DNA from: an uncultured Actinomycetes bacterium
GTDB taxonomy: Bacteria; Actinomycetota; Acidimicrobiia; IMCC26256; DASPTH01
NCBI GenBank assembly: GCA_963841415.1
Contig: CAWJCN010000004.1
Span: forward strand, 403,038 to 467,037
DNA: 64,000 nucleotides
Reading direction: 5' to 3'
Shown here one piece after another: positions 1 to 64,000 of this stretch. The notes under the pieces are model-generated. The model did not search any database, was not told the DNA's origin, and saw only the letters and a program-made list of their open reading frames with translations. How positions within the stretch are numbered: position 1 is the stretch's first letter; each line of letters opens with the position of its first letter. The translations under genes were made by a program, and so were the position numbers.

Positions 1-831
1 TGCGTCATGGTGAGCCCGGCAGGCGACGGTTCGATCGCGCAGTTCGTGACCCTCGAGCAGGGCACCTACGCGATCGACACCGGTGACGACGACGACCAGT
101 TCTTCTTCAAGAGCGTGTTCTCACGCGTCGAGCCGCTCGCGTCGTCGCGGCTCGTGATCGGCAACGAGTTCACCGACGACCTGCCCGACGCGATCCGCGC
201 CGGCGACGACATCACCCGTCAGATCACGCGCGTGGGCCAACAGCTCGCGTCCCTCGACCTGCTGCCCGCCGCGTTCCCGATCGAAGAGATCCTCTCCGAC
301 CGCGACCTGCGCCACGTGAAGCTGCTCTACGGCATCGGCGGACTGAGCTACGGCAACGTGAGCGCGCGCCGACTCGACCTGGAACCGGGTGAGACGCAAC
401 CGCAGTACTGGATGAGCGCGAGCGGTGTCGACAAGTCGGCGCTGCACGACATCGGGCGCGACATCCTGCTCGTGACCGGCTACGACGAAGCGCGTGACGT
501 CATGCAGCTGCGCGTCCCGGCCGGGGTGGAACCGCGGCGCGTGTCGGTCGACGCGATCGAGCACTGGATGATCTACCGCGAGCATCCGGAGGTGAAGGCG
601 ATCCTGCACGTGCACGCGTGGATCGAGGGCACCGTCGCCACGGAGATCAACTACCCCTGCGGCACGGTGGAGCTGGCGGAGTCGGTCGCCGAGCTCGTGC
701 GCCAGGCTCCGGACCCCAGCCGCGCCGTCGTCGGCCAGCGCAACCACGGCCTCACCATCACCGGCCACAGCCTCGACGAGATCTTCGTTCGCATCGACGG
801 CCGCATCGTCCGCAAGGTCCCCATGGACTGA
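1..831 (+). CDS. Class II aldolase/adducin-family protein (probably 5'-truncated by the window edge)
   Basis: Motifs LSYGNVSAR, WMSASGVDK, SVDAIEH, ILHVHAW and RNHG; the frame is open from base 1. Confidence 0.75.
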   Translation, partial: CVMVSPAGDGSIAQFVTLEQGTYAIDTGDDDDQFFFKSVFSRVEPLASSRLVIGNEFTDDLPDAIRAGDDITRQITRVGQQLASLDLLPAAFPIEEILSDRDLRHVKLLYGIGGLSYGNVSARRLDLEPGETQPQYWMSASGVDKSALHDIGRDILLVTGYDEARDVMQLRVPAGVEPRRVSVDAIEHWMIYREHPEVKAILHVHAWIEGTVATEINYPCGTVELAESVAELVRQAPDPSRAVVGQRNHGLTITGHSLDEIFVRIDGRIVRKVPMD

Positions 832-873
832 CCGTCGGCCGGCGGTTCACCGCGGGTCCCAGGATTCATTGCA

Positions 874-902
874 CCGTCGAACACCTCTGATGTGTTCGAC
901 GG
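874..902. terminator. Hairpin between convergent genes (terminator or REP-like palindrome)
   Basis: Perfect 11-bp stem CCGTCGAACAC-ctctgat-GTGTTCGACGG; no U-tract. Confidence 0.5.
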
Positions 903-911
903 CACGATGAA

Positions 912-1856
912 TCATGCGGCTTCGGACAGGGCGTCGCGCAACCAGCGCTCGACGCGCGCCGGTTCACGCGTGCAAGTGGTCCATGTGACCGGCAGGATCC
1001 GCCAGCGCGCCGCGGCAAACTCGGCGAGGCGCGCCCGATCAGGCGAGAACGCCGAACGTGTGCCGTGGTGCTCCCAGCCGTCGCACTCGAGTCCGACCTT
1101 CTGCTCGGGCCAGGCGAAGTCGAGCCGGTAGCGGCCGCCGGGGAGCGAGACCCAGAACTGGCGTCGCGGCACAGGGACGCCCGAGCGCTCGACGAGGAGC
1201 CAAACCTTTGCCTCGAGGGTCGACTCGAGCGCCGGCACTGCGCCTCGATCCGCGAGAAGATCCGCGAGACGGCCCACGCCGGGACGACCGGACTTCCGGA
1301 GCACTTCCGCCCGGCGAAGAAGGCGTTCCGGCGTGCACAGACGCCGCCGGAACGCCGCCTCGGCGGCCGCGAGCAGTCGTGCATCCTCCATGCGGGCCGA
1401 CAGGTCGAGCAGCGTGCGCGTCGGCGTCGTGATCGGGATCGACCCGACTTTCGTTCTGTCGGCCCGGTCCAGCCGGAGGCCGCGATGAAGCACCAAACCG
1501 TCGAGAGCGCTTCGACGCGCCGACGACACCCAGAGCTCGATCCCCTTCGAACGGACACCGTCGAGCTCCCAGAGGAGCCCGGCAGTGCCGTGCGAGACGA
1601 GGGCGCCGTCGCCCGCGTAGAGCGCGGCGGCCATCGATGACTGGTGCAGCGTCAGCGCTGCTCCGACGATCCGATACACACCCCGATATGCGACCTCCCA
1701 CACCCGCTTCGTGATCCGGAACTGGATCTGGCGGGCGGTGAAGCCAACCTCCATCGCTTGCCGGCGAGAGAAGACCCCGTGTTGCGCGTCAGCGATCGCC
1801 GCGATCCTGGCGTCGCCGGATTCATTGTTCGCCCGAACACACCCAGTGTCGTCCAT
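912..1856 (-). CDS. AbiEi-family antitoxin-like N-terminal domain plus DUF559/Vsr-like endonuclease domain
   Basis: N-terminal AQHGVFSRRQA...RGVY; middle TTPTRTLLDL; C-terminal ES.LE...RLDFAWP...ECDGWEHH. Confidence 0.8.
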   Translation of the reverse strand: MDDTGCVRANNESGDARIAAIADAQHGVFSRRQAMEVGFTARQIQFRITKRVWEVAYRGVYRIVGAALTLHQSSMAAALYAGDGALVSHGTAGLLWELDGVRSKGIELWVSSARRSALDGLVLHRGLRLDRADRTKVGSIPITTPTRTLLDLSARMEDARLLAAAEAAFRRRLCTPERLLRRAEVLRKSGRPGVGRLADLLADRGAVPALESTLEAKVWLLVERSGVPVPRRQFWVSLPGGRYRLDFAWPEQKVGLECDGWEHHGTRSAFSPDRARLAEFAAARWRILPVTWTTCTREPARVERWLRDALSEAA

Positions 1857-1883
1857 CCGCCAATGAAATCGGAGGGGTGTGAC
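1857..1883 (-). promoter_or_regulatory. GTCACACCC-type promoter (putative -26 element plus weak -10, leaderless)
   Basis: GTC-ACACCCCTCCGA-TTTCAT-N6-ATG; same architecture as the sites before ligA and ORF 18604. Confidence 0.5.
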
Positions 1884-1937
1884 GCTCATCGGGCGGCGTG
1901 CGCGACGAGTGAGCGTCGGGCGCGCTCACCTCGGCGG

Positions 1938-3404
1938 CTACGAGCCGAGCTTCTGGTCGAGAAGTTGGTTGACGACCTGGGGGTTCCCGCTCCCCCGCAG
2001 AGCCTTCATGACTTCGCCGGTGAGGAAGCCGCGCTTCTTCTTCCGGACCTTGTCGTCGCCGGACCGATAGTCGGCGACCGCGTCTGCGTTGTCGGCGAGC
2101 ACCTGGTCGACGACGACTTCGATCGCGCCGGCATCGCTGACCTGCGCCAGGCCGCGCTCGGCCACCACCTGCTTCGGACGCTTGGCCTCGCTGAGGCACT
2201 CTCCGAGCACGTCCTTGGCCTGGTTGCGCGAGATGGTGCCGGCCTCGACCAGCCCCACGAGCTCCGCGAGTCCGTCGGGCGAGAGCGCGAGCACGACCGG
2301 CGACAGCCCGGTCTCGTTGAGGTGGCCGAGCACGTCGCCGTTGGCCCACTTCACAACGTCGCGCGCGGTGCCGCCGTCGAGCGCCGCGACCGCGGCCTCC
2401 GCATAGTCGGCGAGACCCTCGGTGCCGAGCAGGACGCGCGCTTCGGCGTCGCTGATCCTCCACTCGTCCTGCAACCGGGCGCGCCGGGCGGCCGGGAGCT
2501 CGGGCATCGACGACTGCACCGCGGCGCGCATGGCGTCGGTGGGCGCGACCGGCACGAGGTCCGGTTCCGGGAAGTAGCGGTAGTCCGACGACCCTTCCTT
2601 GGTGCGCATCGAGTGCGTGCGCCCGTCGGCTTCGTCCCAGTGGCGGGTCTCCTGGACGATGCGCTCACCGGCGTCGAGTGCAGTGGTCTGCCGCTCGATC
2701 TCGTACTCGATGGCCCGGCCGAGCGACCGCAGCGAGTTCATGTTCTTGACCTCGACCTTGGTGCCGAGCTCCGAGGCCCCGACCGGACGCACCGACACGT
2801 TGGCGTCGACGCGCATCGAGCCCTCTTCCATCTTGACGTCGGACACGCCGATGGCCTGGAGGACCGCGCGCAGCTCACTGACGTACTCGCGCGCCTGCTC
2901 GGCACTCTGGATGTCGGGGCGGCTCACGATCTCCATGAGCGGTACGCCGGCGCGGTTGTAGTCGACCAACGAGTGGTCGGCCTCGTGGATGCGACCTCCG
3001 CCACCGACGTGCTGCGTCTTGCCGGTGTCTTCCTCGAGGTGCGCGCGCTCGATCCCGACGCGCCCGCCGCCGACGTCGAGAGAGCCATCCACCGTGATCG
3101 GTTCGTCGTACTGCGAGACCTGGTAGTCCTTGGGCATGTCGGGATAGAAGTAGTTCTTGCGCGAGAAGGTCGACTGCTCGGGGACGCGCAGGTCGACAGC
3201 CTCCGCGAAGCGCAGCGCGTACTCCACTGCGCGCTCGTTGAGCACCGGCAAGGAACCGGGCAGGCCGAGGCACACCGGGCACACGTGCGTGTTGGGCTCG
3301 GCACCGAACTCGTTGGGACAGCCGCAGAACAACTTCGTCGCCGTCGCCAACTCGCAGTGCACCTCGAGCCCGATGACCGGTTCGTAACTCTCGCTCACGC
3401 TCAC
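1938..3404 (-). CDS. gatB: Asp/Glu-tRNA amidotransferase subunit B
   Basis: [41 protein letters not shown]; GTG start overlaps the gatA stop. Confidence 0.97.
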
Positions 3405-4816
3405 GACGACTCCAGCACGCGCGCCACTCGGAACATCACCGGCTCGCCCAGTGCCGGCGCCAACACCTGGACGCCGACCGGAAGACCCGCCTCGCCGGTG
3501 CCGTACGGCACGCTGATGGCGGCGTGGCCGGCCAGGTTGGTGGGGATCGTGCACACGTCGGAGAGGTACATCGCGAGCGGGTCGGCGGATCGGGCGCCGA
3601 GCTCGAACGCGACCGTGGGCGACGTCGGCGACAGCAGCGCGTCGAAGTTCTCGTAGGCGCGCGCGAAGTCGCGGATGATCAATGTGCGCACGCGCTGCGC
3701 TTGGCCGTAGAACGCGTCGTAGTACCCCGCCGAGAGTGCATAGGTGCCGAGCATGATGCGACGCTTCACCTCGGCACCGAATCCTGCATCGCGCGTCCGG
3801 GCGTTCATGGTGGCGACATCGTCGCCGTCGACACGGAGCCCGTAGCGCACGCCGTCGTAGCGGGCGAGGTTCGACGACGCCTCAGCCGGTGCGATCACGT
3901 AGTAGGCCGAGAGCCCGTAGCGCGCACTCGGCACGCTCACCCGGTCGACGGTGGCGCCGGCCTTCTCGAGCGCACGCGCGGCGCGGTCGACGGCGTCGAG
4001 CACGTCGGGCTGGAAACCGTCACCCTCGACCAGCTCGTCGACGATTGCGATGCGCAGCCCCTCGACGCCCCGGTCGACGACCGGGAGCAACGGCTCGTAG
4101 CGCGCGTCGATCGACGTGGAGTCCATCGGATCGTGACCGGCGATCACGTCGAGCAGCACCGCGGCGTCGCTGACCGTCGTCGCGAACGGACCGATCTGGT
4201 CGAGTGAGCTCGCGAACGCCACCAACCCATAGCGCGACACGAGCCCGTAGGTCGGCTTCACGCCGACGACGCCGCAGAGCGCGGCGGGCTGGCGGATCGA
4301 CCCGCCGGTGTCGGAGCCGAGTGCGAGCGGCGCGTACTGGGCCGCCACCGCGGCGGCCGAGCCACCGCTCGACCCGCCCGGGACGCGCGACGGGTCACGC
4401 GGGTTGCGGGTGGGACCGAACGCCGAGTTCTCCGTGGACGAGCCCATGGCGAACTCGTCGAGGTTGGTCTTCGCCACGGGGACCGCGCCGGCCGCGAGCA
4501 CACGCTCCACCACGGTCGCGGTGTACGGCGGACGCCACCCCTCGAGGATCTTCGACGAGCACGTGGTGGACACCCCTCGCGTGCAGAGGTTGTCCTTCAG
4601 CGCGATCGGCACACCGGCGAGAGGACCGGGGTCGTCGCCGCCCGCGACGGTGTCATCGATCCCGTCGGCGACCTCGCGCGCCGAGTCCGCCATGACGAGG
4701 TTGCAGGCGTTGAGCTCGCCGTCGCGCGCGGCGATGGTCGCGAGGTGCTCGTCGACAATTTCGCGCGCGGAGCGCGACCCGCCGCGCACCGCCGCCGCGA
4801 GCTCGATGGCGGTCAT
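3401..4816 (-). CDS. gatA: Asp/Glu-tRNA amidotransferase subunit A
   Basis: Amidase signature [11 protein letters not shown] and [21 protein letters not shown]; gatCAB order. Confidence 0.97.
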
Positions 4817-4893
4817 CCTCTTCCGCTCTCGATGCTTCGCAACTGCTCCACCTTCGGCGAGCTCAGGCCACGCTTCGCTGCGCTCGCGCTCAC
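4813..4893 (-). repeat. MIRU-like intergenic element encoding a 26-aa relay mini-ORF
   Basis: GTG overlaps the gatC stop (GTGA) and TGA overlaps the gatA start (ATGA); shares GCAGCGAAG(G)CGTGGCC with the elements at 25477 and 49837. Confidence 0.7.
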
Positions 4894-5186
4894 GGGGCGT
4901 CGAGGATGCGCGGGACGCGGAAGCGACCGTCCTCGGAAGCGGGCGCCATCGCCAGCACCTCGTCGCGCGGCAGGCTGGGGCGCACGTGGTCGGCGCGCAA
5001 CACGTTGACGACGGGCAGCGGGTGCGCGGTGGGTGGCACGTCGTGGGTGTCGAGCGCGGCGATCTGGGCGGCGTGCTCGAGGATCACCTCGAGCTGCGCG
5101 GTGAAGTGCTCGATCTCGTCGTCGGTGAGCGCGAGTCGCGCCAGCGTCGCGACATGATCGACGTCGGCGCGCGTGAGACGGGACAC
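4890..5186 (-). CDS. gatC: Asp/Glu-tRNA amidotransferase subunit C
   Basis: [15 protein letters not shown]...FRVPRIL, 98 aa; TAGACT -10 box 7 nt before the GTG. Confidence 0.95.
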
Positions 5187-5231
5187 GACCACGAGTCTAG
5201 GAGTCGCACCCTCTTGGCTACGATGCCGATC

Positions 5232-5633
5232 GTGGCCACCTACCCGTTCCTCTCCGACGAGTGGCTCGTGGCCGTACGTGAGATCGTCGATGCGCGCGAC
5301 CTCGACATCCCGCCCCACGCGGAGCTCACGATGAACCTCGTGGTGACCGAGACGCCGTTCGGCGACGACCGTCGGTTGCACGTCGGCACCCGCGACGGCA
5401 AGGCCGACTGGGGATCGGGTCACGCCACCGACGCCGACCTCACGCTCACCACCGACTACGCGACGGCGCGGGACATCTTCATGAGCGGCAACGCGCAGGC
5501 GGGGATGCAGGCGTTCATGGAGGGTCGGGTCAAGGTGCAGGGTGATCTCACCAAGCTGATGGCCGCGCAGGTCGCCGGCACCGGCCCGGGCGCCCCCGGC
5601 CTGGCCGAGGCGCTGTCGACCATCACGGAGTAG
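5232..5633 (+). CDS. SCP2 sterol-binding-domain protein
   Basis: YPFLSDEW...QAFMEGRVKVQGDLTKLM; TACGAT -10 box 7 nt before GTG 5232. Confidence 0.85.
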   Translation: MATYPFLSDEWLVAVREIVDARDLDIPPHAELTMNLVVTETPFGDDRRLHVGTRDGKADWGSGHATDADLTLTTDYATARDIFMSGNAQAGMQAFMEGRVKVQGDLTKLMAAQVAGTGPGAPGLAEALSTITE

Positions 5634-5826
5634 CGGGGGCCTCGGCTTCCAGCTCCGCCGCCCTGACCGGCGCGAAGAAGGTCGACGGGTCGAGCGCGTC
5701 GGGTCGCGGCTCGGCGGCCAGCGCGCCCATAGGCCCGGGTCCCGGGCGTCCGGGGGCACGGCCGTAGCCGCTCGCCGGGCGGCACGGACCGGGTCTGATG
5801 GTCGCGCCGTGCGCGGGTCGCCTCAT
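5623..5826 (-). CDS. Possible small hypothetical protein (67 aa)
   Basis: GGAGG Shine-Dalgarno before ATG 5826; fills an otherwise empty gap; no recognisable motif. Confidence 0.25.
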   Translation of the reverse strand: MRRPAHGATIRPGPCRPASGYGRAPGRPGPGPMGALAAEPRPDALDPSTFFAPVRAAELEAEAPATP

Positions 5827-5913
5827 GGGATCCTCCAACCTTCCGCCCGGGAAGGACGCCCGCCGCGTCCCTCCCCGCACCAGACGACGCGTCGGGCGAC
5901 GCGTCACGCTCCT

Positions 5914-6840
5914 TCAGTCGAATCGGTACTGAGGCTGCCCGTGGGACCCTTCCGCGAGCGGGATCCGCGACTCGAGCTCGCCCGCCCGACGCGCCAGCTC
6001 GGCGACCGTCCAGCGATCGCCGTGCTCGATCACCTCGGCCAGCGTCCAGGTCTGCACTCGCTGCACGAGTCCGCCGCGCACGACGAACGTCTCACCGGTG
6101 ATCGTGCACTCGGCGGTGCTGAGGTACGCGACGAACGGTGAGACGTTCGCGGGCGACCACTCGTCGAACGTCCCGTCGTCGGGCGCCCCGATCGCGTCTC
6201 CGAGTCCAGGCGTCGACAACGTGAGCCGCGTTCGCGCGCCCGGTGCGATGGCGTTGGCGCGCACGCCGTAGCGCACGAGCTCCTTCGCCATCACCTGCGT
6301 CAGCGTCGCGATCCCCGACTTGGCCGCGTCGTAGTTGGCCTGACCGGGGTTCGAGAACAACCCCGACGTCGACGTGGTGTTCACGATCGCCGCGTTGACA
6401 TCGCGACCCGACTTCGTCTGCTCGCGCCAGTGGTTCGCGGCGAAGTGCGATGGTGCGAAGTGTCCCTTCAGGTGCACGCGCACCACCGAGTCCCACTCGT
6501 CCTCGGTCATGTTCACGACCACGCGGTCGCGCAGGATCCCGGCGTTGTTCACGAGCACGTGCAGGTCACCGAACACGTCGATCGCCTGCTCGACGAGACG
6601 GCGGGCGCCATCCCAGTCGGCGACGTTCTCGCCGTTCACGACCGCCTCGCCGCCCATGGCACGGATGTCGTCGACGGTCTGCTGCGCGGGTGTGGCGTCG
6701 GCACCACCGCCCTGCTGATCGCCGCCCAGGTCGTTGACCACGACCTTGGCGCCCTCCTGCGCGAACAGCAGCGCGTGTTCGCGTCCGAGCCCGCGCCCCG
6801 CGCCGGTGATGATGGCCACGCGGCCGTCGAGTGCACCCAT
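5914..6840 (-). CDS. SDR-family oxidoreductase
   Basis: TGAGRGLG, NNAGILRD and YDAAK motifs. Confidence 0.92.
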   Translation of the reverse strand: MGALDGRVAIITGAGRGLGREHALLFAQEGAKVVVNDLGGDQQGGGADATPAQQTVDDIRAMGGEAVVNGENVADWDGARRLVEQAIDVFGDLHVLVNNAGILRDRVVVNMTEDEWDSVVRVHLKGHFAPSHFAANHWREQTKSGRDVNAAIVNTTSTSGLFSNPGQANYDAAKSGIATLTQVMAKELVRYGVRANAIAPGARTRLTLSTPGLGDAIGAPDDGTFDEWSPANVSPFVAYLSTAECTITGETFVVRGGLVQRVQTWTLAEVIEHGDRWTVAELARRAGELESRIPLAEGSHGQPQYRFD

Positions 6841-6888
6841 CGTCGACCCCCTCGTCGTGCGGGGAGACTAGACGTGTGGCGGCCTCAT

Positions 6889-8760
<1,872 letters not shown>

Positions 8761-8837
8761 CGGCTCACGGTACCGGCCGCATCTCGCTGATCCGCGGCAC
8801 GCAGCGTGGCGACGGAAACGAGCGGGGCAGGCCCAGT

Positions 8838-8876
8838 GGCTCACCGCGGGCCGGATATCCCGGCTCGCAGTGAGCC
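8838..8876. repeat. REP-like palindrome (GCGAGCCGGG..CCGGCTCGC family)
   Basis: GGCTCACCGCGGGCCGG-ATATC-CCGGCTCGCAGTGAGCC; related cores near 10727, 21283 and 25516. Confidence 0.65.
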
Positions 8877-8909
8877 GACCGAAGAGTGGCGGCGTTAGCC
8901 TCGCTGGTG

Positions 8910-9395
8910 ATGGTCGATTCCCCTGCTGCCGCCACCCGGTCGGCACGCCGGAGGTTGTTCAGGCACCCCGGCCGGGTGGCGATCATCGCGGTCACGTTGC
9001 TCGTGGTGTTGAACCTCAGCATCATCCTCCTGAACGAATCGGACACGTCGACCGGCACCAGCAACCCGCTGCCGGCCACGGTCGAGTCGGTCGCCCCCGA
9101 GCCCGGGTCGATCGCGAGCCCGATCGACACCGTCGTCGTCGACCTCGACAACAGCCTCACCGGCGTGCTGCTCATCAAGCAGGAGGGAACCGGTTACGTC
9201 GAGATCCCCGAAGACCAACTCGACCGGGTCGTCGGGCTCGGTCAGGTCGCGTTCCGGCCCGGGCCGGACAAGGAGATCACCCGCTTCCAGCCGGGGACGG
9301 TCGACGTGGTCGTCCTGTTCTGGTCGAAGACGCGCCCCGGCGGCCGGCCGAAGCACCCCGCGAGCTACTCGTGGAGCTTCGAGGTCAAAGCGTGA
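8910..9395 (+). CDS. Membrane-anchored hypothetical protein with Ig-like/CopC-like extracellular domain
   Basis: N-terminal TM helix, VESVAPEPGS and C-terminal YSWSFEV; TAGCCT -10 box upstream. Confidence 0.7.
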   Translation: MVDSPAAATRSARRRLFRHPGRVAIIAVTLLVVLNLSIILLNESDTSTGTSNPLPATVESVAPEPGSIASPIDTVVVDLDNSLTGVLLIKQEGTGYVEIPEDQLDRVVGLGQVAFRPGPDKEITRFQPGTVDVVVLFWSKTRPGGRPKHPASYSWSFEVKA

Positions 9396-9422
9396 GCGTG
9401 AGCATGAGCGCGAGCGGAACCG

Positions 9423-10424
9423 TCAGGTCATCTGGAGGATCGCGGCGCCGCGCACGGCATCGTTCCTGATCGCGAGCAGCGCGTCGTTCGCCGCCCCGAG
9501 CGGGAACACGTCGTACTCCACGCGAATCCCCGCGACGCCGGCGAGGTCCATGAACTCCTGCGCGTCGGCGCGGGTCATGTTGGCAACCGAACGCAGCGTG
9601 CGCTCGTGCCAGAGCAGCTCGTACGGCATCGAGGGAAGGTCGCTCATGTGGATGCCGGCCAGCGCGACGGTGCCGCCGGCGCGCACTGCACCCAGCGCCA
9701 CCGGTACCAGCTCACCGGCAGGCGCGAACACCACCGCGCGGTCGCACGGTTGTGGTGGCGCATCGGCGGCGTCGCCCACCCAGGTCGCGCCGAGCTCACG
9801 CGCGAGCTCGCGGTGGTGCTCACCGCGTGTCATGACAACGACCTCGCAACCCCAGTGCCGGAGCACCTGCAGCGCGAGGTGGGCCGAGGCACCGAAGCCG
9901 AGCAGCGCGACGCGCTCGCCGGGCTGCACCTCGGCGCGCCGCAGCGCCCGGTAGCCGATCACGCCCGCGCACAGGAGCGGCGCGGCACTGAGGTCGTCGA
10001 GCCTCGCGGGGAGCCGGACCGCGAAGTCCTCGGGAACGACGACCGCGTCGGCGAAGCCGCCGTCGACCGTCCAGCCGGTGAACTCGGCCGCCACGCACAG
10101 GTTCTCCTCGCCCCGCACGCAGAACTCGCACACGCCGCACGTCCGGTGCAGCCATGCGACGCCGACGCGGTCGCCGGGCGCGAACTGCGTGCAACCGGCC
10201 CCGAGCGCGTCGACGGCTCCGACCGCCTGGTGTCCGGGAACGACGGGAAGAACTGGCAGCGCGAGGTCGCCCTCGACGACGTGGAGGTCGGTGCGGCAGC
10301 AGGCGCACGCGTGCACGCGCACCCGGACCTCACGAGGACCCGGTTCGGGATCGGTGCGCTCGACGGCCGCGAGCGGTCGCGTCGCGATCGGCGCCGCGGC
10401 CGACAGCTGCTGTGCGCGCATCAC
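9423..10424 (-). CDS. Zinc-dependent alcohol dehydrogenase
   Basis: CRTDLH, PGHQ, CGVCEFC...C zinc site, GFGASA. Confidence 0.92.
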   Translation of the reverse strand: MMRAQQLSAAAPIATRPLAAVERTDPEPGPREVRVRVHACACCRTDLHVVEGDLALPVLPVVPGHQAVGAVDALGAGCTQFAPGDRVGVAWLHRTCGVCEFCVRGEENLCVAAEFTGWTVDGGFADAVVVPEDFAVRLPARLDDLSAAPLLCAGVIGYRALRRAEVQPGERVALLGFGASAHLALQVLRHWGCEVVVMTRGEHHRELARELGATWVGDAADAPPQPCDRAVVFAPAGELVPVALGAVRAGGTVALAGIHMSDLPSMPYELLWHERTLRSVANMTRADAQEFMDLAGVAGIRVEYDVFPLGAANDALLAIRNDAVRGAAILQMT

Positions 10425-10758
10425 GCCATCTCCATCGGGCGTTCGCTCCTCGCCGGGCCGCTCATCGGATCGGCCAACTCGCTCTCGCTCACGCCATCTC
10501 CATCGGGCGTTCGCTACTCGCCGGGCCGCTCATCGGATTGACCAGCTCGCTCTCGCTCACACCATCTCCATCGGGCGTTCGCTACTCGCCGGGCCGCTCA
10601 TCGGATCGGCCAAACTCGCTCTCGCTCACGCCATCTCCATCGGGCGTTCGCTACTCGCCGGGCCGCTCATCGGATCGGCCAACTCGCTCTCGCTCACGCC
10701 ATCTCCATCGGGCGTTCGCTACTCGCCGGGATACCCGGCTCGCTCACGCTCACGCCAT
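10421..10758 (-). repeat. Tandem array of 68-bp MIRU-like units (4 full units plus 1 variant), each a mini-ORF
   Basis: Units start at 10421, 10489, 10557 (69 bp), 10626 and 10694; the minus strand reads MSESELADPMSGPASSERPMEMA* with GTGA stop/start overlaps. Confidence 0.9.
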
Positions 10759-11174
10759 CAGGGGACGACGAACGTGGCCTCACCCTTGATCGCGGCGCCA
10801 CCCGACGCGGCTCTCGTGCAGAGGAGGTCGACGTCGACCTTGTGCTCGCCGCCGTCCTCGTACTTGCGGGTGACGGTGCCGGAGCACACGACGGTGTCAC
10901 CGGGCCACACCTGCTCGCGGAATTGCACCGAGTACCGGCGCACGTTCGCAGCGCCCAGCCAGTCGGTGGCGAAGCCGGCAAGGATTCCGGCCTGCAGCAT
11001 GCCGACCGAGAACACCGACGGGTATCCCGCCGACTTGGCGAACTCCTCGTCGTGGTGGATCGGGTTGAAGTCACCAGAAGCGCCCTGGTACTTCACCATG
11101 TCGGTCCGGCTGATCGGCCCGTACTCGCGCGTGTCGGGGGCGCTCCCCTCCTGCAAGTCGTCCCAGGTTTGCAT
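10758..11174 (-). CDS. MaoC-family dehydratase (catalytic subunit)
   Basis: Hydratase motif YQGASGDFNPIHHD; TGATG coupling with the upstream gene. Confidence 0.88.
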   Translation of the reverse strand: MQTWDDLQEGSAPDTREYGPISRTDMVKYQGASGDFNPIHHDEEFAKSAGYPSVFSVGMLQAGILAGFATDWLGAANVRRYSVQFREQVWPGDTVVCSGTVTRKYEDGGEHKVDVDLLCTRAASGGAAIKGEATFVVP

Positions 11175-11626
11175 CACGATCCCTCCGTCGCGGGCTTGCC
11201 CGTCTCGATCATCGTCGTGCGCGACTCGGCAACGACCTTGCCGGTCTGGTCCTTGTACTCGGTGACCATCTCGGCGAAGCGCATGGTGCCGCCGCGCTTG
11301 CCCTCCTTCTCGTAGATCTTGTCGATCCACGATTCCGTGCTGATGACGTCGCCCGCCTTCGGGGGCGATCCGTGGAACACGAATTCCTGCCCGCCGTGCA
11401 GCAGCCGGGCCAGGTTGATGTTGAGGGACGCGGCTGGGTTCGGGAGGTCGGCCGGCGCCCAGAAGCCCGAGGCGATCAGCCACGTCGGCTCGATCACCGG
11501 CGCGGGGTCGTCGAGGTAGTCGGGGTTGGTCGTCATCGTCGCCCGTGCGAACTCCCGGATCTTCCCGCGCTCGATCGGGAACGTGTACCCGGGAAACCGC
11601 TTTCCGATCACCGAGTCGTCAACCAT
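11174..11626 (-). CDS. MaoC-like (FAS1-type) dehydratase partner subunit
   Basis: IERGKIREFARA and LLHGGQEF hot-dog motifs. Confidence 0.85.
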   Translation of the reverse strand: MVDDSVIGKRFPGYTFPIERGKIREFARATMTTNPDYLDDPAPVIEPTWLIASGFWAPADLPNPAASLNINLARLLHGGQEFVFHGSPPKAGDVISTESWIDKIYEKEGKRGGTMRFAEMVTEYKDQTGKVVAESRTTMIETGKPATEGS

Positions 11627-11662
11627 CTCTCTCCCGTGGTCCGTGGATGCGCCCGGAGGCTA

Positions 11663-13780
<2,118 letters not shown>

Positions 13781-14347
13781 CTACGTCGTGGTGGTGGTCG
13801 GTGGCGCCGTGGTCGTCGTCGGAGGCGCCGTGGTCGTGGTGGTGGGCGGCGCGGTGGTCGTCGTCGGCGGCGCCGTCGTCGTGGTCTCCGGCGGGCGCGT
13901 CGTGGAGGTGGTCGTGGAGCTCGTCGTGGAGCTCGTCGACGTGGACGACGACGTGGTGGTCGTCTTGGTGTTGTCGTCCCCGCTGTCGTCCGACAGCACG
14001 AGGGCCAGGATCACACCGATCAGCACCACCGCGAGGACCACCAGCGCGGCGATGAGCCAGCGCTGCCCCGACGACATCCCGCCCTCGTCGTCGGGCGGCA
14101 CCTCGCCGTTGCCGTTGCCGTCGTCGCCGCCCCCGCCGCCTCCCGCTGCTCCGGCCGCGCCCCCGGCTGCTCCCGCCCCGGCAACGGCGGCGGGCATCGC
14201 CATCGTCTGCTCGCTGGTCGGCTCCGATCCCGCGGCCGCGGCCGCGGGATCGGAGTCGACCGGGGCTCCGCAATTGCCGCAGACCGTCGCGCCCGGTTCG
14301 AGCGGCTGGCCGCACACGCCGCAGTAGCGGTACGAGGAGGTTTCCAC
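13781..14347 (-). CDS. Zinc-ribbon membrane protein with Thr/Pro-rich extracellular tail
   Basis: CGVCG...CGNCG, a single TM helix and TTTTAPP repeats. Confidence 0.8.
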   Translation of the reverse strand: METSSYRYCGVCGQPLEPGATVCGNCGAPVDSDPAAAAAGSEPTSEQTMAMPAAVAGAGAAGGAAGAAGGGGGGDDGNGNGEVPPDDEGGMSSGQRWLIAALVVLAVVLIGVILALVLSDDSGDDNTKTTTTSSSTSTSSTTSSTTTSTTRPPETTTTAPPTTTTAPPTTTTTAPPTTTTAPPTTTTT

Positions 14348-14348
14348 T

Positions 14349-15359
14349 TCAGGCTCCCAGAGTGAGTCGTGCCGCGACCGCCTGGTCGTGCACTCGGGCG
14401 GCCAACTCGCGTGCGATGCCGAGCACGCGCTCGGCCTGGGACGCACCGTAGCCCGCCAGTCCGCACGCCGGGGTGATCATCCCGCGCGTGCGGAGCGGCA
14501 CTGGATCACACCCGCGCCGCGTGAGCTCGCACCACAGCGCCGCGAGCGCGCGCCAGTGCGGGTCCGCCGATTCACCGACCGGACGGTCGGTGGGCACCGC
14601 ACCCCACGCGACCCAGCCGTCGCCGTCGAGGAAGCGGGCGAGCGCGACGGTGTGCTGCACGAGGTCGGAGTCGACCTCGACCCCGAGCACTTCGGGCCCG
14701 GCCTCGAGTGCCAGCGCGACGTCGCCCTCGCTGCACACGTGCACGCCGGTTGTGCTGTCGACCGCGGCAAGTGCGCCCGACAACACGTCGATCGCCGGCT
14801 CGCGATCGAGTGGAGCGTCGTCGCGTCGCCACGACACGAGCGCGGGCTCGTCGAGGAACAGGACGAGACCGGAGTCGGGGAGGCGCGCCGCGAGCAGCTC
14901 CTCGAGCGCGACCGACCATGCGCGTGTCGCCTCCGCGGCGCGCCGGAACGCTCGCGGGGCAGGGACACCCGCGGCGTGCAACGCGGTGCCCAGCGTCAGC
15001 GGGCCCGTGACCTGGGCCTTGACGCGCACGGGTGGACGCTCGCGCTGGGCGGCGAGGTCGAGGAACGCGAGAAGGCCGGCGTGCGCGTCGGGGCCGAACG
15101 AGCATTCAGGTTCTTCGTCCGACGCACCGAGGACCGTGATCGAGCCGTCGCGCGCGATCTCGACCTCGGGCAGTGCAACCAGCCACTGCGCCAGCATCCC
15201 CTCACGTGGGTCACGTCCGGGAAGCTGTGGAACCGCTGGGAGCTCGGGCAGGCAGCGCAGCACGAGCTCGGCGGCGGCAACGGGATCGTCGTGGGGCAGG
15301 CTCCCGATACCGGTCGCCACCCCGGGAACGAGCACCGGAGCCCGGAGGGTCGGCGACAT
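14349..15359 (-). CDS. Cobalamin-independent methionine synthase-like protein (C-terminal/core type)
   Basis: ATGIGSLP, DEPAL, GVHVC, ITPACGL; usual actinobacterial mnmA-ligA neighbourhood. Confidence 0.8.
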   Translation of the reverse strand: MSPTLRAPVLVPGVATGIGSLPHDDPVAAAELVLRCLPELPAVPQLPGRDPREGMLAQWLVALPEVEIARDGSITVLGASDEEPECSFGPDAHAGLLAFLDLAAQRERPPVRVKAQVTGPLTLGTALHAAGVPAPRAFRRAAEATRAWSVALEELLAARLPDSGLVLFLDEPALVSWRRDDAPLDREPAIDVLSGALAAVDSTTGVHVCSEGDVALALEAGPEVLGVEVDSDLVQHTVALARFLDGDGWVAWGAVPTDRPVGESADPHWRALAALWCELTRRGCDPVPLRTRGMITPACGLAGYGASQAERVLGIARELAARVHDQAVAARLTLGA

Positions 15360-15438
15360 GGGGTCGTACTCTACGATCGGCCGGGCGACGCGCTCCAAGC
15401 GAGCGCGCGCCGTCTGGTCGGAACGAACGGAGTCGACG

Positions 15439-16335
15439 CTGCCTCGTCCTCTCGCCCTGTGGTTGCTCCGCGCCGCGTGGGTCACCTTGCCACTCACCGC
15501 CGGACCCGCCGCGTCCTCGTCGCTCGCGACGTGGTCCGACGGCCCGCGCGTCGCGGGCGCGGCGTTGCTCTGGATCGCGTGGGGCGCCGGCCTGCTCGCG
15601 GCCCTCGCGCCACGTCCGGTCACGCTCACCGTGATCCGCGCGATCGCGCCCGCGTTCGTGGTCGGCGCAGTGCTGGTGGCGATCGACGGCCACGCGTCGA
15701 CCGTGGCGACGGTCGCCGCGACCGTCGCAACGCTCGTGTGCTCCGTGCTCGTGTCGGGTCACGACCTCGCGTCGGCTGCCGCCAATGCGATCGCGTACGG
15801 CAACGAGCAGCGCTACCCGCTGCGGGTCCCGCCGGCGCTGTTCCTCGGCCCGATCCCGGGTGCGCGCCTGCTCGTGGCGGCGGGAGTGGTGGCGCCGGTG
15901 CTGCTGCTGGCCGACGGCGAGATCGTGGTCGGCATCGCCTCACTCCTGGTGGGCGCGGGGGTGGTCTACGTGCTCGGCCGCTCGCTCGATGCGCTGTCAC
16001 GGCGTTGGGCCGTCCTCGTCCCGGCCGGTTTCGTGGTCGTCGACCGCCTGACCCTGGCTGACCCCGTGCTGTTCCTGCGCGAGCACGTCCGCCACCTCGC
16101 CCCCGAACCGCCGACCGCGGCTCCCGAGGGCGCGCTCGACCTGCGTCTCGGCGCTGGCGCCGGCTCGGTGTCGGCGGGCTTCGACGAGGTCGTCGACCTC
16201 ACCCGCGCCGCTCGCGGGCGACACGGCGGCGCGGTGGTCACGACCGACGAGATCCGGTTCGCGGTCACGCGGCGCGACGAGTTCTTGCGGACGGCGGCCG
16301 GTCGTCGACTGCCCGTGCGCGTACCGGTCAGGTAG
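15439..16335 (+). CDS. Hypothetical multi-pass membrane protein (start uncertain)
   Basis: About 6 hydrophobic helices; SRRWAVLVPAGFVVVD. Confidence 0.7.
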   Translation: MPRPLALWLLRAAWVTLPLTAGPAASSSLATWSDGPRVAGAALLWIAWGAGLLAALAPRPVTLTVIRAIAPAFVVGAVLVAIDGHASTVATVAATVATLVCSVLVSGHDLASAAANAIAYGNEQRYPLRVPPALFLGPIPGARLLVAAGVVAPVLLLADGEIVVGIASLLVGAGVVYVLGRSLDALSRRWAVLVPAGFVVVDRLTLADPVLFLREHVRHLAPEPPTAAPEGALDLRLGAGAGSVSAGFDEVVDLTRAARGRHGGAVVTTDEIRFAVTRRDEFLRTAAGRRLPVRVPVR

Positions 16336-17359
16336 CGATCCCGCCGCCGAGGAGCATCTCGCCCGCGTAGAACGCCACGACCTGCCCGGGCGCGACGCGC
16401 GGTTGGGGTGTGGCGAACTCCACCGTGGCGCCGTCGAGCCGGCTGGCGATGGGCGCACCGTGCGCGCGCACCTGCACTTCGAGGTCGTCACGGCCGGCCG
16501 GTGACGCGTCGACGTACGTGAGCTCTCGCAGGCTCACCGACTCGCACAGCAGATCATGCCGGTCGCCCAGCACGACGGTGGCCGTGCGCGCGTCGACGTC
16601 GACCACGTAGCGACGCTCGCCCGTGGCGACCCCGAGGCCGCGGCGCTGGCCGATGGTGAAGGCGGCAACGCCGTCGTGAGTACCGAGCGGGTGACCCTGC
16701 GCGTCGACGATCGTCCCGGCGCGCGCCGGCACGCGTTCGGCGAGGAACGACCGCCGCCCGCCCCGCGTGATGAAGCAGACGTCCATGCTCTCGGCCTTGG
16801 TCGCGGTGCGGAGACGGAGACTCGCCGCGTGGGCGCGCACCTCCGCCTTCGTGAGCTCGCCGATCGGCAACCGCGTGCGCGCCAACTCGCGCTGCCCGAG
16901 CATGTAGAGCACGTACGACTGGTCCTTGGCGAAATCGGTGCCGCGCCGCAACGCGCGCGACCCGTCGCGCTCGACGGTGACACGCGCGTGGTGCCCGGTC
17001 GCGACCGCGTCGAAGCCGAGCGCCTCGGCGCGTTCGAACAGGAGCCCGAACTTGATCGCCCGGTTGCACTCGACACAGGGATTGGGCGTGCGGCCCGCCG
17101 CATGGTCGCGCACGTAGGGCGCGACGACCGCGTCGTCGAAGGCATCGGTGAGGTTGAAGACGTAGTGCGGGACACCGAGTTGCGCGGCGACGCGGCGGGC
17201 GTCCTCGACGTCGCCGACGCTGCAACACCCGGAGTCGGACTCGCCGCCCCAGAGCTTGAGGGTCACGCCGGTGACGTCGTGGCCCTGCTCCAGCAGGAGC
17301 GCCGCCGCGACCGACGAGTCGACCCCGCCGCTCATCGCGACGAGCACACGTTGCTTCAC
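16328..17359 (-). CDS. mnmA: tRNA 2-thiouridylase
   Basis: AMSGGVDSSV, TPNPCVECN, KDQSYVL, TIGQRRGLG, PGQ. Confidence 0.96.
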   Translation of the reverse strand: MKQRVLVAMSGGVDSSVAAALLLEQGHDVTGVTLKLWGGESDSGCCSVGDVEDARRVAAQLGVPHYVFNLTDAFDDAVVAPYVRDHAAGRTPNPCVECNRAIKFGLLFERAEALGFDAVATGHHARVTVERDGSRALRRGTDFAKDQSYVLYMLGQRELARTRLPIGELTKAEVRAHAASLRLRTATKAESMDVCFITRGGRRSFLAERVPARAGTIVDAQGHPLGTHDGVAAFTIGQRRGLGVATGERRYVVDVDARTATVVLGDRHDLLCESVSLRELTYVDASPAGRDDLEVQVRAHGAPIASRLDGATVEFATPQPRVAPGQVVAFYAGEMLLGGGIAT

Positions 17360-17369
17360 GCCGTCACCG

Positions 17370-18548
17370 TCACGCGGCGGTGCGTCGGAGCTGCGCCACC
17401 GCTCGTGGGACCACGTCCAGCGCGACGTCGACGTCGTGGTCGGTGGACGCGAACCCCAGGCTCAGGCGGATCGAAGCGAGCGCGAGGTCGCGCGGCAACC
17501 CGATCGCGGCGAGCACGTGCGACGGCTCGGTCGCACCCGAGGAGCACGACGAACCGGCCGCGCCGTAGACCCCGGCCTGGTCGAGCGCGACGAGCAGCGT
17601 TTCGGCCTCGACTCCAGGGAAACCGACGTGCGCGTTGCCCGCCACCTTCGCGGCGCGGTCGCCGTTCTCGAACGCGTCGGGAACGGCCGCGAGCAGGCCC
17701 TCGACCAGGCGGTCGCGGAGCACCGCCAGGCGCGCCACGTCGGCGGCCCGCTCGGCGCAGGTCACGCGCAGCGCCGCCGCCATCGCGACCGCACCCGCGA
17801 CGTTGGACGTGCCCGAGCGCAGGCCCCGCTCCTGACCGCCCCCTTCGATGAGCGGCTCGAGCGCGACCCCGCCCCGCACGACGAGCGCGCCGATGCCCTT
17901 GGGTCCGCCGAACTTGTGGGCCGAGACCGCGACGAGGTCGACGTGAGCAGTCGCGTCGGCCACGTCGATCCACGGCACCGCCTGGACCGCGTCGGTGTGC
18001 ACCACCACGCCGGGCACGCGCTCACGTACGAGGCACGCGATCTCCGCGACCGGTTGCACCGTGCCCACCTCGTTGTTCACGAACATCACCGAGACGACCG
18101 CCGTGCGATCATCGAGCGCGGCCACGATCGCCGCGGGGTCGACCACGCCGTTCGCGCCCGGCGCGACCCGGGTGACCCGGAAGCCCTCGACCGCGAGCCG
18201 GTCGCACGACGCCAGGACGCCCTTGTGCTCGAACGCGGTCGTGACCACACCGTCACCCGTGCCCGTGGCTCGGGCGGTCCGGGCGGCTCCCTTCACGCCG
18301 AGGTTGTCGGCCTCGGTGCCGCCCCCGGTGAGCACGACCTCGTCCGGCCGGGCGCCGAGCAGGTCGGCCACCTCCTCCCGGGCGGCCTCGAGGGCCGACT
18401 TGGCGGCGCGGGCCACCGCGTGGCCGCCGCTCGGGTTCCCGAACGTGGCGGCGAGGAACGGTGCCATCGCGTCGACCGCCTCGGGTCGGAGGGGCGTGGT
18501 CGCGGCGTGATCGAGGTACACGCCAACCGGCGTCGGCGGGCTGCTCAC
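17370..18548 (-). CDS. iscS: Cysteine desulfurase
   Basis: YLDHAATTP, SAHKFGGPKG, GSSCSSG; TACACT -10 box 6 nt before the GTG. Confidence 0.92.
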   Translation of the reverse strand: MSSPPTPVGVYLDHAATTPLRPEAVDAMAPFLAATFGNPSGGHAVARAAKSALEAAREEVADLLGARPDEVVLTGGGTEADNLGVKGAARTARATGTGDGVVTTAFEHKGVLASCDRLAVEGFRVTRVAPGANGVVDPAAIVAALDDRTAVVSVMFVNNEVGTVQPVAEIACLVRERVPGVVVHTDAVQAVPWIDVADATAHVDLVAVSAHKFGGPKGIGALVVRGGVALEPLIEGGGQERGLRSGTSNVAGAVAMAAALRVTCAERAADVARLAVLRDRLVEGLLAAVPDAFENGDRAAKVAGNAHVGFPGVEAETLLVALDQAGVYGAAGSSCSSGATEPSHVLAAIGLPRDLALASIRLSLGFASTDHDVDVALDVVPRAVAQLRRTAA

Positions 18549-18575
18549 CGTTCGAGTGTAGGGAGCCGGAATAAG

Positions 18576-18603
18576 TGTCACACCCCCCGGCGATACTCCT
18601 CGT
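18576..18603 (+). promoter_or_regulatory. GTCACACCC-type promoter of the small ORF
   Basis: TGTC-ACACCCCCCGGC-GATACT-N6-GTG. Confidence 0.55.
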
Positions 18604-18864
18604 GTGAGCACGCAGCTGCGCCTCGTCGAGCCCCCGGAGCCCCGGCCGCCGGCTACCACCCGTGCGCCGAAGCGGCGCGCCCGTTCCGGCGATCGGCCCC
18701 GCGCCACCCGCGCCACCGTCACGGCCCGCACCGGGCGGCGTGCCGCGGGCTGGGGCGACTGGCACCTCGACGCCCGCACCCGCCGGGTGGGCCAGGCGGG
18801 GGTCGCCCGAGCCCGGAAGGCCCTCGAGGCCGCCGCAGAGCAGGAGCTGTCCCAGGCCAGCTGA
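18604..18864 (+). CDS. Small basic hypothetical protein (86 aa)
   Basis: N-terminal QLRLV, C-terminal [22 protein letters not shown] helix; promoter motif directly upstream. Confidence 0.7.
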
Positions 18865-18865
18865 C

Positions 18866-19037
18866 GCTCCGGACCCGCCTGAATGCGCCGGAGCCAAGGC
18901 TCCGGACCCGCCTGAATGCGCCGGACCCAAGGCTCCGGACCCGCCTGAATGCGCCGGACCCAAGGCTCCGGACCCGCCTGAATGCGCCGGACCCAAGGCT
19001 CCGGACCCGCCTGAATGCGCCGGAGCCAAGGCTCCGG
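18866..19037 (+). repeat. Tandem array of five 33-bp units containing TGA-ATG junctions
   Basis: GCTCCGGACCCGCCTGAATGCGCCGGA(G/C)CCAAG at 18866, 18899, 18932, 18965 and 18998. Confidence 0.95.
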
Positions 19038-19075
19038 CTTCTCTCCGCTCCGAAGGCGGCCGTACCCTTTCGGGC

Positions 19076-21208
19076 ATGGGTGACAGCGAACGTCCTTCAC
19101 GGTCCGACTGGGAGGCCCTGGCCGCCAAGGAGGTCAAGGGCGACGTCGACGCCCTCACGTGGCACACACCCGAGGGCATCGACGTCCAGCCCCTCTACAC
19201 CGCCGACGACCTCGAGCAGCTGGAGTCGGTCGGGGGCCTGCCCGGCTTCGAGCCGTTCGTGCGCGGCGTCCGGGCCACGATGTACGCCAACCGCCCCTGG
19301 ACCATCCGCCAGTACGCCGGCTTCTCCACCGCCGAGGAGTCGAACGCCTTCTACCGGGCCAACCTCGCGGCCGGGCAGATGGGCCTGTCGGTGGCCTTCG
19401 ACCTGGCCACCCACCGCGGCTACGACAGCGACCATCCCCGGGTCGTCGGTGATGTGGGCAAGGCCGGCGTCGCCATCGACTCGGTCGAGGACATGAAGGT
19501 GCTCTTCGACGGCATCCCGCTCGACCAGATGACCGTCTCCATGACCATGAACGGCGCGGTGCTGCCGATCCTCGCGGGCTACGTGGTGGCCGCCGAGGAG
19601 CAGGGCGTCGACCAGGCGCAGCTCGCCGGGACCATCCAGAACGACATCCTCAAGGAGTTCATGGTCCGCAACACCTACATCTATCCGCCCGAGCCGAGCA
19701 TGCGGATCGTGGCCGACATCATCGAGTACACGGCCCGCAACATGCCGAAGTTCAACTCGATCTCGATCTCCGGCTACCACATGCAGGAGGCCGGCGCGAC
19801 CGCGGTGCAGGAGCTCGCGTTCACGATCGCCGACGGCCTCGAGTACGTGCGCGCCGCCCTCGCACGCGGCCTCAGCATCGACGAGTTCGCCGGACGGCTC
19901 TCGTTCTTCTTCGCCATCGGCATGAACTTCTTCATGGAGGTCGCGAAGCTGCGCGCGGCGCGCCTCCTGTGGTCGCGCGTCATCGGTCAGTTCGACCCGC
20001 AGAAGCCGGGCTCGTCGATGCTGCGCACGCATTGCCAGACGTCGGGCGTCTCGCTCACCGAGCAAGACCCGTACAACAACATCGTGCGCACCACCGTCGA
20101 GGCGCTGGCGGCCGTGCTGGGCGGCACGCAGAGCCTGCACACCAACTCGTTCGACGAGGCCATCGCGCTGCCGAGCGAGTTCGCCGCCCGTGTCGCGCGC
20201 AACACGCAGCTGATCCTCGCCGAGGAGACCGGCGTCACCAAGGTCGTCGACCCGCTCGGCGGCAGCTACTACGTCGAGGCGCTCACCGCGAGCCTGGCCA
20301 ACGCGGCGTGGACGCTCATCGAGGAGGTCGAGTCGCTCGGCGGCATGACCAAGGCGGTCGAGTCGGGCATGCCGAAGTTGCGCATCGAGGAAGCGGCCGC
20401 GCGCAGGCAGGCCGCGATCGACCGCGGCGACGAAGTGATCGTCGGAGTCAACAAGTACCGGCTCGCCGAGGAGGGTTCGGTCGACGTGCGCGACGTCGAC
20501 AACGCCACGGTGCGCGAGCAGCAGCTCGCGCGGCTCGCCGAGCTGCGAGCGACGCGCGACGAAGCCGCGTGCGAGACGGCGCTCGACGCGCTGCGCGAGG
20601 GTGCGCGGGGCAACGGCAACCTGCTCGAGCTCTCGATCGCGGCGACGCGTGCCCGCGCGACCGTCGGCGAGATCTCCGATGCCATGGAGGAGGTGTTCTC
20701 ACGTCACCGGGCCACGATCCGTAGCATCTCGGGGGTGTACGGCGCCGCGTACGAGGGTGACGAGGGCTACGCCCGGGTGCATGCCGCGGTCGACGAGTTC
20801 GCGGCGGAGGCCGGCCGCCGCCCGCGCATCCTCGTCGCGAAGCTCGGCCAGGACGGCCACGACCGCGGCGCCAAGGTGATCGCAACCGCGTTCGCCGACC
20901 TCGGCTTCGACGTCGACGTCGGTCCGCTCTTCCAGACCCCGGAGGAAGCGGCACGTGACGCGATCGAGAACGACGTGCACCTCGTCGGCGTGTCGAGCCA
21001 GGCGGCCGGGCACAAGACGCTCATCCCCGAGCTGATCGCCCAGCTGCGCAAGCAGGGCGGCGACGACATCCTCGTCGTGGCGGGCGGTGTGATCCCGGCC
21101 CAGGACTACGACGAGCTGCGTGACGCGGGCGTCGCCGCCATCTTCGGCCCCGGCACCAACATCCCGGAGGCCGCGGCCGAGATCGTCCGCCTGCTCCGCC
21201 GCAACTGA
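19076..21208 (+). CDS. scpA: Methylmalonyl-CoA mutase (fused catalytic and B12-binding domains)
   Basis: [17 protein letters not shown]12 motif QDGHDRG; TACCCT -10 box 7 nt before the ATG. Confidence 0.96.
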
Positions 21209-21233
21209 CAGTCGCTCCCGTACCCTCACGGTC

Positions 21234-21349
21234 GTGAGGAGACCCGCAACGTGAGCGCCCCGGTGCACGCGAGCGAACGGCGGCGGGCCGGGTGCCCCGA
21301 CTCGCAGAGAGCGAGCCATCGAGCAGGCGCCGGAGAGCGGGAAACATGA
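21234..21349 (+). repeat. MIRU-like element: two chained mini-ORFs leading into meaB
   Basis: GTG 21234 to TGA 21254 overlaps GTG 21251 to TGA 21349, which overlaps the meaB ATG; 51-nt module 44/51 identical to 25504-25554. Confidence 0.7.
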
Positions 21350-22317
21350 GCGAACTGGCGCGACAGCTCGTCGACGGCGACCGGCGCGCGCTGGCGCGCG
21401 CGATCACCCTCGTCGAGTCGACGCGTGCCGACCACCGTGCCGAGGCCGAGAAGCTGCTCGCCGAGGTCCTGCCCCACGTCGGTGGCGCGGTGCGCGTCGG
21501 CATCTCCGGGGCGCCCGGTGCCGGGAAGTCCACCTTCATCGAAGCGCTCGGCGGCCACCTCGTCGCGCACGACCACCGCGTCGCGGTGCTCGCGGTCGAC
21601 CCGTCGAGCACGCGCAGCGGGGGCTCGATCCTCGGCGACAAGACGCGCATGGAGCAGCTCACGCGATCGCCGCTCGCGTTCGTCCGGCCCTCGCCCACAG
21701 GGGGAACCCTCGGTGGCGTGGCGCGGCGCACGCGGGAGGCGCTGCTCCTGTGTGAGGCCGCCGGCTTCGACGTCGTGCTGGTGGAGACGGTCGGCGTCGG
21801 TCAGTCGGAGGTGAAGGTCGCCGCCATGGTCGATCTCTTCGTCGTGCTGGTCGCGCCGGGCGGCGGCGACGAGCTGCAGGGCCTGAAGCGCGGGATCATG
21901 GAGCTCGCCGACCTCGTGGTGGTCAACAAGGCGGACGGCGACCTCGCGGGCACCGCGGCGCACACCGCCGCCGACTACGCCGCCGCGCTCCACCTCGTCC
22001 GACCCCGGATCCCGCCCTGGATCCCCCAGGTCCTGACGTGCTCGGCGCTGATCGGCGTCGGCATCCCCGAGGTGTGGGACGCCGTGGCGGCCTTCGGGGA
22101 GGCGGTCGCGCCGGTGCTGGCCGACCTCCGAGCGGCCCAGAACCGCGACTGGATGTGGTCCGAGGTCACCGACTCCCTCCTCGACGCGCTCACCGCCGAC
22201 GCTCCCACCGCCGCGCTCGCTCGGCGGCTCGAGGCCGAGGTCGCCGCCGGCTCGGCGACGCCCACCGCGGCGGCCCGGGCGGTCGTCGCCGCCTTCCTCG
22301 ACCAACGCCACAGCTGA
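21346..22317 (+). CDS. meaB: Methylmalonyl-CoA mutase-associated GTPase
   Basis: [33 protein letters not shown]. Confidence 0.95.
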
Positions 22318-22369
22318 GGGCCGGCAATCGGTTCTCGGCTCAAGTCCGAGGCGGCCAAATACCGACAGA

Positions 22370-24622
22370 ATGGACGTGAGCGCCGAAGGCATCATCGCAC
22401 TCGGTCTGTTGTTGGCGATCGTCGTCCTGGCGATCGTGTCGACTCGCGTCGTGGGACGGCGGGCCGCCCGAACCGTCGACCAGGTCACCGCGCTCCTGGA
22501 GCGCAACGAGGCCCGGTTCCGGGCCATGGTGCGCGACTCGAACGACATCATGGCGATCATCGATCCGCACGGTCGCCTCGTGTACGCGAGCCCCGTGACC
22601 GAGCGGATCCTGGGCCTCGACATCGAACCGCTCATCGGCAGCGACGTCTTCGATCTCATCCACCCGGAAGATCGCGACTTCGCGCAGCGCGGCTTCCAGG
22701 CGACGCGCGACGGCAGGGACGCCGATCGCATCGAGCTGCGCCTCCGCCGCGGCGACGGCACGTGGCGGGTGGTCGAGGCGGTGGCGACCAACTTGCTCGA
22801 CGACCCCTCGGTCGAGGGAATCGTCATCAGCGCGCGTGACCTCACCGACCGGCGCCGCGCCGAGGCCGAACTGCGAGAGGCACAAGAGCGGTTCCGCAGC
22901 GCGTTCGAGTACGCGCCGATCGGTATGGCGCTCATCTCGATCGACGGTCGCCTGTTCCGCGTGAACCGCGCGCTCGTACAGATCCTCGGCCGGGGTGAGT
23001 CGGAACTGCTCACGTCGTCGCTGTTGGAGCTGTGCCACCCGGACGACCGCGAGGAATGTCGCGAGTCGGTACGCCGGCTGTTCGCAGGAGTCACGCAGAG
23101 CGCGCAGCTCGAGCAACGCTTCGTGCACCACGACGGCCATCCCGTGTGGGTGTCGGCGAGCGCATCGCTGGTGCGCGACGTGAACGACCAACCGATGTAC
23201 CTCGTGTGCCAGGTGGAGGACATCGGCGAGCGGCGGGCGAGCGGCGAGGCGCTCGCCCACCAGGCCGTGCACGACCCCCTCACCGGGTTGCCGAACCGCC
23301 TGCACTTCGTCGAACGCCTCGGTCGAGAACTTGCACGTGCCGACCAACGACACGAGCGCGTCGCGGTGCTGTTCCTCGACCTCGACCGCTTCAAGGTGGT
23401 GAACGACAGCCTCGGGCACTCCGCAGGCGACCGGCTGCTCGTGGCCGTGGCCGACCGGCTCAAGGCCACGATGGGCCCCACGGACGTCGTGGCCCGCTTC
23501 GGCGGCGACGAGTTCACGATCCTCTGCAACCGGGTCAGCAGTGAGGAGACCGTCGAGCTGATCGCGGAGCGCATCGCGGAGGCGATCGCGCGTCCCGTCG
23601 CGTTGATCGAGGGCGAGGTCTTCGTGACCGTGAGCATCGGCATCGCGCTCTCGGGGGCCGAAGGCGACTCGCCGGAGACGCTGTTGCGCAACGCCGACGC
23701 GGCCATGTACCGGGCCAAGGAGTGCGGACGCGACCGCGCCGAGCTGTTCGACGCTCGAGTGCACCATCGCGCCGTCGACGACCTCCGCACCGGCAACGAA
23801 CTGCACCGCGCGATCGAGCGCGGCGAGCTGCGCGTGCACTACCAACCGATGATGAACCTCGACACCGGCGCGCTGTTCGGCTTCGAAGCGCTCATCCGCT
23901 GGGAGCACCCCGAGCGGGGCCTCGTACCCCCGATGGAATTCGTGCCGCTCGCGGAGGAGACCGGCCTCATCGTGCCGCTCGGCGTGTGGGCGCTGGAACA
24001 GGCGTGCCACCAGGCCGTGCGCTGGCAGGAGCGGTCACCCGACCTGCCACTGCTGTCGATGAGCGTGAACCTCTCGCCGCGCCAGCTCGCCGAACCCGCG
24101 CTGCCCAACGACGTGGCCCGGGTGCTGCACGACACGGGGATCCCGCCCGCGTCGTTGTGGCTCGAGATCACCGAGAGCACGCTGATGCGCGACGCCGAAT
24201 CGGCGCTGAGCGCGCTCGGCGCGCTGCAGGCGCTCGGGCTGCACCTGGCCGTCGACGACTTCGGCACCGGCTATTCGTCGCTCGCCTACCTCGAGCGGCT
24301 CCCGGTGGAAGCGCTGAAGATCGACCGCTCGTTCACCGAGGGTGTCGGGCGCCGCAAGGACAGCACTGCCATCGCGGGCGCGGTCGTCGGCCTGGCGCGG
24401 GCACTGCGACTCTCGACCGTGGCCGAGGGCATCGAGACGCCCGAGCAGGCCCAGCAGCTTCGGGCCATGGGCTGCGAGGTGGGTCAGGGCTTCCTGTTCG
24501 GACCCGCGCGCCCGGCCGAGGCCTACGGCGCCGACCCCCGCCGCATGTTCGAGCGCCCTCCGGCCCGGCGGCGCCGCGAAGCGCCGCTCGAGACCGCGCG
24601 CGGCATCCGCGTACCGACTTGA
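22370..24622 (+). CDS. Membrane-anchored PAS-PAS-GGDEF-EAL protein
   Basis: TM helix, two PAS domains, RFGGDEF, FEALIRW, DDFGTGYSS. Confidence 0.93.
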   Translation: MDVSAEGIIALGLLLAIVVLAIVSTRVVGRRAARTVDQVTALLERNEARFRAMVRDSNDIMAIIDPHGRLVYASPVTERILGLDIEPLIGSDVFDLIHPEDRDFAQRGFQATRDGRDADRIELRLRRGDGTWRVVEAVATNLLDDPSVEGIVISARDLTDRRRAEAELREAQERFRSAFEYAPIGMALISIDGRLFRVNRALVQILGRGESELLTSSLLELCHPDDREECRESVRRLFAGVTQSAQLEQRFVHHDGHPVWVSASASLVRDVNDQPMYLVCQVEDIGERRASGEALAHQAVHDPLTGLPNRLHFVERLGRELARADQRHERVAVLFLDLDRFKVVNDSLGHSAGDRLLVAVADRLKATMGPTDVVARFGGDEFTILCNRVSSEETVELIAERIAEAIARPVALIEGEVFVTVSIGIALSGAEGDSPETLLRNADAAMYRAKECGRDRAELFDARVHHRAVDDLRTGNELHRAIERGELRVHYQPMMNLDTGALFGFEALIRWEHPERGLVPPMEFVPLAEETGLIVPLGVWALEQACHQAVRWQERSPDLPLLSMSVNLSPRQLAEPALPNDVARVLHDTGIPPASLWLEITESTLMRDAESALSALGALQALGLHLAVDDFGTGYSSLAYLERLPVEALKIDRSFTEGVGRRKDSTAIAGAVVGLARALRLSTVAEGIETPEQAQQLRAMGCEVGQGFLFGPARPAEAYGADPRRMFERPPARRRREAPLETARGIRVPT

Positions 24623-24737
24623 CCGCTTCGCGGCTTTTGGATTACTCTTCACCACCACACGTGATCCGACGGGATCCGGCGTCGCACTTCCCCGCACCGT
24701 CCCGGCCCTGCGCCGGTCAGGCTCGCGGAGGAAGGCC

Positions 24738-25343
24738 ATGCCCGCCACGTTGCTGATCAAGCCCTGGCACGACCCCATCGTCGACACGTTGGGCCATGAC
24801 CCACGGTCGCGCTACGTCGAGCAGTTCTGGCTCCCCACCCTCGGCCCCACCGCGCTGCTCCTGCTGCGCCACCTGGCCGACCGCTTCGACCGCCAACCCG
24901 ACGGCGTCGAGCTCACCGTGGTCGACACGTCGCATGCCCTCGGCCTCGGCCAGCGCGACGGCAGCGCGTCGCCGATCGTGCGGACGTTGCGCCGACTCGC
25001 CCAGTTCGACCTCGCGTGCGAAGACCCGATGTCCGACACCGTCGCGGTTCGTCGCAACGTGCCTCCGGTCAACCCGCGCCATCTGCGTCGCCTCCCCCGC
25101 GAGTTGCAGCGGGCCCACGCCGAGTGGGCCGAGCAGCAGCTCGCGGAGGCACCGCTCGCCGAGGCCCGGCGTCGGGCCCGTCGGGTCGCGTTCACGCTCC
25201 TCGAGCAGGGCGATGACCCCGACCACGTCGAGCGGGCGCTCCACGCCATCGGCTTCCACCCCGCGCTGTGCCACGAGAGCGCGCAGTGGGCCTACCAGCG
25301 CCACCGCGAGGCCCTCGACCACGTGCAGGGGCTCGCCTCGTAG
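24738..25343 (+). CDS. Hypothetical protein, probable winged-helix DNA-binding fold
   Basis: GGAGG SD; YVEQFWLPTLGPTALLLLRHL...LGLG...RTLRRLAQF. Confidence 0.75.
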   Translation: MPATLLIKPWHDPIVDTLGHDPRSRYVEQFWLPTLGPTALLLLRHLADRFDRQPDGVELTVVDTSHALGLGQRDGSASPIVRTLRRLAQFDLACEDPMSDTVAVRRNVPPVNPRHLRRLPRELQRAHAEWAEQQLAEAPLAEARRRARRVAFTLLEQGDDPDHVERALHAIGFHPALCHESAQWAYQRHREALDHVQGLAS

Positions 25344-25476
25344 GTCACACCTCCAGGACGCGGTTCGAGCTCGCCCCCGTGCTCGCGGCCGCCAGCCGAG
25401 CGGCGCGCCCATCCCCCAGGGCGCGCCGCTCGCGCGTCCTGCGAACTGACGCGCGCACCGTTGTTACCGTGCTCGC

Positions 25477-25611
25477 ATGGAGATGCAGCGAAGGCGTGGC
25501 CGGGAGCGAATGGCCGCGAGCCGGGTACCCCGGCTCGCAATGAGCGAGCCATCGTGCCCGAGGCCGGGACGCCGGGACGCCGGAGCGGAATCGACCAGAT
25601 CGGATGGCTGA
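25477..25611 (+). repeat. Composite MIRU-like element encoding a 44-aa leader ORF coupled to the sirtuin gene
   Basis: ATG 6 nt after TACCGT; TGA overlaps the sirtuin start (ATGGCTGA); flanks match 49852-49920. Confidence 0.75.
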
Positions 25612-26365
25612 CCCTGCGCAGCTGGATCGTCTCGCCGCGCTCCTCCGCGGCGCCGACCAGATCGTCGTGCTGACCGGGGCGGGGATCTCCACCGAGTCGG
25701 GGATCCCCGACTTCCGCGGTCCGCAGGGCATCTGGACCAAGGACCCCGACGCCGAGCGCAAGGCCACCATCCAGCACTACGTGCAGGACCCCGAACACCG
25801 CCGCCAGGTGTGGCGCAACCGCGCCGGCAGCGAGCTCTTCGCCGGTGCGCCCAACGCCGGGCACCTCGCCCTCGCCGAGCTCGAGCGACGCGCCAGCCTC
25901 CACACGCTGGTCACTCAGAACGTCGACGGTCTGCACCAGGCGGCCGGCACGTCGCCCGACATCGTCGTCGAGATCCACGGGACCGTGCACGAGGCCAAGT
26001 GCCTCGCGTGCGGTTGGCGCGGCCCGATGGAGGAGACGCTGGCCCGCGTCCTCGCCGGCGACGACGATCCTGCCTGCCTCGAGTGCGGCGGGATGTTGAA
26101 GTCGGCGACGATCTCCTTCGGCGAGAACCTCGTGCCCGAGGATCTGATGCGGGCACAGCGCGCGGCCGGCGGCGCCGACGTGTTCCTGGCCGTGGGCACC
26201 TCGCTCGGCGTGTACCCCGCGGCCGCGTTGCCCGAGCACGCCCTCCGGGCCGGCGCGTCCCTCGCCGTCCTCAACGCCGAACCCACTCCGTTCGACCCTG
26301 CTGCGGACTTCGTGTTCGCCGACCGCCTCGGCGAGGTGCTCCCCGCGCTGGTCGCACGGATCTGA
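25604..26365 (+). CDS. cobB: Sir2-family NAD-dependent protein deacylase
   Basis: GAGISTESGIPDFRG, TQNVDGLH, two CxxC motifs, GTSLGVYPAA. Confidence 0.92.
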   Translation: MADPAQLDRLAALLRGADQIVVLTGAGISTESGIPDFRGPQGIWTKDPDAERKATIQHYVQDPEHRRQVWRNRAGSELFAGAPNAGHLALAELERRASLHTLVTQNVDGLHQAAGTSPDIVVEIHGTVHEAKCLACGWRGPMEETLARVLAGDDDPACLECGGMLKSATISFGENLVPEDLMRAQRAAGGADVFLAVGTSLGVYPAAALPEHALRAGASLAVLNAEPTPFDPAADFVFADRLGEVLPALVARI

Positions 26366-26423
26366 CCCGCTTGGGAATACCCGACCATTGCGGTAGCATT
26401 TACGGTCCGACGAGGAGAACGAC

Positions 26424-27608
26424 ATGCCGAGCTACCGCGATCTTCTGCGCGCCGCCAAGGCGCGCATCACCGAGATCTCACCCGAGGACGCCGAACGCCG
26501 CCTCGGCGACGCCACCTTCCTCGACGTGCGTGAGCAGGACGAGCACGACCAGGGCACCATCCCGGGCTCGGTGTTCATCCCGCGCGGCCACCTCGAGAGC
26601 AACGCCGAGACCAAGCTCGTCGACCGCGACCGGCCGATCGTCGTGTACTGCGCGGCCGGGAACCGCTCGGCGTTCGCGACCGAGACCCTCGAGCAGCTCG
26701 GCTTCAAGGACGTCGTGTCGATGGCCGGCGGCTTCGGACGCTGGAAGAACGAGGGCCGGCCCTGGATCACCCCCCAGGCCCTCACCGCCGAGCAGCGCGA
26801 CCGCTACGGCCGCCACATCCTCCTGCCCGAGGTGGGCGAAGCCGGCCAGCAGCAGCTGCTCGAGAGCCGCGTGCTGCTCCTCGGCGCCGGCGGCCTCGGC
26901 TCACCGGCCGCGCTCTACCTCGCCGCCGCCGGAGTGGGCACGCTCGGCATCGTCGACATGGACGTCGTCGACTCGTCGAACCTGCAGCGCCAGATCCTGC
27001 ACAACACCGATCGCATCGGCGAGCGCAAGGTCGACTCGGCGAAGAAGACGCTCACGCAGCTCAACCCCGACGTCGACGTCGTCACCTACGACGTGCGGTT
27101 CGGCGCCGACAACGTGCTCGACATCATCGACGGCTACGACGTGATCGTCGACGGCACCGACAACTTCCCCACCCGCTACCTGCTCAACGACGCGTCGCTG
27201 CTGAAGCGCATCCCCGTGGTGCACGGCTCGATCTTCCGCTTCGAGGGCCAGGTCTCGGTGTTCAAGCCCTACGAGGGCCCGTGCTACCGGTGCCTGCTGC
27301 CCGAGCCGCCGCCGCCGGAGCTCGCGCCGAGCTGCGCCGAAGCGGGCGTGCTGGGTGTGCTGCCCGGCATCGTCGGGTCGATCCAGGCGCTCGAGGCGAT
27401 CAAGCTCATCCTCGACCTGGGCGACCCGCTCGTCGGGCGGCTCCTCGCCTACGACGCGCTCGAGCAGTCGTTCCGTACCTTCAAGCTGCGGCGCGATCCC
27501 GAGTGCCCGGCGTGCGGCGAGCACGCGGCGCCGATCGTCATCGCCGAGTACGACGACCTCTGCCTCCCCCACGCCGTCCTCGCCGACGGCAGCGCGCTCA
27601 CGCACTGA
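26424..27608 (+). CDS. moeB: Rhodanese plus ThiF/MoeB adenylyltransferase (MoeZ-like)
   Basis: Rhodanese YCAAGNRS, GAGGLGSP, SNLQRQ, CYRC. Confidence 0.92.
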   Translation: MPSYRDLLRAAKARITEISPEDAERRLGDATFLDVREQDEHDQGTIPGSVFIPRGHLESNAETKLVDRDRPIVVYCAAGNRSAFATETLEQLGFKDVVSMAGGFGRWKNEGRPWITPQALTAEQRDRYGRHILLPEVGEAGQQQLLESRVLLLGAGGLGSPAALYLAAAGVGTLGIVDMDVVDSSNLQRQILHNTDRIGERKVDSAKKTLTQLNPDVDVVTYDVRFGADNVLDIIDGYDVIVDGTDNFPTRYLLNDASLLKRIPVVHGSIFRFEGQVSVFKPYEGPCYRCLLPEPPPPELAPSCAEAGVLGVLPGIVGSIQALEAIKLILDLGDPLVGRLLAYDALEQSFRTFKLRRDPECPACGEHAAPIVIAEYDDLCLPHAVLADGSALTH

Positions 27609-27633
27609 CGCACTCACCCGCCGACCGCGCGCG

Positions 27634-28599
27634 TCAGCGCGCGCGCGTGAGGCGAGCGATCAACCCGTCGACGCGCGTCGCCACCGACTCGGGTTCGACC
27701 ACCGCGACGGGATAGCGCGCCGCGAGCCACGTGACCACGCGCAAGAGCGCGTCGTCGTTCCCACCCTCGATGCGCGCCCGACAACGGCCGCGCGCGACCT
27801 CGTCGATGCGCGTCTCACCCCAGTGGAGCGCGCCGCGCACCTCCTCCACCGGCGCGTCGATCTCGAGCACGGCCCACGCGGGTTGCGGCATCGAGCGGAT
27901 CGACTGCGCGACGAAATCGGCGGCGTCACCACCAGGGAGGTCACGCGGCGCGCAGCGCATGCCCGCCGGGCGCGCACGCTCGAGCCGGTCGAGTCGGAAC
28001 GTACGCCAGTCGTCGCGCCGCACGTCCCACCCGACGAGGTACCAACGCCGACCGGTCGACACGAGCTGGTGGGGCTCGACGAGGCGGCTCGCCTCGTCGC
28101 CGTCACGCCGGCGGTAGTCGAAGCGCACCTGCTCGTGGTCGCGGCAGGCGAGCGCGAGCACCGCGAGCGCCTCGGCGTCGACGACCGGACCGTCGGACCA
28201 CTGCAGCGATGCGACGTTGGTGTGCACCGCCAGCACGCGCCGCCGAAGACGGTCGGGCAGCACCTGCTCGAGCTTGGCCAGCGCGCGCACCGCGGTGTCT
28301 TCCATGCCGTCGATCGACGCCGACGCGGCGGAGCGCAGCCCGACCGCGATCGCCACCGCCTCGTCGTCGTCGAGCAGGAGCGGGGGCAGGTGTGCACCCG
28401 CGGCGAGGCGGTAGCCGCCGCCGGTGCCGGGCGTGGCGTCGACCGGATAGCCGAGCGAACGCAACCGGTCGACGTCGCGCCGCAACGTGCGCGCGCTCAC
28501 GCCGAGTCGCTCGGTGAGCTCCTCACCCGGCCAGAACCGGTGGGTCTGCAGCAGCGAGAGCAGCAGCAGGGCGCGCTCGGTGGGGTCCGCCGCGGTCAT
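27634..28599 (-). CDS. YafY-type HTH-WYL transcriptional regulator
   Basis: HTH RTLRRDVDRLRSLGYPV; RRWYLVGWD...WRTFRLDR. Confidence 0.92.
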   Translation of the reverse strand: MTAADPTERALLLLSLLQTHRFWPGEELTERLGVSARTLRRDVDRLRSLGYPVDATPGTGGGYRLAAGAHLPPLLLDDDEAVAIAVGLRSAASASIDGMEDTAVRALAKLEQVLPDRLRRRVLAVHTNVASLQWSDGPVVDAEALAVLALACRDHEQVRFDYRRRDGDEASRLVEPHQLVSTGRRWYLVGWDVRRDDWRTFRLDRLERARPAGMRCAPRDLPGGDAADFVAQSIRSMPQPAWAVLEIDAPVEEVRGALHWGETRIDEVARGRCRARIEGGNDDALLRVVTWLAARYPVAVVEPESVATRVDGLIARLTRAR

Positions 28600-28666
28600 C
28601 GGGAGCTGGTCCGATGAATTCCCGGGCTCGGCGCGGTCGTGGTCACCGAGACAGCTTCCCACGAGT

Positions 28667-28701
28667 TGCGGTCAGGATCTGACCGCAGTGATCCGTAGGT
28701 T
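28667..28701 (+). promoter_or_regulatory. Palindromic operator and -10 box of the ABC operon
   Basis: TGCGGTCAG-GAT-CTGACCGCA (28667-28687), then TAGGTT (28696-28701) 7 nt before ATG 28709. Confidence 0.7.
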
Positions 28702-28708
28702 GACCACC

Positions 28709-29734
28709 ATGCAGACCATGACCGACACCCGAAGCAGGAGCGCCGCCGTGCCCCCCGACGACGCAACCCCCGCCATCACCGCCCGAGGCCTCACCCGCAC
28801 GTTCGGGGAGGTCACCGCGGTCGACGCCCTCGACCTCACGATCCACCGGGGTGAGATCTACGGCTTGCTCGGACCCAACGGGGCCGGCAAGTCCACCACG
28901 GTGAAGATGCTCTGCACCCTCCTCGCCCCCACCGGCGGCGAGGCGCGTGTGGCCGGCTTCGACATCGCCCACCGGCCGCAGGCCGTGCGCCTCCGCATCG
29001 GGGTCGCCCTCCAGGACGTCGCGCTGGATCCCAAGCAGACCGGGCTCGAGCTGCTGCGCCTCCAGGGCCAGCTGTACGGGCTGCGCCGCGACGAGATCGA
29101 GTCCCGCCTGGTCGAGCTGCGCAAGCTCGTCGACCTCGGCGACGCGCTCGACCGCCGCATCGCGACCTACTCGGGCGGCATGCGCCGGCGCCTCGACCTC
29201 GCCGCCGCGCTCGTGCACAACCCCGAAGTGCTCTTCCTCGACGAGCCGACCACGGGCCTCGACCCGATCAGCCGAGCGAGCGTGTGGCAAGAGGTGCAAC
29301 GCCTCAACGCGGAGCTGGGCATGACCATCCTGCTCACCACGCAGTACCTCGAGGAGGCCGACGAGCTCGCCGACCGGGTCGGGATCGTCGACGACGGGCG
29401 TCTCGTCGCCGAGGGCACGCCCACCGAGCTCAAGCGCTCGATCGGCACCGACATGGTCGTCGCCCGCATCGAAGGCGACCCGCAGGCCGCCCGGCTCGCG
29501 CTCGACGGCGTGTACGGAGTCGTGGGCGTCGAGGGTCGCGACCACGAGCTCACCATCAGCGTCGACGAGGGATCTTCGGCGATCGGCCCGATCGCGATCG
29601 CGCTGCACGACGCGTCGGTGGGTGTGCGCGACCTCACCTTGCGCACACCCACGCTCGACGACGTGTTCCTCGAGCTGACCGGCGCCCACTTCGACGCCGA
29701 CGCCAACACCAACGCCGAGGAGGATCGGTCATGA
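28709..29734 (+). CDS. ABC exporter ATP-binding protein (DrrA-like)
   Basis: GPNGAGKST, YSGGMRRR, LDEPTTGLD. Confidence 0.92.
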   Translation: MQTMTDTRSRSAAVPPDDATPAITARGLTRTFGEVTAVDALDLTIHRGEIYGLLGPNGAGKSTTVKMLCTLLAPTGGEARVAGFDIAHRPQAVRLRIGVALQDVALDPKQTGLELLRLQGQLYGLRRDEIESRLVELRKLVDLGDALDRRIATYSGGMRRRLDLAAALVHNPEVLFLDEPTTGLDPISRASVWQEVQRLNAELGMTILLTTQYLEEADELADRVGIVDDGRLVAEGTPTELKRSIGTDMVVARIEGDPQAARLALDGVYGVVGVEGRDHELTISVDEGSSAIGPIAIALHDASVGVRDLTLRTPTLDDVFLELTGAHFDADANTNAEEDRS

Positions 29735-30561
29735 CCACCGCCAGCGTCACCTTCGACATCGAGCCTCGCCCGCCCGCCGCGGTGGTGCGCGCCCGACCGG
29801 CCGGTGCGCTCCACGACGTGTTCTCGATCGCCGGCCGTGCGTTGCGCGCCGTGCCGCGCGACCTCGAGGCGATCCTGCCCCCGGTGTTCATCGCGTTCTT
29901 CTTCTTCATCGTGAACATCGGCACGTTGGAGAACCTCACCCAGAACAACATCAAGGGCTTCGACTACACCGCGTTCGAGATGGCCACCGCGGTGCTGCTC
30001 GGTGTGACCGGCGTGTCGCGGGCGCAGGCGCTCGTCGTCGACGTGCAGAGCGGCTACTTCGACCGGCTCCTCCTCACGCCCGTGCGGCGCAGCGCGATCC
30101 TCGTCGGCCACATGGTCGCCGACGTGGCGGTCTCGTCGATGCTGTGCGTGCCGATCATCGCGTTGGCGTTCGCGCTCGGCATCGACTTCCACGCCGGTGT
30201 GCTCGGCGTGCTCATGTTCATCGTCCTCGCCGCGCTGTGGAGCCTCTCCTTCGCCGGGTTCGGCTACGCGATCGCGCTGAAGACCGGCAACCCGGCGGCG
30301 GTGAACTCGAGCTTCCTGCTGTTCTTCCCGTTTCTCTTCCTCACGTCGTCCTACGTCCCCCGCGACCAGCTGAGTGGCTGGCTCGACACGGTGGCGGGCT
30401 GGAACCCGGTCACCTACCTGCTCGAGGGGCTGCGCTCGCTGGCGCTCTCCGGCTGGCACTGGGACGACCTCGGCAAGGCGTTCGTGGCCCTGCTCGTGGT
30501 GTTCCTCGTCAGCTTCGGGCTGTGCTTCGCCGCCTTGCGGTCCCGTGTGAACCAGCGCTGA
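29731..30561 (+). CDS. ABC-2 type permease (DrrB-like)
   Basis: Six TM helices, NPVTYLLEGLR; ATGA coupling with the ATPase gene. Confidence 0.9.
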   Translation: MTTASVTFDIEPRPPAAVVRARPAGALHDVFSIAGRALRAVPRDLEAILPPVFIAFFFFIVNIGTLENLTQNNIKGFDYTAFEMATAVLLGVTGVSRAQALVVDVQSGYFDRLLLTPVRRSAILVGHMVADVAVSSMLCVPIIALAFALGIDFHAGVLGVLMFIVLAALWSLSFAGFGYAIALKTGNPAAVNSSFLLFFPFLFLTSSYVPRDQLSGWLDTVAGWNPVTYLLEGLRSLALSGWHWDDLGKAFVALLVVFLVSFGLCFAALRSRVNQR

Positions 30562-30694
30562 CGGCACCGTCGGCATTTTCGGCTCAAGCGCAACGCGTCG
30601 GCGGTCGATTCACCGCGGACGACACATCCGCGCCCAGGGCGGGCGATGCATGCCGGGGAGCGACGACGATGAGGACGACCATGAGTGGGAACGC

Positions 30695-31897
30695 ATGAGC
30701 CGGTTGGTGCTCGCCACGGCCAACACCGAGTTCGAGCAACGCGTTCGCGACGCGTTCGACGGTGAGCTGAACGGACCGCTGTGCTACTGGCGCGATGACA
30801 TGCTCGTCGACCCGGTCGATGCGGTGCGCCAGCTGGGCGGCGGCGACGTCGAGGTCGTCGCGCTCGGCCCCGACGTCGCCACCGACGACGCGCTCGCACT
30901 TGCCACCGCGTTCGACCAGTCCCGGCCGGACATCAGCGTGGTCATCGTGGCGCCGCCCTCGACCGATCTGCTGCAGGAGGCCCTGCGCGCCGGCGCACGC
31001 GACGTGATCGCGCCCGACATGGCCCCGGACGACCTGCGCGCCGCCATCGAGCGCGCGTTCGACACCGCCATCCATCGTCGTCGGGTGTTCGACGGCGACG
31101 ACAACGGCATCGGCGAGGACGATCGCAGCCGCGTGATCATGGCGTTGTGCCCGAAGGGCGGCGCGGGCAAGACCACGATCTCCACCAACCTCGCCCTCGC
31201 GCTCGCGCAGGCGGCGCCGGGCGAAGTCGTGATCCTCGACCTCGACGTGCAGTTCGGCGACGTCGCGAGTGCGCTCGGTTTGCGCCCCGACCTCACGCTG
31301 GCCGACGCCGTGCGTTCTATGGACACGGTCGACGCCACCAGCGTCAAGGCACACCTCGCCGTCCACCCGCAGGACGAGCTGTTCGTCCTGTGCGCGCCCA
31401 CCACGCCGACCGAGGCCGACGAGATCTCGGTCGAACAGGTCGAGCGAGTCGTCGAGCTGCTCGCTCAGTCGTTCAAGTACGTGGTCATCGACACGGCGTC
31501 CGGGCTCGACGAGAACACCCTCGCCACCCTCGAGTACGCGACCGACCTCCTGCTGATCTCGGCCACCGACGTACCGAGCGTCCGGGCGACGGTGAAGGAG
31601 ATCGAGGCGCTGCGCGTGATCGGCAAGCCGCAGCACCTCTGGCACTTCGTGCTGAACCGCGCCGACGCCAAGACCGGATTGACCATCCCCGCCATCGAGC
31701 GGACGGTCGGCATCAACGTCGACGTGGCCATCCCCAGCTCCCGGTCCGTGCCGATGTCGCTCAACCAGGGAGAGCCGCTGGTGCTCTCCGACCCGCGCTC
31801 GGCGGTGTCGCTGGCCATGCTCCAGCTGGTGCGCCGGCTCGCGCCGCAGGCAGCACCGACCGACACGAGGCCCACGGGCCTCTTCCGGCGGCGGTGA
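30695..31897 (+). CDS. cpaE: CpaE/TadZ-like receiver plus MinD/ParA ATPase
   Basis: Degenerate receiver domain (ALRAGARDVI), KGGAGKTT, DLDVQFGD. Confidence 0.85.
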   Translation: MSRLVLATANTEFEQRVRDAFDGELNGPLCYWRDDMLVDPVDAVRQLGGGDVEVVALGPDVATDDALALATAFDQSRPDISVVIVAPPSTDLLQEALRAGARDVIAPDMAPDDLRAAIERAFDTAIHRRRVFDGDDNGIGEDDRSRVIMALCPKGGAGKTTISTNLALALAQAAPGEVVILDLDVQFGDVASALGLRPDLTLADAVRSMDTVDATSVKAHLAVHPQDELFVLCAPTTPTEADEISVEQVERVVELLAQSFKYVVIDTASGLDENTLATLEYATDLLLISATDVPSVRATVKEIEALRVIGKPQHLWHFVLNRADAKTGLTIPAIERTVGINVDVAIPSSRSVPMSLNQGEPLVLSDPRSAVSLAMLQLVRRLAPQAAPTDTRPTGLFRRR

Positions 31898-31901
31898 CGC
31901 G

Positions 31902-33281
31902 ATGAAGCTCAGTGAGCGGATGAAGCAGAGCCGCAAGGACTCGAGCGACTCGTCCTCGTTCGGCACCGTCACCACCCGCGCCGCCGGCGCCGCGGAGGCG
32001 AGGAGCGCCGCGCCTGCCGATCCGGTGATCGCGCTGAAGCGGCGCGCCCAGGAGGCGCTGATCCTGCGCATGGGACCCGCGCTGTGGGACGCGACGACGC
32101 CGGTCTCGCAGCTCGACACCCAGGTCGTCCGCGAGCTGAGCGCGGTGCTCAAGGAAGAGAAGATCCCGCTCAACGACGCCGAGCGCGAGCAACTCGTGGG
32201 CGAGATCATCGACCAGGCCCTGGGATACGGGCCGATCGAGCGCTACCTCGACGACGCCACCGTCACCGAGGTGATGGTCAACGGCACCGATGGTGTCTAC
32301 ATCGAACGCGAGGGCAAGCTCGAGCTCACCGACGCGCAATTCTTCTCCGACCTTCACGTCATGCGCGTGATCGACCGCATCGTCGCCCCCCTCGGGCGCC
32401 GCATCGACGAGTCGTCGCCCATGGTCGATGCCCGCCTGCCCGACGGCTCGCGCGTCAACGCGGTGATCCCACCGCTTGCGATCGACGGTCCGCAGCTCAC
32501 GATCCGCAAGTTCGCCCAGCGCGTCCTCACCCTCCGCGACCTCATGGAGCTGGGCACGCTCACCGGTCCCGTGGCCGACTTCCTGGCGGCCTGCGTGAAG
32601 GGCCGGATGAACATCCTCATCAGCGGCGGCACCGGCAGCGGCAAGACCACGCTGCTCAACGTCCTCTCGTCGATGATCCCCGAGGAGGAGCGCATCGTGA
32701 CGATCGAGGACGCGGCCGAGCTCCGCCTGCAGCAGCGGCATGTGATCCGGCTCGAGAGCCGCCCGGCGAACATCGAGGGCCGGGGCGAGGTGCGCGCCCG
32801 CGACCTCGTTCGCAACGCGCTGCGCATGCGCCCCGACCGCATCGTGATCGGCGAGGTGCGCGGCGCCGAGGCCCTCGACATGCTCCAGGCCATGAACACC
32901 GGCCACGACGGATCGCTCTCAACGCTCCACGCCAACTCCCCACGCGACGCGCTCGCCCGGGTCGAGACCATGGTCCTCATGGCCGGCTTCGACTTGCCGG
33001 TTCGGGCGATCCGTGAGCAGGCCGCGTCGGCCCTCGACCTCCTCGTGCACATCAACCGCGGCCGCGATGGTGTACGACGCGTGACGCGCGTGTCCAGCGT
33101 CGACGGCATGGAAGGCGACCTGATCACCCTCTCCGACGTGTTCCTGTTCGGGACCGAGACGGGCGCCGACGACGGGGTCAACGGTACGTTGCGTCCGACC
33201 GGTGTGCGCCCGAAGCTCGCCGAGCGCCTTCAGGAGGCCGGCATCACCCTGCCGGGCGACCTGTTCGGCACCGCGGCCTGA
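31902..33281 (+). CDS. cpaF: CpaF/TadA pilus assembly ATPase
   Basis: GGTGSGKTT, IEDAAEL, LRMRPDRIVIGEVRG, MNTGHDG. Confidence 0.93.
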   Translation: MKLSERMKQSRKDSSDSSSFGTVTTRAAGAAEARSAAPADPVIALKRRAQEALILRMGPALWDATTPVSQLDTQVVRELSAVLKEEKIPLNDAEREQLVGEIIDQALGYGPIERYLDDATVTEVMVNGTDGVYIEREGKLELTDAQFFSDLHVMRVIDRIVAPLGRRIDESSPMVDARLPDGSRVNAVIPPLAIDGPQLTIRKFAQRVLTLRDLMELGTLTGPVADFLAACVKGRMNILISGGTGSGKTTLLNVLSSMIPEEERIVTIEDAAELRLQQRHVIRLESRPANIEGRGEVRARDLVRNALRMRPDRIVIGEVRGAEALDMLQAMNTGHDGSLSTLHANSPRDALARVETMVLMAGFDLPVRAIREQAASALDLLVHINRGRDGVRRVTRVSSVDGMEGDLITLSDVFLFGTETGADDGVNGTLRPTGVRPKLAERLQEAGITLPGDLFGTAA

Positions 33282-33293
33282 ACGGCGCGGGAC

Positions 33294-34913
33294 TCAGCTC
33301 GCGGACGGCATCGCGATCGTGGCGAGGTCGATCGCCGCTGGCGCACCCGCCGGGCGTGCCTTCGCCGTGACCGCGCGCGTCATGTTGCGTTGCCGCCCGG
33401 GCACCGGCGACTCCTTGTAGCCCACGCCCTTCGCGTTGCCCGACGTGTCGAGGAACCTCTGGATGTCGACGGCACCGGTGGCGAAGTCGCCGGTGCCGGT
33501 CGCGTCGCACGGCATCACCTGCTCGATGTCGGTCGGCGCCGACGTCGAGAAGGTGTTGCCCGAGAAGCAGTTCTGGTCGGCGGCGTCGCTCAGCACAACA
33601 CCGAGATCCACGAGGCCCGAGCGCTCGACGGTGTTGTCGGTGACCCGGTTGCCCGTCGGTTGGTGCGGCACGTCCTCGAGGCCGACACTCGGCGCGAGGG
33701 CGATCCCCACCTTGGCGTTGTCGGCGATCCGGTTCTTCGTGATGATGTCCTGCTGCCCGCCCGCGATCACGATCCCGACGCCGAACGCGGGGTCGTACGC
33801 CTCCTCGTTCCCGCGCGTGGCGCGGGGGTTGCCGTTGTCGTCGACCACGTTCCCCGCGAGGGTGGCCTCGCCCTGCGGTGAGAGCTCCTCGGCACCGAAG
33901 CTGTTCGGCACCATGCCGGTGCGGTTGTGCGACCACTGCGAGTTGACGAGGAACAGGTCGCCCGACGAGTTGGACCCCGAGTAGCCCAGCAGGTTGTACT
34001 CGGACACGACGTCGGTGATCACCGCGTGGCAGGGGTTGCACTGCCCGATGTAGAAGCCGGAATCGGGGCTGCCCGACGCGTACGAGTGGTCGAACTGGCC
34101 GTACTGCGAGTCGTAGGCGTAGATGCCGTAGTCGCCGTTGCGGTACGCGGTGAGGTACGAGCCGCGGTAGCCGAGGACGCCGTTCCAGAAGAACCCGTTC
34201 TCCGTGAAGTTGCGCGCGGTGAGGTTCTCGACCGCCACACCGTCACCACCGACGACGAACACGCCGTTGTCGCGCTTGAATTCGCCGTCGAGGATCGTGC
34301 GGTTGCGGTCGACGCCGCGCAACACGATGCCGTCGGTGCCGATGGTGACGCTCTCCTTGTAGACACCGGGCGACACGAGCACGAGGTCGCCCTTCTTGGC
34401 TCGGTCGACCCCGGCCTGGATGCTCTTGGCGTCGGCCGGGACGCGGATGGTGCGGCCGGACGCCCGGAACTCCGGCGCCGGCTCGTCGCCACCACCGACG
34501 GGCGCGATCGGCGTGGCCGCGACGGCGTCGCCCACCGCGAGGTTGCCGCGCTGGCCGCTGGTGGGCGTGCCGTGCAGCGTGCAGTAGTAGGCGAACGAAC
34601 CGGCCTGGCCGAAGGTGTGCACGTACGACTTGCCCGGCTTGAGGTCGGCGCTGCCGTAGGCCTTCCCGGAGTCGGGGGTGACGTTGTGCGTGTTGCGGCC
34701 CACGTTGATCCACCGCACCGTCGTGCCCTCCCCGACGTTCAACGTCGACGGTGTGAACAGGTTGTCGCGGATGCGGATGGTGACGACCTTGTGCACCGAC
34801 TCCACCGACTGCACCGACTCCACGCGCTCGTGGCCCGCCGCCGGTTGGGCCACCGCCGGCACCAGGGCCGCCGCGAGCGACGCCGCGAGCAGCACGAGGG
34901 CCAGGCGGCGCAT
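33294..34913 (-). CDS. Secreted cupredoxin plus right-handed beta-helix protein
   Basis: Signal peptide; HNVT...YYCTLHG; SIQAGVD and GDYGIY beta-helix repeats. Confidence 0.85.
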   Translation of the reverse strand: MRRLALVLLAASLAAALVPAVAQPAAGHERVESVQSVESVHKVVTIRIRDNLFTPSTLNVGEGTTVRWINVGRNTHNVTPDSGKAYGSADLKPGKSYVHTFGQAGSFAYYCTLHGTPTSGQRGNLAVGDAVAATPIAPVGGGDEPAPEFRASGRTIRVPADAKSIQAGVDRAKKGDLVLVSPGVYKESVTIGTDGIVLRGVDRNRTILDGEFKRDNGVFVVGGDGVAVENLTARNFTENGFFWNGVLGYRGSYLTAYRNGDYGIYAYDSQYGQFDHSYASGSPDSGFYIGQCNPCHAVITDVVSEYNLLGYSGSNSSGDLFLVNSQWSHNRTGMVPNSFGAEELSPQGEATLAGNVVDDNGNPRATRGNEEAYDPAFGVGIVIAGGQQDIITKNRIADNAKVGIALAPSVGLEDVPHQPTGNRVTDNTVERSGLVDLGVVLSDAADQNCFSGNTFSTSAPTDIEQVMPCDATGTGDFATGAVDIQRFLDTSGNAKGVGYKESPVPGRQRNMTRAVTAKARPAGAPAAIDLATIAMPSAS

Positions 34914-36451
34914 CACTTCGACGGCGCCTCGAAGGTGCGCGCCAACTCGACCAGCGTCCTGACGCCGAACCCGGTGCCTCCCTTGGTGAGGTAGCCGTCG
35001 TCGGCGCCGGCCCGCGCCGGACCCGCGATGTCGAGGTGCACCCACGGCGCGCCGTCGACGAACTCCTGCAGGAAGAGCCCGGCGGTGAGCGCGCCGCCGT
35101 AGCTCCCGCCGATGTTCTTGAGGTCGGCAACCTCCGACTCGAGCTGCTTGCGGTAGTCCGTGGGCAGGGGGAGCGGCCACACCGGCTCGCCGGCCCGATC
35201 GGCCGCGTCGCGCACCTGCTGCGACCAGTCGTCGTCGTTGCCCATGAGCCCGGCGATCTTGTCGCCCAAAGCCACCATGCACGCACCGGTGAGCGTGGCG
35301 AGGTCGATCACCGCCGACGGCTTCTCGTCCGACGCGAGTGACAACGCGTCGGCGAGGATGAGCCTGCCCTCGGCGTCCGTGTTCAGCACCTCGACCGTCT
35401 TGCCGTTGCGGATGCGCAGCACGTCACCGGGACGGATGGCGGTGCCGCTCGGCATGTTCTCGACCAGCGGCACGTAGCCGGTGATCCGCGTCTTCACGCC
35501 GAGGGCGGCGAGCGTCGACATCGCCGCGATCACGGCCGCGCCACCCGACATGTCGGTCTTCATCGTCTCCATCCCGCCCGCCGTCTTCAGCGAGAGGCCG
35601 CCGGAGTCGAACACCACGCCCTTCCCCACGAGCGCGAGCGGCTTTCCGCCCGCGCCCGACGGCGCGTACGTCATCTTCAGGAAGCGCGGCGCCTGCTCGG
35701 AGCCCTGCCCGACACCGAGCACGCCACCCATGCGGTGGGCCTGGAGCTGCTTGACGTCGAGCACCTGCACGGCGACGTTCTTGCCCCGCAGCAGCTTGCG
35801 CGCGGCCGCGACCATGTCGGCCGGCGACTTCTCCTTCGACGGTGTGTTCACCATGTCGCGCGCCCAGGTGACCGCGTCACCGACCGTCGCGCCCCGCTCG
35901 ACCGCGTTGCGCACCGGCGCTCCACCGGCGGCGAGCACGGTCACCTTCTTCAGCTTCGACGGTGTCGCGCCGCCCTTGTACTCGAGGTACTGGTAGCCGC
36001 CGAGCACGAAGCCCTCGGCGACCGCCTGGGCCGCGTCAGCCACCGCGAGCTCCGTGCCCGCCGTCGCGAGCGTCGTGGCGACCGACACCACCTTCCCCGC
36101 ACGGCGAGCGACCGCGGCGGCGGCGCGCCGCACGCCGTCGACCGTGAGCTCCGCGGGATCGCCGATCCCGACGAGGAGCGCGGCTTTGGCGCGCAGTCGG
36201 CCGCCGGTGGGCACGGCGAGGGTCTCGCCCAGCTTGCCGTCGAATCCAGCTTCGGCGAGGAAGGCGGTGAGCCCGCCGTCGAGCGCGGTGTCGACGGCGT
36301 CGGCGCCGGGACCGAGCGCGGTGTCGACGGCGTCGGCGCCGGGACCGAGCTCGGCGCCCTTCCCGATGGGCCCCTTTCCAACGGGCACTGCGAGCAGCTC
36401 GGCCGCGACTCGATCGGCGGGGGTGGTGGCGACGGTGAACGACAGGGACAC
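34913..36451 (-). CDS. pepA: Leucyl aminopeptidase (M17)
   Basis: GKGVVFDSGG, MKTDMSG, NTDAEGRL. Confidence 0.95.
   Translation of the reverse strand: MSLSFTVATTPADRVAAELLAVPVGKGPIGKGAELGPGADAVDTALGPGADAVDTALDGGLTAFLAEAGFDGKLGETLAVPTGGRLRAKAALLVGIGDPAELTVDGVRRAAAAVARRAGKVVSVATTLATAGTELAVADAAQAVAEGFVLGGYQYLEYKGGATPSKLKKVTVLAAGGAPVRNAVERGATVGDAVTWARDMVNTPSKEKSPADMVAAARKLLRGKNVAVQVLDVKQLQAHRMGGVLGVGQGSEQAPRFLKMTYAPSGAGGKPLALVGKGVVFDSGGLSLKTAGGMETMKTDMSGGAAVIAAMSTLAALGVKTRITGYVPLVENMPSGTAIRPGDVLRIRNGKTVEVLNTDAEGRLILADALSLASDEKPSAVIDLATLTGACMVALGDKIAGLMGNDDDWSQQVRDAADRAGEPVWPLPLPTDYRKQLESEVADLKNIGGSYGGALTAGLFLQEFVDGAPWVHLDIAGPARAGADDGYLTKGGTGFGVRTLVELARTFEAPSK
36281..36346 (-). repeat. Perfect in-frame 33-bp tandem duplication inside pepA
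   Basis: GAGCGCGGTGTCGACGGCGTCGGCGCCGGGACC twice, encoding (GPGADAVDTAL)2. Confidence 0.9.
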
Positions 36452-36491
36452 GATGGCTCCGGGGGTCTCGGGGATGGAAGCGGCTCGAGCG

Positions 36492-37052
36492 TCAGGACCG
36501 GTCGGTGCGGACGGGACGGAACGTCCCCTCCTGCCACCGGGCGAGGGTGTACACGAGGTCGGCGAGGCGGTTGAGGTACGCGACGACCGCGCTGCCGTCG
36601 AGCCAACCTTCCCGCGCGGCCGAGACCGCGTTGCGTTCGGCGCGGCGTACGACCGCACGCGCGACGTCGAGCGCGGCGGCGACGCGATTCTCGCCCGGCA
36701 GCACGAACTCGGTGGGCGGCTCGTAGCGCGCGGTGATGTCGTCGATGATCGGCTCGAGCGCCGCGACCATGTCGTCGGTCGTGCGCGACACGCCGGCGAC
36801 GAGCTTGTCCCGCTTGTCGGGCGCGGTCGCGAGCTCGGCACCCACCACGAACAGCTCGCGTTGCAGACGGATCAGCAGTGCGTCGAGCTCCGAGCCCGGC
36901 TCGGTCTCGGCCCGGGCCAGGCCCAGCATCGACACCGCCTCGTCGACCGCGCCGTAGGCGTCGGGTCCGGGCGAGTCCTTGCCGATGCGCCCGCCGAAGA
37001 GCAGACCCGTGCTGCCGTCGTCGCCCTTGCGCGTGTAGATCTTCGCTGTCAT
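36492..37052 (-). CDS. pduO: PduO-type cob(I)alamin adenosyltransferase
   Basis: KIYTRKGDDGSTGL, RRAER, YLNRLAD. Confidence 0.92.
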   Translation of the reverse strand: MTAKIYTRKGDDGSTGLLFGGRIGKDSPGPDAYGAVDEAVSMLGLARAETEPGSELDALLIRLQRELFVVGAELATAPDKRDKLVAGVSRTTDDMVAALEPIIDDITARYEPPTEFVLPGENRVAAALDVARAVVRRAERNAVSAAREGWLDGSAVVAYLNRLADLVYTLARWQEGTFRPVRTDRS

Positions 37053-37206
37053 CCGGGCGGAGTCTACGGCCACCTCCCCGCCGAGCATCTCGGACTTGAC
37101 CCCCACATGTGTACGTCAACTCCGAGATGTTCGGAGGCGCGGGGACGCCGCCGACCCCGGCGCGGGCGGCCCGGAGACGCCGGGAGGGCCCGGTACCCTT
37201 GGCGCG

Positions 37207-38133
37207 ATGTCGGCGGTCCCGGATCCTGCGCGTCCCGAGCCCGACGAGGAACCGACCCGGTCGTCCACGATCAAGGCGGCAATCCGCACCGCCCGGCCGA
37301 AGCAGTGGACGAAGAACGTGCTCGTGTTCGCGGCGCCCGCGGCCGCCGGGGTGCTCGACCAGCGCGACGCGCTGCTGAAGACCTTGGTGGCGTTCGTCGG
37401 CTTCTGCTTCGCGGCCAGCGGCACCTACTTCCTCAACGACGCCAACGACGCCGAAGCCGACCGCCTGCACCCCACCAAGCGGCACCGCCCCATCGCGGCC
37501 GGCGATCTCGACGCGCGCACCGCGCGGATCATGGCCGTCGTGTTGATCCTCATCTCCTTCGCGGTCACCGCACCCATCAACGACTTCAAGCTCACCGGCG
37601 TCGTCGCGGGCTACGTGCTGGTCACGATCTCCTACACCACGTGGCTCAAGTACGAACCGGTCATCGACCTTGCGGCCGTGGCCGCCGGGTTCGTGTTCCG
37701 TGCCATCGCGGGTGGCGTGGCCACCAACGTCGCCCTCTCCGACTGGTTCCTCATCGTCGCCGGTGCGGGTTCGCTGTTCATCGTCACCGGGAAGCGTCAC
37801 GCGGAGCAGGTGGAGCTCGGGTCCGACTCGTTCGAGCACCGGCGCACGCTGGGCGAGTACTCCACCGCGTTCTTGGGTTACGTGCGCGCGGTGTCGTCGG
37901 GCGTGATGATCACGGCTTATTGCCTGTGGGCCTTCGAGAACGCTGCGCACACCGGCGACGAGACGTGGTTCCGACTCTCCATCGTGCCCTTCGTCATCGC
38001 GGTGCTGCGCTACGCGCTGGTCGTCGACCAGGGTGGCGGGGGCGCACCCGAGGAGGTCGTCCTCGCCGACCGCACCCTGCAGATCGTCGGCGTGATCTGG
38101 CTGGTCACGTTCGCGCTGGGTGTCCGTGGCTGA
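37207..38133 (+). CDS. ubiA: Decaprenyl-phosphate phosphoribosyltransferase (UbiA family)
   Basis: RPKQWTKN, NDANDAEADRLHPTKRHRPIAAG, GKRHAE, GGAPEE. Confidence 0.9.
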   Translation: MSAVPDPARPEPDEEPTRSSTIKAAIRTARPKQWTKNVLVFAAPAAAGVLDQRDALLKTLVAFVGFCFAASGTYFLNDANDAEADRLHPTKRHRPIAAGDLDARTARIMAVVLILISFAVTAPINDFKLTGVVAGYVLVTISYTTWLKYEPVIDLAAVAAGFVFRAIAGGVATNVALSDWFLIVAGAGSLFIVTGKRHAEQVELGSDSFEHRRTLGEYSTAFLGYVRAVSSGVMITAYCLWAFENAAHTGDETWFRLSIVPFVIAVLRYALVVDQGGGGAPEEVVLADRTLQIVGVIWLVTFALGVRG

Positions 38134-39490
38134 CCCGCTCAGCGAACGCGCCGCGCTCCTCACCGGCTGGAGCCGCACTGCGCCGACGGCGGCGACGCTG
38201 GTCGAGCTGCACGACGCAGGCGACGTCGACGCCGGCCTCGCCCGGGCGGGACGGCGCGGCCTGATCGCGCGCGGCCTCGGTCGCAGCTACGGCGACGCGG
38301 CGCAGAACGCCGGCGGTGTGGTGCTCGACACGACCACGCTCGCCGGCTTCCACGAGATCGACGTCGAGCGGGGCGTCGTCCGCGTCGACTCGGGCGTGAG
38401 CCTCGAGGCGATCATGCGCACGATGGTGCCGCTGGGCTGGTTCGTCCACGTCACCCCGGGCACTCGCCAGGTCACGGTGGGTGGCGCACTGGCGGCCGAC
38501 GTCCACGGCAAGAGCCACCACTTCGACGGCAGCTTCGCCAACCACGTCGAGTCGTTCGTGCTGCACACCCCCAAGGGCACCGTCACCGTCACGCCCGACT
38601 CCGATCCCGAGCTGTTCTGGGGTACTGCCGGTGCGCTCGGCCTCACCGGTGTGATCGCCGAGGCCACGATCCACCTGTTGCCGATCGAGACGTCCATGAT
38701 CCGCGCCGAGAACCTGCGCTGCCCGGACCTCGATTCGGTGATGGCCTTGATGGCCGAGGGCGACGACAAGTTCCGCTTCTCGGCCGCGTGGATCGACTGC
38801 CTCGCCACCGGCGCGTCGCTCGGCCGTTCCGTGTTGTCGCGCGGGGACCACGCCGCCGTCGACGACCTCCCGAAGAAGCTCCGCCGCGACCCGCTGCACT
38901 TCGCGCCCAAGGCGTTGCTCCCGGCCCCGCCGTGGGCACCCAACGGTCTGCTCAACCGACTCAGCGTGGCCGCGTTCAACGAGTTCTGGTACCGGGTCAC
39001 CCCGTCGCTGCACGGGCACGTCGAGACGATCTCGTCGTTCTTCCATCCGCTCGACGGCGTGAAGGACTGGAATCGCCTCTACGGCAGTTGCGGCTTCCTG
39101 CAGTATCAGTACGTCGTACCCGACGACGCACACGACGCGGTGCGCCGGTCGATCGAGATGCTCAGCGAGGCGCGCGCGGCGTCGTTCCTCGCGGTGCTCA
39201 AACGCTTCGGACCCGGCAACCCGGGCCCGCTGTCGTTCCCGCAGCCAGGTTGGACGCTCGCGCTCGACATCCCTGCGACCGTGCCCGGTCTGGCCGAGCT
39301 GCTCGACGAGCTCGACCAGCTCGTCGCTGACGTCGGAGGCCGCATCTACCTCGCCAAAGATTCTCGCCTGCGTCCCGAGCTGGTGCCCGTCATGTACCCC
39401 CAGCTCGGCCGCTTCGCCGAGCTGCGCGCGCGCGTCGACCCCGCCGGCGTGCTCCAGTCCGACCTCCAACGCCGTCTCGGCCTCCCCTGA
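38126..39490 (+). CDS. dprE1: Decaprenylphosphoryl-ribose oxidase DprE1-like (FAD)
   Basis: ARGLGRSYGDAAQN, DVHGKSHH, GFLQYQ, GGRIYLAKD. Confidence 0.88.
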   Translation: MADPLSERAALLTGWSRTAPTAATLVELHDAGDVDAGLARAGRRGLIARGLGRSYGDAAQNAGGVVLDTTTLAGFHEIDVERGVVRVDSGVSLEAIMRTMVPLGWFVHVTPGTRQVTVGGALAADVHGKSHHFDGSFANHVESFVLHTPKGTVTVTPDSDPELFWGTAGALGLTGVIAEATIHLLPIETSMIRAENLRCPDLDSVMALMAEGDDKFRFSAAWIDCLATGASLGRSVLSRGDHAAVDDLPKKLRRDPLHFAPKALLPAPPWAPNGLLNRLSVAAFNEFWYRVTPSLHGHVETISSFFHPLDGVKDWNRLYGSCGFLQYQYVVPDDAHDAVRRSIEMLSEARAASFLAVLKRFGPGNPGPLSFPQPGWTLALDIPATVPGLAELLDELDQLVADVGGRIYLAKDSRLRPELVPVMYPQLGRFAELRARVDPAGVLQSDLQRRLGLP

Positions 39491-39510
39491 CCCTCCCTCC
39501 CATTTCTTTC

Positions 39511-39551
39511 GGCGTCGAAGTGGCGCGAGTATCCGCCCCCACTTCGACGCC
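39511..39551. repeat. 13-bp perfect inverted repeat between dprE1 and dprE2
   Basis: GGCGTCGAAGTGG-N15-CCACTTCGACGCC. Confidence 0.75.
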
Positions 39552-39576
39552 CACACGCGATCGCGAGGTTCTCGAC

Positions 39577-40338
39577 ATGAAGGATGCGCTCGGTTCGGTG
39601 CAGTCGGTGCTCGTGCTCGGCGGCGGCTCCGACATCGCGTTGGCCACCGTGCGCGAGCTCGTGCAGCGCCGGGCGCGCACCGTCGTGCTCGCGGCACGCG
39701 ATCCCGCGTCGCTCCAAGGCGCGGCCGACGAGCTGTGCGCCGCGGGTGCGACGACCGTCGAGACGGTGGCGTTCGACGCGCGCGACACCGCGTCGCACGA
39801 CGCGTTCGTCGCCGACGTGTTCGAGCGCGCCGGCGACATCGACCTCGCGCTGCTCGCCTTCGGAGTGCTCGGCGATCAGGAGGAAGCCGAGCACGACGGC
39901 CGCGCTGCGGTCGACATCGCCGAGGTGAACTACGTGGGCTCGGTGTCGGTGACGGTGCCGATCGCGCAGCGGATGCGCACGCAAGGCCACGGCACGATCG
40001 TCGCCCTGTCGTCGGTGGCCGGCGAGCGGGCGCGGCGTTCGAACTTCGTGTACGGCTCGTCGAAGGCGGGCATGGACGCCTTCTTCCAGGGTCTCGGTGA
40101 CAGCCTGGTCGACTCGGGCGTGCGGGTCATGATCGTGCGGCCCGGCTTCGTCCACACCAAGATGACCGACGGCATGGACGCCGCCCCGCTCTCCACCACC
40201 CCGGAGGCGGTGGCCGACGCCATCGTGCAAGGCCTGGCTCGGGGCCGGGAGACGGTGTGGGTCCCCTCGACGCTGCGCTACGTGATGTCGGTCCTGCGTC
40301 ACGTGCCACGGCCCGTCTTCCGCAAGCTCCCGATCTGA
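39577..40338 (+). CDS. dprE2: DprE2-like decaprenylphospho-ketoribose reductase
   Basis: MKDALGSVQSVLVLGGGSDIA, SSVAGERARRSNFVYGSSKAG. Confidence 0.88.
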   Translation: MKDALGSVQSVLVLGGGSDIALATVRELVQRRARTVVLAARDPASLQGAADELCAAGATTVETVAFDARDTASHDAFVADVFERAGDIDLALLAFGVLGDQEEAEHDGRAAVDIAEVNYVGSVSVTVPIAQRMRTQGHGTIVALSSVAGERARRSNFVYGSSKAGMDAFFQGLGDSLVDSGVRVMIVRPGFVHTKMTDGMDAAPLSTTPEAVADAIVQGLARGRETVWVPSTLRYVMSVLRHVPRPVFRKLPI

Positions 40339-40419
40339 GCGACCGACCGCGGTTGTCGCGCCTCAAGAGCGCCCGGCAGCAGGCCGATACTCGTGGGACC
40401 CCACGAAACGGCAGGCACC

Positions 40420-40881
40420 ATGACGTCAGTCGACCTGGGTTGGCTCGAGATCGAGCGGGCCCGCTACGAGACGCTGCTCGACTCCGCCACCGGGCTCCCC
40501 CGTTGGGGTCTGCTCCTCGACCGGGCCGGTGTGGCGCTCGCTCATGCGCAACGCTCCGGACAGCGGATCGCCGTCTTCGTGCTCGACGATCCCCACTTCC
40601 CCGGCGTGCCGTTCGACGTGGTCCGCATCGCGAGGGCGCTGCACGACGAGCTGCGACCCGACGACGCCCTCGCTCGCATCGGTGAACAGCGCTTCGTGGT
40701 CGTGTGCAACGACATTCCGGACGACGAGGCCGCGGCACGGGTCGCGCACCGCCTCGTCTGTGGCAGCGGGCTCACGTGCAGGTTGGGTGTCGCGCTGAGC
40801 GCCAGCGGCGACGTGGCCGAGATGGTCATCGCCCGTGCACTGATCGAGGCCGTCCGCATGGAGCCGGAGCCCGCGGCCTGA
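40420..40881 (+). CDS. Stand-alone degenerate GGDEF-domain protein
   Basis: DSATGLP; RPDDALARIGEQRF (RxxD kept, GGDEF replaced by GEQRF). Confidence 0.75.
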   Translation: MTSVDLGWLEIERARYETLLDSATGLPRWGLLLDRAGVALAHAQRSGQRIAVFVLDDPHFPGVPFDVVRIARALHDELRPDDALARIGEQRFVVVCNDIPDDEAAARVAHRLVCGSGLTCRLGVALSASGDVAEMVIARALIEAVRMEPEPAA

Positions 40882-40900
40882 CCCTCGTCGCGTGCTAGTC

Positions 40901-41548
40901 ATGGCGGCCATGGACGGGCCGCGTTCGCCCCACGGCACCGAGGTCGTCGCGGCGTTCGACTTCGACGGCACGCTCTCCCCCCGCGACAACGTCGTGCCCT
41001 TCCTGCGGCGCGTCGCAGGCACCGCAGGCGCCGCGGGTGGGTTCGCGGCCGCGGCCGTGCACGTGGCGAAGCAGGGACGCTCGCACTGGAGCCGCAACGC
41101 GCTGAAGGCCGCCGTGCTCGACGAACTTCTTGCGGGGCGCGACGCCGACGACGTCGACGACACCGCACGCGCCTTCGCGGCCGAGATCGTCCGCGACCAC
41201 CTCCGGCCCGAGGCAGTCGAGCGCGCCGAGTGGCACCGCGAGCAGGGTCACCGCATCGTGATGGTGTCGGCGTCGCTCGCGGTGTACCTCCGTCCCGTCG
41301 CCGAACACCTCCGTTTCGACGCCGTCCTCGCCACCGAGCTCGAGGTCGACGACCACCGCCGCCTCACCGGTCGCATGCTCGGAGAGAACGTGCGCGGCCC
41401 GGAGAAGGCCCGCCGCCTCGACGCCTGGCTCGACGGCACCATGCCGTTCGTGTGGGCCTACGGCGACAGCTCGGGCGACACCGAGCTGTGGGCCCGCGCC
41501 GACCGCGCCGTCCGCCTGGGCCGCCACGCACACCGCGGCACCGGCTGA
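40901..41548 (+). CDS. HAD-IB family phosphatase
   Basis: FDFDGTL, VSAS, GPEKA, YGDSSGD. Confidence 0.88.
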   Translation: MAAMDGPRSPHGTEVVAAFDFDGTLSPRDNVVPFLRRVAGTAGAAGGFAAAAVHVAKQGRSHWSRNALKAAVLDELLAGRDADDVDDTARAFAAEIVRDHLRPEAVERAEWHREQGHRIVMVSASLAVYLRPVAEHLRFDAVLATELEVDDHRRLTGRMLGENVRGPEKARRLDAWLDGTMPFVWAYGDSSGDTELWARADRAVRLGRHAHRGTG

Positions 41549-41635
41549 CGCAGCGCGCTCGCTCACGCACCTTGACGCCACCGCACCGAAGGAACACGCT
41601 CGGACACGAGACGTCGCGGCGACCGGAGGTGTGGG

Positions 41636-41950
41636 ATGTACGCAGCACTGGCAACCGTCTCCATCAGCGACTACGAGCAGGCCCGGCGGCTGCTGCACGA
41701 CGACGTGCTGCCGACCGTCGCCGACATCCCCGGCTTCGTCTCCGGCCACTGGCTCGCTCCGGTTGACGGCAAGGGCATCGAGATCCTCATCTTCGAGACC
41801 GAGGAAGAAGCGCTCGCGATGGCGACGCAGATGCCGGCCGGTCGTCAGGTGAACGAGTTCGTCACCGTCGACGCCGTCGAGGTGCGCGAGGTGGCGGGCA
41901 ACGTCCACCAGCCCGACGACCTCCCCATGTCGATGACCTCTGAGACGTAG
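41636..41950 (+). CDS. Small hypothetical protein (ABM/ferredoxin-like fold)
   Basis: GGAGG SD; VLP.V...PGFVSGHWL...FETEE. Confidence 0.7.
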   Translation: MYAALATVSISDYEQARRLLHDDVLPTVADIPGFVSGHWLAPVDGKGIEILIFETEEEALAMATQMPAGRQVNEFVTVDAVEVREVAGNVHQPDDLPMSMTSET

Positions 41951-42020
41951 CGCGTCAGCGAGGAGTGCGTCGGTAACCCGCTCCTGGAGCCGCCACCCCC
42001 TCCGGTACCCTGACACGACT

Positions 42021-45000
42021 ATGTCGGACTTCCTCGACGCGCTCGCCGAGCGCGTGCTCGTGTTCGACGGCGCGTTCGGCACCTGGGTCCAGGACCAGGG
42101 CCTCGGCCCCGACGACTTCGGGGGGCCCGCGCTCGAAGGCTGCAACGAGCGCCTCGTCCTCACCCGCCCCGACCTCATCCGGCAGATGCACTCCGAGTAC
42201 TTCGAGGCCGGCGTCGACGCTGTGGAGACCGCCACCTTCGGCGCCTTCGGCCTCGTGCTCAACGAGTACGGCATCGCCGACGAGACCTTCGCCATCAACG
42301 AGCAAGCCGCCCGCCTCGCCAAGGCGGTCGCGGCCGACCACTCGACCCCCGACCGCCCCCGCTTCGTCATCGGCTCCATCGGCCCCGGCACGCGCCTCCC
42401 CTCGCTCGGCCAGATCGCCTTCACCGACCTGCGCGACGACTACGAGGCGATGGTCGCGGGCTTGCTCGCGGGCGGCACCGACGTCCTCCTGATCGAGACG
42501 GTGCAGGACCTCCTCCAGTGCAAGGCGGCGATCATCGGCGCCCGCCGGGCGATGGCGACCGCGGGCGTGACCGTGCCGCTCATGGTGCAGGTCACGGTCG
42601 AGACCACCGGCCGTCTCCTCGTGGGCTCGGAGATCGGCGCCGCGCTCACGGCGCTCGAAGCGCTGCGGCCCGACGTCATCGGCCTCAACTGCGCGACTGG
42701 TCCCGCGGAGATGACCGAGCACCTTCGCTACCTCTCGCGGCACGCGCGCACGTTCCTGTCGTGCCTCCCCAACGCGGGCCTGCCGTCGATCGTCGACGGC
42801 CACACGCACTACGACCTCACGCCCGAGGCGTTGGCCGACGCGCACGCGCGCTTCATCGACGAGTTCGGGCTCAACATCGTCGGCGGCTGTTGCGGCACCA
42901 CCCCCGTTCACCTGCGCGCGGTCACCGACCGGATCGGCACCCGCGCCCCGGTCGACCGCACGCCCGAGCACGAGCCCAGCTGCTCGTCGATCTACAGCCC
43001 GGTCACGTTCCACCAGGAGCTCGCCTACCTCGCCATCGGCGAGCGCACGAACGCCAACGGCTCGAAGAAGTTCCGCGAGGCGATGCTCGAAGCCGACTGG
43101 GACACGTGTGTGCAGATGGCGCGCGACCAGGTGAAGGAAGGCGCGCACGTGCTCGACGTCTGCGTGGACTACGTGGGCCGTGACGGCACCGTCGACATGC
43201 ACGAGATCGCGAGCCGCTTCGCCACGCAGGCCGCGCTCCCCCTCGTGTTCGACTCCACCGAACCGGCCGTTCTCGAGACCGGCCTCCAGCACTCCGGCGG
43301 CAAGGCGATCCTCAACTCCGCCAACCTGGAGGAAGGCGAGGACACGGGCAAGCGCTTCGACCGGGTCATGTCGCTGGCGCGTGAGTACGGCGCGGCCGTC
43401 ATCTGCCTCGCCATCGACGAGGACGGCCAGGCCCGCACCGCCGACGACAAGCTGCGCATCTGCCGACGCATCTACGACCTCGCCGTCGAGCGCTACGGCA
43501 TCGAGCCCACCGACCTCATCTTCGACATGCTCACGTTCCCGCTCGGGTCGGGCGCCGAGGACCTCCGCCGCGACGGCATCGAGACCATCGAGGCCATCCG
43601 CCGCGCGAAGACCGAGCTCCCCGGGTCGTCGACGGTCCTCGGGCTGTCGAACATCAGCTTCGGACTCAAGCCCGCGATCCGTCACGTGCTCAACAGCGTG
43701 TTCCTGCACGAGTGCCGCGAGGCCGGGCTCGACGCCGCCATCGTGCACGCGGCCCGCATCATGCCGATGCACAGGATCGACGACCACGTGCGCGAGGTCA
43801 CCCTCGACCTGGTCTACGACCGTCGCCGCGACGACTACGACCCGCTCACCGAGCTCATGGCGCTGTTCGAGGGCGTCGACGCGACTGCCGTCGAGCAGGA
43901 GGACCGATCGGGCTGGCCGATCGAGCAGCGCCTCGAACACCGGATCATCGACGGCAACCGCGACGGGCTCGAAGCCGACCTCGAGGAGCAGCTCACCTCA
44001 CGACCCGCGCTCTCGATCGTCAACGACGTGCTGCTCGAGGGCATGAAGGTGGTCGGCGACCTCTTCGGGCGTGGCGAGATGCAGCTCCCGTTCGTGCTGC
44101 AGAGCGCGGAGACGATGAAGGCCGCGGTGGGCTTCCTCGAACCGCACATGGAGAAGGCCGACGCCGGCGGGAAGGGCCGCGTGGTCATCGGCACCGTGAA
44201 GGGAGACGTCCACGACATCGGCAAGAACCTCGTCGACATCATCCTCACCAACAACGGCTACGAGGTGCACAACATCGGCATCAAGGCGCCGCTCTCGGCC
44301 TTCGTCGAGAAGGCCAACGAGGTGGCGGCCGACGCCATCGGCATGAGCGGCCTGCTCGTGAAGAGCACCTTGATCATGCGCGAGAACCTCGAGGAGCTCA
44401 ACGCCCAGGGCCTGGCCGAGATCCCGGTGCTGCTCGGCGGCGCCGCGCTCACGCGCACCTACGTCGAGCGCGACCTGCGCGAGGTCTACGACGGCCGGCT
44501 GTTCTACGGCAAGGACGCCTTCGAGGGTCTCCACACCATGGACCAGCTCATGGAGGGCAAGAAGACCGGCGTGCTCGACCCCGACTTCGGTCGTGCGCTC
44601 GGCGGCCGGATCCTGCCCCCGCGGAAGTCCGAGATGGAGGCCGAGCGCGCCGTCACCGCGGCCGCGGTGCGCTCCGATGTCGCCGCCGACGTCGAGATCT
44701 TCACGCCACCGTTCGTCGGCTCGCGCGTCGCCAAGGGCATCCCGCTCGACGACATCGCTGCCTACATCAACGAAACGGCGTTGTTCCGCAACCAGTGGCA
44801 GTTCCGACCCGACAAGTCGCTCGGTGAGAACGACACCGAGTTCAGGGAGCGGATCCGCCCCACGCTGCGCGCGCTGCTCGACGAGGCCAAGGCCGAAGGC
44901 TGGCTGGTGCCTGCGGTGATCTGGGGCTACTTCCCCGTGAACGCCGACGGCAACGACCTCATCGTGTGGACCGACGACGACCGTCGCAACGAGCGCCTGC

Positions 45001-45488
45001 GGTTCACGTTCCCGCGCCAGCGCAGCGACCGTCAGCTGTGCATCAGCGACTTCTTCCGGTCGGACGAGAGTGGCGACGCCGACTACGCCGCGTTCCACGT
45101 CGTGACCGTCGGCGAGCTCGCCAGCGCGCGTGAACGCGAGCTGTTCGCCGCCGACAAATACCAGGAGTACCTGCTCACGCACGGGTTGTCGGTGGAGATG
45201 ACCGAGGCGCTCGCGGAATTGTGGCACTGGCGCATCCGCGAGGAGTGGGGGTTCGTCAGCGAGGACGGCCCGACCCTTGCGGGGTTGTTCCGCCAGCAGT
45301 ACCGCGGGTCGCGCTACTCGTGGGGCTACCCCGCGTGCCCCGACCTCGACGACCAGGCCAAGCTCGACGACCTGCTCGAACTGCACCGCATCGGCGTGAA
45401 GCTCACCGAGGAGTTCCAGCTCGAGCCCGAGCAGAGCACGTCGGCGATCATCGTTCCCCACCCCGAGGCGAAGTACTTCACCACCTGA
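42021..45488 (+). CDS. metH: Cobalamin-dependent methionine synthase
   Basis: GLNC, GGCCGT, GERTNANGS, GDVHDIGKN, RYSWGYPACP. Confidence 0.97.
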   Translation: MSDFLDALAERVLVFDGAFGTWVQDQGLGPDDFGGPALEGCNERLVLTRPDLIRQMHSEYFEAGVDAVETATFGAFGLVLNEYGIADETFAINEQAARLAKAVAADHSTPDRPRFVIGSIGPGTRLPSLGQIAFTDLRDDYEAMVAGLLAGGTDVLLIETVQDLLQCKAAIIGARRAMATAGVTVPLMVQVTVETTGRLLVGSEIGAALTALEALRPDVIGLNCATGPAEMTEHLRYLSRHARTFLSCLPNAGLPSIVDGHTHYDLTPEALADAHARFIDEFGLNIVGGCCGTTPVHLRAVTDRIGTRAPVDRTPEHEPSCSSIYSPVTFHQELAYLAIGERTNANGSKKFREAMLEADWDTCVQMARDQVKEGAHVLDVCVDYVGRDGTVDMHEIASRFATQAALPLVFDSTEPAVLETGLQHSGGKAILNSANLEEGEDTGKRFDRVMSLAREYGAAVICLAIDEDGQARTADDKLRICRRIYDLAVERYGIEPTDLIFDMLTFPLGSGAEDLRRDGIETIEAIRRAKTELPGSSTVLGLSNISFGLKPAIRHVLNSVFLHECREAGLDAAIVHAARIMPMHRIDDHVREVTLDLVYDRRRDDYDPLTELMALFEGVDATAVEQEDRSGWPIEQRLEHRIIDGNRDGLEADLEEQLTSRPALSIVNDVLLEGMKVVGDLFGRGEMQLPFVLQSAETMKAAVGFLEPHMEKADAGGKGRVVIGTVKGDVHDIGKNLVDIILTNNGYEVHNIGIKAPLSAFVEKANEVAADAIGMSGLLVKSTLIMRENLEELNAQGLAEIPVLLGGAALTRTYVERDLREVYDGRLFYGKDAFEGLHTMDQLMEGKKTGVLDPDFGRALGGRILPPRKSEMEAERAVTAAAVRSDVAADVEIFTPPFVGSRVAKGIPLDDIAAYINETALFRNQWQFRPDKSLGENDTEFRERIRPTLRALLDEAKAEGWLVPAVIWGYFPVNADGNDLIVWTDDDRRNERLRFTFPRQRSDRQLCISDFFRSDESGDADYAAFHVVTVGELASARERELFAADKYQEYLLTHGLSVEMTEALAELWHWRIREEWGFVSEDGPTLAGLFRQQYRGSRYSWGYPACPDLDDQAKLDDLLELHRIGVKLTEEFQLEPEQSTSAIIVPHPEAKYFTT

Positions 45489-45577
45489 TCCCCGTCGTTC
45501 GCTCCGCTCACTCCGTCCCAGCGGACGAGCACCGGCGGAGCCGGCTGCTCATCCGGATCGCCGGACCGCGCCTCAGC

Positions 45578-47074
45578 TCAGCTCCGGCTCGGCGGGCGGC
45601 ACTCGAGGAACACCTGGGGAACCCGGCTGCGCAGCGCGGCCAGCGCGTCGGCGTCGGGCGCGGCGTTCGGGTTGTCGGTGAGCGCCTGCAGGATCGGAGT
45701 GAACACGGGGTCGCGCACGAGCGTGTCGCTGCTGCACACGGCGACCGGCACCCCGGCGCCTTGCTTGAGCACCTCGAGGAAGAGCTCGTCGCGGATCGCG
45801 GCGAGGGTGAGCGCACCGACCGCCCGGTTGGGCGCCTCGGTGCTCGCTGCACCGGGGTCACAGGTGGTCAGCGTGATCTGCTTCCCCGTCTCGACCGCGG
45901 CCGAGCCCGCCGGCATCGCGGCCGCCCACTGGGTGAGCGCCTCGCCGATCGCCTTGGTCTTGGCACGGTTGCGGCCGACGAACGCGCTGCGGAGACAGGT
46001 CGTCTTGTCGCGGGTGAAGGCGACCATGGCGTCGCCACCCCAGCCGTCGGCCGCGCTCAGCGCGGCCGCGGGGTCGATGCGCGACGCGAGCACCTGGTAG
46101 AGCGAGAACGCACCGAACGAGTCCGGCTGGCCCACGCGCTTCTCGCCGGCCCGCAGCTTGGGCGTGCTCACCGTGGTGAAGTGGCTGCCGTCGAGCAGCG
46201 TCGACGGCGTGAGGAACGCGCTGTCGCTCGTGGGCGGGTGCTCGAAGAGCTTGTCGATGCCCGCGACGTGCTGCTTGGCGATCACCGAGTCGAGCATGAT
46301 CGGCCCGAGGTCGTAGGGCGCCTCGAAGAACACCTGCAACGACTCGGGCACGTCGGCGTCGGTCGCCTCCTTGCGCGCCTCATCGCTCTGGGCGCTCGAC
46401 TCCGACTCGTACGCCGCCCGCTCAGCCTTCGACAGCGTGTCGACGTAGTCGTTCTGGATGCGCACCGCGTCACCTTCGATGATCGTGCGGAGCACGGTGG
46501 ACGAGTGCGTCTTCGCCGCATCCTTCTGCAGTTTGGTGAGATCGAAGTGCTGGTCCTGCAGCGCGTGTGTGAGCTCGTGCGCGAGCGTGACCTTGGTGGC
46601 GATGTCGTCGAGCTTCTTTCCCTTCACGGTGACGCTCTTGGTGGTGTTGTCGTAGTAGGCGAGCACGCCCGACTTCTGCAGCGAGCTGGTGGCGTCGAGG
46701 AGGTCGACGTCGTTCCCGATGAGGCCGACCGCGCGGAGCTGGCTCTGCGACTGCTCCGCGTCGCGCTTGTCGGCTGCCGTGAGCTTGCCCTTGTCGACGG
46801 CGACCTTCTTCTCGAACGCGGCTTCGGAGAGGAACTTCACCGCGACCGGATGCTCGAAGGACAACTTGCGGAGCTTCTCGACCTCGCGGGCGATGGGCGC
46901 GATCCGGGGGTCCCAGCGCTTCGGGGTGGGTGCGACGGTAGGCGGCGCGGTCGTCGGCGCGGTCTTGGCCCCGGCAGCGCCCCCGGCGACGCCGAGCACC
47001 GAGACGACCAGCGCCAGGACCATCACACTCCGACGAGTCCCCAGTGTGATGCGGCCGATCCGCGCGCTCGTCAT
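45578..47074 (-). CDS. Secreted putative zinc metallopeptidase (HEXXH)
   Basis: Signal peptide, LAYYD, AHELTHALQDQHF, EGDA, WGGD. Confidence 0.8.
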   Translation of the reverse strand: MTSARIGRITLGTRRSVMVLALVVSVLGVAGGAAGAKTAPTTAPPTVAPTPKRWDPRIAPIAREVEKLRKLSFEHPVAVKFLSEAAFEKKVAVDKGKLTAADKRDAEQSQSQLRAVGLIGNDVDLLDATSSLQKSGVLAYYDNTTKSVTVKGKKLDDIATKVTLAHELTHALQDQHFDLTKLQKDAAKTHSSTVLRTIIEGDAVRIQNDYVDTLSKAERAAYESESSAQSDEARKEATDADVPESLQVFFEAPYDLGPIMLDSVIAKQHVAGIDKLFEHPPTSDSAFLTPSTLLDGSHFTTVSTPKLRAGEKRVGQPDSFGAFSLYQVLASRIDPAAALSAADGWGGDAMVAFTRDKTTCLRSAFVGRNRAKTKAIGEALTQWAAAMPAGSAAVETGKQITLTTCDPGAASTEAPNRAVGALTLAAIRDELFLEVLKQGAGVPVAVCSSDTLVRDPVFTPILQALTDNPNAAPDADALAALRSRVPQVFLECRPPSRS

Positions 47075-47132
47075 CCGGCCAACGACGCTACCGGGCCGGA
47101 TCACTGGCACCGGCGCGGGCGTGGCACCCGGA

Positions 47133-48648
47133 TCAGGCCGGGTTCGACTCCTGGCACTGCCGGATGATCTCAGGCACGCGTGCCTGTACCGCGGTGATCA
47201 GGGCGGGGTCGGGTTCGGCGGTCGGGTCGTTGCCCGCAGCCTCGATGGCCGGTGCGAACACCGGATCGCGCACGAGCGTGTCAGCGCTGCACGTGGCCAC
47301 CGCCTCCGGTGCACCTTCCTTCAGGAGCTCAGCGAAGAACCCATCACGGTTCACGACGAACGCGAACGACGCGTTCGGCTTGTTGGGAATCGCGGTGCCG
47401 GCCGCGCCAGGGTCGCAGGCGGTCAGCGTCACCCGATCGGCGGTGCCGTTGACGGTCACCGTTCCGGCCGGCATCTGCGCCGCCCACTTGTTGAGCGCGT
47501 CGGTGATGGTCGCGGTGCCGTCGGTGCCACGACCGGCGAACGTGGCACGGAGGCACGTCGTGCCCTTCCGCGTGAAGGTCACCATGGAGTCGCCGTCCCA
47601 GGCATCGGCAGCGGTCAGCGAGGTCGCGTTGTCGAGCCGCGGACGCGAGCACCTGGAAGAGCGAGAACGATCCGAATTGGTCGGGCTTGCCCGAGCGCTT
47701 CTCGCCCGCCACCAGCGCCGGCGTCTCGACGGTCTGGAACGCGTGACCGTCGAGCAACGTCGTCGGCGTCACGAACGTGGCATCGGCGACAGGCGGGTTG
47801 GCGAACAGCGCATCGACTCCAGCGGCCTGGCTCGTCGCGGCCACCGCGGTGACCATCGGCTGCCCGAGTGCGTACGGCATCTGGAAGGCCGTCGTCAACG
47901 TGTCCGGGACGCCCTTCGCGGTGATCTCGGCCTGCGCCTGCTTCCCGGTCGCGGCGTTCTCGGTCGTGTAGGCCTGCTGCTCGTCGGCGGAGAGCGAGTG
48001 CTCGTAGTCGGTCTGGATTCGCACTGCGTCCCCCTCGACGAGTGCGCGCAGTGCCGTCGACCCGTGGAGGGGCTTCGCCGCCTTCTCCAACTTCTGGAGG
48101 TCGAAGTGCTGGTCCTGGAGCGCGTGCGTGAGCTCGTGCGCCACGGTCACGCGGGTCGCGACGTCGTCGAGGTTCGTCCCCTTGACGGTGATCGTCTTCT
48201 TCTTCGGGTCGTAGTACGCCAGCACCCCGGACTGTTGGAGGGATTCGATCGCCTTGACGATGTCGACGTCAGAGCCGATGAGTCCGAGCGCACGCAGTTG
48301 GGCCTGTGCACGCGCGATGTCCGCCTTGTCGTCCTTCGCCAGCTTGCCCCGGTCGACCGCCACCTTCTTCTCGAAGGCGGCGTCGTCGAGGAACTCGGCG
48401 GTGACCGGGTGGTCGAAGGTGAGGCCGCGCAACTCGGCGACCTTGTCGGCGATCGGCTGGAGCCGAGGGTCCCACGCCGTGGGTACGGTCGTGGTGGTGG
48501 TGGTGGTCGAGCTGGTCGTGGTCGTGCGCTTGGCCGACGCGGCCGGCGCGAGCAGGAACGTCGCCAGCAGCGCGGCCACGAGAACGACCATCGCCGCACG
48601 CGCAGAGCGCGCGGGGCCGATCCGACCCCAGAACCCAGTCCCCGTCAT
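47133..48648 (-). CDS. Paralogous secreted HEXXH protein (single-base frameshift near 47640)
   Basis: Same motifs as the neighbour; the two track ORFs 47344..48810 and 47133..47585 join into one colinear paralog if one base is removed. Confidence 0.78.
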
Positions 48649-48753
48649 GGCGGCGGACCCTAGTGGGGCCGGTCGCGGCGGTAGGGTCACCCCACGTGAC
48701 CGGTTGACCACGAGGACGCGCCTCCGGGAGGTCCCGCCTACCATGCTCCGACG

Positions 48754-49836
48754 ATGAAGGGTCTCATCCTCTCCGGAGGCGCGGGGACGCGCCTGCGGCC
48801 CATCACCCACACGAGCGCCAAGCAGCTCGTGCCGGTGGCCAACAAGCCGATCCTCTTCTATGGCATCGAGGACATGGTCGCCGCCGGCATCAAGCGCATC
48901 GGCATCGTCGTCGGCGAGACGGCCCCTGAGATCCGGGCCGCGGTGGGCGACGGGTCACGCTGGGGCGCCGAGATCACCTACATCCCGCAGGACTCGCCCC
49001 GCGGCCTGGCTCACTGCGTGCTCATCGCCCGCGAGTTCCTCGGCAACGACGACTTCGTGGTGTACCTGGGCGACAACATGCTGCAGCAGCGGCTCGACGG
49101 ACTCGTGGCGGCGTTCGAAGCCGAACGCGCGGCGGCGCCGGACCAACTGGCGGCCCAGCTCCTGCTCGCGCACGTCGAGGATCCGCGCCAGTCCGGCGTG
49201 GCGGTGCTCGGCACCGACGGCGAGGTCGTGCAGCTGATCGAGAAGCCCGAGGACCCGCCGTCAGACCTCGCCATCGCGGGCGTCTACCTCTTCGGCCCGC
49301 GCGTGCACGACGCCGTACGGGCCATCACGCCATCGGCGCGGGGCGAGCTCGAGATCACCGACGCCATCCAGTGGCTCGTCGACCAGGGCTTCCGGGTGCG
49401 CCACGAGATCCTGCAGGGCTGGTGGATCGACACCGGCAAGAAGGATCCCCTGCTCGAGAGCAACCGGCTCGTGCTCGACACGATCACCGAGCGGTTCGAC
49501 GGATCGGTCGACGACGAGTCGCGCATCGAGGGCCGCGTCGTCATCGAAGCCGGCGCCGAGATCGTCCGGTCGACCGTGCGCGGGCCGACGATCGTCGGCG
49601 AGCGGACGCGTGTCGTCGACAGCTACATCGGGCCGTACACGTCGGTGGCGTCCGACTGCGAGATCATCGACTCGGAGCTGGAGAACTCGGTGTTGCTCGA
49701 TCGGAGCCGCGTCCTGTCGGCGGGACGGATCTCCGACTCACTCATCGGGAAGGACGCCGAGGTGGTCCGCTCGGAGGCAGCACCGCGCGCCACGCGTGTG
49801 ATGCTCGGCGACCACTCCCGGGTGGAGCTGGCCTAG
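48754..49836 (+). CDS. rfbA: Glucose-1-phosphate thymidylyltransferase (long form)
   Basis: GGAGTRLRPITH, AKQLVPVANKP, RGELEITD. Confidence 0.93.
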   Translation: MKGLILSGGAGTRLRPITHTSAKQLVPVANKPILFYGIEDMVAAGIKRIGIVVGETAPEIRAAVGDGSRWGAEITYIPQDSPRGLAHCVLIAREFLGNDDFVVYLGDNMLQQRLDGLVAAFEAERAAAPDQLAAQLLLAHVEDPRQSGVAVLGTDGEVVQLIEKPEDPPSDLAIAGVYLFGPRVHDAVRAITPSARGELEITDAIQWLVDQGFRVRHEILQGWWIDTGKKDPLLESNRLVLDTITERFDGSVDDESRIEGRVVIEAGAEIVRSTVRGPTIVGERTRVVDSYIGPYTSVASDCEIIDSELENSVLLDRSRVLSAGRISDSLIGKDAEVVRSEAAPRATRVMLGDHSRVELA

Positions 49837-49920
49837 ATGGAGCGCGTGTGGTGGAGATGCAGCGGAGGCGTGGCCGGAGGCCGGGACGCCATAGCGGAAT
49901 CGACCAGTCGTAGTGGCTGA
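49837..49920 (+). repeat. MIRU-like element encoding a 27-aa relay mini-ORF between rfbA and rfbC
   Basis: ATG abuts the rfbA TAG; TGA overlaps the rfbC start (GTGGCTGA). Confidence 0.75.
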
Positions 49921-50479
49921 CGTGGTCGAGTCCGACGTCATCGCGGGCGTGTACGTGGTGCAACCGGTCGTGCACGGCGACGAGCGCGGCATCTTCATCG
50001 AGACCTACCGCCGCGAGTGGTTCCCGCAGGGTCGCGAGATGCTCCAGGGCAATCGCGGCAACCGCCAGGCCGGTGCCGTCGTCGGCCTCCACTACCACCT
50101 GCACCAGGCCGACTACTGGTACGTGCCGATGGGTCGTGCGCGCGTCGTGCTGCACGACCTGCGCGAGGGTTCACCCACCGACGGCAACACGCTCACGATC
50201 GACCTCGGCGAACGACCCGACGGCACGTTCGACCACCGTGGCGTGTTCATCCCGCCGGGCGTCGCGCACGGGTTCGCCGCTCTCACCGACATGGTGATCA
50301 CCTACCTCGTCGACGGCTACTACAACCCCAACGACGAGCTCGGCGTGGCGTGGAACGATCCCGCGGTCCGGGCCGACTGGGGCGTGACCGGCCCGACGCT
50401 GTCGAAGCGCGACCAGGACAACCCTGCGCACGCCGATCTTCCCGAGCGTCTCCGGCCGCGGTGGGGGTTGCGCACGTGA
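49913..50479 (+). CDS. rfbC: dTDP-4-dehydrorhamnose 3,5-epimerase
   Basis: HGDERGIFIE, GLHYH, PPGVAHGF. Confidence 0.9.
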   Translation: MADVVESDVIAGVYVVQPVVHGDERGIFIETYRREWFPQGREMLQGNRGNRQAGAVVGLHYHLHQADYWYVPMGRARVVLHDLREGSPTDGNTLTIDLGERPDGTFDHRGVFIPPGVAHGFAALTDMVITYLVDGYYNPNDELGVAWNDPAVRADWGVTGPTLSKRDQDNPAHADLPERLRPRWGLRT

Positions 50480-51444
50480 ACCCACGCCGGATCCTCGTCA
50501 CCGGGGGCGCGGGGTTCATCGGGTCGAACTACGTGCGCCACGTGCTCACCACCACCGACGACTCGGTGACGGTGTACGACGCACTCACCTACGCCGGCAA
50601 CCTCAGCACGATGCGCGACGTCGACGACGATCCGCGCTACCACTTCGTGAAGGGCAACATCTGCGACCCCGACCATCTGGAAGACGCGATGCGCGGTCAC
50701 GACGCGGTGGTGCACTTCGCAGCCGAGAGCCACGTCGACCGCTCGATCGTGGGGCCCGACGATTTCATCCACACCAACTGCTTCGGCACCAACGTCGTGA
50801 TGGACACCGCCCGCCGGCTCGAGATCGCGCGGGTCGTGCACATCGGCACCGACGAGGTGTACGGCTCGGTGGAGGTGGGCTCGTCGAAGGAGACCGACCC
50901 GCTCGAACCGCGCTCGCCCTATTCGGCGTCGAAGGCGGGCTCCGACCTCATCGCGCTCTCGTACCACCACACGTACGGGCTGCCCGTCACCGTCACTCGC
51001 TGCACCAACAACTTCGGGCCCTACCAGTTCCCGGAGAAGGCCATCCCGCTGTTCACCACCAACCTCCTCGACGGCGGCACGATCCCGCTCTACGGCGACG
51101 GGCTCAACGAGCGCGACTGGATCTACGTGGACGACCACTGCGCGGGCGTGCAGCTCGTGCTGGACGCCGGCGCGCCGGGCGAGATCTACAACATCGGGGC
51201 CGGCAACGAGACGCCCAACCGCGTGCTCGTCGACAAGCTGCTCGGGGTCCTCGGCAAGGACGAAAGCTCCGTGCAGTACGTCACCGACCGCCTCGGCCAC
51301 GACCGCCGCTACTCGGTCGACATCGCCAAGGTCACCGCACTCGGCTGGCAGAAGCAGCGCACGCTCGACGAGGCGCTGGAGGCGACGGTCGCGTGGTACC
51401 GCGACCATCGCTGGTGGTGGGAACCGCTCAAGCAGCGCGCGTAG
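50476..51444 (+). CDS. rfbB: dTDP-glucose 4,6-dehydratase
   Basis: TGGAGFIGSN, AAESHVDRSI, TDEVYG, YSASK. Confidence 0.94.
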   Translation: MNPRRILVTGGAGFIGSNYVRHVLTTTDDSVTVYDALTYAGNLSTMRDVDDDPRYHFVKGNICDPDHLEDAMRGHDAVVHFAAESHVDRSIVGPDDFIHTNCFGTNVVMDTARRLEIARVVHIGTDEVYGSVEVGSSKETDPLEPRSPYSASKAGSDLIALSYHHTYGLPVTVTRCTNNFGPYQFPEKAIPLFTTNLLDGGTIPLYGDGLNERDWIYVDDHCAGVQLVLDAGAPGEIYNIGAGNETPNRVLVDKLLGVLGKDESSVQYVTDRLGHDRRYSVDIAKVTALGWQKQRTLDEALEATVAWYRDHRWWWEPLKQRA

Positions 51445-51454
51445 CGCCGATCAG

Positions 51455-52744
51455 ATGAGCATCCCGACGGTCGGCGTCGTCGTCGTCAACTACAAGGGCG
51501 GCGATCTCACCCTCGACTGCCTCCGCAGCCTGGTCCGCTCCCAGTGGCCCGCCGGCCAGCTGCGCGTCGTGTTGGTCGACAACGCCTCGCACGACGATGT
51601 GGTCGCGCGCGTGCGCGCCGAACTACCGGTGGTTCGGGTGCTGCAGCAGCCGTCCAACGACGGGTTCGGCGCCGGGTGCAACGCGGGGATCCGCGCGCTC
51701 GGCCACGTCGACTTCGTCGGGCTCGTGAACAACGACGCCACCGTCGACCCGGGCTGGCTGCGGCCCCTGGTCGACGCCCTCCTCGCGGATGAGCGGCTCG
51801 GTGCGGCGGGCCCGAAGATCCTGTTCGCCGGGCGCTTTCTCGATCTCGAGCTCCGCAGCGCCACCGCGCGTCGCGGTCTCGGCGACGGCCGGGATCTCGG
51901 CGTGTTCGTCGCCGGCGCGCGCGTCAACGGCGACGACATGTGGTCGCGGGTGCAGCTGGTCGACGGCACCTGGGGGCTCGAGCCCGACGCCGCCCACGGT
52001 GGCGAGTGGACGGGTCCGGTCGCACACCTCCGCGTCCCGGCACCCGACGACGACGGTCCGAGCATCGTGTCGCTGTTGCTGTCGGCCGATGGCCCGCGCG
52101 CGATCTCGCTCCAGGCGGGCGGAGACACCGTCGAGCATGCCGTCCGCTCTGAACCTGCCTGGTACGACGTGCCCGCCTCCGGCGCGGGCATCGCGGTGGT
52201 CAACAACGTCGGTACCGAGCTGCTGCCGGGCGGATTCGCCGCCGACCGCGGGTACCTCGAACCCGACGCCGGCCAGTTCGACACACCCTGCGACGTGGAC
52301 GCGTGGTGCGGCGGCGGCGTCCTGCTCCGACGCGAGTACCTCGACGACGTCGGGCTCTTCGACGAGGAGCTGTTCTTGTACTACGAGGACCTCGAGCTCG
52401 CGTGGCGAGGCAGCAAGCGAGGCTGGCGCTATCGGTACGTCCCCGATTCGGTGGTACACCACCTGCACGCGGCCACGAGCGGCCGCGGCTCGTCGCTCAA
52501 GCAGTTCTACGACGAGCGCAACCGCCTCCTGGTGCTGGCGCGCCACGGCAGCCTCGTTGCAGCGACCGCGGCCGCGATGCGCTCATTGCTCGTCACCGCG
52601 TCGTACGCGCGCCGTGACGTGATCGCACCGGCCCTCGCCGGTCGGTCACCTCAACCCGACGTCGCCTGGCGCCGGCTCCGCGCGTTCGCGAGATTCCTGG
52701 GCCGCGTACCGGCCACCGCTTCGCAACGATTCGGCGCGAGCTGA
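51455..52744 (+). CDS. GT2 glycosyltransferase (rhamnosyltransferase-like) with an inserted domain
   Basis: VDNAS, GFGAGCN, NNDA, FLYYEDLE; about 120-aa insertion after PKIL. Confidence 0.85.
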   Translation: MSIPTVGVVVVNYKGGDLTLDCLRSLVRSQWPAGQLRVVLVDNASHDDVVARVRAELPVVRVLQQPSNDGFGAGCNAGIRALGHVDFVGLVNNDATVDPGWLRPLVDALLADERLGAAGPKILFAGRFLDLELRSATARRGLGDGRDLGVFVAGARVNGDDMWSRVQLVDGTWGLEPDAAHGGEWTGPVAHLRVPAPDDDGPSIVSLLLSADGPRAISLQAGGDTVEHAVRSEPAWYDVPASGAGIAVVNNVGTELLPGGFAADRGYLEPDAGQFDTPCDVDAWCGGGVLLRREYLDDVGLFDEELFLYYEDLELAWRGSKRGWRYRYVPDSVVHHLHAATSGRGSSLKQFYDERNRLLVLARHGSLVAATAAAMRSLLVTASYARRDVIAPALAGRSPQPDVAWRRLRAFARFLGRVPATASQRFGAS

Positions 52745-54010
52745 CGACCACGGGTTCAGCGAGACGAGGGCGGCGGCCGCGAACACCACCAGCGGAACAT
52801 CTGCGGTGACGCGATACCGGAGCTCTCCATAGAACAGGGCGCCGACGAGAAACGCGACGCCGACAACCGCGAGCAACGGGAACAGCACCACGCGCTGCCG
52901 ACGAAGCTGAACCGCGCCCACGACGGCGAGCGGAAGGAACACGAACTGGAGCAGGAAGATCAGCCACGACACCACCTCCGGCCGAGCACCGGTCTCGGCT
53001 TCGAAGCTCGCGGTCTGGCTCGGGGCGTACACACCGGTCATGCGAGCGAGTCGGGCCGCGATCACGATCGGGAGTCGACCGGCGTGGTCCGAGGCGTAAT
53101 CGAGTCCGGCGTCGGTCCAGAAGTCCGACAGCTCGGATTGGTCCCGTGGTTTCGTGGCCGGTAGCGGGCACGAGAATCGATCCCACAGTCCCGGCGCGTG
53201 GGGACCGTAGGTCACCCGATTGTTGGCGCCACAGAGGATCCCTCCCAGGTTGGTGGAGATGAGCACCGGTTCCTGGAACCGCGTGAGGTTGTAGCCAACC
53301 CACGGCGCGATCAGCACCAGCGCCGCGAGCACGAGGCAGGCGGCATCGCGCGCCCGTCGGCCTGATCGGCGCGCCATCACCGGGAGACAGAGCGCGATGG
53401 CGATCAGGAAGAGCAGCTCGGTACGCGTCAGCGCGGCGGCACCGCAGACGACGCCGAGCAGCACCGCGGTCTGCCATCGCGGCTGCCCGACGTACGACGA
53501 GCAGCAGAGCAGGAACAGCGCGACCAGCAAGCCCGCCAGGGACTCCGAGAGGAGGACGCCGTCGTTGACCCAGAGCACCGGAAGCACGGCCGCAAGCGAG
53601 GCCGCGACGAGCCCGACCTGCTCGCGAGCCACCGCGCGACCCAGGAGCCCGACCACGAACACGGTGAGCGTGCCGATGAGTGCGACGGTGCATCGCTGGA
53701 GGATCACCGAGCTGCCACTGGAGATGATGGACGCCGGCAGGAGGGCGACGGAGAAGAGCGGCGGGTGCAGAGCGGAGGGTATCCCGGAGTGCGGAGCGGC
53801 AGTGAAGCCGTAGCCCTTGCTGAGCCAGTCAGCCGTCAAGTGGAAGAACGGCTCGTCGCCGGTCAGGTGCGCGTCTCCCTTGGCCCACAGCGCATAGGCA
53901 AACCGAATCAGCGCCGCGAGCGCGACGACGATCGCGAGGTTCCGCGCGAAGCGAGCGCCGGCACGCGTCGACGAGGAAGCATCCGGAGGGCTTGGCGACA
54001 GCGTCGACAT
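52646..54010 (-). CDS. GT-C (GT39/ArnT-like) membrane glycosyltransferase
   Basis: GDE, HPPLF, LLSESL, LTRTE, many TM helices. Confidence 0.8.
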   Translation of the reverse strand: MSTLSPSPPDASSSTRAGARFARNLAIVVALAALIRFAYALWAKGDAHLTGDEPFFHLTADWLSKGYGFTAAPHSGIPSALHPPLFSVALLPASIISSGSSVILQRCTVALIGTLTVFVVGLLGRAVAREQVGLVAASLAAVLPVLWVNDGVLLSESLAGLLVALFLLCCSSYVGQPRWQTAVLLGVVCGAAALTRTELLFLIAIALCLPVMARRSGRRARDAACLVLAALVLIAPWVGYNLTRFQEPVLISTNLGGILCGANNRVTYGPHAPGLWDRFSCPLPATKPRDQSELSDFWTDAGLDYASDHAGRLPIVIAARLARMTGVYAPSQTASFEAETGARPEVVSWLIFLLQFVFLPLAVVGAVQLRRQRVVLFPLLAVVGVAFLVGALFYGELRYRVTADVPLVVFAAAALVSLNPWSSARAESLRSGGRYAAQESRERAEPAPGDVGLR

Positions 54011-54039
54011 CGCGACCTCGGCGTGTCCCTCGGCCTCGG

Positions 54040-55077
54040 CTAGATCAGGCCCTGCTCCATCGCTTCGAGGACCCAGGGGACGACGATGTCGAGCATGTCG
54101 TCGAGTGATGTGGTGGCCTCGAAGTCGAGCACGTCGCGCGCTTTGTCGACCGACGGGACGCGCTTCTGCACGTCGTAGTCGAACGGGTCGTCGGCGACGT
54201 AGTTGAACGGTTGGTCGCCGTTGATGCGCTGCCAGATGTTCGCGGCCAGTTCGAGGACGGTCGTGGACTCGGCGGTCGAGAGGTTGAAGTCCTCGTTCAG
54301 CGCGGCGGGGCTCTCCATCGCATCGACGATGCCCCGGGCCAGGTCGCCGCCGTAGGTGTAGTGACGCACCTGGTTGCCCTCGCCCAGGATGTGCAGCGGG
54401 TCCTGGCCCTTGGCGATCTTCTGGATGAGGTCGGGCACGACGTGGCTCATCGCGAGCTTCACGTTGCCGCTCTCGATCTCGATCTCGGTCTTGGCCCGCA
54501 TCTCGCCGGTGCCGACGCAGTTGAACGGGCGCACGATCGTGTACGGCAGTCCGTACTGCGTGTTGGCGGCGCGGGCGAAGTACTCGACCGCGAGCTTCTG
54601 GAACCCGTACGACGAGATCGGCGGCGGGACCTCGCGCTCCTGCCCCTCGTACGACGGCCAGCGATCGGTGGACTCGAAGACCATCGACGAGCTCATGTAC
54701 GTGACCTTCTGGAGCCGCCCATCGCGGTGGGCGGCGATGGCGGCATCGCACGACGACGCCATGATCCGCTCGTTGGTGGCGAGCAGGTCGTAAGCGAAGG
54801 CGTGGAAGTAGGAGATGCCCCCGATGAGCGCAGCGCCGGCGATGAAGTGGTCGCAGTCCATGAGCAGCTTGGTCATGAGGTCGACGTCGCGACAGTCGCC
54901 CTCGACCAGGGTGTAGCGCGGGTGGTCGTCGTAGGACTTCTCGACCGGCCCGTACTTCGAGTGGTTGTCGACCCCCACCACGCGGTAGCCGCGGCCGAGC
55001 AGGTCCTCGACGACGTAGCCGCCGATGAAGCCGGACGACCCGCTGACGAGCACCTGCTGCTCGACCGACTCTTCCAT
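54040..55077 (-). CDS. NAD-dependent sugar epimerase/dehydratase
   Basis: GSSGFIGG, YGFQK, RPFN. Confidence 0.9.
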   Translation of the reverse strand: MEESVEQQVLVSGSSGFIGGYVVEDLLGRGYRVVGVDNHSKYGPVEKSYDDHPRYTLVEGDCRDVDLMTKLLMDCDHFIAGAALIGGISYFHAFAYDLLATNERIMASSCDAAIAAHRDGRLQKVTYMSSSMVFESTDRWPSYEGQEREVPPPISSYGFQKLAVEYFARAANTQYGLPYTIVRPFNCVGTGEMRAKTEIEIESGNVKLAMSHVVPDLIQKIAKGQDPLHILGEGNQVRHYTYGGDLARGIVDAMESPAALNEDFNLSTAESTTVLELAANIWQRINGDQPFNYVADDPFDYDVQKRVPSVDKARDVLDFEATTSLDDMLDIVVPWVLEAMEQGLI

Positions 55078-55826
55078 CACAGTTCCTTTCCGGCCGCCCG
55101 GACCGCGTCGAGCGACAGCTCGGGTCCGAACGCGAAGCGGTACCACTTGAGGTACCGGGGAATCCATCTCGCGACTTTGAAGTTCGACGCGCCCTGCGCG
55201 CGCTCCAACCAGATGGTGGGCATCTCGGCCACCGGGCGGCGCAGGCGCCGCGCTTTGGCAACCAGCTCGATGCCGATCTCGAACCCGCTGTCGGAGTCGA
55301 TGTGAACGTCGCGCACGAAATCCACCGAGTAGGCCTTGAACGAGTTCGTCGCGTCGCGCGTGCCGACGCGCGCCATCCAGTAGAGCGAGAGCCCGGCCAG
55401 GCGCGACAGCTGGCTCTTCACCACCGGGCCGCCGATCTGCTGACCGCCGCTCATGTAGCGCGACGCGGCCGCCACCACCACCCCGCGCTCGACCAGCTTG
55501 CAGAGCTCGTCGATCTGCTCGGCGTCGTCGCTGCCGTCGGCCATGGTCACGACCACCACCGGTGCGTGCACGTTGTCGATGCCGTACCGGATGGCGCGCG
55601 CCGGCCCGGGGCCGTAGGTGTTCCGGGTGGGCACGACGCGCGGGTCGACCTCCGCGTACTTCCGCAGCGGCTCGACGGTGCTGTCGGCGTCGTCGTCGAA
55701 GACCACGAGCACCTCACACGGAAGCGTGACCCCCGCGAAGATGCGCTCGAGGCAGCCGACGATCGCCTCTCCCTCGTTGTAGACCGGGATGACCACCGAC
55801 ACCCGGGGTTGGGCCGGCTCGATCAC
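55077..55826 (-). CDS. GT2 polyprenol-phosphate glycosyltransferase (DPM1-like)
   Basis: IPVYNEG, MADGSD, ASRYMSGG, DATNSFK. Confidence 0.87.
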   Translation of the reverse strand: MIEPAQPRVSVVIPVYNEGEAIVGCLERIFAGVTLPCEVLVVFDDDADSTVEPLRKYAEVDPRVVPTRNTYGPGPARAIRYGIDNVHAPVVVVTMADGSDDAEQIDELCKLVERGVVVAAASRYMSGGQQIGGPVVKSQLSRLAGLSLYWMARVGTRDATNSFKAYSVDFVRDVHIDSDSGFEIGIELVAKARRLRRPVAEMPTIWLERAQGASNFKVARWIPRYLKWYRFAFGPELSLDAVRAAGKEL

Positions 55827-57016
55827 ACCTGCACTCCGCCCTCACGCAGGTTCCAGATGTCGACGACCGGCACCGGGACCTCGAGGTCGCGGTAGATCGT
55901 GTGGGGCGTGCCGATCACGATCAGGTCGGATTCGAGCAGCACCGTGTCGAGGTCGACCAGGTCGGGATCGGTGGTGACGTACGGGTCGTGGGTGAGGACC
56001 CGGCGCGACTTGAACTTGAGGATGCGCTTGAGCTTGTAGCTCAGGCTGGAACGGATGTCGTCGGACTCGGCCTTGAACGACATGCCGAGCACGCCGACGG
56101 CCATCGTGGAGAGGTCGTACTGCTGCTCCATGCGCGCGACGACGTAGAGCGGCAGACCCTCGTTGATCGACACGCTCGCCTGGCCGAGGTGGAAGTTGTT
56201 GTTGTTGAACGCCGCGAGCTGCATCGTGTCCTTGAACAGGCACGGGCCGGCCGCGAACCCGGCGCGCGGGAGGTCGGCCGCGCGCGGGTAGTTGTACGAC
56301 AGCGCCGATCGGATGCGCTCGTAGTCGAGGCCGAAGTCGTTGGCCATCATGTAGAGCTGGTTCGACGCCGCGAACTTGATGTAGCGCCAGGTGTTGGTGA
56401 AGAGCTTCGCCAGCTCGGCTTCTTCGGGCAGGAGCTCGACGATCTCGTGCGCGAGGTTGCCGAAGAGCTTGCCCGCGCGCTCGAGCGCGCGCGGTGAACG
56501 GGAAGCGACGATCTGGGGGAGCTCGAAGAGCTCGACCATCGCCTTGCCCTCGGCGATGCGCTCGGGACAGAACGCGACGTCGACGTCGAGACCGAGCTCC
56601 TCGACCAGTCGCTCCACCAGCGCGGTGACGCCGGGGTACACCGTGCTGCGCAGCACGAGGAGCTGGCCGTCGTGCAGGTACGACGCGAACTCGGAGATGG
56701 CGTCGGGCACCGCGTTGAGGTTGGGGTTGAGGTGCTCGTCGATGGGCGTGCCGATCACGACCACGACATGTTCGACGTCGCCGATGATCTCGGGCGCGCT
56801 CGACGCCGAGAGGTGCCCCGACGCGACGACGTCGGCGAGGACCTCGGGCGCGCCGGGCTCGTCGAAGGGCATGGTCGCGTCGTTGACCATCGCCACCGAG
56901 CGCTCGTTCAGGTCGTAGAGGACCACCCGCAGGCCCCGGCTGGCGAAGGCGAGGCCGAGGGGCAACCCGACGTGCCCGCAGCCTCCGACGATCGCCACGT
57001 CGTGTCCGCTGCTCAT
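55823..57016 (-). CDS. Nucleotide-sugar 6-dehydrogenase
   Basis: GHVGLP, PERIAEG, AGPCLFKD, FKAESDDIRSS. Confidence 0.9.
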   Translation of the reverse strand: MSSGHDVAIVGGCGHVGLPLGLAFASRGLRVVLYDLNERSVAMVNDATMPFDEPGAPEVLADVVASGHLSASSAPEIIGDVEHVVVVIGTPIDEHLNPNLNAVPDAISEFASYLHDGQLLVLRSTVYPGVTALVERLVEELGLDVDVAFCPERIAEGKAMVELFELPQIVASRSPRALERAGKLFGNLAHEIVELLPEEAELAKLFTNTWRYIKFAASNQLYMMANDFGLDYERIRSALSYNYPRAADLPRAGFAAGPCLFKDTMQLAAFNNNNFHLGQASVSINEGLPLYVVARMEQQYDLSTMAVGVLGMSFKAESDDIRSSLSYKLKRILKFKSRRVLTHDPYVTTDPDLVDLDTVLLESDLIVIGTPHTIYRDLEVPVPVVDIWNLREGGVQV

Positions 57017-57103
57017 CGCTCCCCTGGATCCCTTCACCGGCGAATGCCAGATGGTACCGGAGCCCCTGCCCCGGAACCGCCACCGGACGGGCTCTCCGGG
57101 GCG

Positions 57104-58267
57104 TCAGCCCGCCTTGCGCAGGACCGCGATCAGGTTGCCCTCGCCCTCCCGCGGCCCGCACCCGCCGACCTGCTCCACGCCCAGCGGCACCCGCTCGTTG
57201 GCGAGGCGCAGGAACTCGGCGAAGGAGCCCTCGTCCCACACGTGGGCGTGGATCGTGTGGCGCCGCTGCTCCTCGAGGAGCGCCGCCCGCGCGTCGGCGT
57301 CGTCGGGGATGGGCATCCCGACGCCTTCCAGGTAGTCGACGATGTGGTCGTCCGCGACCTCGGTGACGCCGCGCTCGTAGTGATCCCAGAGGTGTGCGAA
57401 CGGAGTGAGGTCGCGCCGGCTGTCGAACGCGTAGTCACGGTCGGGCACCGCGACGAAGACGATGGCCCCCGGTCGCATGATGCGGGTGACGTTGGCGAGG
57501 AACGCGAGCGGGTTCGCGAGGTGCTCCATCACGCCGTTGGCGACGATGAAGTCGAAGTCGTGCGCCGCGAGCTCGGACAGGTCGCTCTGATTCAGGTCGA
57601 CGCGCAGGGTGACGTCGACCATCTGGTCGCCGTAGTGCTCCTTGATCTCGGGAAAGACCTCGTAGAGGTCCTCGTTGAGGAAGTGGTCGGCGTAGGTCAT
57701 GTCACATGACGGGTCGACCGCGAGCGGCGAGTGCAACGCGCCGAACTCGAGACCACGACCGTGGAGATGCTCGCGGGCGAGAGCGATCATGGGCGGCGGC
57801 ACCGCGCTGAACGTCTCCAGCAACCCGAGGTCGGCGTCGGGTGAGAGCTCGAACACCCCCGCCCGCGCGATCGACCCGTCGACCTCGAATTCGACCTCCA
57901 CCGGGAGCGGCTGGTCGAACGGGGGCAGGTCGACATAGTGCGAGAACCCGCGGGCGGCGACGAACCCGTGGACGCCACCGAGCGCGGCGACGACGTCGGG
58001 TCGCTCGCCGACCATCGGCAGCTCAGCCCACGGATCGTCACCGAGCTTGACGCGCGCCACGACACGGCGCGGCGTCGCCGACGCCCGCAGCCCGACCCAG
58101 CCCGAGAACCGCGCCCGTTGCAACGTGTGCGCGGTGACCACGCGCTTGGTGGGCAGCTCGACGAAGGCGTAGTAGGGCGGCGTACGCCGGACGCGGAGGA
58201 ACTTGCGGCTGACGACGAGCGGTCCGACGCGGCGACGGGTGGGCGGGTACATCTCGAAGCTGGTCAT
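57104..58267 (-). CDS. Methyltransferase-domain protein with N-terminal beta domain
   Basis: GRGLEFGAL, DFIVANGVMEHLANP, VPDRDY. Confidence 0.78.
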   Translation of the reverse strand: MTSFEMYPPTRRRVGPLVVSRKFLRVRRTPPYYAFVELPTKRVVTAHTLQRARFSGWVGLRASATPRRVVARVKLGDDPWAELPMVGERPDVVAALGGVHGFVAARGFSHYVDLPPFDQPLPVEVEFEVDGSIARAGVFELSPDADLGLLETFSAVPPPMIALAREHLHGRGLEFGALHSPLAVDPSCDMTYADHFLNEDLYEVFPEIKEHYGDQMVDVTLRVDLNQSDLSELAAHDFDFIVANGVMEHLANPLAFLANVTRIMRPGAIVFVAVPDRDYAFDSRRDLTPFAHLWDHYERGVTEVADDHIVDYLEGVGMPIPDDADARAALLEEQRRHTIHAHVWDEGSFAEFLRLANERVPLGVEQVGGCGPREGEGNLIAVLRKAG

Positions 58268-58406
58268 GGGGCGCGAATTCGGGGAGGGCGCTCGCCGCGG
58301 GCGGAGCAGGTGCAGCGAGGATAACCGGACCGTTGCGTCGGGGCGGCGGTACCATCCGCGAGCGAGCGCGTCCCCGCCCCCTCGACCCCCCGGGAGTAGC
58401 CCAGTC

Positions 58407-59108
58407 ATGCCCGAACTGCCGCACGCGCGGTTGAAACCAGGGCTCAACTACGAGCGGCTCTACGAGTTCCGGCACCGGCGCGTCTACCGCGACGATCGCG
58501 TGGCGGTGTGGAAGGAGATCGCTCCGTACGTGTACGAGCTGATGGAACGCCCGGAGCGGGTCCTCGACCCCGCGGCAGGATGGGGAGAGTTCATCAACGC
58601 GGTGCCGGCGGCCGAGCGCTGGATGGTCGACGCGGTCGAGTTCCCGGAGCACCACCGTGATCCGTCGGTCAAGGCGATCTTCGCCGACATCCGCGACGTC
58701 GAACTGCCGCCTGCGTACTTCGAGGGCGTGTTCGTCTCCAACTTCCTCGAGCACCTCGCGACGCCCGACGACATCGCCGGCTTCCTCGCGCAGATGCGCG
58801 AGACGATCGCACCCGGTGGGCGCATCGTCGTGATGGGCCCGAACTTCAAGTACGCATGGAAGGAATACTTCGATTTCGCCGACCATGTGCTCGCGCTCAC
58901 CCACGTGACGGTGCTCGAGCACCTTGCTGCCGCGGGGTTCGAGGTGGGTTCCGTCATCCCCCGGTTCCTCCCGTACTCGTTCACAGGGAGGCTCCCGGCT
59001 TGGCCGGTGCTCACCCGCCTGTACCTCCGCGTTCCCGCGGCGTGGCACCTATTCGGGAAGCAATTCCTGGTCGTCGGCCGCGCGCCAGGCGGTGCGGCAG
59101 GGACGTGA
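58407..59108 (+). CDS. Class I SAM-dependent methyltransferase
   Basis: VLDPAAGWGEF, SNFLEHL, PGGRI. Confidence 0.85.
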   Translation: MPELPHARLKPGLNYERLYEFRHRRVYRDDRVAVWKEIAPYVYELMERPERVLDPAAGWGEFINAVPAAERWMVDAVEFPEHHRDPSVKAIFADIRDVELPPAYFEGVFVSNFLEHLATPDDIAGFLAQMRETIAPGGRIVVMGPNFKYAWKEYFDFADHVLALTHVTVLEHLAAAGFEVGSVIPRFLPYSFTGRLPAWPVLTRLYLRVPAAWHLFGKQFLVVGRAPGGAAGT

Positions 59109-61110
59109 GCGCCACGGAGGACGATCCGCCGCCGGGACTGCAACGTGGTCGGCGGCGCGCACTGCCGCGCTCATCGGCCGCAGAGGGCACGACTCCCGAC
59201 ATGTCATCTCGGCTCACCCGGTGGTCAGCCGTCGCCGTCGCTGTTCTTGCGCTGCTCCACCTCGCGCTCGGTGCACTCGATCCCGCGAGCGCACACGACG
59301 TCGCGAGCGGAACCTTCTCGGCCGGCGCCAGCGTCATGTGGATGGCGCGGATCGTCATCGCGGCCGGAGCAGGCGTGTGCTTCCTCCTCGGCCCCGGCTT
59401 GGTGTGGCGGCAGGTTCACCGTGAGGGTGTGATCAGGAACACCGCGTTCGTCTGGATCCCCGGCGCGCTCTACCTGCTCATCGCGGCGACCATCGCTTGG
59501 GGACTCGCGGGGACCGTCGACCCGGCAACGACATGTGCACTCCTCGTTCTGCCGGTGCCGATCGCAGTGCTGTGGTGCGCGCCACGTTGGCGCTCTCACC
59601 TGATACCGACTGGCGAGCGCACCGCGCTCGTCTTGTTCCTGTTCGTGTTCACGATCGGGCTCGGCGTGTCCACGTGGTCGGTGGGACCGGAGGGTGAGCT
59701 CTACGGCGGCACCATCTCGCGCACCCTCGAGGCAGGACCGCGGAGCGACTCGCGCATCTCCTACAACGTCATCGCGCTCCTCGCGCACGGTGACGCGCCG
59801 TACGGGACTCAGGGAGTCGCCTACTACGCCCCCTACAACTTCTACGCCCGTGGCCCCATCGCCGGTCTGGCTGCCGGAGCGGTCGTGATGTCGGGCGGGG
59901 CCTCACCGGGCGCGCGAATCCGGACGCGACCTGGGAGCCGTTCGACCGACAAGGCTTCATGACCTATCGGATGTTCATGATGCTGCTGAACGCGACCGCG
60001 ATTCTCTCGGTGTTCGGCCTGGCGACGACCTTCCTGCGAACACGCTTCGCAACCGCAGCCACCGCACTCGTGGCACTCTCGCCGTTCGTGATCTACGAGG
60101 TGTACTTCACGTGGCCGAAGCTCCTCGCCGCGTCGTACACCCTCGCGGCGGCAGTCGCGCTTCTGCAACGGCGACCGCTGCTCGCAGGACTCGTGTTAGG
60201 TCTCGCGTATCTCGCGCACCCGAGTGCGCTCTTCGCCGTTCCGGCGCTGCTCCTCGCCTGGCTCGTGCTCCGGCAGCTGGGTGCGGAGCGCCTTCCCGTG
60301 ACGGCATCGGACGCCGAAACGGGGTGTGGAGGGCCCCCCGGCCTCTGGCGTTGGTGCGTTGACACACTTGTCGTCGCCGTCGGGTTGGGCGCGGTGTACC
60401 TCGGTTGGCGAGCGCTCAATGCCGGACACGTCGTCGACTACTTCAACGACTACCTCGGCACTGCGTACGGAAAGGTGGACGCGCCGTTGTCCGATTGGAT
60501 TCACAGCCGTCTCCATCTGACGGCGAATTCGTTCATCCCCTTCCGTCAGGTGTTCGCCGATCCGCACGACGAGTTCACCAACGTGGTCGGGGGACAATCG
60601 CCGTTCATCGTCAGGCTCGGCGCGCAATGGCGGACCACCGTGACCGTCGGCGTCGGCGTGCTCTACCTCCCCATGTTCCTGTACGGCCTGGCGCGATTCG
60701 TGCGACGAGCGGCACTCCTGTCCCTTGCGCTGCTCGTGCTGCCCACGGTTGGCTTCATCATCTTCTGGGGCGCGGACGTCACCGGCATACTGCAGGAAGG
60801 GATGCACTCACTCTTCCTCCTCGCCATCCTTGCTTCCTTCGTCGGTCACACCGTCGTCTCGCACTCTTCGCGCATCAGCCGATGGGTACGGTTCAGTTCC
60901 ACAGCACGCGTCGTCGAGGTGCTCTTCGTGGCGATGGTTCCGACCATCGCGACGAACGCGCTCTTCAGTGCACCGGTCTTCCGCATCACCGACCTCTTCG
61001 GGTTGGGTCTGATCGTCTTCGGCGCGCTCGGACTCGCGATTCTCAGTTGGCGTGCGTTCGCACCCGATCGAATTGCAGCGATCGAAGCCGTGACTCCGAG
61101 CCTGACCTGA
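59105..61110 (+). CDS. Large GT-C-like membrane protein (frameshift near 59910; start 59105 or 59201)
   Basis: Many TM helices, YFTWPKL, HPSA; the downstream frame reads NPDATWEPFDRQGFMTYR ahead of ATG 59959. Confidence 0.7.
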
Positions 61111-61190
61111 TCGCCGGGTCCACGGAGGGGCGAGACTACGATCCGCGTCTCGTTCCCGACCCTCAACCGCTCGCGGAAGTCGTCCACTTC

Positions 61191-62954
61191 ATGCCGGAAG
61201 CTCCCGACCCCGCCCCGACGCAGGGCCTCGACGACGGCCCGCCAGCGGCGTCACGGCTGATCGAGCGGGCCGCGCGCTGGTCGGCTCGGCAGTGGGCGAC
61301 CGGGCTGCACGTGGTGTCGCTGGTGGTCGGCTTCTTCGTGCTGCTGTGGGTCGACCGTCACCAGTGGTTCTCGGGCGACGAGTGGGACTTCCTCCTGAAG
61401 CGCGGCCTCCTCGGCCACAGCGCGCTCGGGCTCCTCGATCCGCACAACGAGCACTGGTCGACCGGTCCGATCCTCGTGTACCGCGCGCTGTACTCGGTGT
61501 TCGGGGTGCGCAGCTACACGCCGTACCTCGTCGTGCTGTTCCTCTTGCAGGTGCTCGTCGCCCACCTGCTGTGGCGGATCATGCTGCGCGCCGGCGTCCA
61601 CCCCCTCGTCGCGACTGCCGCCGCCGCGGTGTTCCTGGTCATCGGCGCCGGCTGGGAGAACCTGGTCAACGCGTTCCAGTTGTCGTTCCTCGGCTCGGTC
61701 GCGTTCGGACTCCTCGCGCTGCTCCTCATGCCGGAACACGGCCGCTTCGAACGGCGCGACGTGTACGGCTGGATCCTCAACGTGCTCGCGCTCACGTTCT
61801 CGGGCGTCGGGATCACGATGGTGCTCATCACCGGTGGCGCGGCGCTCGCCCGCCGCGGATGGCGCGTCGCGCTCGCGGTCGTGTCGGTGCCCGGGGTCGT
61901 CTACCTGCTCTGGTACGCAGGGTGGGGGCGCGACGCCGACTCGGTGGCACAGGAATCCCTGACCACCGCGCTGCAGCACTCCCCCGCGTTCGTGTGGCAC
62001 GGGTTGGCCGAAGCCGTCGACGCGACCACGGGTTTGGCCGGCACCGGCCCCGTGCTCCTCGTCCTGCTCGCGATCTGGCTCGTGAAGGTGGTGCGACCCG
62101 AGCGCGAACCCTGGCCGATGGTGCTGATGCTCGCGGTCGGCGCCCCGGTGTTCCTGTTCCTCGCCAGCATCCGCCGCTCGGGACTCGGCATCGGCGCCGC
62201 GGCCGCGCCCCGGTACCTCTGGGTGATCGTCGCGCTGCTCGTCCCGGTCGCGGCGCTGGCCGCGTCGCGGCTGCTCGACGGCCGACCGCTCGCGGTGCCG
62301 GCCGGCCTCGTCGCCACCGCACTGCTCCTGACCGTCGCGCTCAGCACGCTCAACAGCAACGCCTCCGCCATCGCGGGGACCAAGGAGGAGAACGAACGCC
62401 GCCTCGTCGCCGCGGTCGACCTGCTGCGGTCGGGCGCACCCGTCGTCTCCGAGTACCCGCTCCCCGAGCTCAACCCCGACATCACGAACCAGCCGCTGCG
62501 CGCCCTCGCGCGCGACGGCAAGCTGCCCGACGTCGCGACCGACGCCGCCGACGAGCTCACGGCGGCAGCGTTCCTGCAGGTCGCCGGATCGCTGAACGGT
62601 CACCCCGCGTCGATCGCGCGCGGCGACGCCCAGATCGTGCAGGTCGAGGGCGCGAGCGCGGCACCGACCCGTGGTGAGCGCGCGTGCGTGACCGTGTCCC
62701 CGACGTCGGACGATCCCGAGGTGGTGCTCTCGTTCGCGGCGCCCGGGCACTTCTCCGCACGCCCGGAGCACAGCGGCGTCTACGTGACACAACTCGAGGC
62801 GCCCGAGGGCGGCGCCCGCAGCTTGCCGCGGTCGTGGCCGGTGCCGGGCGGCGAGCGCCTGGCGATGAGCGTCAGCACCACCGAGGCGCGCCTGCGCGTC
62901 ACCGTGCCCGTCGACGGCGACACGACGCTCTGCAACGTCGTCCCACCGACCTGA
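61191..62954 (+). CDS. GT-C-like membrane protein with extracellular C-terminal domain
   Basis: WFSGDEWDF, PHNEHWS, APRY, many TM helices. Confidence 0.75.
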   Translation: MPEAPDPAPTQGLDDGPPAASRLIERAARWSARQWATGLHVVSLVVGFFVLLWVDRHQWFSGDEWDFLLKRGLLGHSALGLLDPHNEHWSTGPILVYRALYSVFGVRSYTPYLVVLFLLQVLVAHLLWRIMLRAGVHPLVATAAAAVFLVIGAGWENLVNAFQLSFLGSVAFGLLALLLMPEHGRFERRDVYGWILNVLALTFSGVGITMVLITGGAALARRGWRVALAVVSVPGVVYLLWYAGWGRDADSVAQESLTTALQHSPAFVWHGLAEAVDATTGLAGTGPVLLVLLAIWLVKVVRPEREPWPMVLMLAVGAPVFLFLASIRRSGLGIGAAAAPRYLWVIVALLVPVAALAASRLLDGRPLAVPAGLVATALLLTVALSTLNSNASAIAGTKEENERRLVAAVDLLRSGAPVVSEYPLPELNPDITNQPLRALARDGKLPDVATDAADELTAAAFLQVAGSLNGHPASIARGDAQIVQVEGASAAPTRGERACVTVSPTSDDPEVVLSFAAPGHFSARPEHSGVYVTQLEAPEGGARSLPRSWPVPGGERLAMSVSTTEARLRVTVPVDGDTTLCNVVPPT

Positions 62955-62987
62955 ATCGGCCGCGTGCGCCCGGCGTAACATGCGCCC

Positions 62988-63949
62988 GTGCCCGAAGCTG
63001 CGTCAGGTGACGGCGACCCCGCCGCGAGCAACGAAGGCCTCGCCTTCGGCGAGTACTACTACGCGCACGACTGCGGGATCCCGTACGAGCGCAACGAGCA
63101 CTGGAACCGCTTCTTCGCCCAGATCGCCGACCGCATCGTCGTCTCGCTGCAACCCGCCACCATGCTCGACGCCGGCTGCGCGATCGGGATGTTGGTCGAG
63201 GCGATGCGGGCGCGCGGCGTCGAGGCGTACGGCATCGACGTCTCCGAGTGGGCGATCGAGAACGTGCCCGACGACGTGCGCCAGTATTGCCGGCAGGGCT
63301 CGTTGGCCGACACGATCGACGGGCACTACGACCTCGTGACGTGCGTCGAGGTGATCGAGCACATCCCGCAGCCCGACGACGCGCTGGCCATCGAGCAGCT
63401 GTGCGCGGTCAGCGACCGCGTCCTGATCTCGTCGTCGCCGCACGACTACTCCGAGCCCACCCACGTCACCGTGCGGCCCCAGGAGGAGTGGGCCGCGTTG
63501 TTCGCCGGGCAAGGGTTCGTACGCGACCTCGACTTCGACGCCACGTTCCTCACACCGTGGGCCGCGCTCTACCGACGGAGCGACGCGCCTCTTCCCGAGG
63601 TCGTGCGCCGCTACGAGCGCAAGCTCGTGCGCACCCAGGACGAAGCGGCGCAGCTGCGTGCGCGAGCGCTCCAGATGCAGGACCAACTCGAGAAGGACTA
63701 CTCGGCGGCGTCGGTCGGCGAGCTGCGCCAGGAGCTGCTGACCACGCGCGAAGAGCTGGTGACGGTCACCGCCGAGGCCGGCACCGCGGCGGGCGCATCC
63801 GCGAGCTCGAGGACGAGCAGGAGGCCTACCGGGGCGCGGCCGACGAGCTCGCCGGGTTCAAGCGCTCGAAGGTGTGGAGCAGCTTCAAGCTGTACGCGGC
63901 GCTCCGCGTCAAGTTCGCCCGCGTCGTGGACAGGCTGCTCGGCCGTTGA
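62988..63949 (+). CDS. SAM-dependent methyltransferase with C-terminal coiled coil (frameshift near 63790; main frame missing from the ORF track)
   Basis: TAACAT -10 box 6 nt before the GTG; MLDAGCAIG, GIDVS, EVIEH; the natural end RIRELEDEQ...SKVW...LLGR lies in another frame. Confidence 0.78.
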
Positions 63950-64000
63950 GCACGGCCACACCCCCCGATCTCTCTCTGATCGTCCTCGGCGCGGGTCCGT

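Follow-up and report, generated by a model that had tools for sequence, protein, structure and literature searches.

The analysed window, a stretch of 64,000 nucleotides from an uncultured bacterium of the Acidimicrobiia, probably carries five local instances of lineage-specific, structured, dispersed and tandemly amplifiable relay repeats, whose mini-ORFs would hand ribosomes on from unit to unit. The sequence-only reading of this DNA had proposed a repeat-encoded relay at six junctions. The coordinates of all six were correct on re-check; five of the junctions belong to genome-wide repeat families, whereas the sixth, upstream of scpA, is a local hairpin duplication. The observation is thereby partly confirmed, and the relay interpretation placed on it partly supported. 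The features of the window are as follows.

4813–4893, minus strand: mini-ORF insert of 26 codons between gatC and gatA
10421–10760, minus strand: array of five H units (one of 56 nt, four of 68–69 nt) between the genes for a MaoC-like dehydratase and a zinc ADH
18866–19083, plus strand: local tandem repeat upstream of scpA, a 33-nt hairpin (GCTCCGG..CCGGAGC) in 5.2 copies
21221–21349, plus strand: meaB junction, with TACCCT box, 6-codon ORF, GTGA, 32-codon ORF and ATGA
25465–25611, plus strand: sirtuin junction, an AB unit that contains a nested H-type hairpin insert and an internal duplication of 8 nt
49837–49920, plus strand: spacer between an rfbA-like nucleotidyl transferase gene and rfbC, one AB unit
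49913–50479, plus strand: rfbC, dTDP-4-dehydrorhamnose 3,5-epimerase (Pfam PF00908)

Relay-type units begin with their own ATG or GTG and end on a stop codon that overlaps the following start (TGATG, GTGA or ATGA). They sit precisely where a gene has its start codon and are entered in two settings, either overlapping the upstream stop within an operon or 6–9 nt after a -10-like TANNNT box. The spacing of the units is 3n-1, so that tandem copies chain together. The entry claim made for five of the six junctions, namely a start on or abutting the upstream stop or 6–7 nt after TANNNT, was borne out.

At the gatC-gatA junction, the mini-ORF is entered at GTG 4893, which overlaps the gatC TGA (GTGA), and left at TGA 4815–4813, which overlaps gatA ATG 4816 (ATGA); its 3′ end bears the family-C motif GAGAGCGG-N6-ATGA. 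The gatC TGA lies 5 nt before the gatA anchor, i.e., as a direct GTGA/ATGA overlap, in 6 of 14 aligned congeners, and G006 has a 7-codon version of the mini-ORF. The MaoC-ADH spacer had been described as a single ORF; it proved to be a chain of seven mini-ORFs over the five H units. The links are TGATG or GTGA throughout, with the exception of a break in unit 3, where an extra T gives TAG 10584–10582 and the next ATG follows 10 nt further on. The last TGA (10423–10421) overlaps the ADH start (GTG 10424/ATG 10421). In a species-level comparison, the five units found here correspond to one in G004 and none in the other aligned congeners, whose spacers measure 13–36 nt; the lone G004 unit is 55 nt long and out of frame.

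The meaB junction is entered at GTG 21234, 7 nt after the TACCCT box (21221–21226), and its exit ATGA lies on meaB ATG 21346; the 32-codon mini-ORF includes both the hairpin-insert module and the 3′ end of family C. In five congeners, TAC[CG]CT-N7-[AG]TGAG serves directly as the meaB start, while G003, G009 and G011 have an insert of about 100 nt after the same leaderless ATG. At the sirtuin junction, TACCGT (25465–25470) precedes ATG 25477 of the AB unit by 6 nt, and the resulting 44-codon ORF ends at TGA 25609–25611, 5 nt inside the sirtuin gene that starts at ATG 25604. Congener sites lacking the insert read TA[ACT]CG[TG]-N6-7-ATGGCCGA[CT]. At both filled sites, the insert starts exactly at the leaderless ATG of the empty-site geometry. 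A contig from an RNA library links the unit end at 25596 to the unit start at 25477 with six letters between them, which indicates tandem AB units in some relative; it was not counted as support because of possible DNA carry-over.

The canonical AB unit ORF between rfbA and rfbC runs from GTG 49851 to TAG 49911–49913 and overlaps rfbC GTG 49913 (TAGTG). The ORF originally noted at 49837–49920 does exist, abutting the rfbA stop (TAG|ATG 49837) and ending after 27 codons at TGA 49918–49920, but it is a second, non-canonical frame. The true start of rfbC is GTG 49913 (VADVVESDVI) and not the GTG 49922 chosen by the gene caller, and the congener N-terminus MADVIA.SDVI supports it. Among the 14 aligned genomes, 5 have this site filled; the copy number is one or none. 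Empty sites show a TGATG overlap in G004 and G002 and TAGATG in G007, G001 has a 5-codon footprint-like ORF, and filled sites carry TGATG at both ends; in G009 the unit runs in frame into rfbC without a stop.

The scpA repeat holds five abutting mini-ORFs (TGA|ATG, 18883–19083), the first of which starts 18 nt past the stop of the upstream gene, while the TGA of the last lies 5 nt inside scpA (ATG 19076). The repeat sits upstream of the conserved TACCCT-N7-ATG of scpA. A search of the genome found no other copies of it, and ATGGGTGA is scpA coding sequence in all 11 congeners with an alignable junction; the stop/start overlap is therefore probably coincidental.

The statement that five junctions have modules in common was upheld by pairwise sharing and by family-model matches. 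The AB module is common to the rfbA-rfbC and sirtuin junctions, the hairpin insert to the sirtuin and meaB junctions (51 nt, 86%), and the H model matches the MaoC-ADH and sirtuin junctions; what gatC-gatA and meaB have in common is limited to the short family-C 3′ end. Filled and empty sites were seen at five junctions across 15 congeners, and the empty ones include direct stop/start overlaps and leaderless starts, an outcome in favour of the reading. The sole repeat seen at both ends of filled sites, ATG(G) or TGATG(G), doubles as the functional motif.

The proposal that the overlaps exceed expectation did not hold at the level of the individual junction, as about 29% of starts and 32% of stops of ordinary genes in this genome show such overlaps, where genes and starts are those of a rough in-house caller that missed gatC and misplaced the rfbC start. 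Exit overlaps were found at 65 of 101 repeat loci against 627 of 2185 ordinary ones, and entry overlaps at 78 of 121 against 502 of 1550; with a base rate of about 30%, junction-level enrichment is only about 2-fold. A whole-spacer chain statistic (68 of 141 repeat loci vs. 202 of 1019 control spacers of 50–500 nt) was set aside because ORFs extend far upstream in GC-rich DNA and inflate the control. At the family level, the expectation was exceeded in tests of frame, strand, arrays, stops and entry.

The host genome (4.6 Mb, 70% GC, 94% complete) belongs to the Acidimicrobiia, and the nearest named MeaB relatives are MAGs of this class with at most 77% identity. It contains at least three repeat families. 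Genome-wide nhmmer searches detected 186 units of AB (about 62 nt) and 127 units of H (about 56 nt) at 203 loci together; family C comprises 32 units of about 50–86 nt, and H also occurs nested within AB, giving 119-nt units. Neither the strand nor the frame of these copies is random: 141 of 153 AB/H loci in co-directional spacers lie in sense orientation to the flanking genes (p = 4e-29; this and the following p-values overstate independence, since repeat copies share ancestry, and the intact frames could partly descend from a few master copies). Convergent spacers are under-represented (13 of 200 repeat loci vs. 726 of 4426). Tandem arrays include 18 with period 62, four with 119, two with 56, and others with further periods, and many are 97–100% identical internally. 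Among the 49 intergenic arrays of period at least 40, the period equals 2 mod 3 in 32 (p = 5e-6), and 30 form a stop/start chain that runs unbroken along one strand, with no such chain on the opposite strand; the chained strand is that of the downstream gene in 29 of these 30.

The frame rules are strictest in the relay subtype of AB, represented by 44 loci, all of which have the next gene on the same strand. An exit motif is present in 41 and in frame with the unit ATG in all 41 (p = 3e-20); in 38 it leads into an ORF of 80 codons or more, and in 27 it reads [AG]TGG. Bodies of 55 nt combine with tails of 5 or 8 nt and bodies of 56 nt with tails of 4 or 7 nt (15 and 26 loci, respectively, no exceptions); tail sequences vary among loci, frame is always kept, and hairpin inserts add 57 nt. 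The overlaps are mostly of 1 nt (TGATG), and 4-nt overlaps also occur. In 55 unique relay units, no stop triplets occur in the ORF frame, compared with 15 and 11 in the other two. Of the 10 units in which the variant GTAGCG falls outside the frame, 5 carry it, compared with none of the 32 in which it would create a stop (p = 3e-4). The peptide as a functional product was rejected, since the reading frame of the 3′ half differs between 55- and 56-nt bodies; by inspection, variable sites also lack codon periodicity. Family C has the exit motif in 30 of 32 units, and 25 of these start an ORF of 80 codons or longer. In H, the exit is in frame in 24 of 32 units (p = 2e-6), hairpin inserts being 12 or 15 nt; of the 41 full-length units with a start codon, eight exit out of frame and nine lack the motif, and 46 of 111 H loci are partial matches only. 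A non-relay AB subtype without a unit start codon accounts for 59 of 103 full-length loci (33 without exit overlap, 18 facing an opposite-strand gene). Relay is therefore a property of subtypes and not of the whole AB family.

The suggestion that the repeats persist at leaderless starts also applies genome-wide. First units of the AB relay subtype lie within 15 nt of the upstream stop in 20 of 42 cases, and 16 of the remaining 22 have TANNNT 6–9 nt upstream, compared with 334 of 2486 ordinary starts, or 13% (p = 5e-10). This spacing is, as far as the sequence tells, the geometry of leaderless mRNA. A Shine-Dalgarno-like motif precedes 6 of 44 such genes vs. 340 of 989. No public sequencing run contained more than 8% of the sampled words of this organism, and two metatranscriptome and two DNA runs that were mapped gave just short contigs of other organisms over conserved genes.

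From these patterns we infer that ribosomes are handed on across the units. The start of the unit takes over from the old start codon of the gene, and the mini-ORF would be translated by a ribosome that finishes the upstream gene or loads on a leaderless 5′ AUG. The translating ribosome would melt the hairpin of the unit, terminate on the overlapping stop and re-initiate at once on the next unit or gene. With ribosomes handed on in this way, insertion would be nearly neutral for downstream expression, and the repeat could persist and spread; array length may modulate the number of arriving ribosomes. The conserved, covarying hairpin of AB, for which the relay does not account, implies a further role that is specific to sequence and structure, in propagation or at the RNA level.

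The units may instead be primarily cis-acting structured RNA or single-stranded DNA, for example sites bound or processed by a lineage-specific protein or RNase, or structures recognised by a mobilising enzyme, with the phased mini-ORF as a secondary accommodation. The AB hairpin gives this explanation weight: pairing is kept in 97.1% of cells vs. 83.8 ± 0.7% in column shuffles and 20–56% in slid controls, both sides change in 7 of 11 pairs, and 19 G-T cells vs. five A-C cells favour the sense strand. The non-relay subtype keeps the same fold with compensatory changes, and the 23-nt 3′ motif of AB is conserved in all 15 congeners as well as in further genera and families of the order; in the searched genomes it was found only in some families of that one order. 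However, a structural role does not account for how strictly the frame is kept, for the lack of in-frame stops or for the placement on start codons, and single-sequence folding energies at five junctions on both strands (z -1.6 to +1.7) were no better than those of shuffles. No Rfam family was found by cmscan of the window (E ≤ 1), which returned one chance-level snoRNA match elsewhere, and a search for Y1 (RAYT/IS200-type) transposases gave no PF01797 matches in this 94% complete genome, with positive controls in 6 of 14 genomes. We consider a primarily structural function unlikely, and it and the relay are not mutually exclusive.

An origin of the overlaps as a by-product of integration, with ATG or TGATG as target, short direct repeats and recent copying from master units, would require no translational selection. 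ATG(G) does flank the units on both sides, the [AG]TGG exits and the high internal identity of many arrays are in keeping with it, and filled MIRU sites have tetranucleotide direct repeats according to the account in PMC3184786. On the other hand, the locus-variable tails always keep frame, the TAG variant is absent solely from units in which it would act as an in-frame stop, inserts are multiples of 3, and convergence on one grammar is seen across three unrelated families as well as in one array employing its hairpin-loop ATGA. By eye, no target duplication longer than ATG(G) was seen in the listed unit flanks, and, in comparison with MITEs, the AB hairpin is internal and not terminal. Such an origin appears decidedly improbable. 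Still less credible is chance, by which short stretches remain open in DNA of 70% GC and [AG]TGA is common at gene ends; the base rates and the scpA case fit this, but the family-level tests refute it for AB, H and C, and it stands for the scpA repeat only. A further speculative reading, likewise unlikely, is that of start-codon-homing elements, whose insertion machinery would recognise the initiation site (a coupled overlap or a leaderless 5′ AUG), with the AB hairpin as recognition structure and the mini-ORF chains co-opted by the host as evolvable dials of ribosome flux.

The closest known counterpart of the relay repeats are MIRUs, or mycobacterial interspersed repetitive units (Supply et al., 1997, as summarised in PMC12548453 and PMC3184786). 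The 2025 review PMC12548453 describes how they insert at start codons and carry a coupled internal ORF, and how short ORFs deliver ribosomes; in these summaries the coupled-ORF idea concerns one genus and is called likely. Compared by layout with MIRUs as the reviews describe them, the relay repeats are MIRU-like in design and occur in a new host class. Both are intergenic elements of 40–100 bp with dozens of copies, often in tandem with variable number, and share the orientation of the operon genes around them; both insert at start codons, some sites being filled and others empty when relatives are compared, contain GC-rich inverted repeats, and have an internal ORF that overlaps the neighbouring genes at its ends, here with the exception of non-relay AB. 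In contrast to MIRUs, the host is an uncultured-type member of the Acidimicrobiia and not Mycobacterium, at least three sequence families follow the same grammar, the overlaps are mostly of 1 nt as well as 4 nt, the AB fold is backed by covariation, and a non-relay subtype is abundant. A large share lies on leaderless starts after a -10-like box, a setting not stated in the accounts of PMC12548453 and PMC3184786. A literature search, with subscription journals outside it, found nothing relevant on MIRU-like repeats outside mycobacteria or in Acidimicrobiia. The repeats represent a second system, probably independent of MIRUs.

REP/BIME elements associated with RAYTs are likewise short, GC-rich, hairpin-forming intergenic repeats with many copies that are sometimes clustered. 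However, a search of this genome found no Y1 transposase, and the units here are strictly sense to genes, frame-phased, and located on start codons and not past the stops of convergent genes, whose spacers are depleted. Delivery ORFs or bicistronic designs, as outlined in PMC12548453, resemble the relay in that a small ORF only brings the ribosome to an overlapping start and overrides RNA structure; here, the ORF resides on a repeat that is mobile or amplifiable, and as many as seven can follow one another in a chain.

The repeats offer well over 100 natural replicates of the coupled-ORF design with built-in controls, namely subtypes with and without the relay, variants whose frame is compensated, sites both filled and empty, and arrays of one to seven units, and they extend the coupled-ORF idea to leaderless genes. 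If the hand-on of ribosomes is real, termination-reinitiation would be efficient enough for repeated chaining, mobile DNA could settle in those base pairs of an operon that are under the strongest constraint, and the automatic annotation of such genomes would need care, as the units mislead start calling, e.g., in rfbC. If the start-codon-homing reading were true, the dials would set operon stoichiometry and leaderless output across the whole order of Acidimicrobiia.

The host genome (4.6 Mb in 6 contigs, 70% GC) carries at least three dispersed repeat families, AB (~62 nt), H (~56 nt) and C. Iterated nhmmer searches recovered 186 AB units, about 20 of them with a nested hairpin insert of ~57 nt, and 127 H units, which combined into 203 loci. 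Family C comprised 32 units with the 3' end GAGAGCGG-N6-[AG]TGA, an end also present in the inserts at gatC-gatA and meaB. Among the TRF arrays, 18 had a period of 62 and four a period of 119; the others had periods of 55, 56, 59, 65, 68, 71, 86 and 89. None of the repeats matched a family in Rfam. The counts of strand and place covered the 200 loci outside our gene calls: in co-directional spacers 141 loci were sense and 12 antisense (p = 4e-29), divergent spacers held 33 of the 200, and convergent spacers 13 of the 200, against a background of 726/4426. An intergenic 67-nt repeat on contig C1 (C1:773295-773641; 5.2 copies, 100% identical) showed no relay chain and was unrelated to AB, H and C.

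The sequence-only reading had raised the question of whether copies across the genome stand in random frame, and the frame was found not to be random. For AB, only the last unit of each locus was considered, so that the 116 loci yielded 103 full-length units. A start codon (ATG/GTG) opened 44 of the 103, and in 41 of these 44 relay-type units a stop/start motif lay no more than about 20 nt from the 3' anchor; all 41 motifs were in frame with the unit start (p = 3e-20). The body of 55 or 56 nt (a 1-nt loop difference) corresponded to a tail of 5/8 or 4/7 nt, respectively, with zero exceptions, and bodies carrying the hairpin insert measured 112 or 113 nt. The ORF frame of 55 unique relay-type units held 0 stop triplets, and the two remaining frames held 15 and 11. 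A common variant, GTAGCG, occurred in 5/10 units where it was out of frame and in 0/32 where it would be a stop. At 38/41 loci the exit start led into an ORF of 80 codons or more, and the next gene was on the same strand at all 44 relay loci. Of the intergenic arrays, 49 had a period of 40 or more; it was 2 mod 3 in 32 of these, and 30 of the 49 formed an unbroken ORF chain on just one of the two strands, with 4-nt, 1-nt or abutting stop/start junctions; the chain strand was that of the downstream gene in 29 of the 30. In the non-relay (type-2) AB array at C4:365041-365413 (6 units of 62 nt), the chain ran from the ATGA of the hairpin loop, not from the unit ends.

However, part of the data counts against a relay reading. 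No unit start was present at 59 of the 103 full-length AB loci, of which 33 had no exit motif and 18 faced a gene on the other strand. For H, with hairpin expansions of 12 or 15 nt, exits were in frame in 24 of 32 cases, but the other 8 were out of frame and many H matches were partial. Since the base rate of the overlap motif is about 30%, enrichment at the level of junctions was only about 2-fold, and independence is overstated because the repeat copies are related.

The predicted AB hairpin was examined in 101 unique units, where its 11 pairs were canonical in 97.1% of cells, versus 83.8 +/- 0.7% for column shuffles and 20–56% for slid structures. Seven of the 11 pairs varied on both sides (e.g., G-C 47 / C-G 44; T-A 75 / C-G 21), and 19 G-T cells were counted versus 5 A-C cells. 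The H hairpin was nearly invariant, and folding energies of single repeat copies were not unusual. A 23-nt AB motif occurred 155 times in the genome (0 for the reversed motif). It was detected in all 15 congeners (4–162 copies), in 5/9 genomes from other genera of the family and in 2/16 other families sampled; in the class-wide sample, 3/23 further genomes of the order had it, as against 0/77 genomes from other orders.

Gene calls came from our own caller, which missed gatC; in its calls an SCP2-domain ORF (4986-5633, plus strand) overlapped the gatC region (4890-5190, minus strand), and the SCP2 gene probably starts further downstream than called. At entry, 20 of the 42 relay-type AB first units had a co-directional stop no more than 15 nt away. 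In 16 of the other 22, a TANNNT box stood 6–9 nt upstream of the unit ATG (p = 5e-10 vs. ordinary starts). Among ordinary called starts preceded by a spacer of 60 nt or more, 334/2486 had the box 4–10 nt upstream, mostly 6–7, which suggests frequent use of leaderless mRNAs by this organism. Shine-Dalgarno-like motifs preceded 6/44 genes behind relay units versus 340/989.

Within the window (C4:403038-467037), Pfam identified GatC, MaoC-like dehydratase, zinc ADH, methylmalonyl-CoA mutase, MeaB, Sir2, nucleotidyl transferase and RfbC among the genes flanking the six junctions; the best named relatives of MeaB were Acidimicrobiia MAGs, at no more than 77% identity. Reading and walking the sequence bore out every junction coordinate of the sequence-only reading. 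Its mini-ORF with stop/start overlap proved real at the family level at five of the six junctions, scpA being the exception, and its TANNNT box 6–7 nt before the mini-ORF start was recovered at both meaB and the sirtuin gene. Four junctions read as follows:

gatC-gatA: 26-codon mini-ORF with perfect GTGA and ATGA ends
meaB: TACCCT-N7-GTG, then mini-ORFs which, taken together with those of the sirtuin gene, end on the gene ATG or 5 nt inside it
sirtuin: TACCGT-N6-ATG, then mini-ORFs ending as described jointly with meaB
rfbA-rfbC: one AB unit, with the canonical ORF at 49851-49913 ending TAGTG on GTG 49913

At the sirtuin gene, the ORF stop lies 5 nt inside the ATG and not on TGATG because an 8-nt direct duplication within the AB unit (GCCGGGAC x2.6, 25563-25583) shifts the unit frame. 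Congeners (MADVIA.SDVI) showed GTG 49913 to be the true start of rfbC; the mini-ORF originally proposed there does abut the rfbA stop, but it uses a second frame and is not the canonical unit ORF. The MaoC-ADH repeat proved to be a chain of 7 mini-ORFs over five H units with one link broken: the links are TGATG or GTGA except in unit 3, where an extra T creates a premature TAG and the next ATG follows after a 10-nt gap. At scpA, the repeat consists of a 33-nt hairpin unit in 5.2 tandem copies that occurs nowhere else in the genome. Downstream of it, TACCCT-N7-ATGGGTGA was conserved in 11/11 aligned congeners; thus, the "overlapping stop" is simply codons 2-3 of scpA.

Comparison of orthologous junctions in 15 congeners revealed the empty sites that had been sought. 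At rfbA-rfbC, one AB unit filled the site in 5 of the 14 aligned genomes. Three filled sites had TGATG at both ends, G005 combined a TGATG entry with a TAGTG exit, the unit of G009 read in frame into rfbC, and entry in the window genome was a TAG|ATG abutment. Among the empty sites, two genomes had a direct TGATG and one had TAGATG. In G001 (locus L022), a 5-codon mini-ORF overlapped stop and start at both ends with no recognisable repeat unit, and looks as if a deletion had left only the two termini of an AB unit. At gatC-gatA, 6/14 genomes had a direct GTGA or ATGA overlap (with a 5-nt gap to our anchor), the remaining ones mostly had short in-frame starts, and G006 had a mini-ORF of 7 codons carrying the same motif at its 3' end. 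In congeners, both the sirtuin gene and meaB start as box-N6-7-ATG, and it is precisely at this ATG that the insert begins. At MaoC-ADH, three congeners (G009, G003 and G011; L048, L050 and L051) had a non-repeat 7-codon mini-ORF with GTGA/ATGA at both ends, so the grammar is not confined to repeats.

Directly 3' of the stop of the gene preceding the sirtuin gene, an element of ~115 nt (25344-25460) with two GC-rich hairpins was conserved in at least 12 congeners. It had no match in Rfam and may serve as a terminator or encode a small RNA. In G013 (L058), G002 (L060) and G004 (L070), an extra 1.2–1.4 kb, which looks like an inserted gene, lay between this element and the sirtuin ATG.

Mycobacterial interspersed repetitive units (MIRUs) are described in part of a 2011 review (PMC3184786) as 40–100 bp elements in 40–50 copies. 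It states that they are transcribed within polycistronic mRNA, that their ORFs overlap the neighbouring genes, that direct repeats of four nucleotides occur, and that sites can be filled or empty. According to portions of a 2025 review, they appear to insert at start codons, with an internal ORF coupled to the gene at -4 spacing, and short ORFs may exist purely for ribosome delivery (PMC12548453). Literature searches turned up no report of this design from Acidimicrobiia or from any other non-mycobacterial host. The proposal of a MIRU-like system in a non-mycobacterial host holds for the design at five of the six junctions, but not for the scpA repeat. This MIRU-like design occurs here in another class of Actinomycetota and in three or more repeat families, AB, H and C among them. 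Two features are added: leaderless starts are systematically occupied, and the fold covaries. The handing on of ribosomes is the best-supported mechanism, as an inference from sequence.
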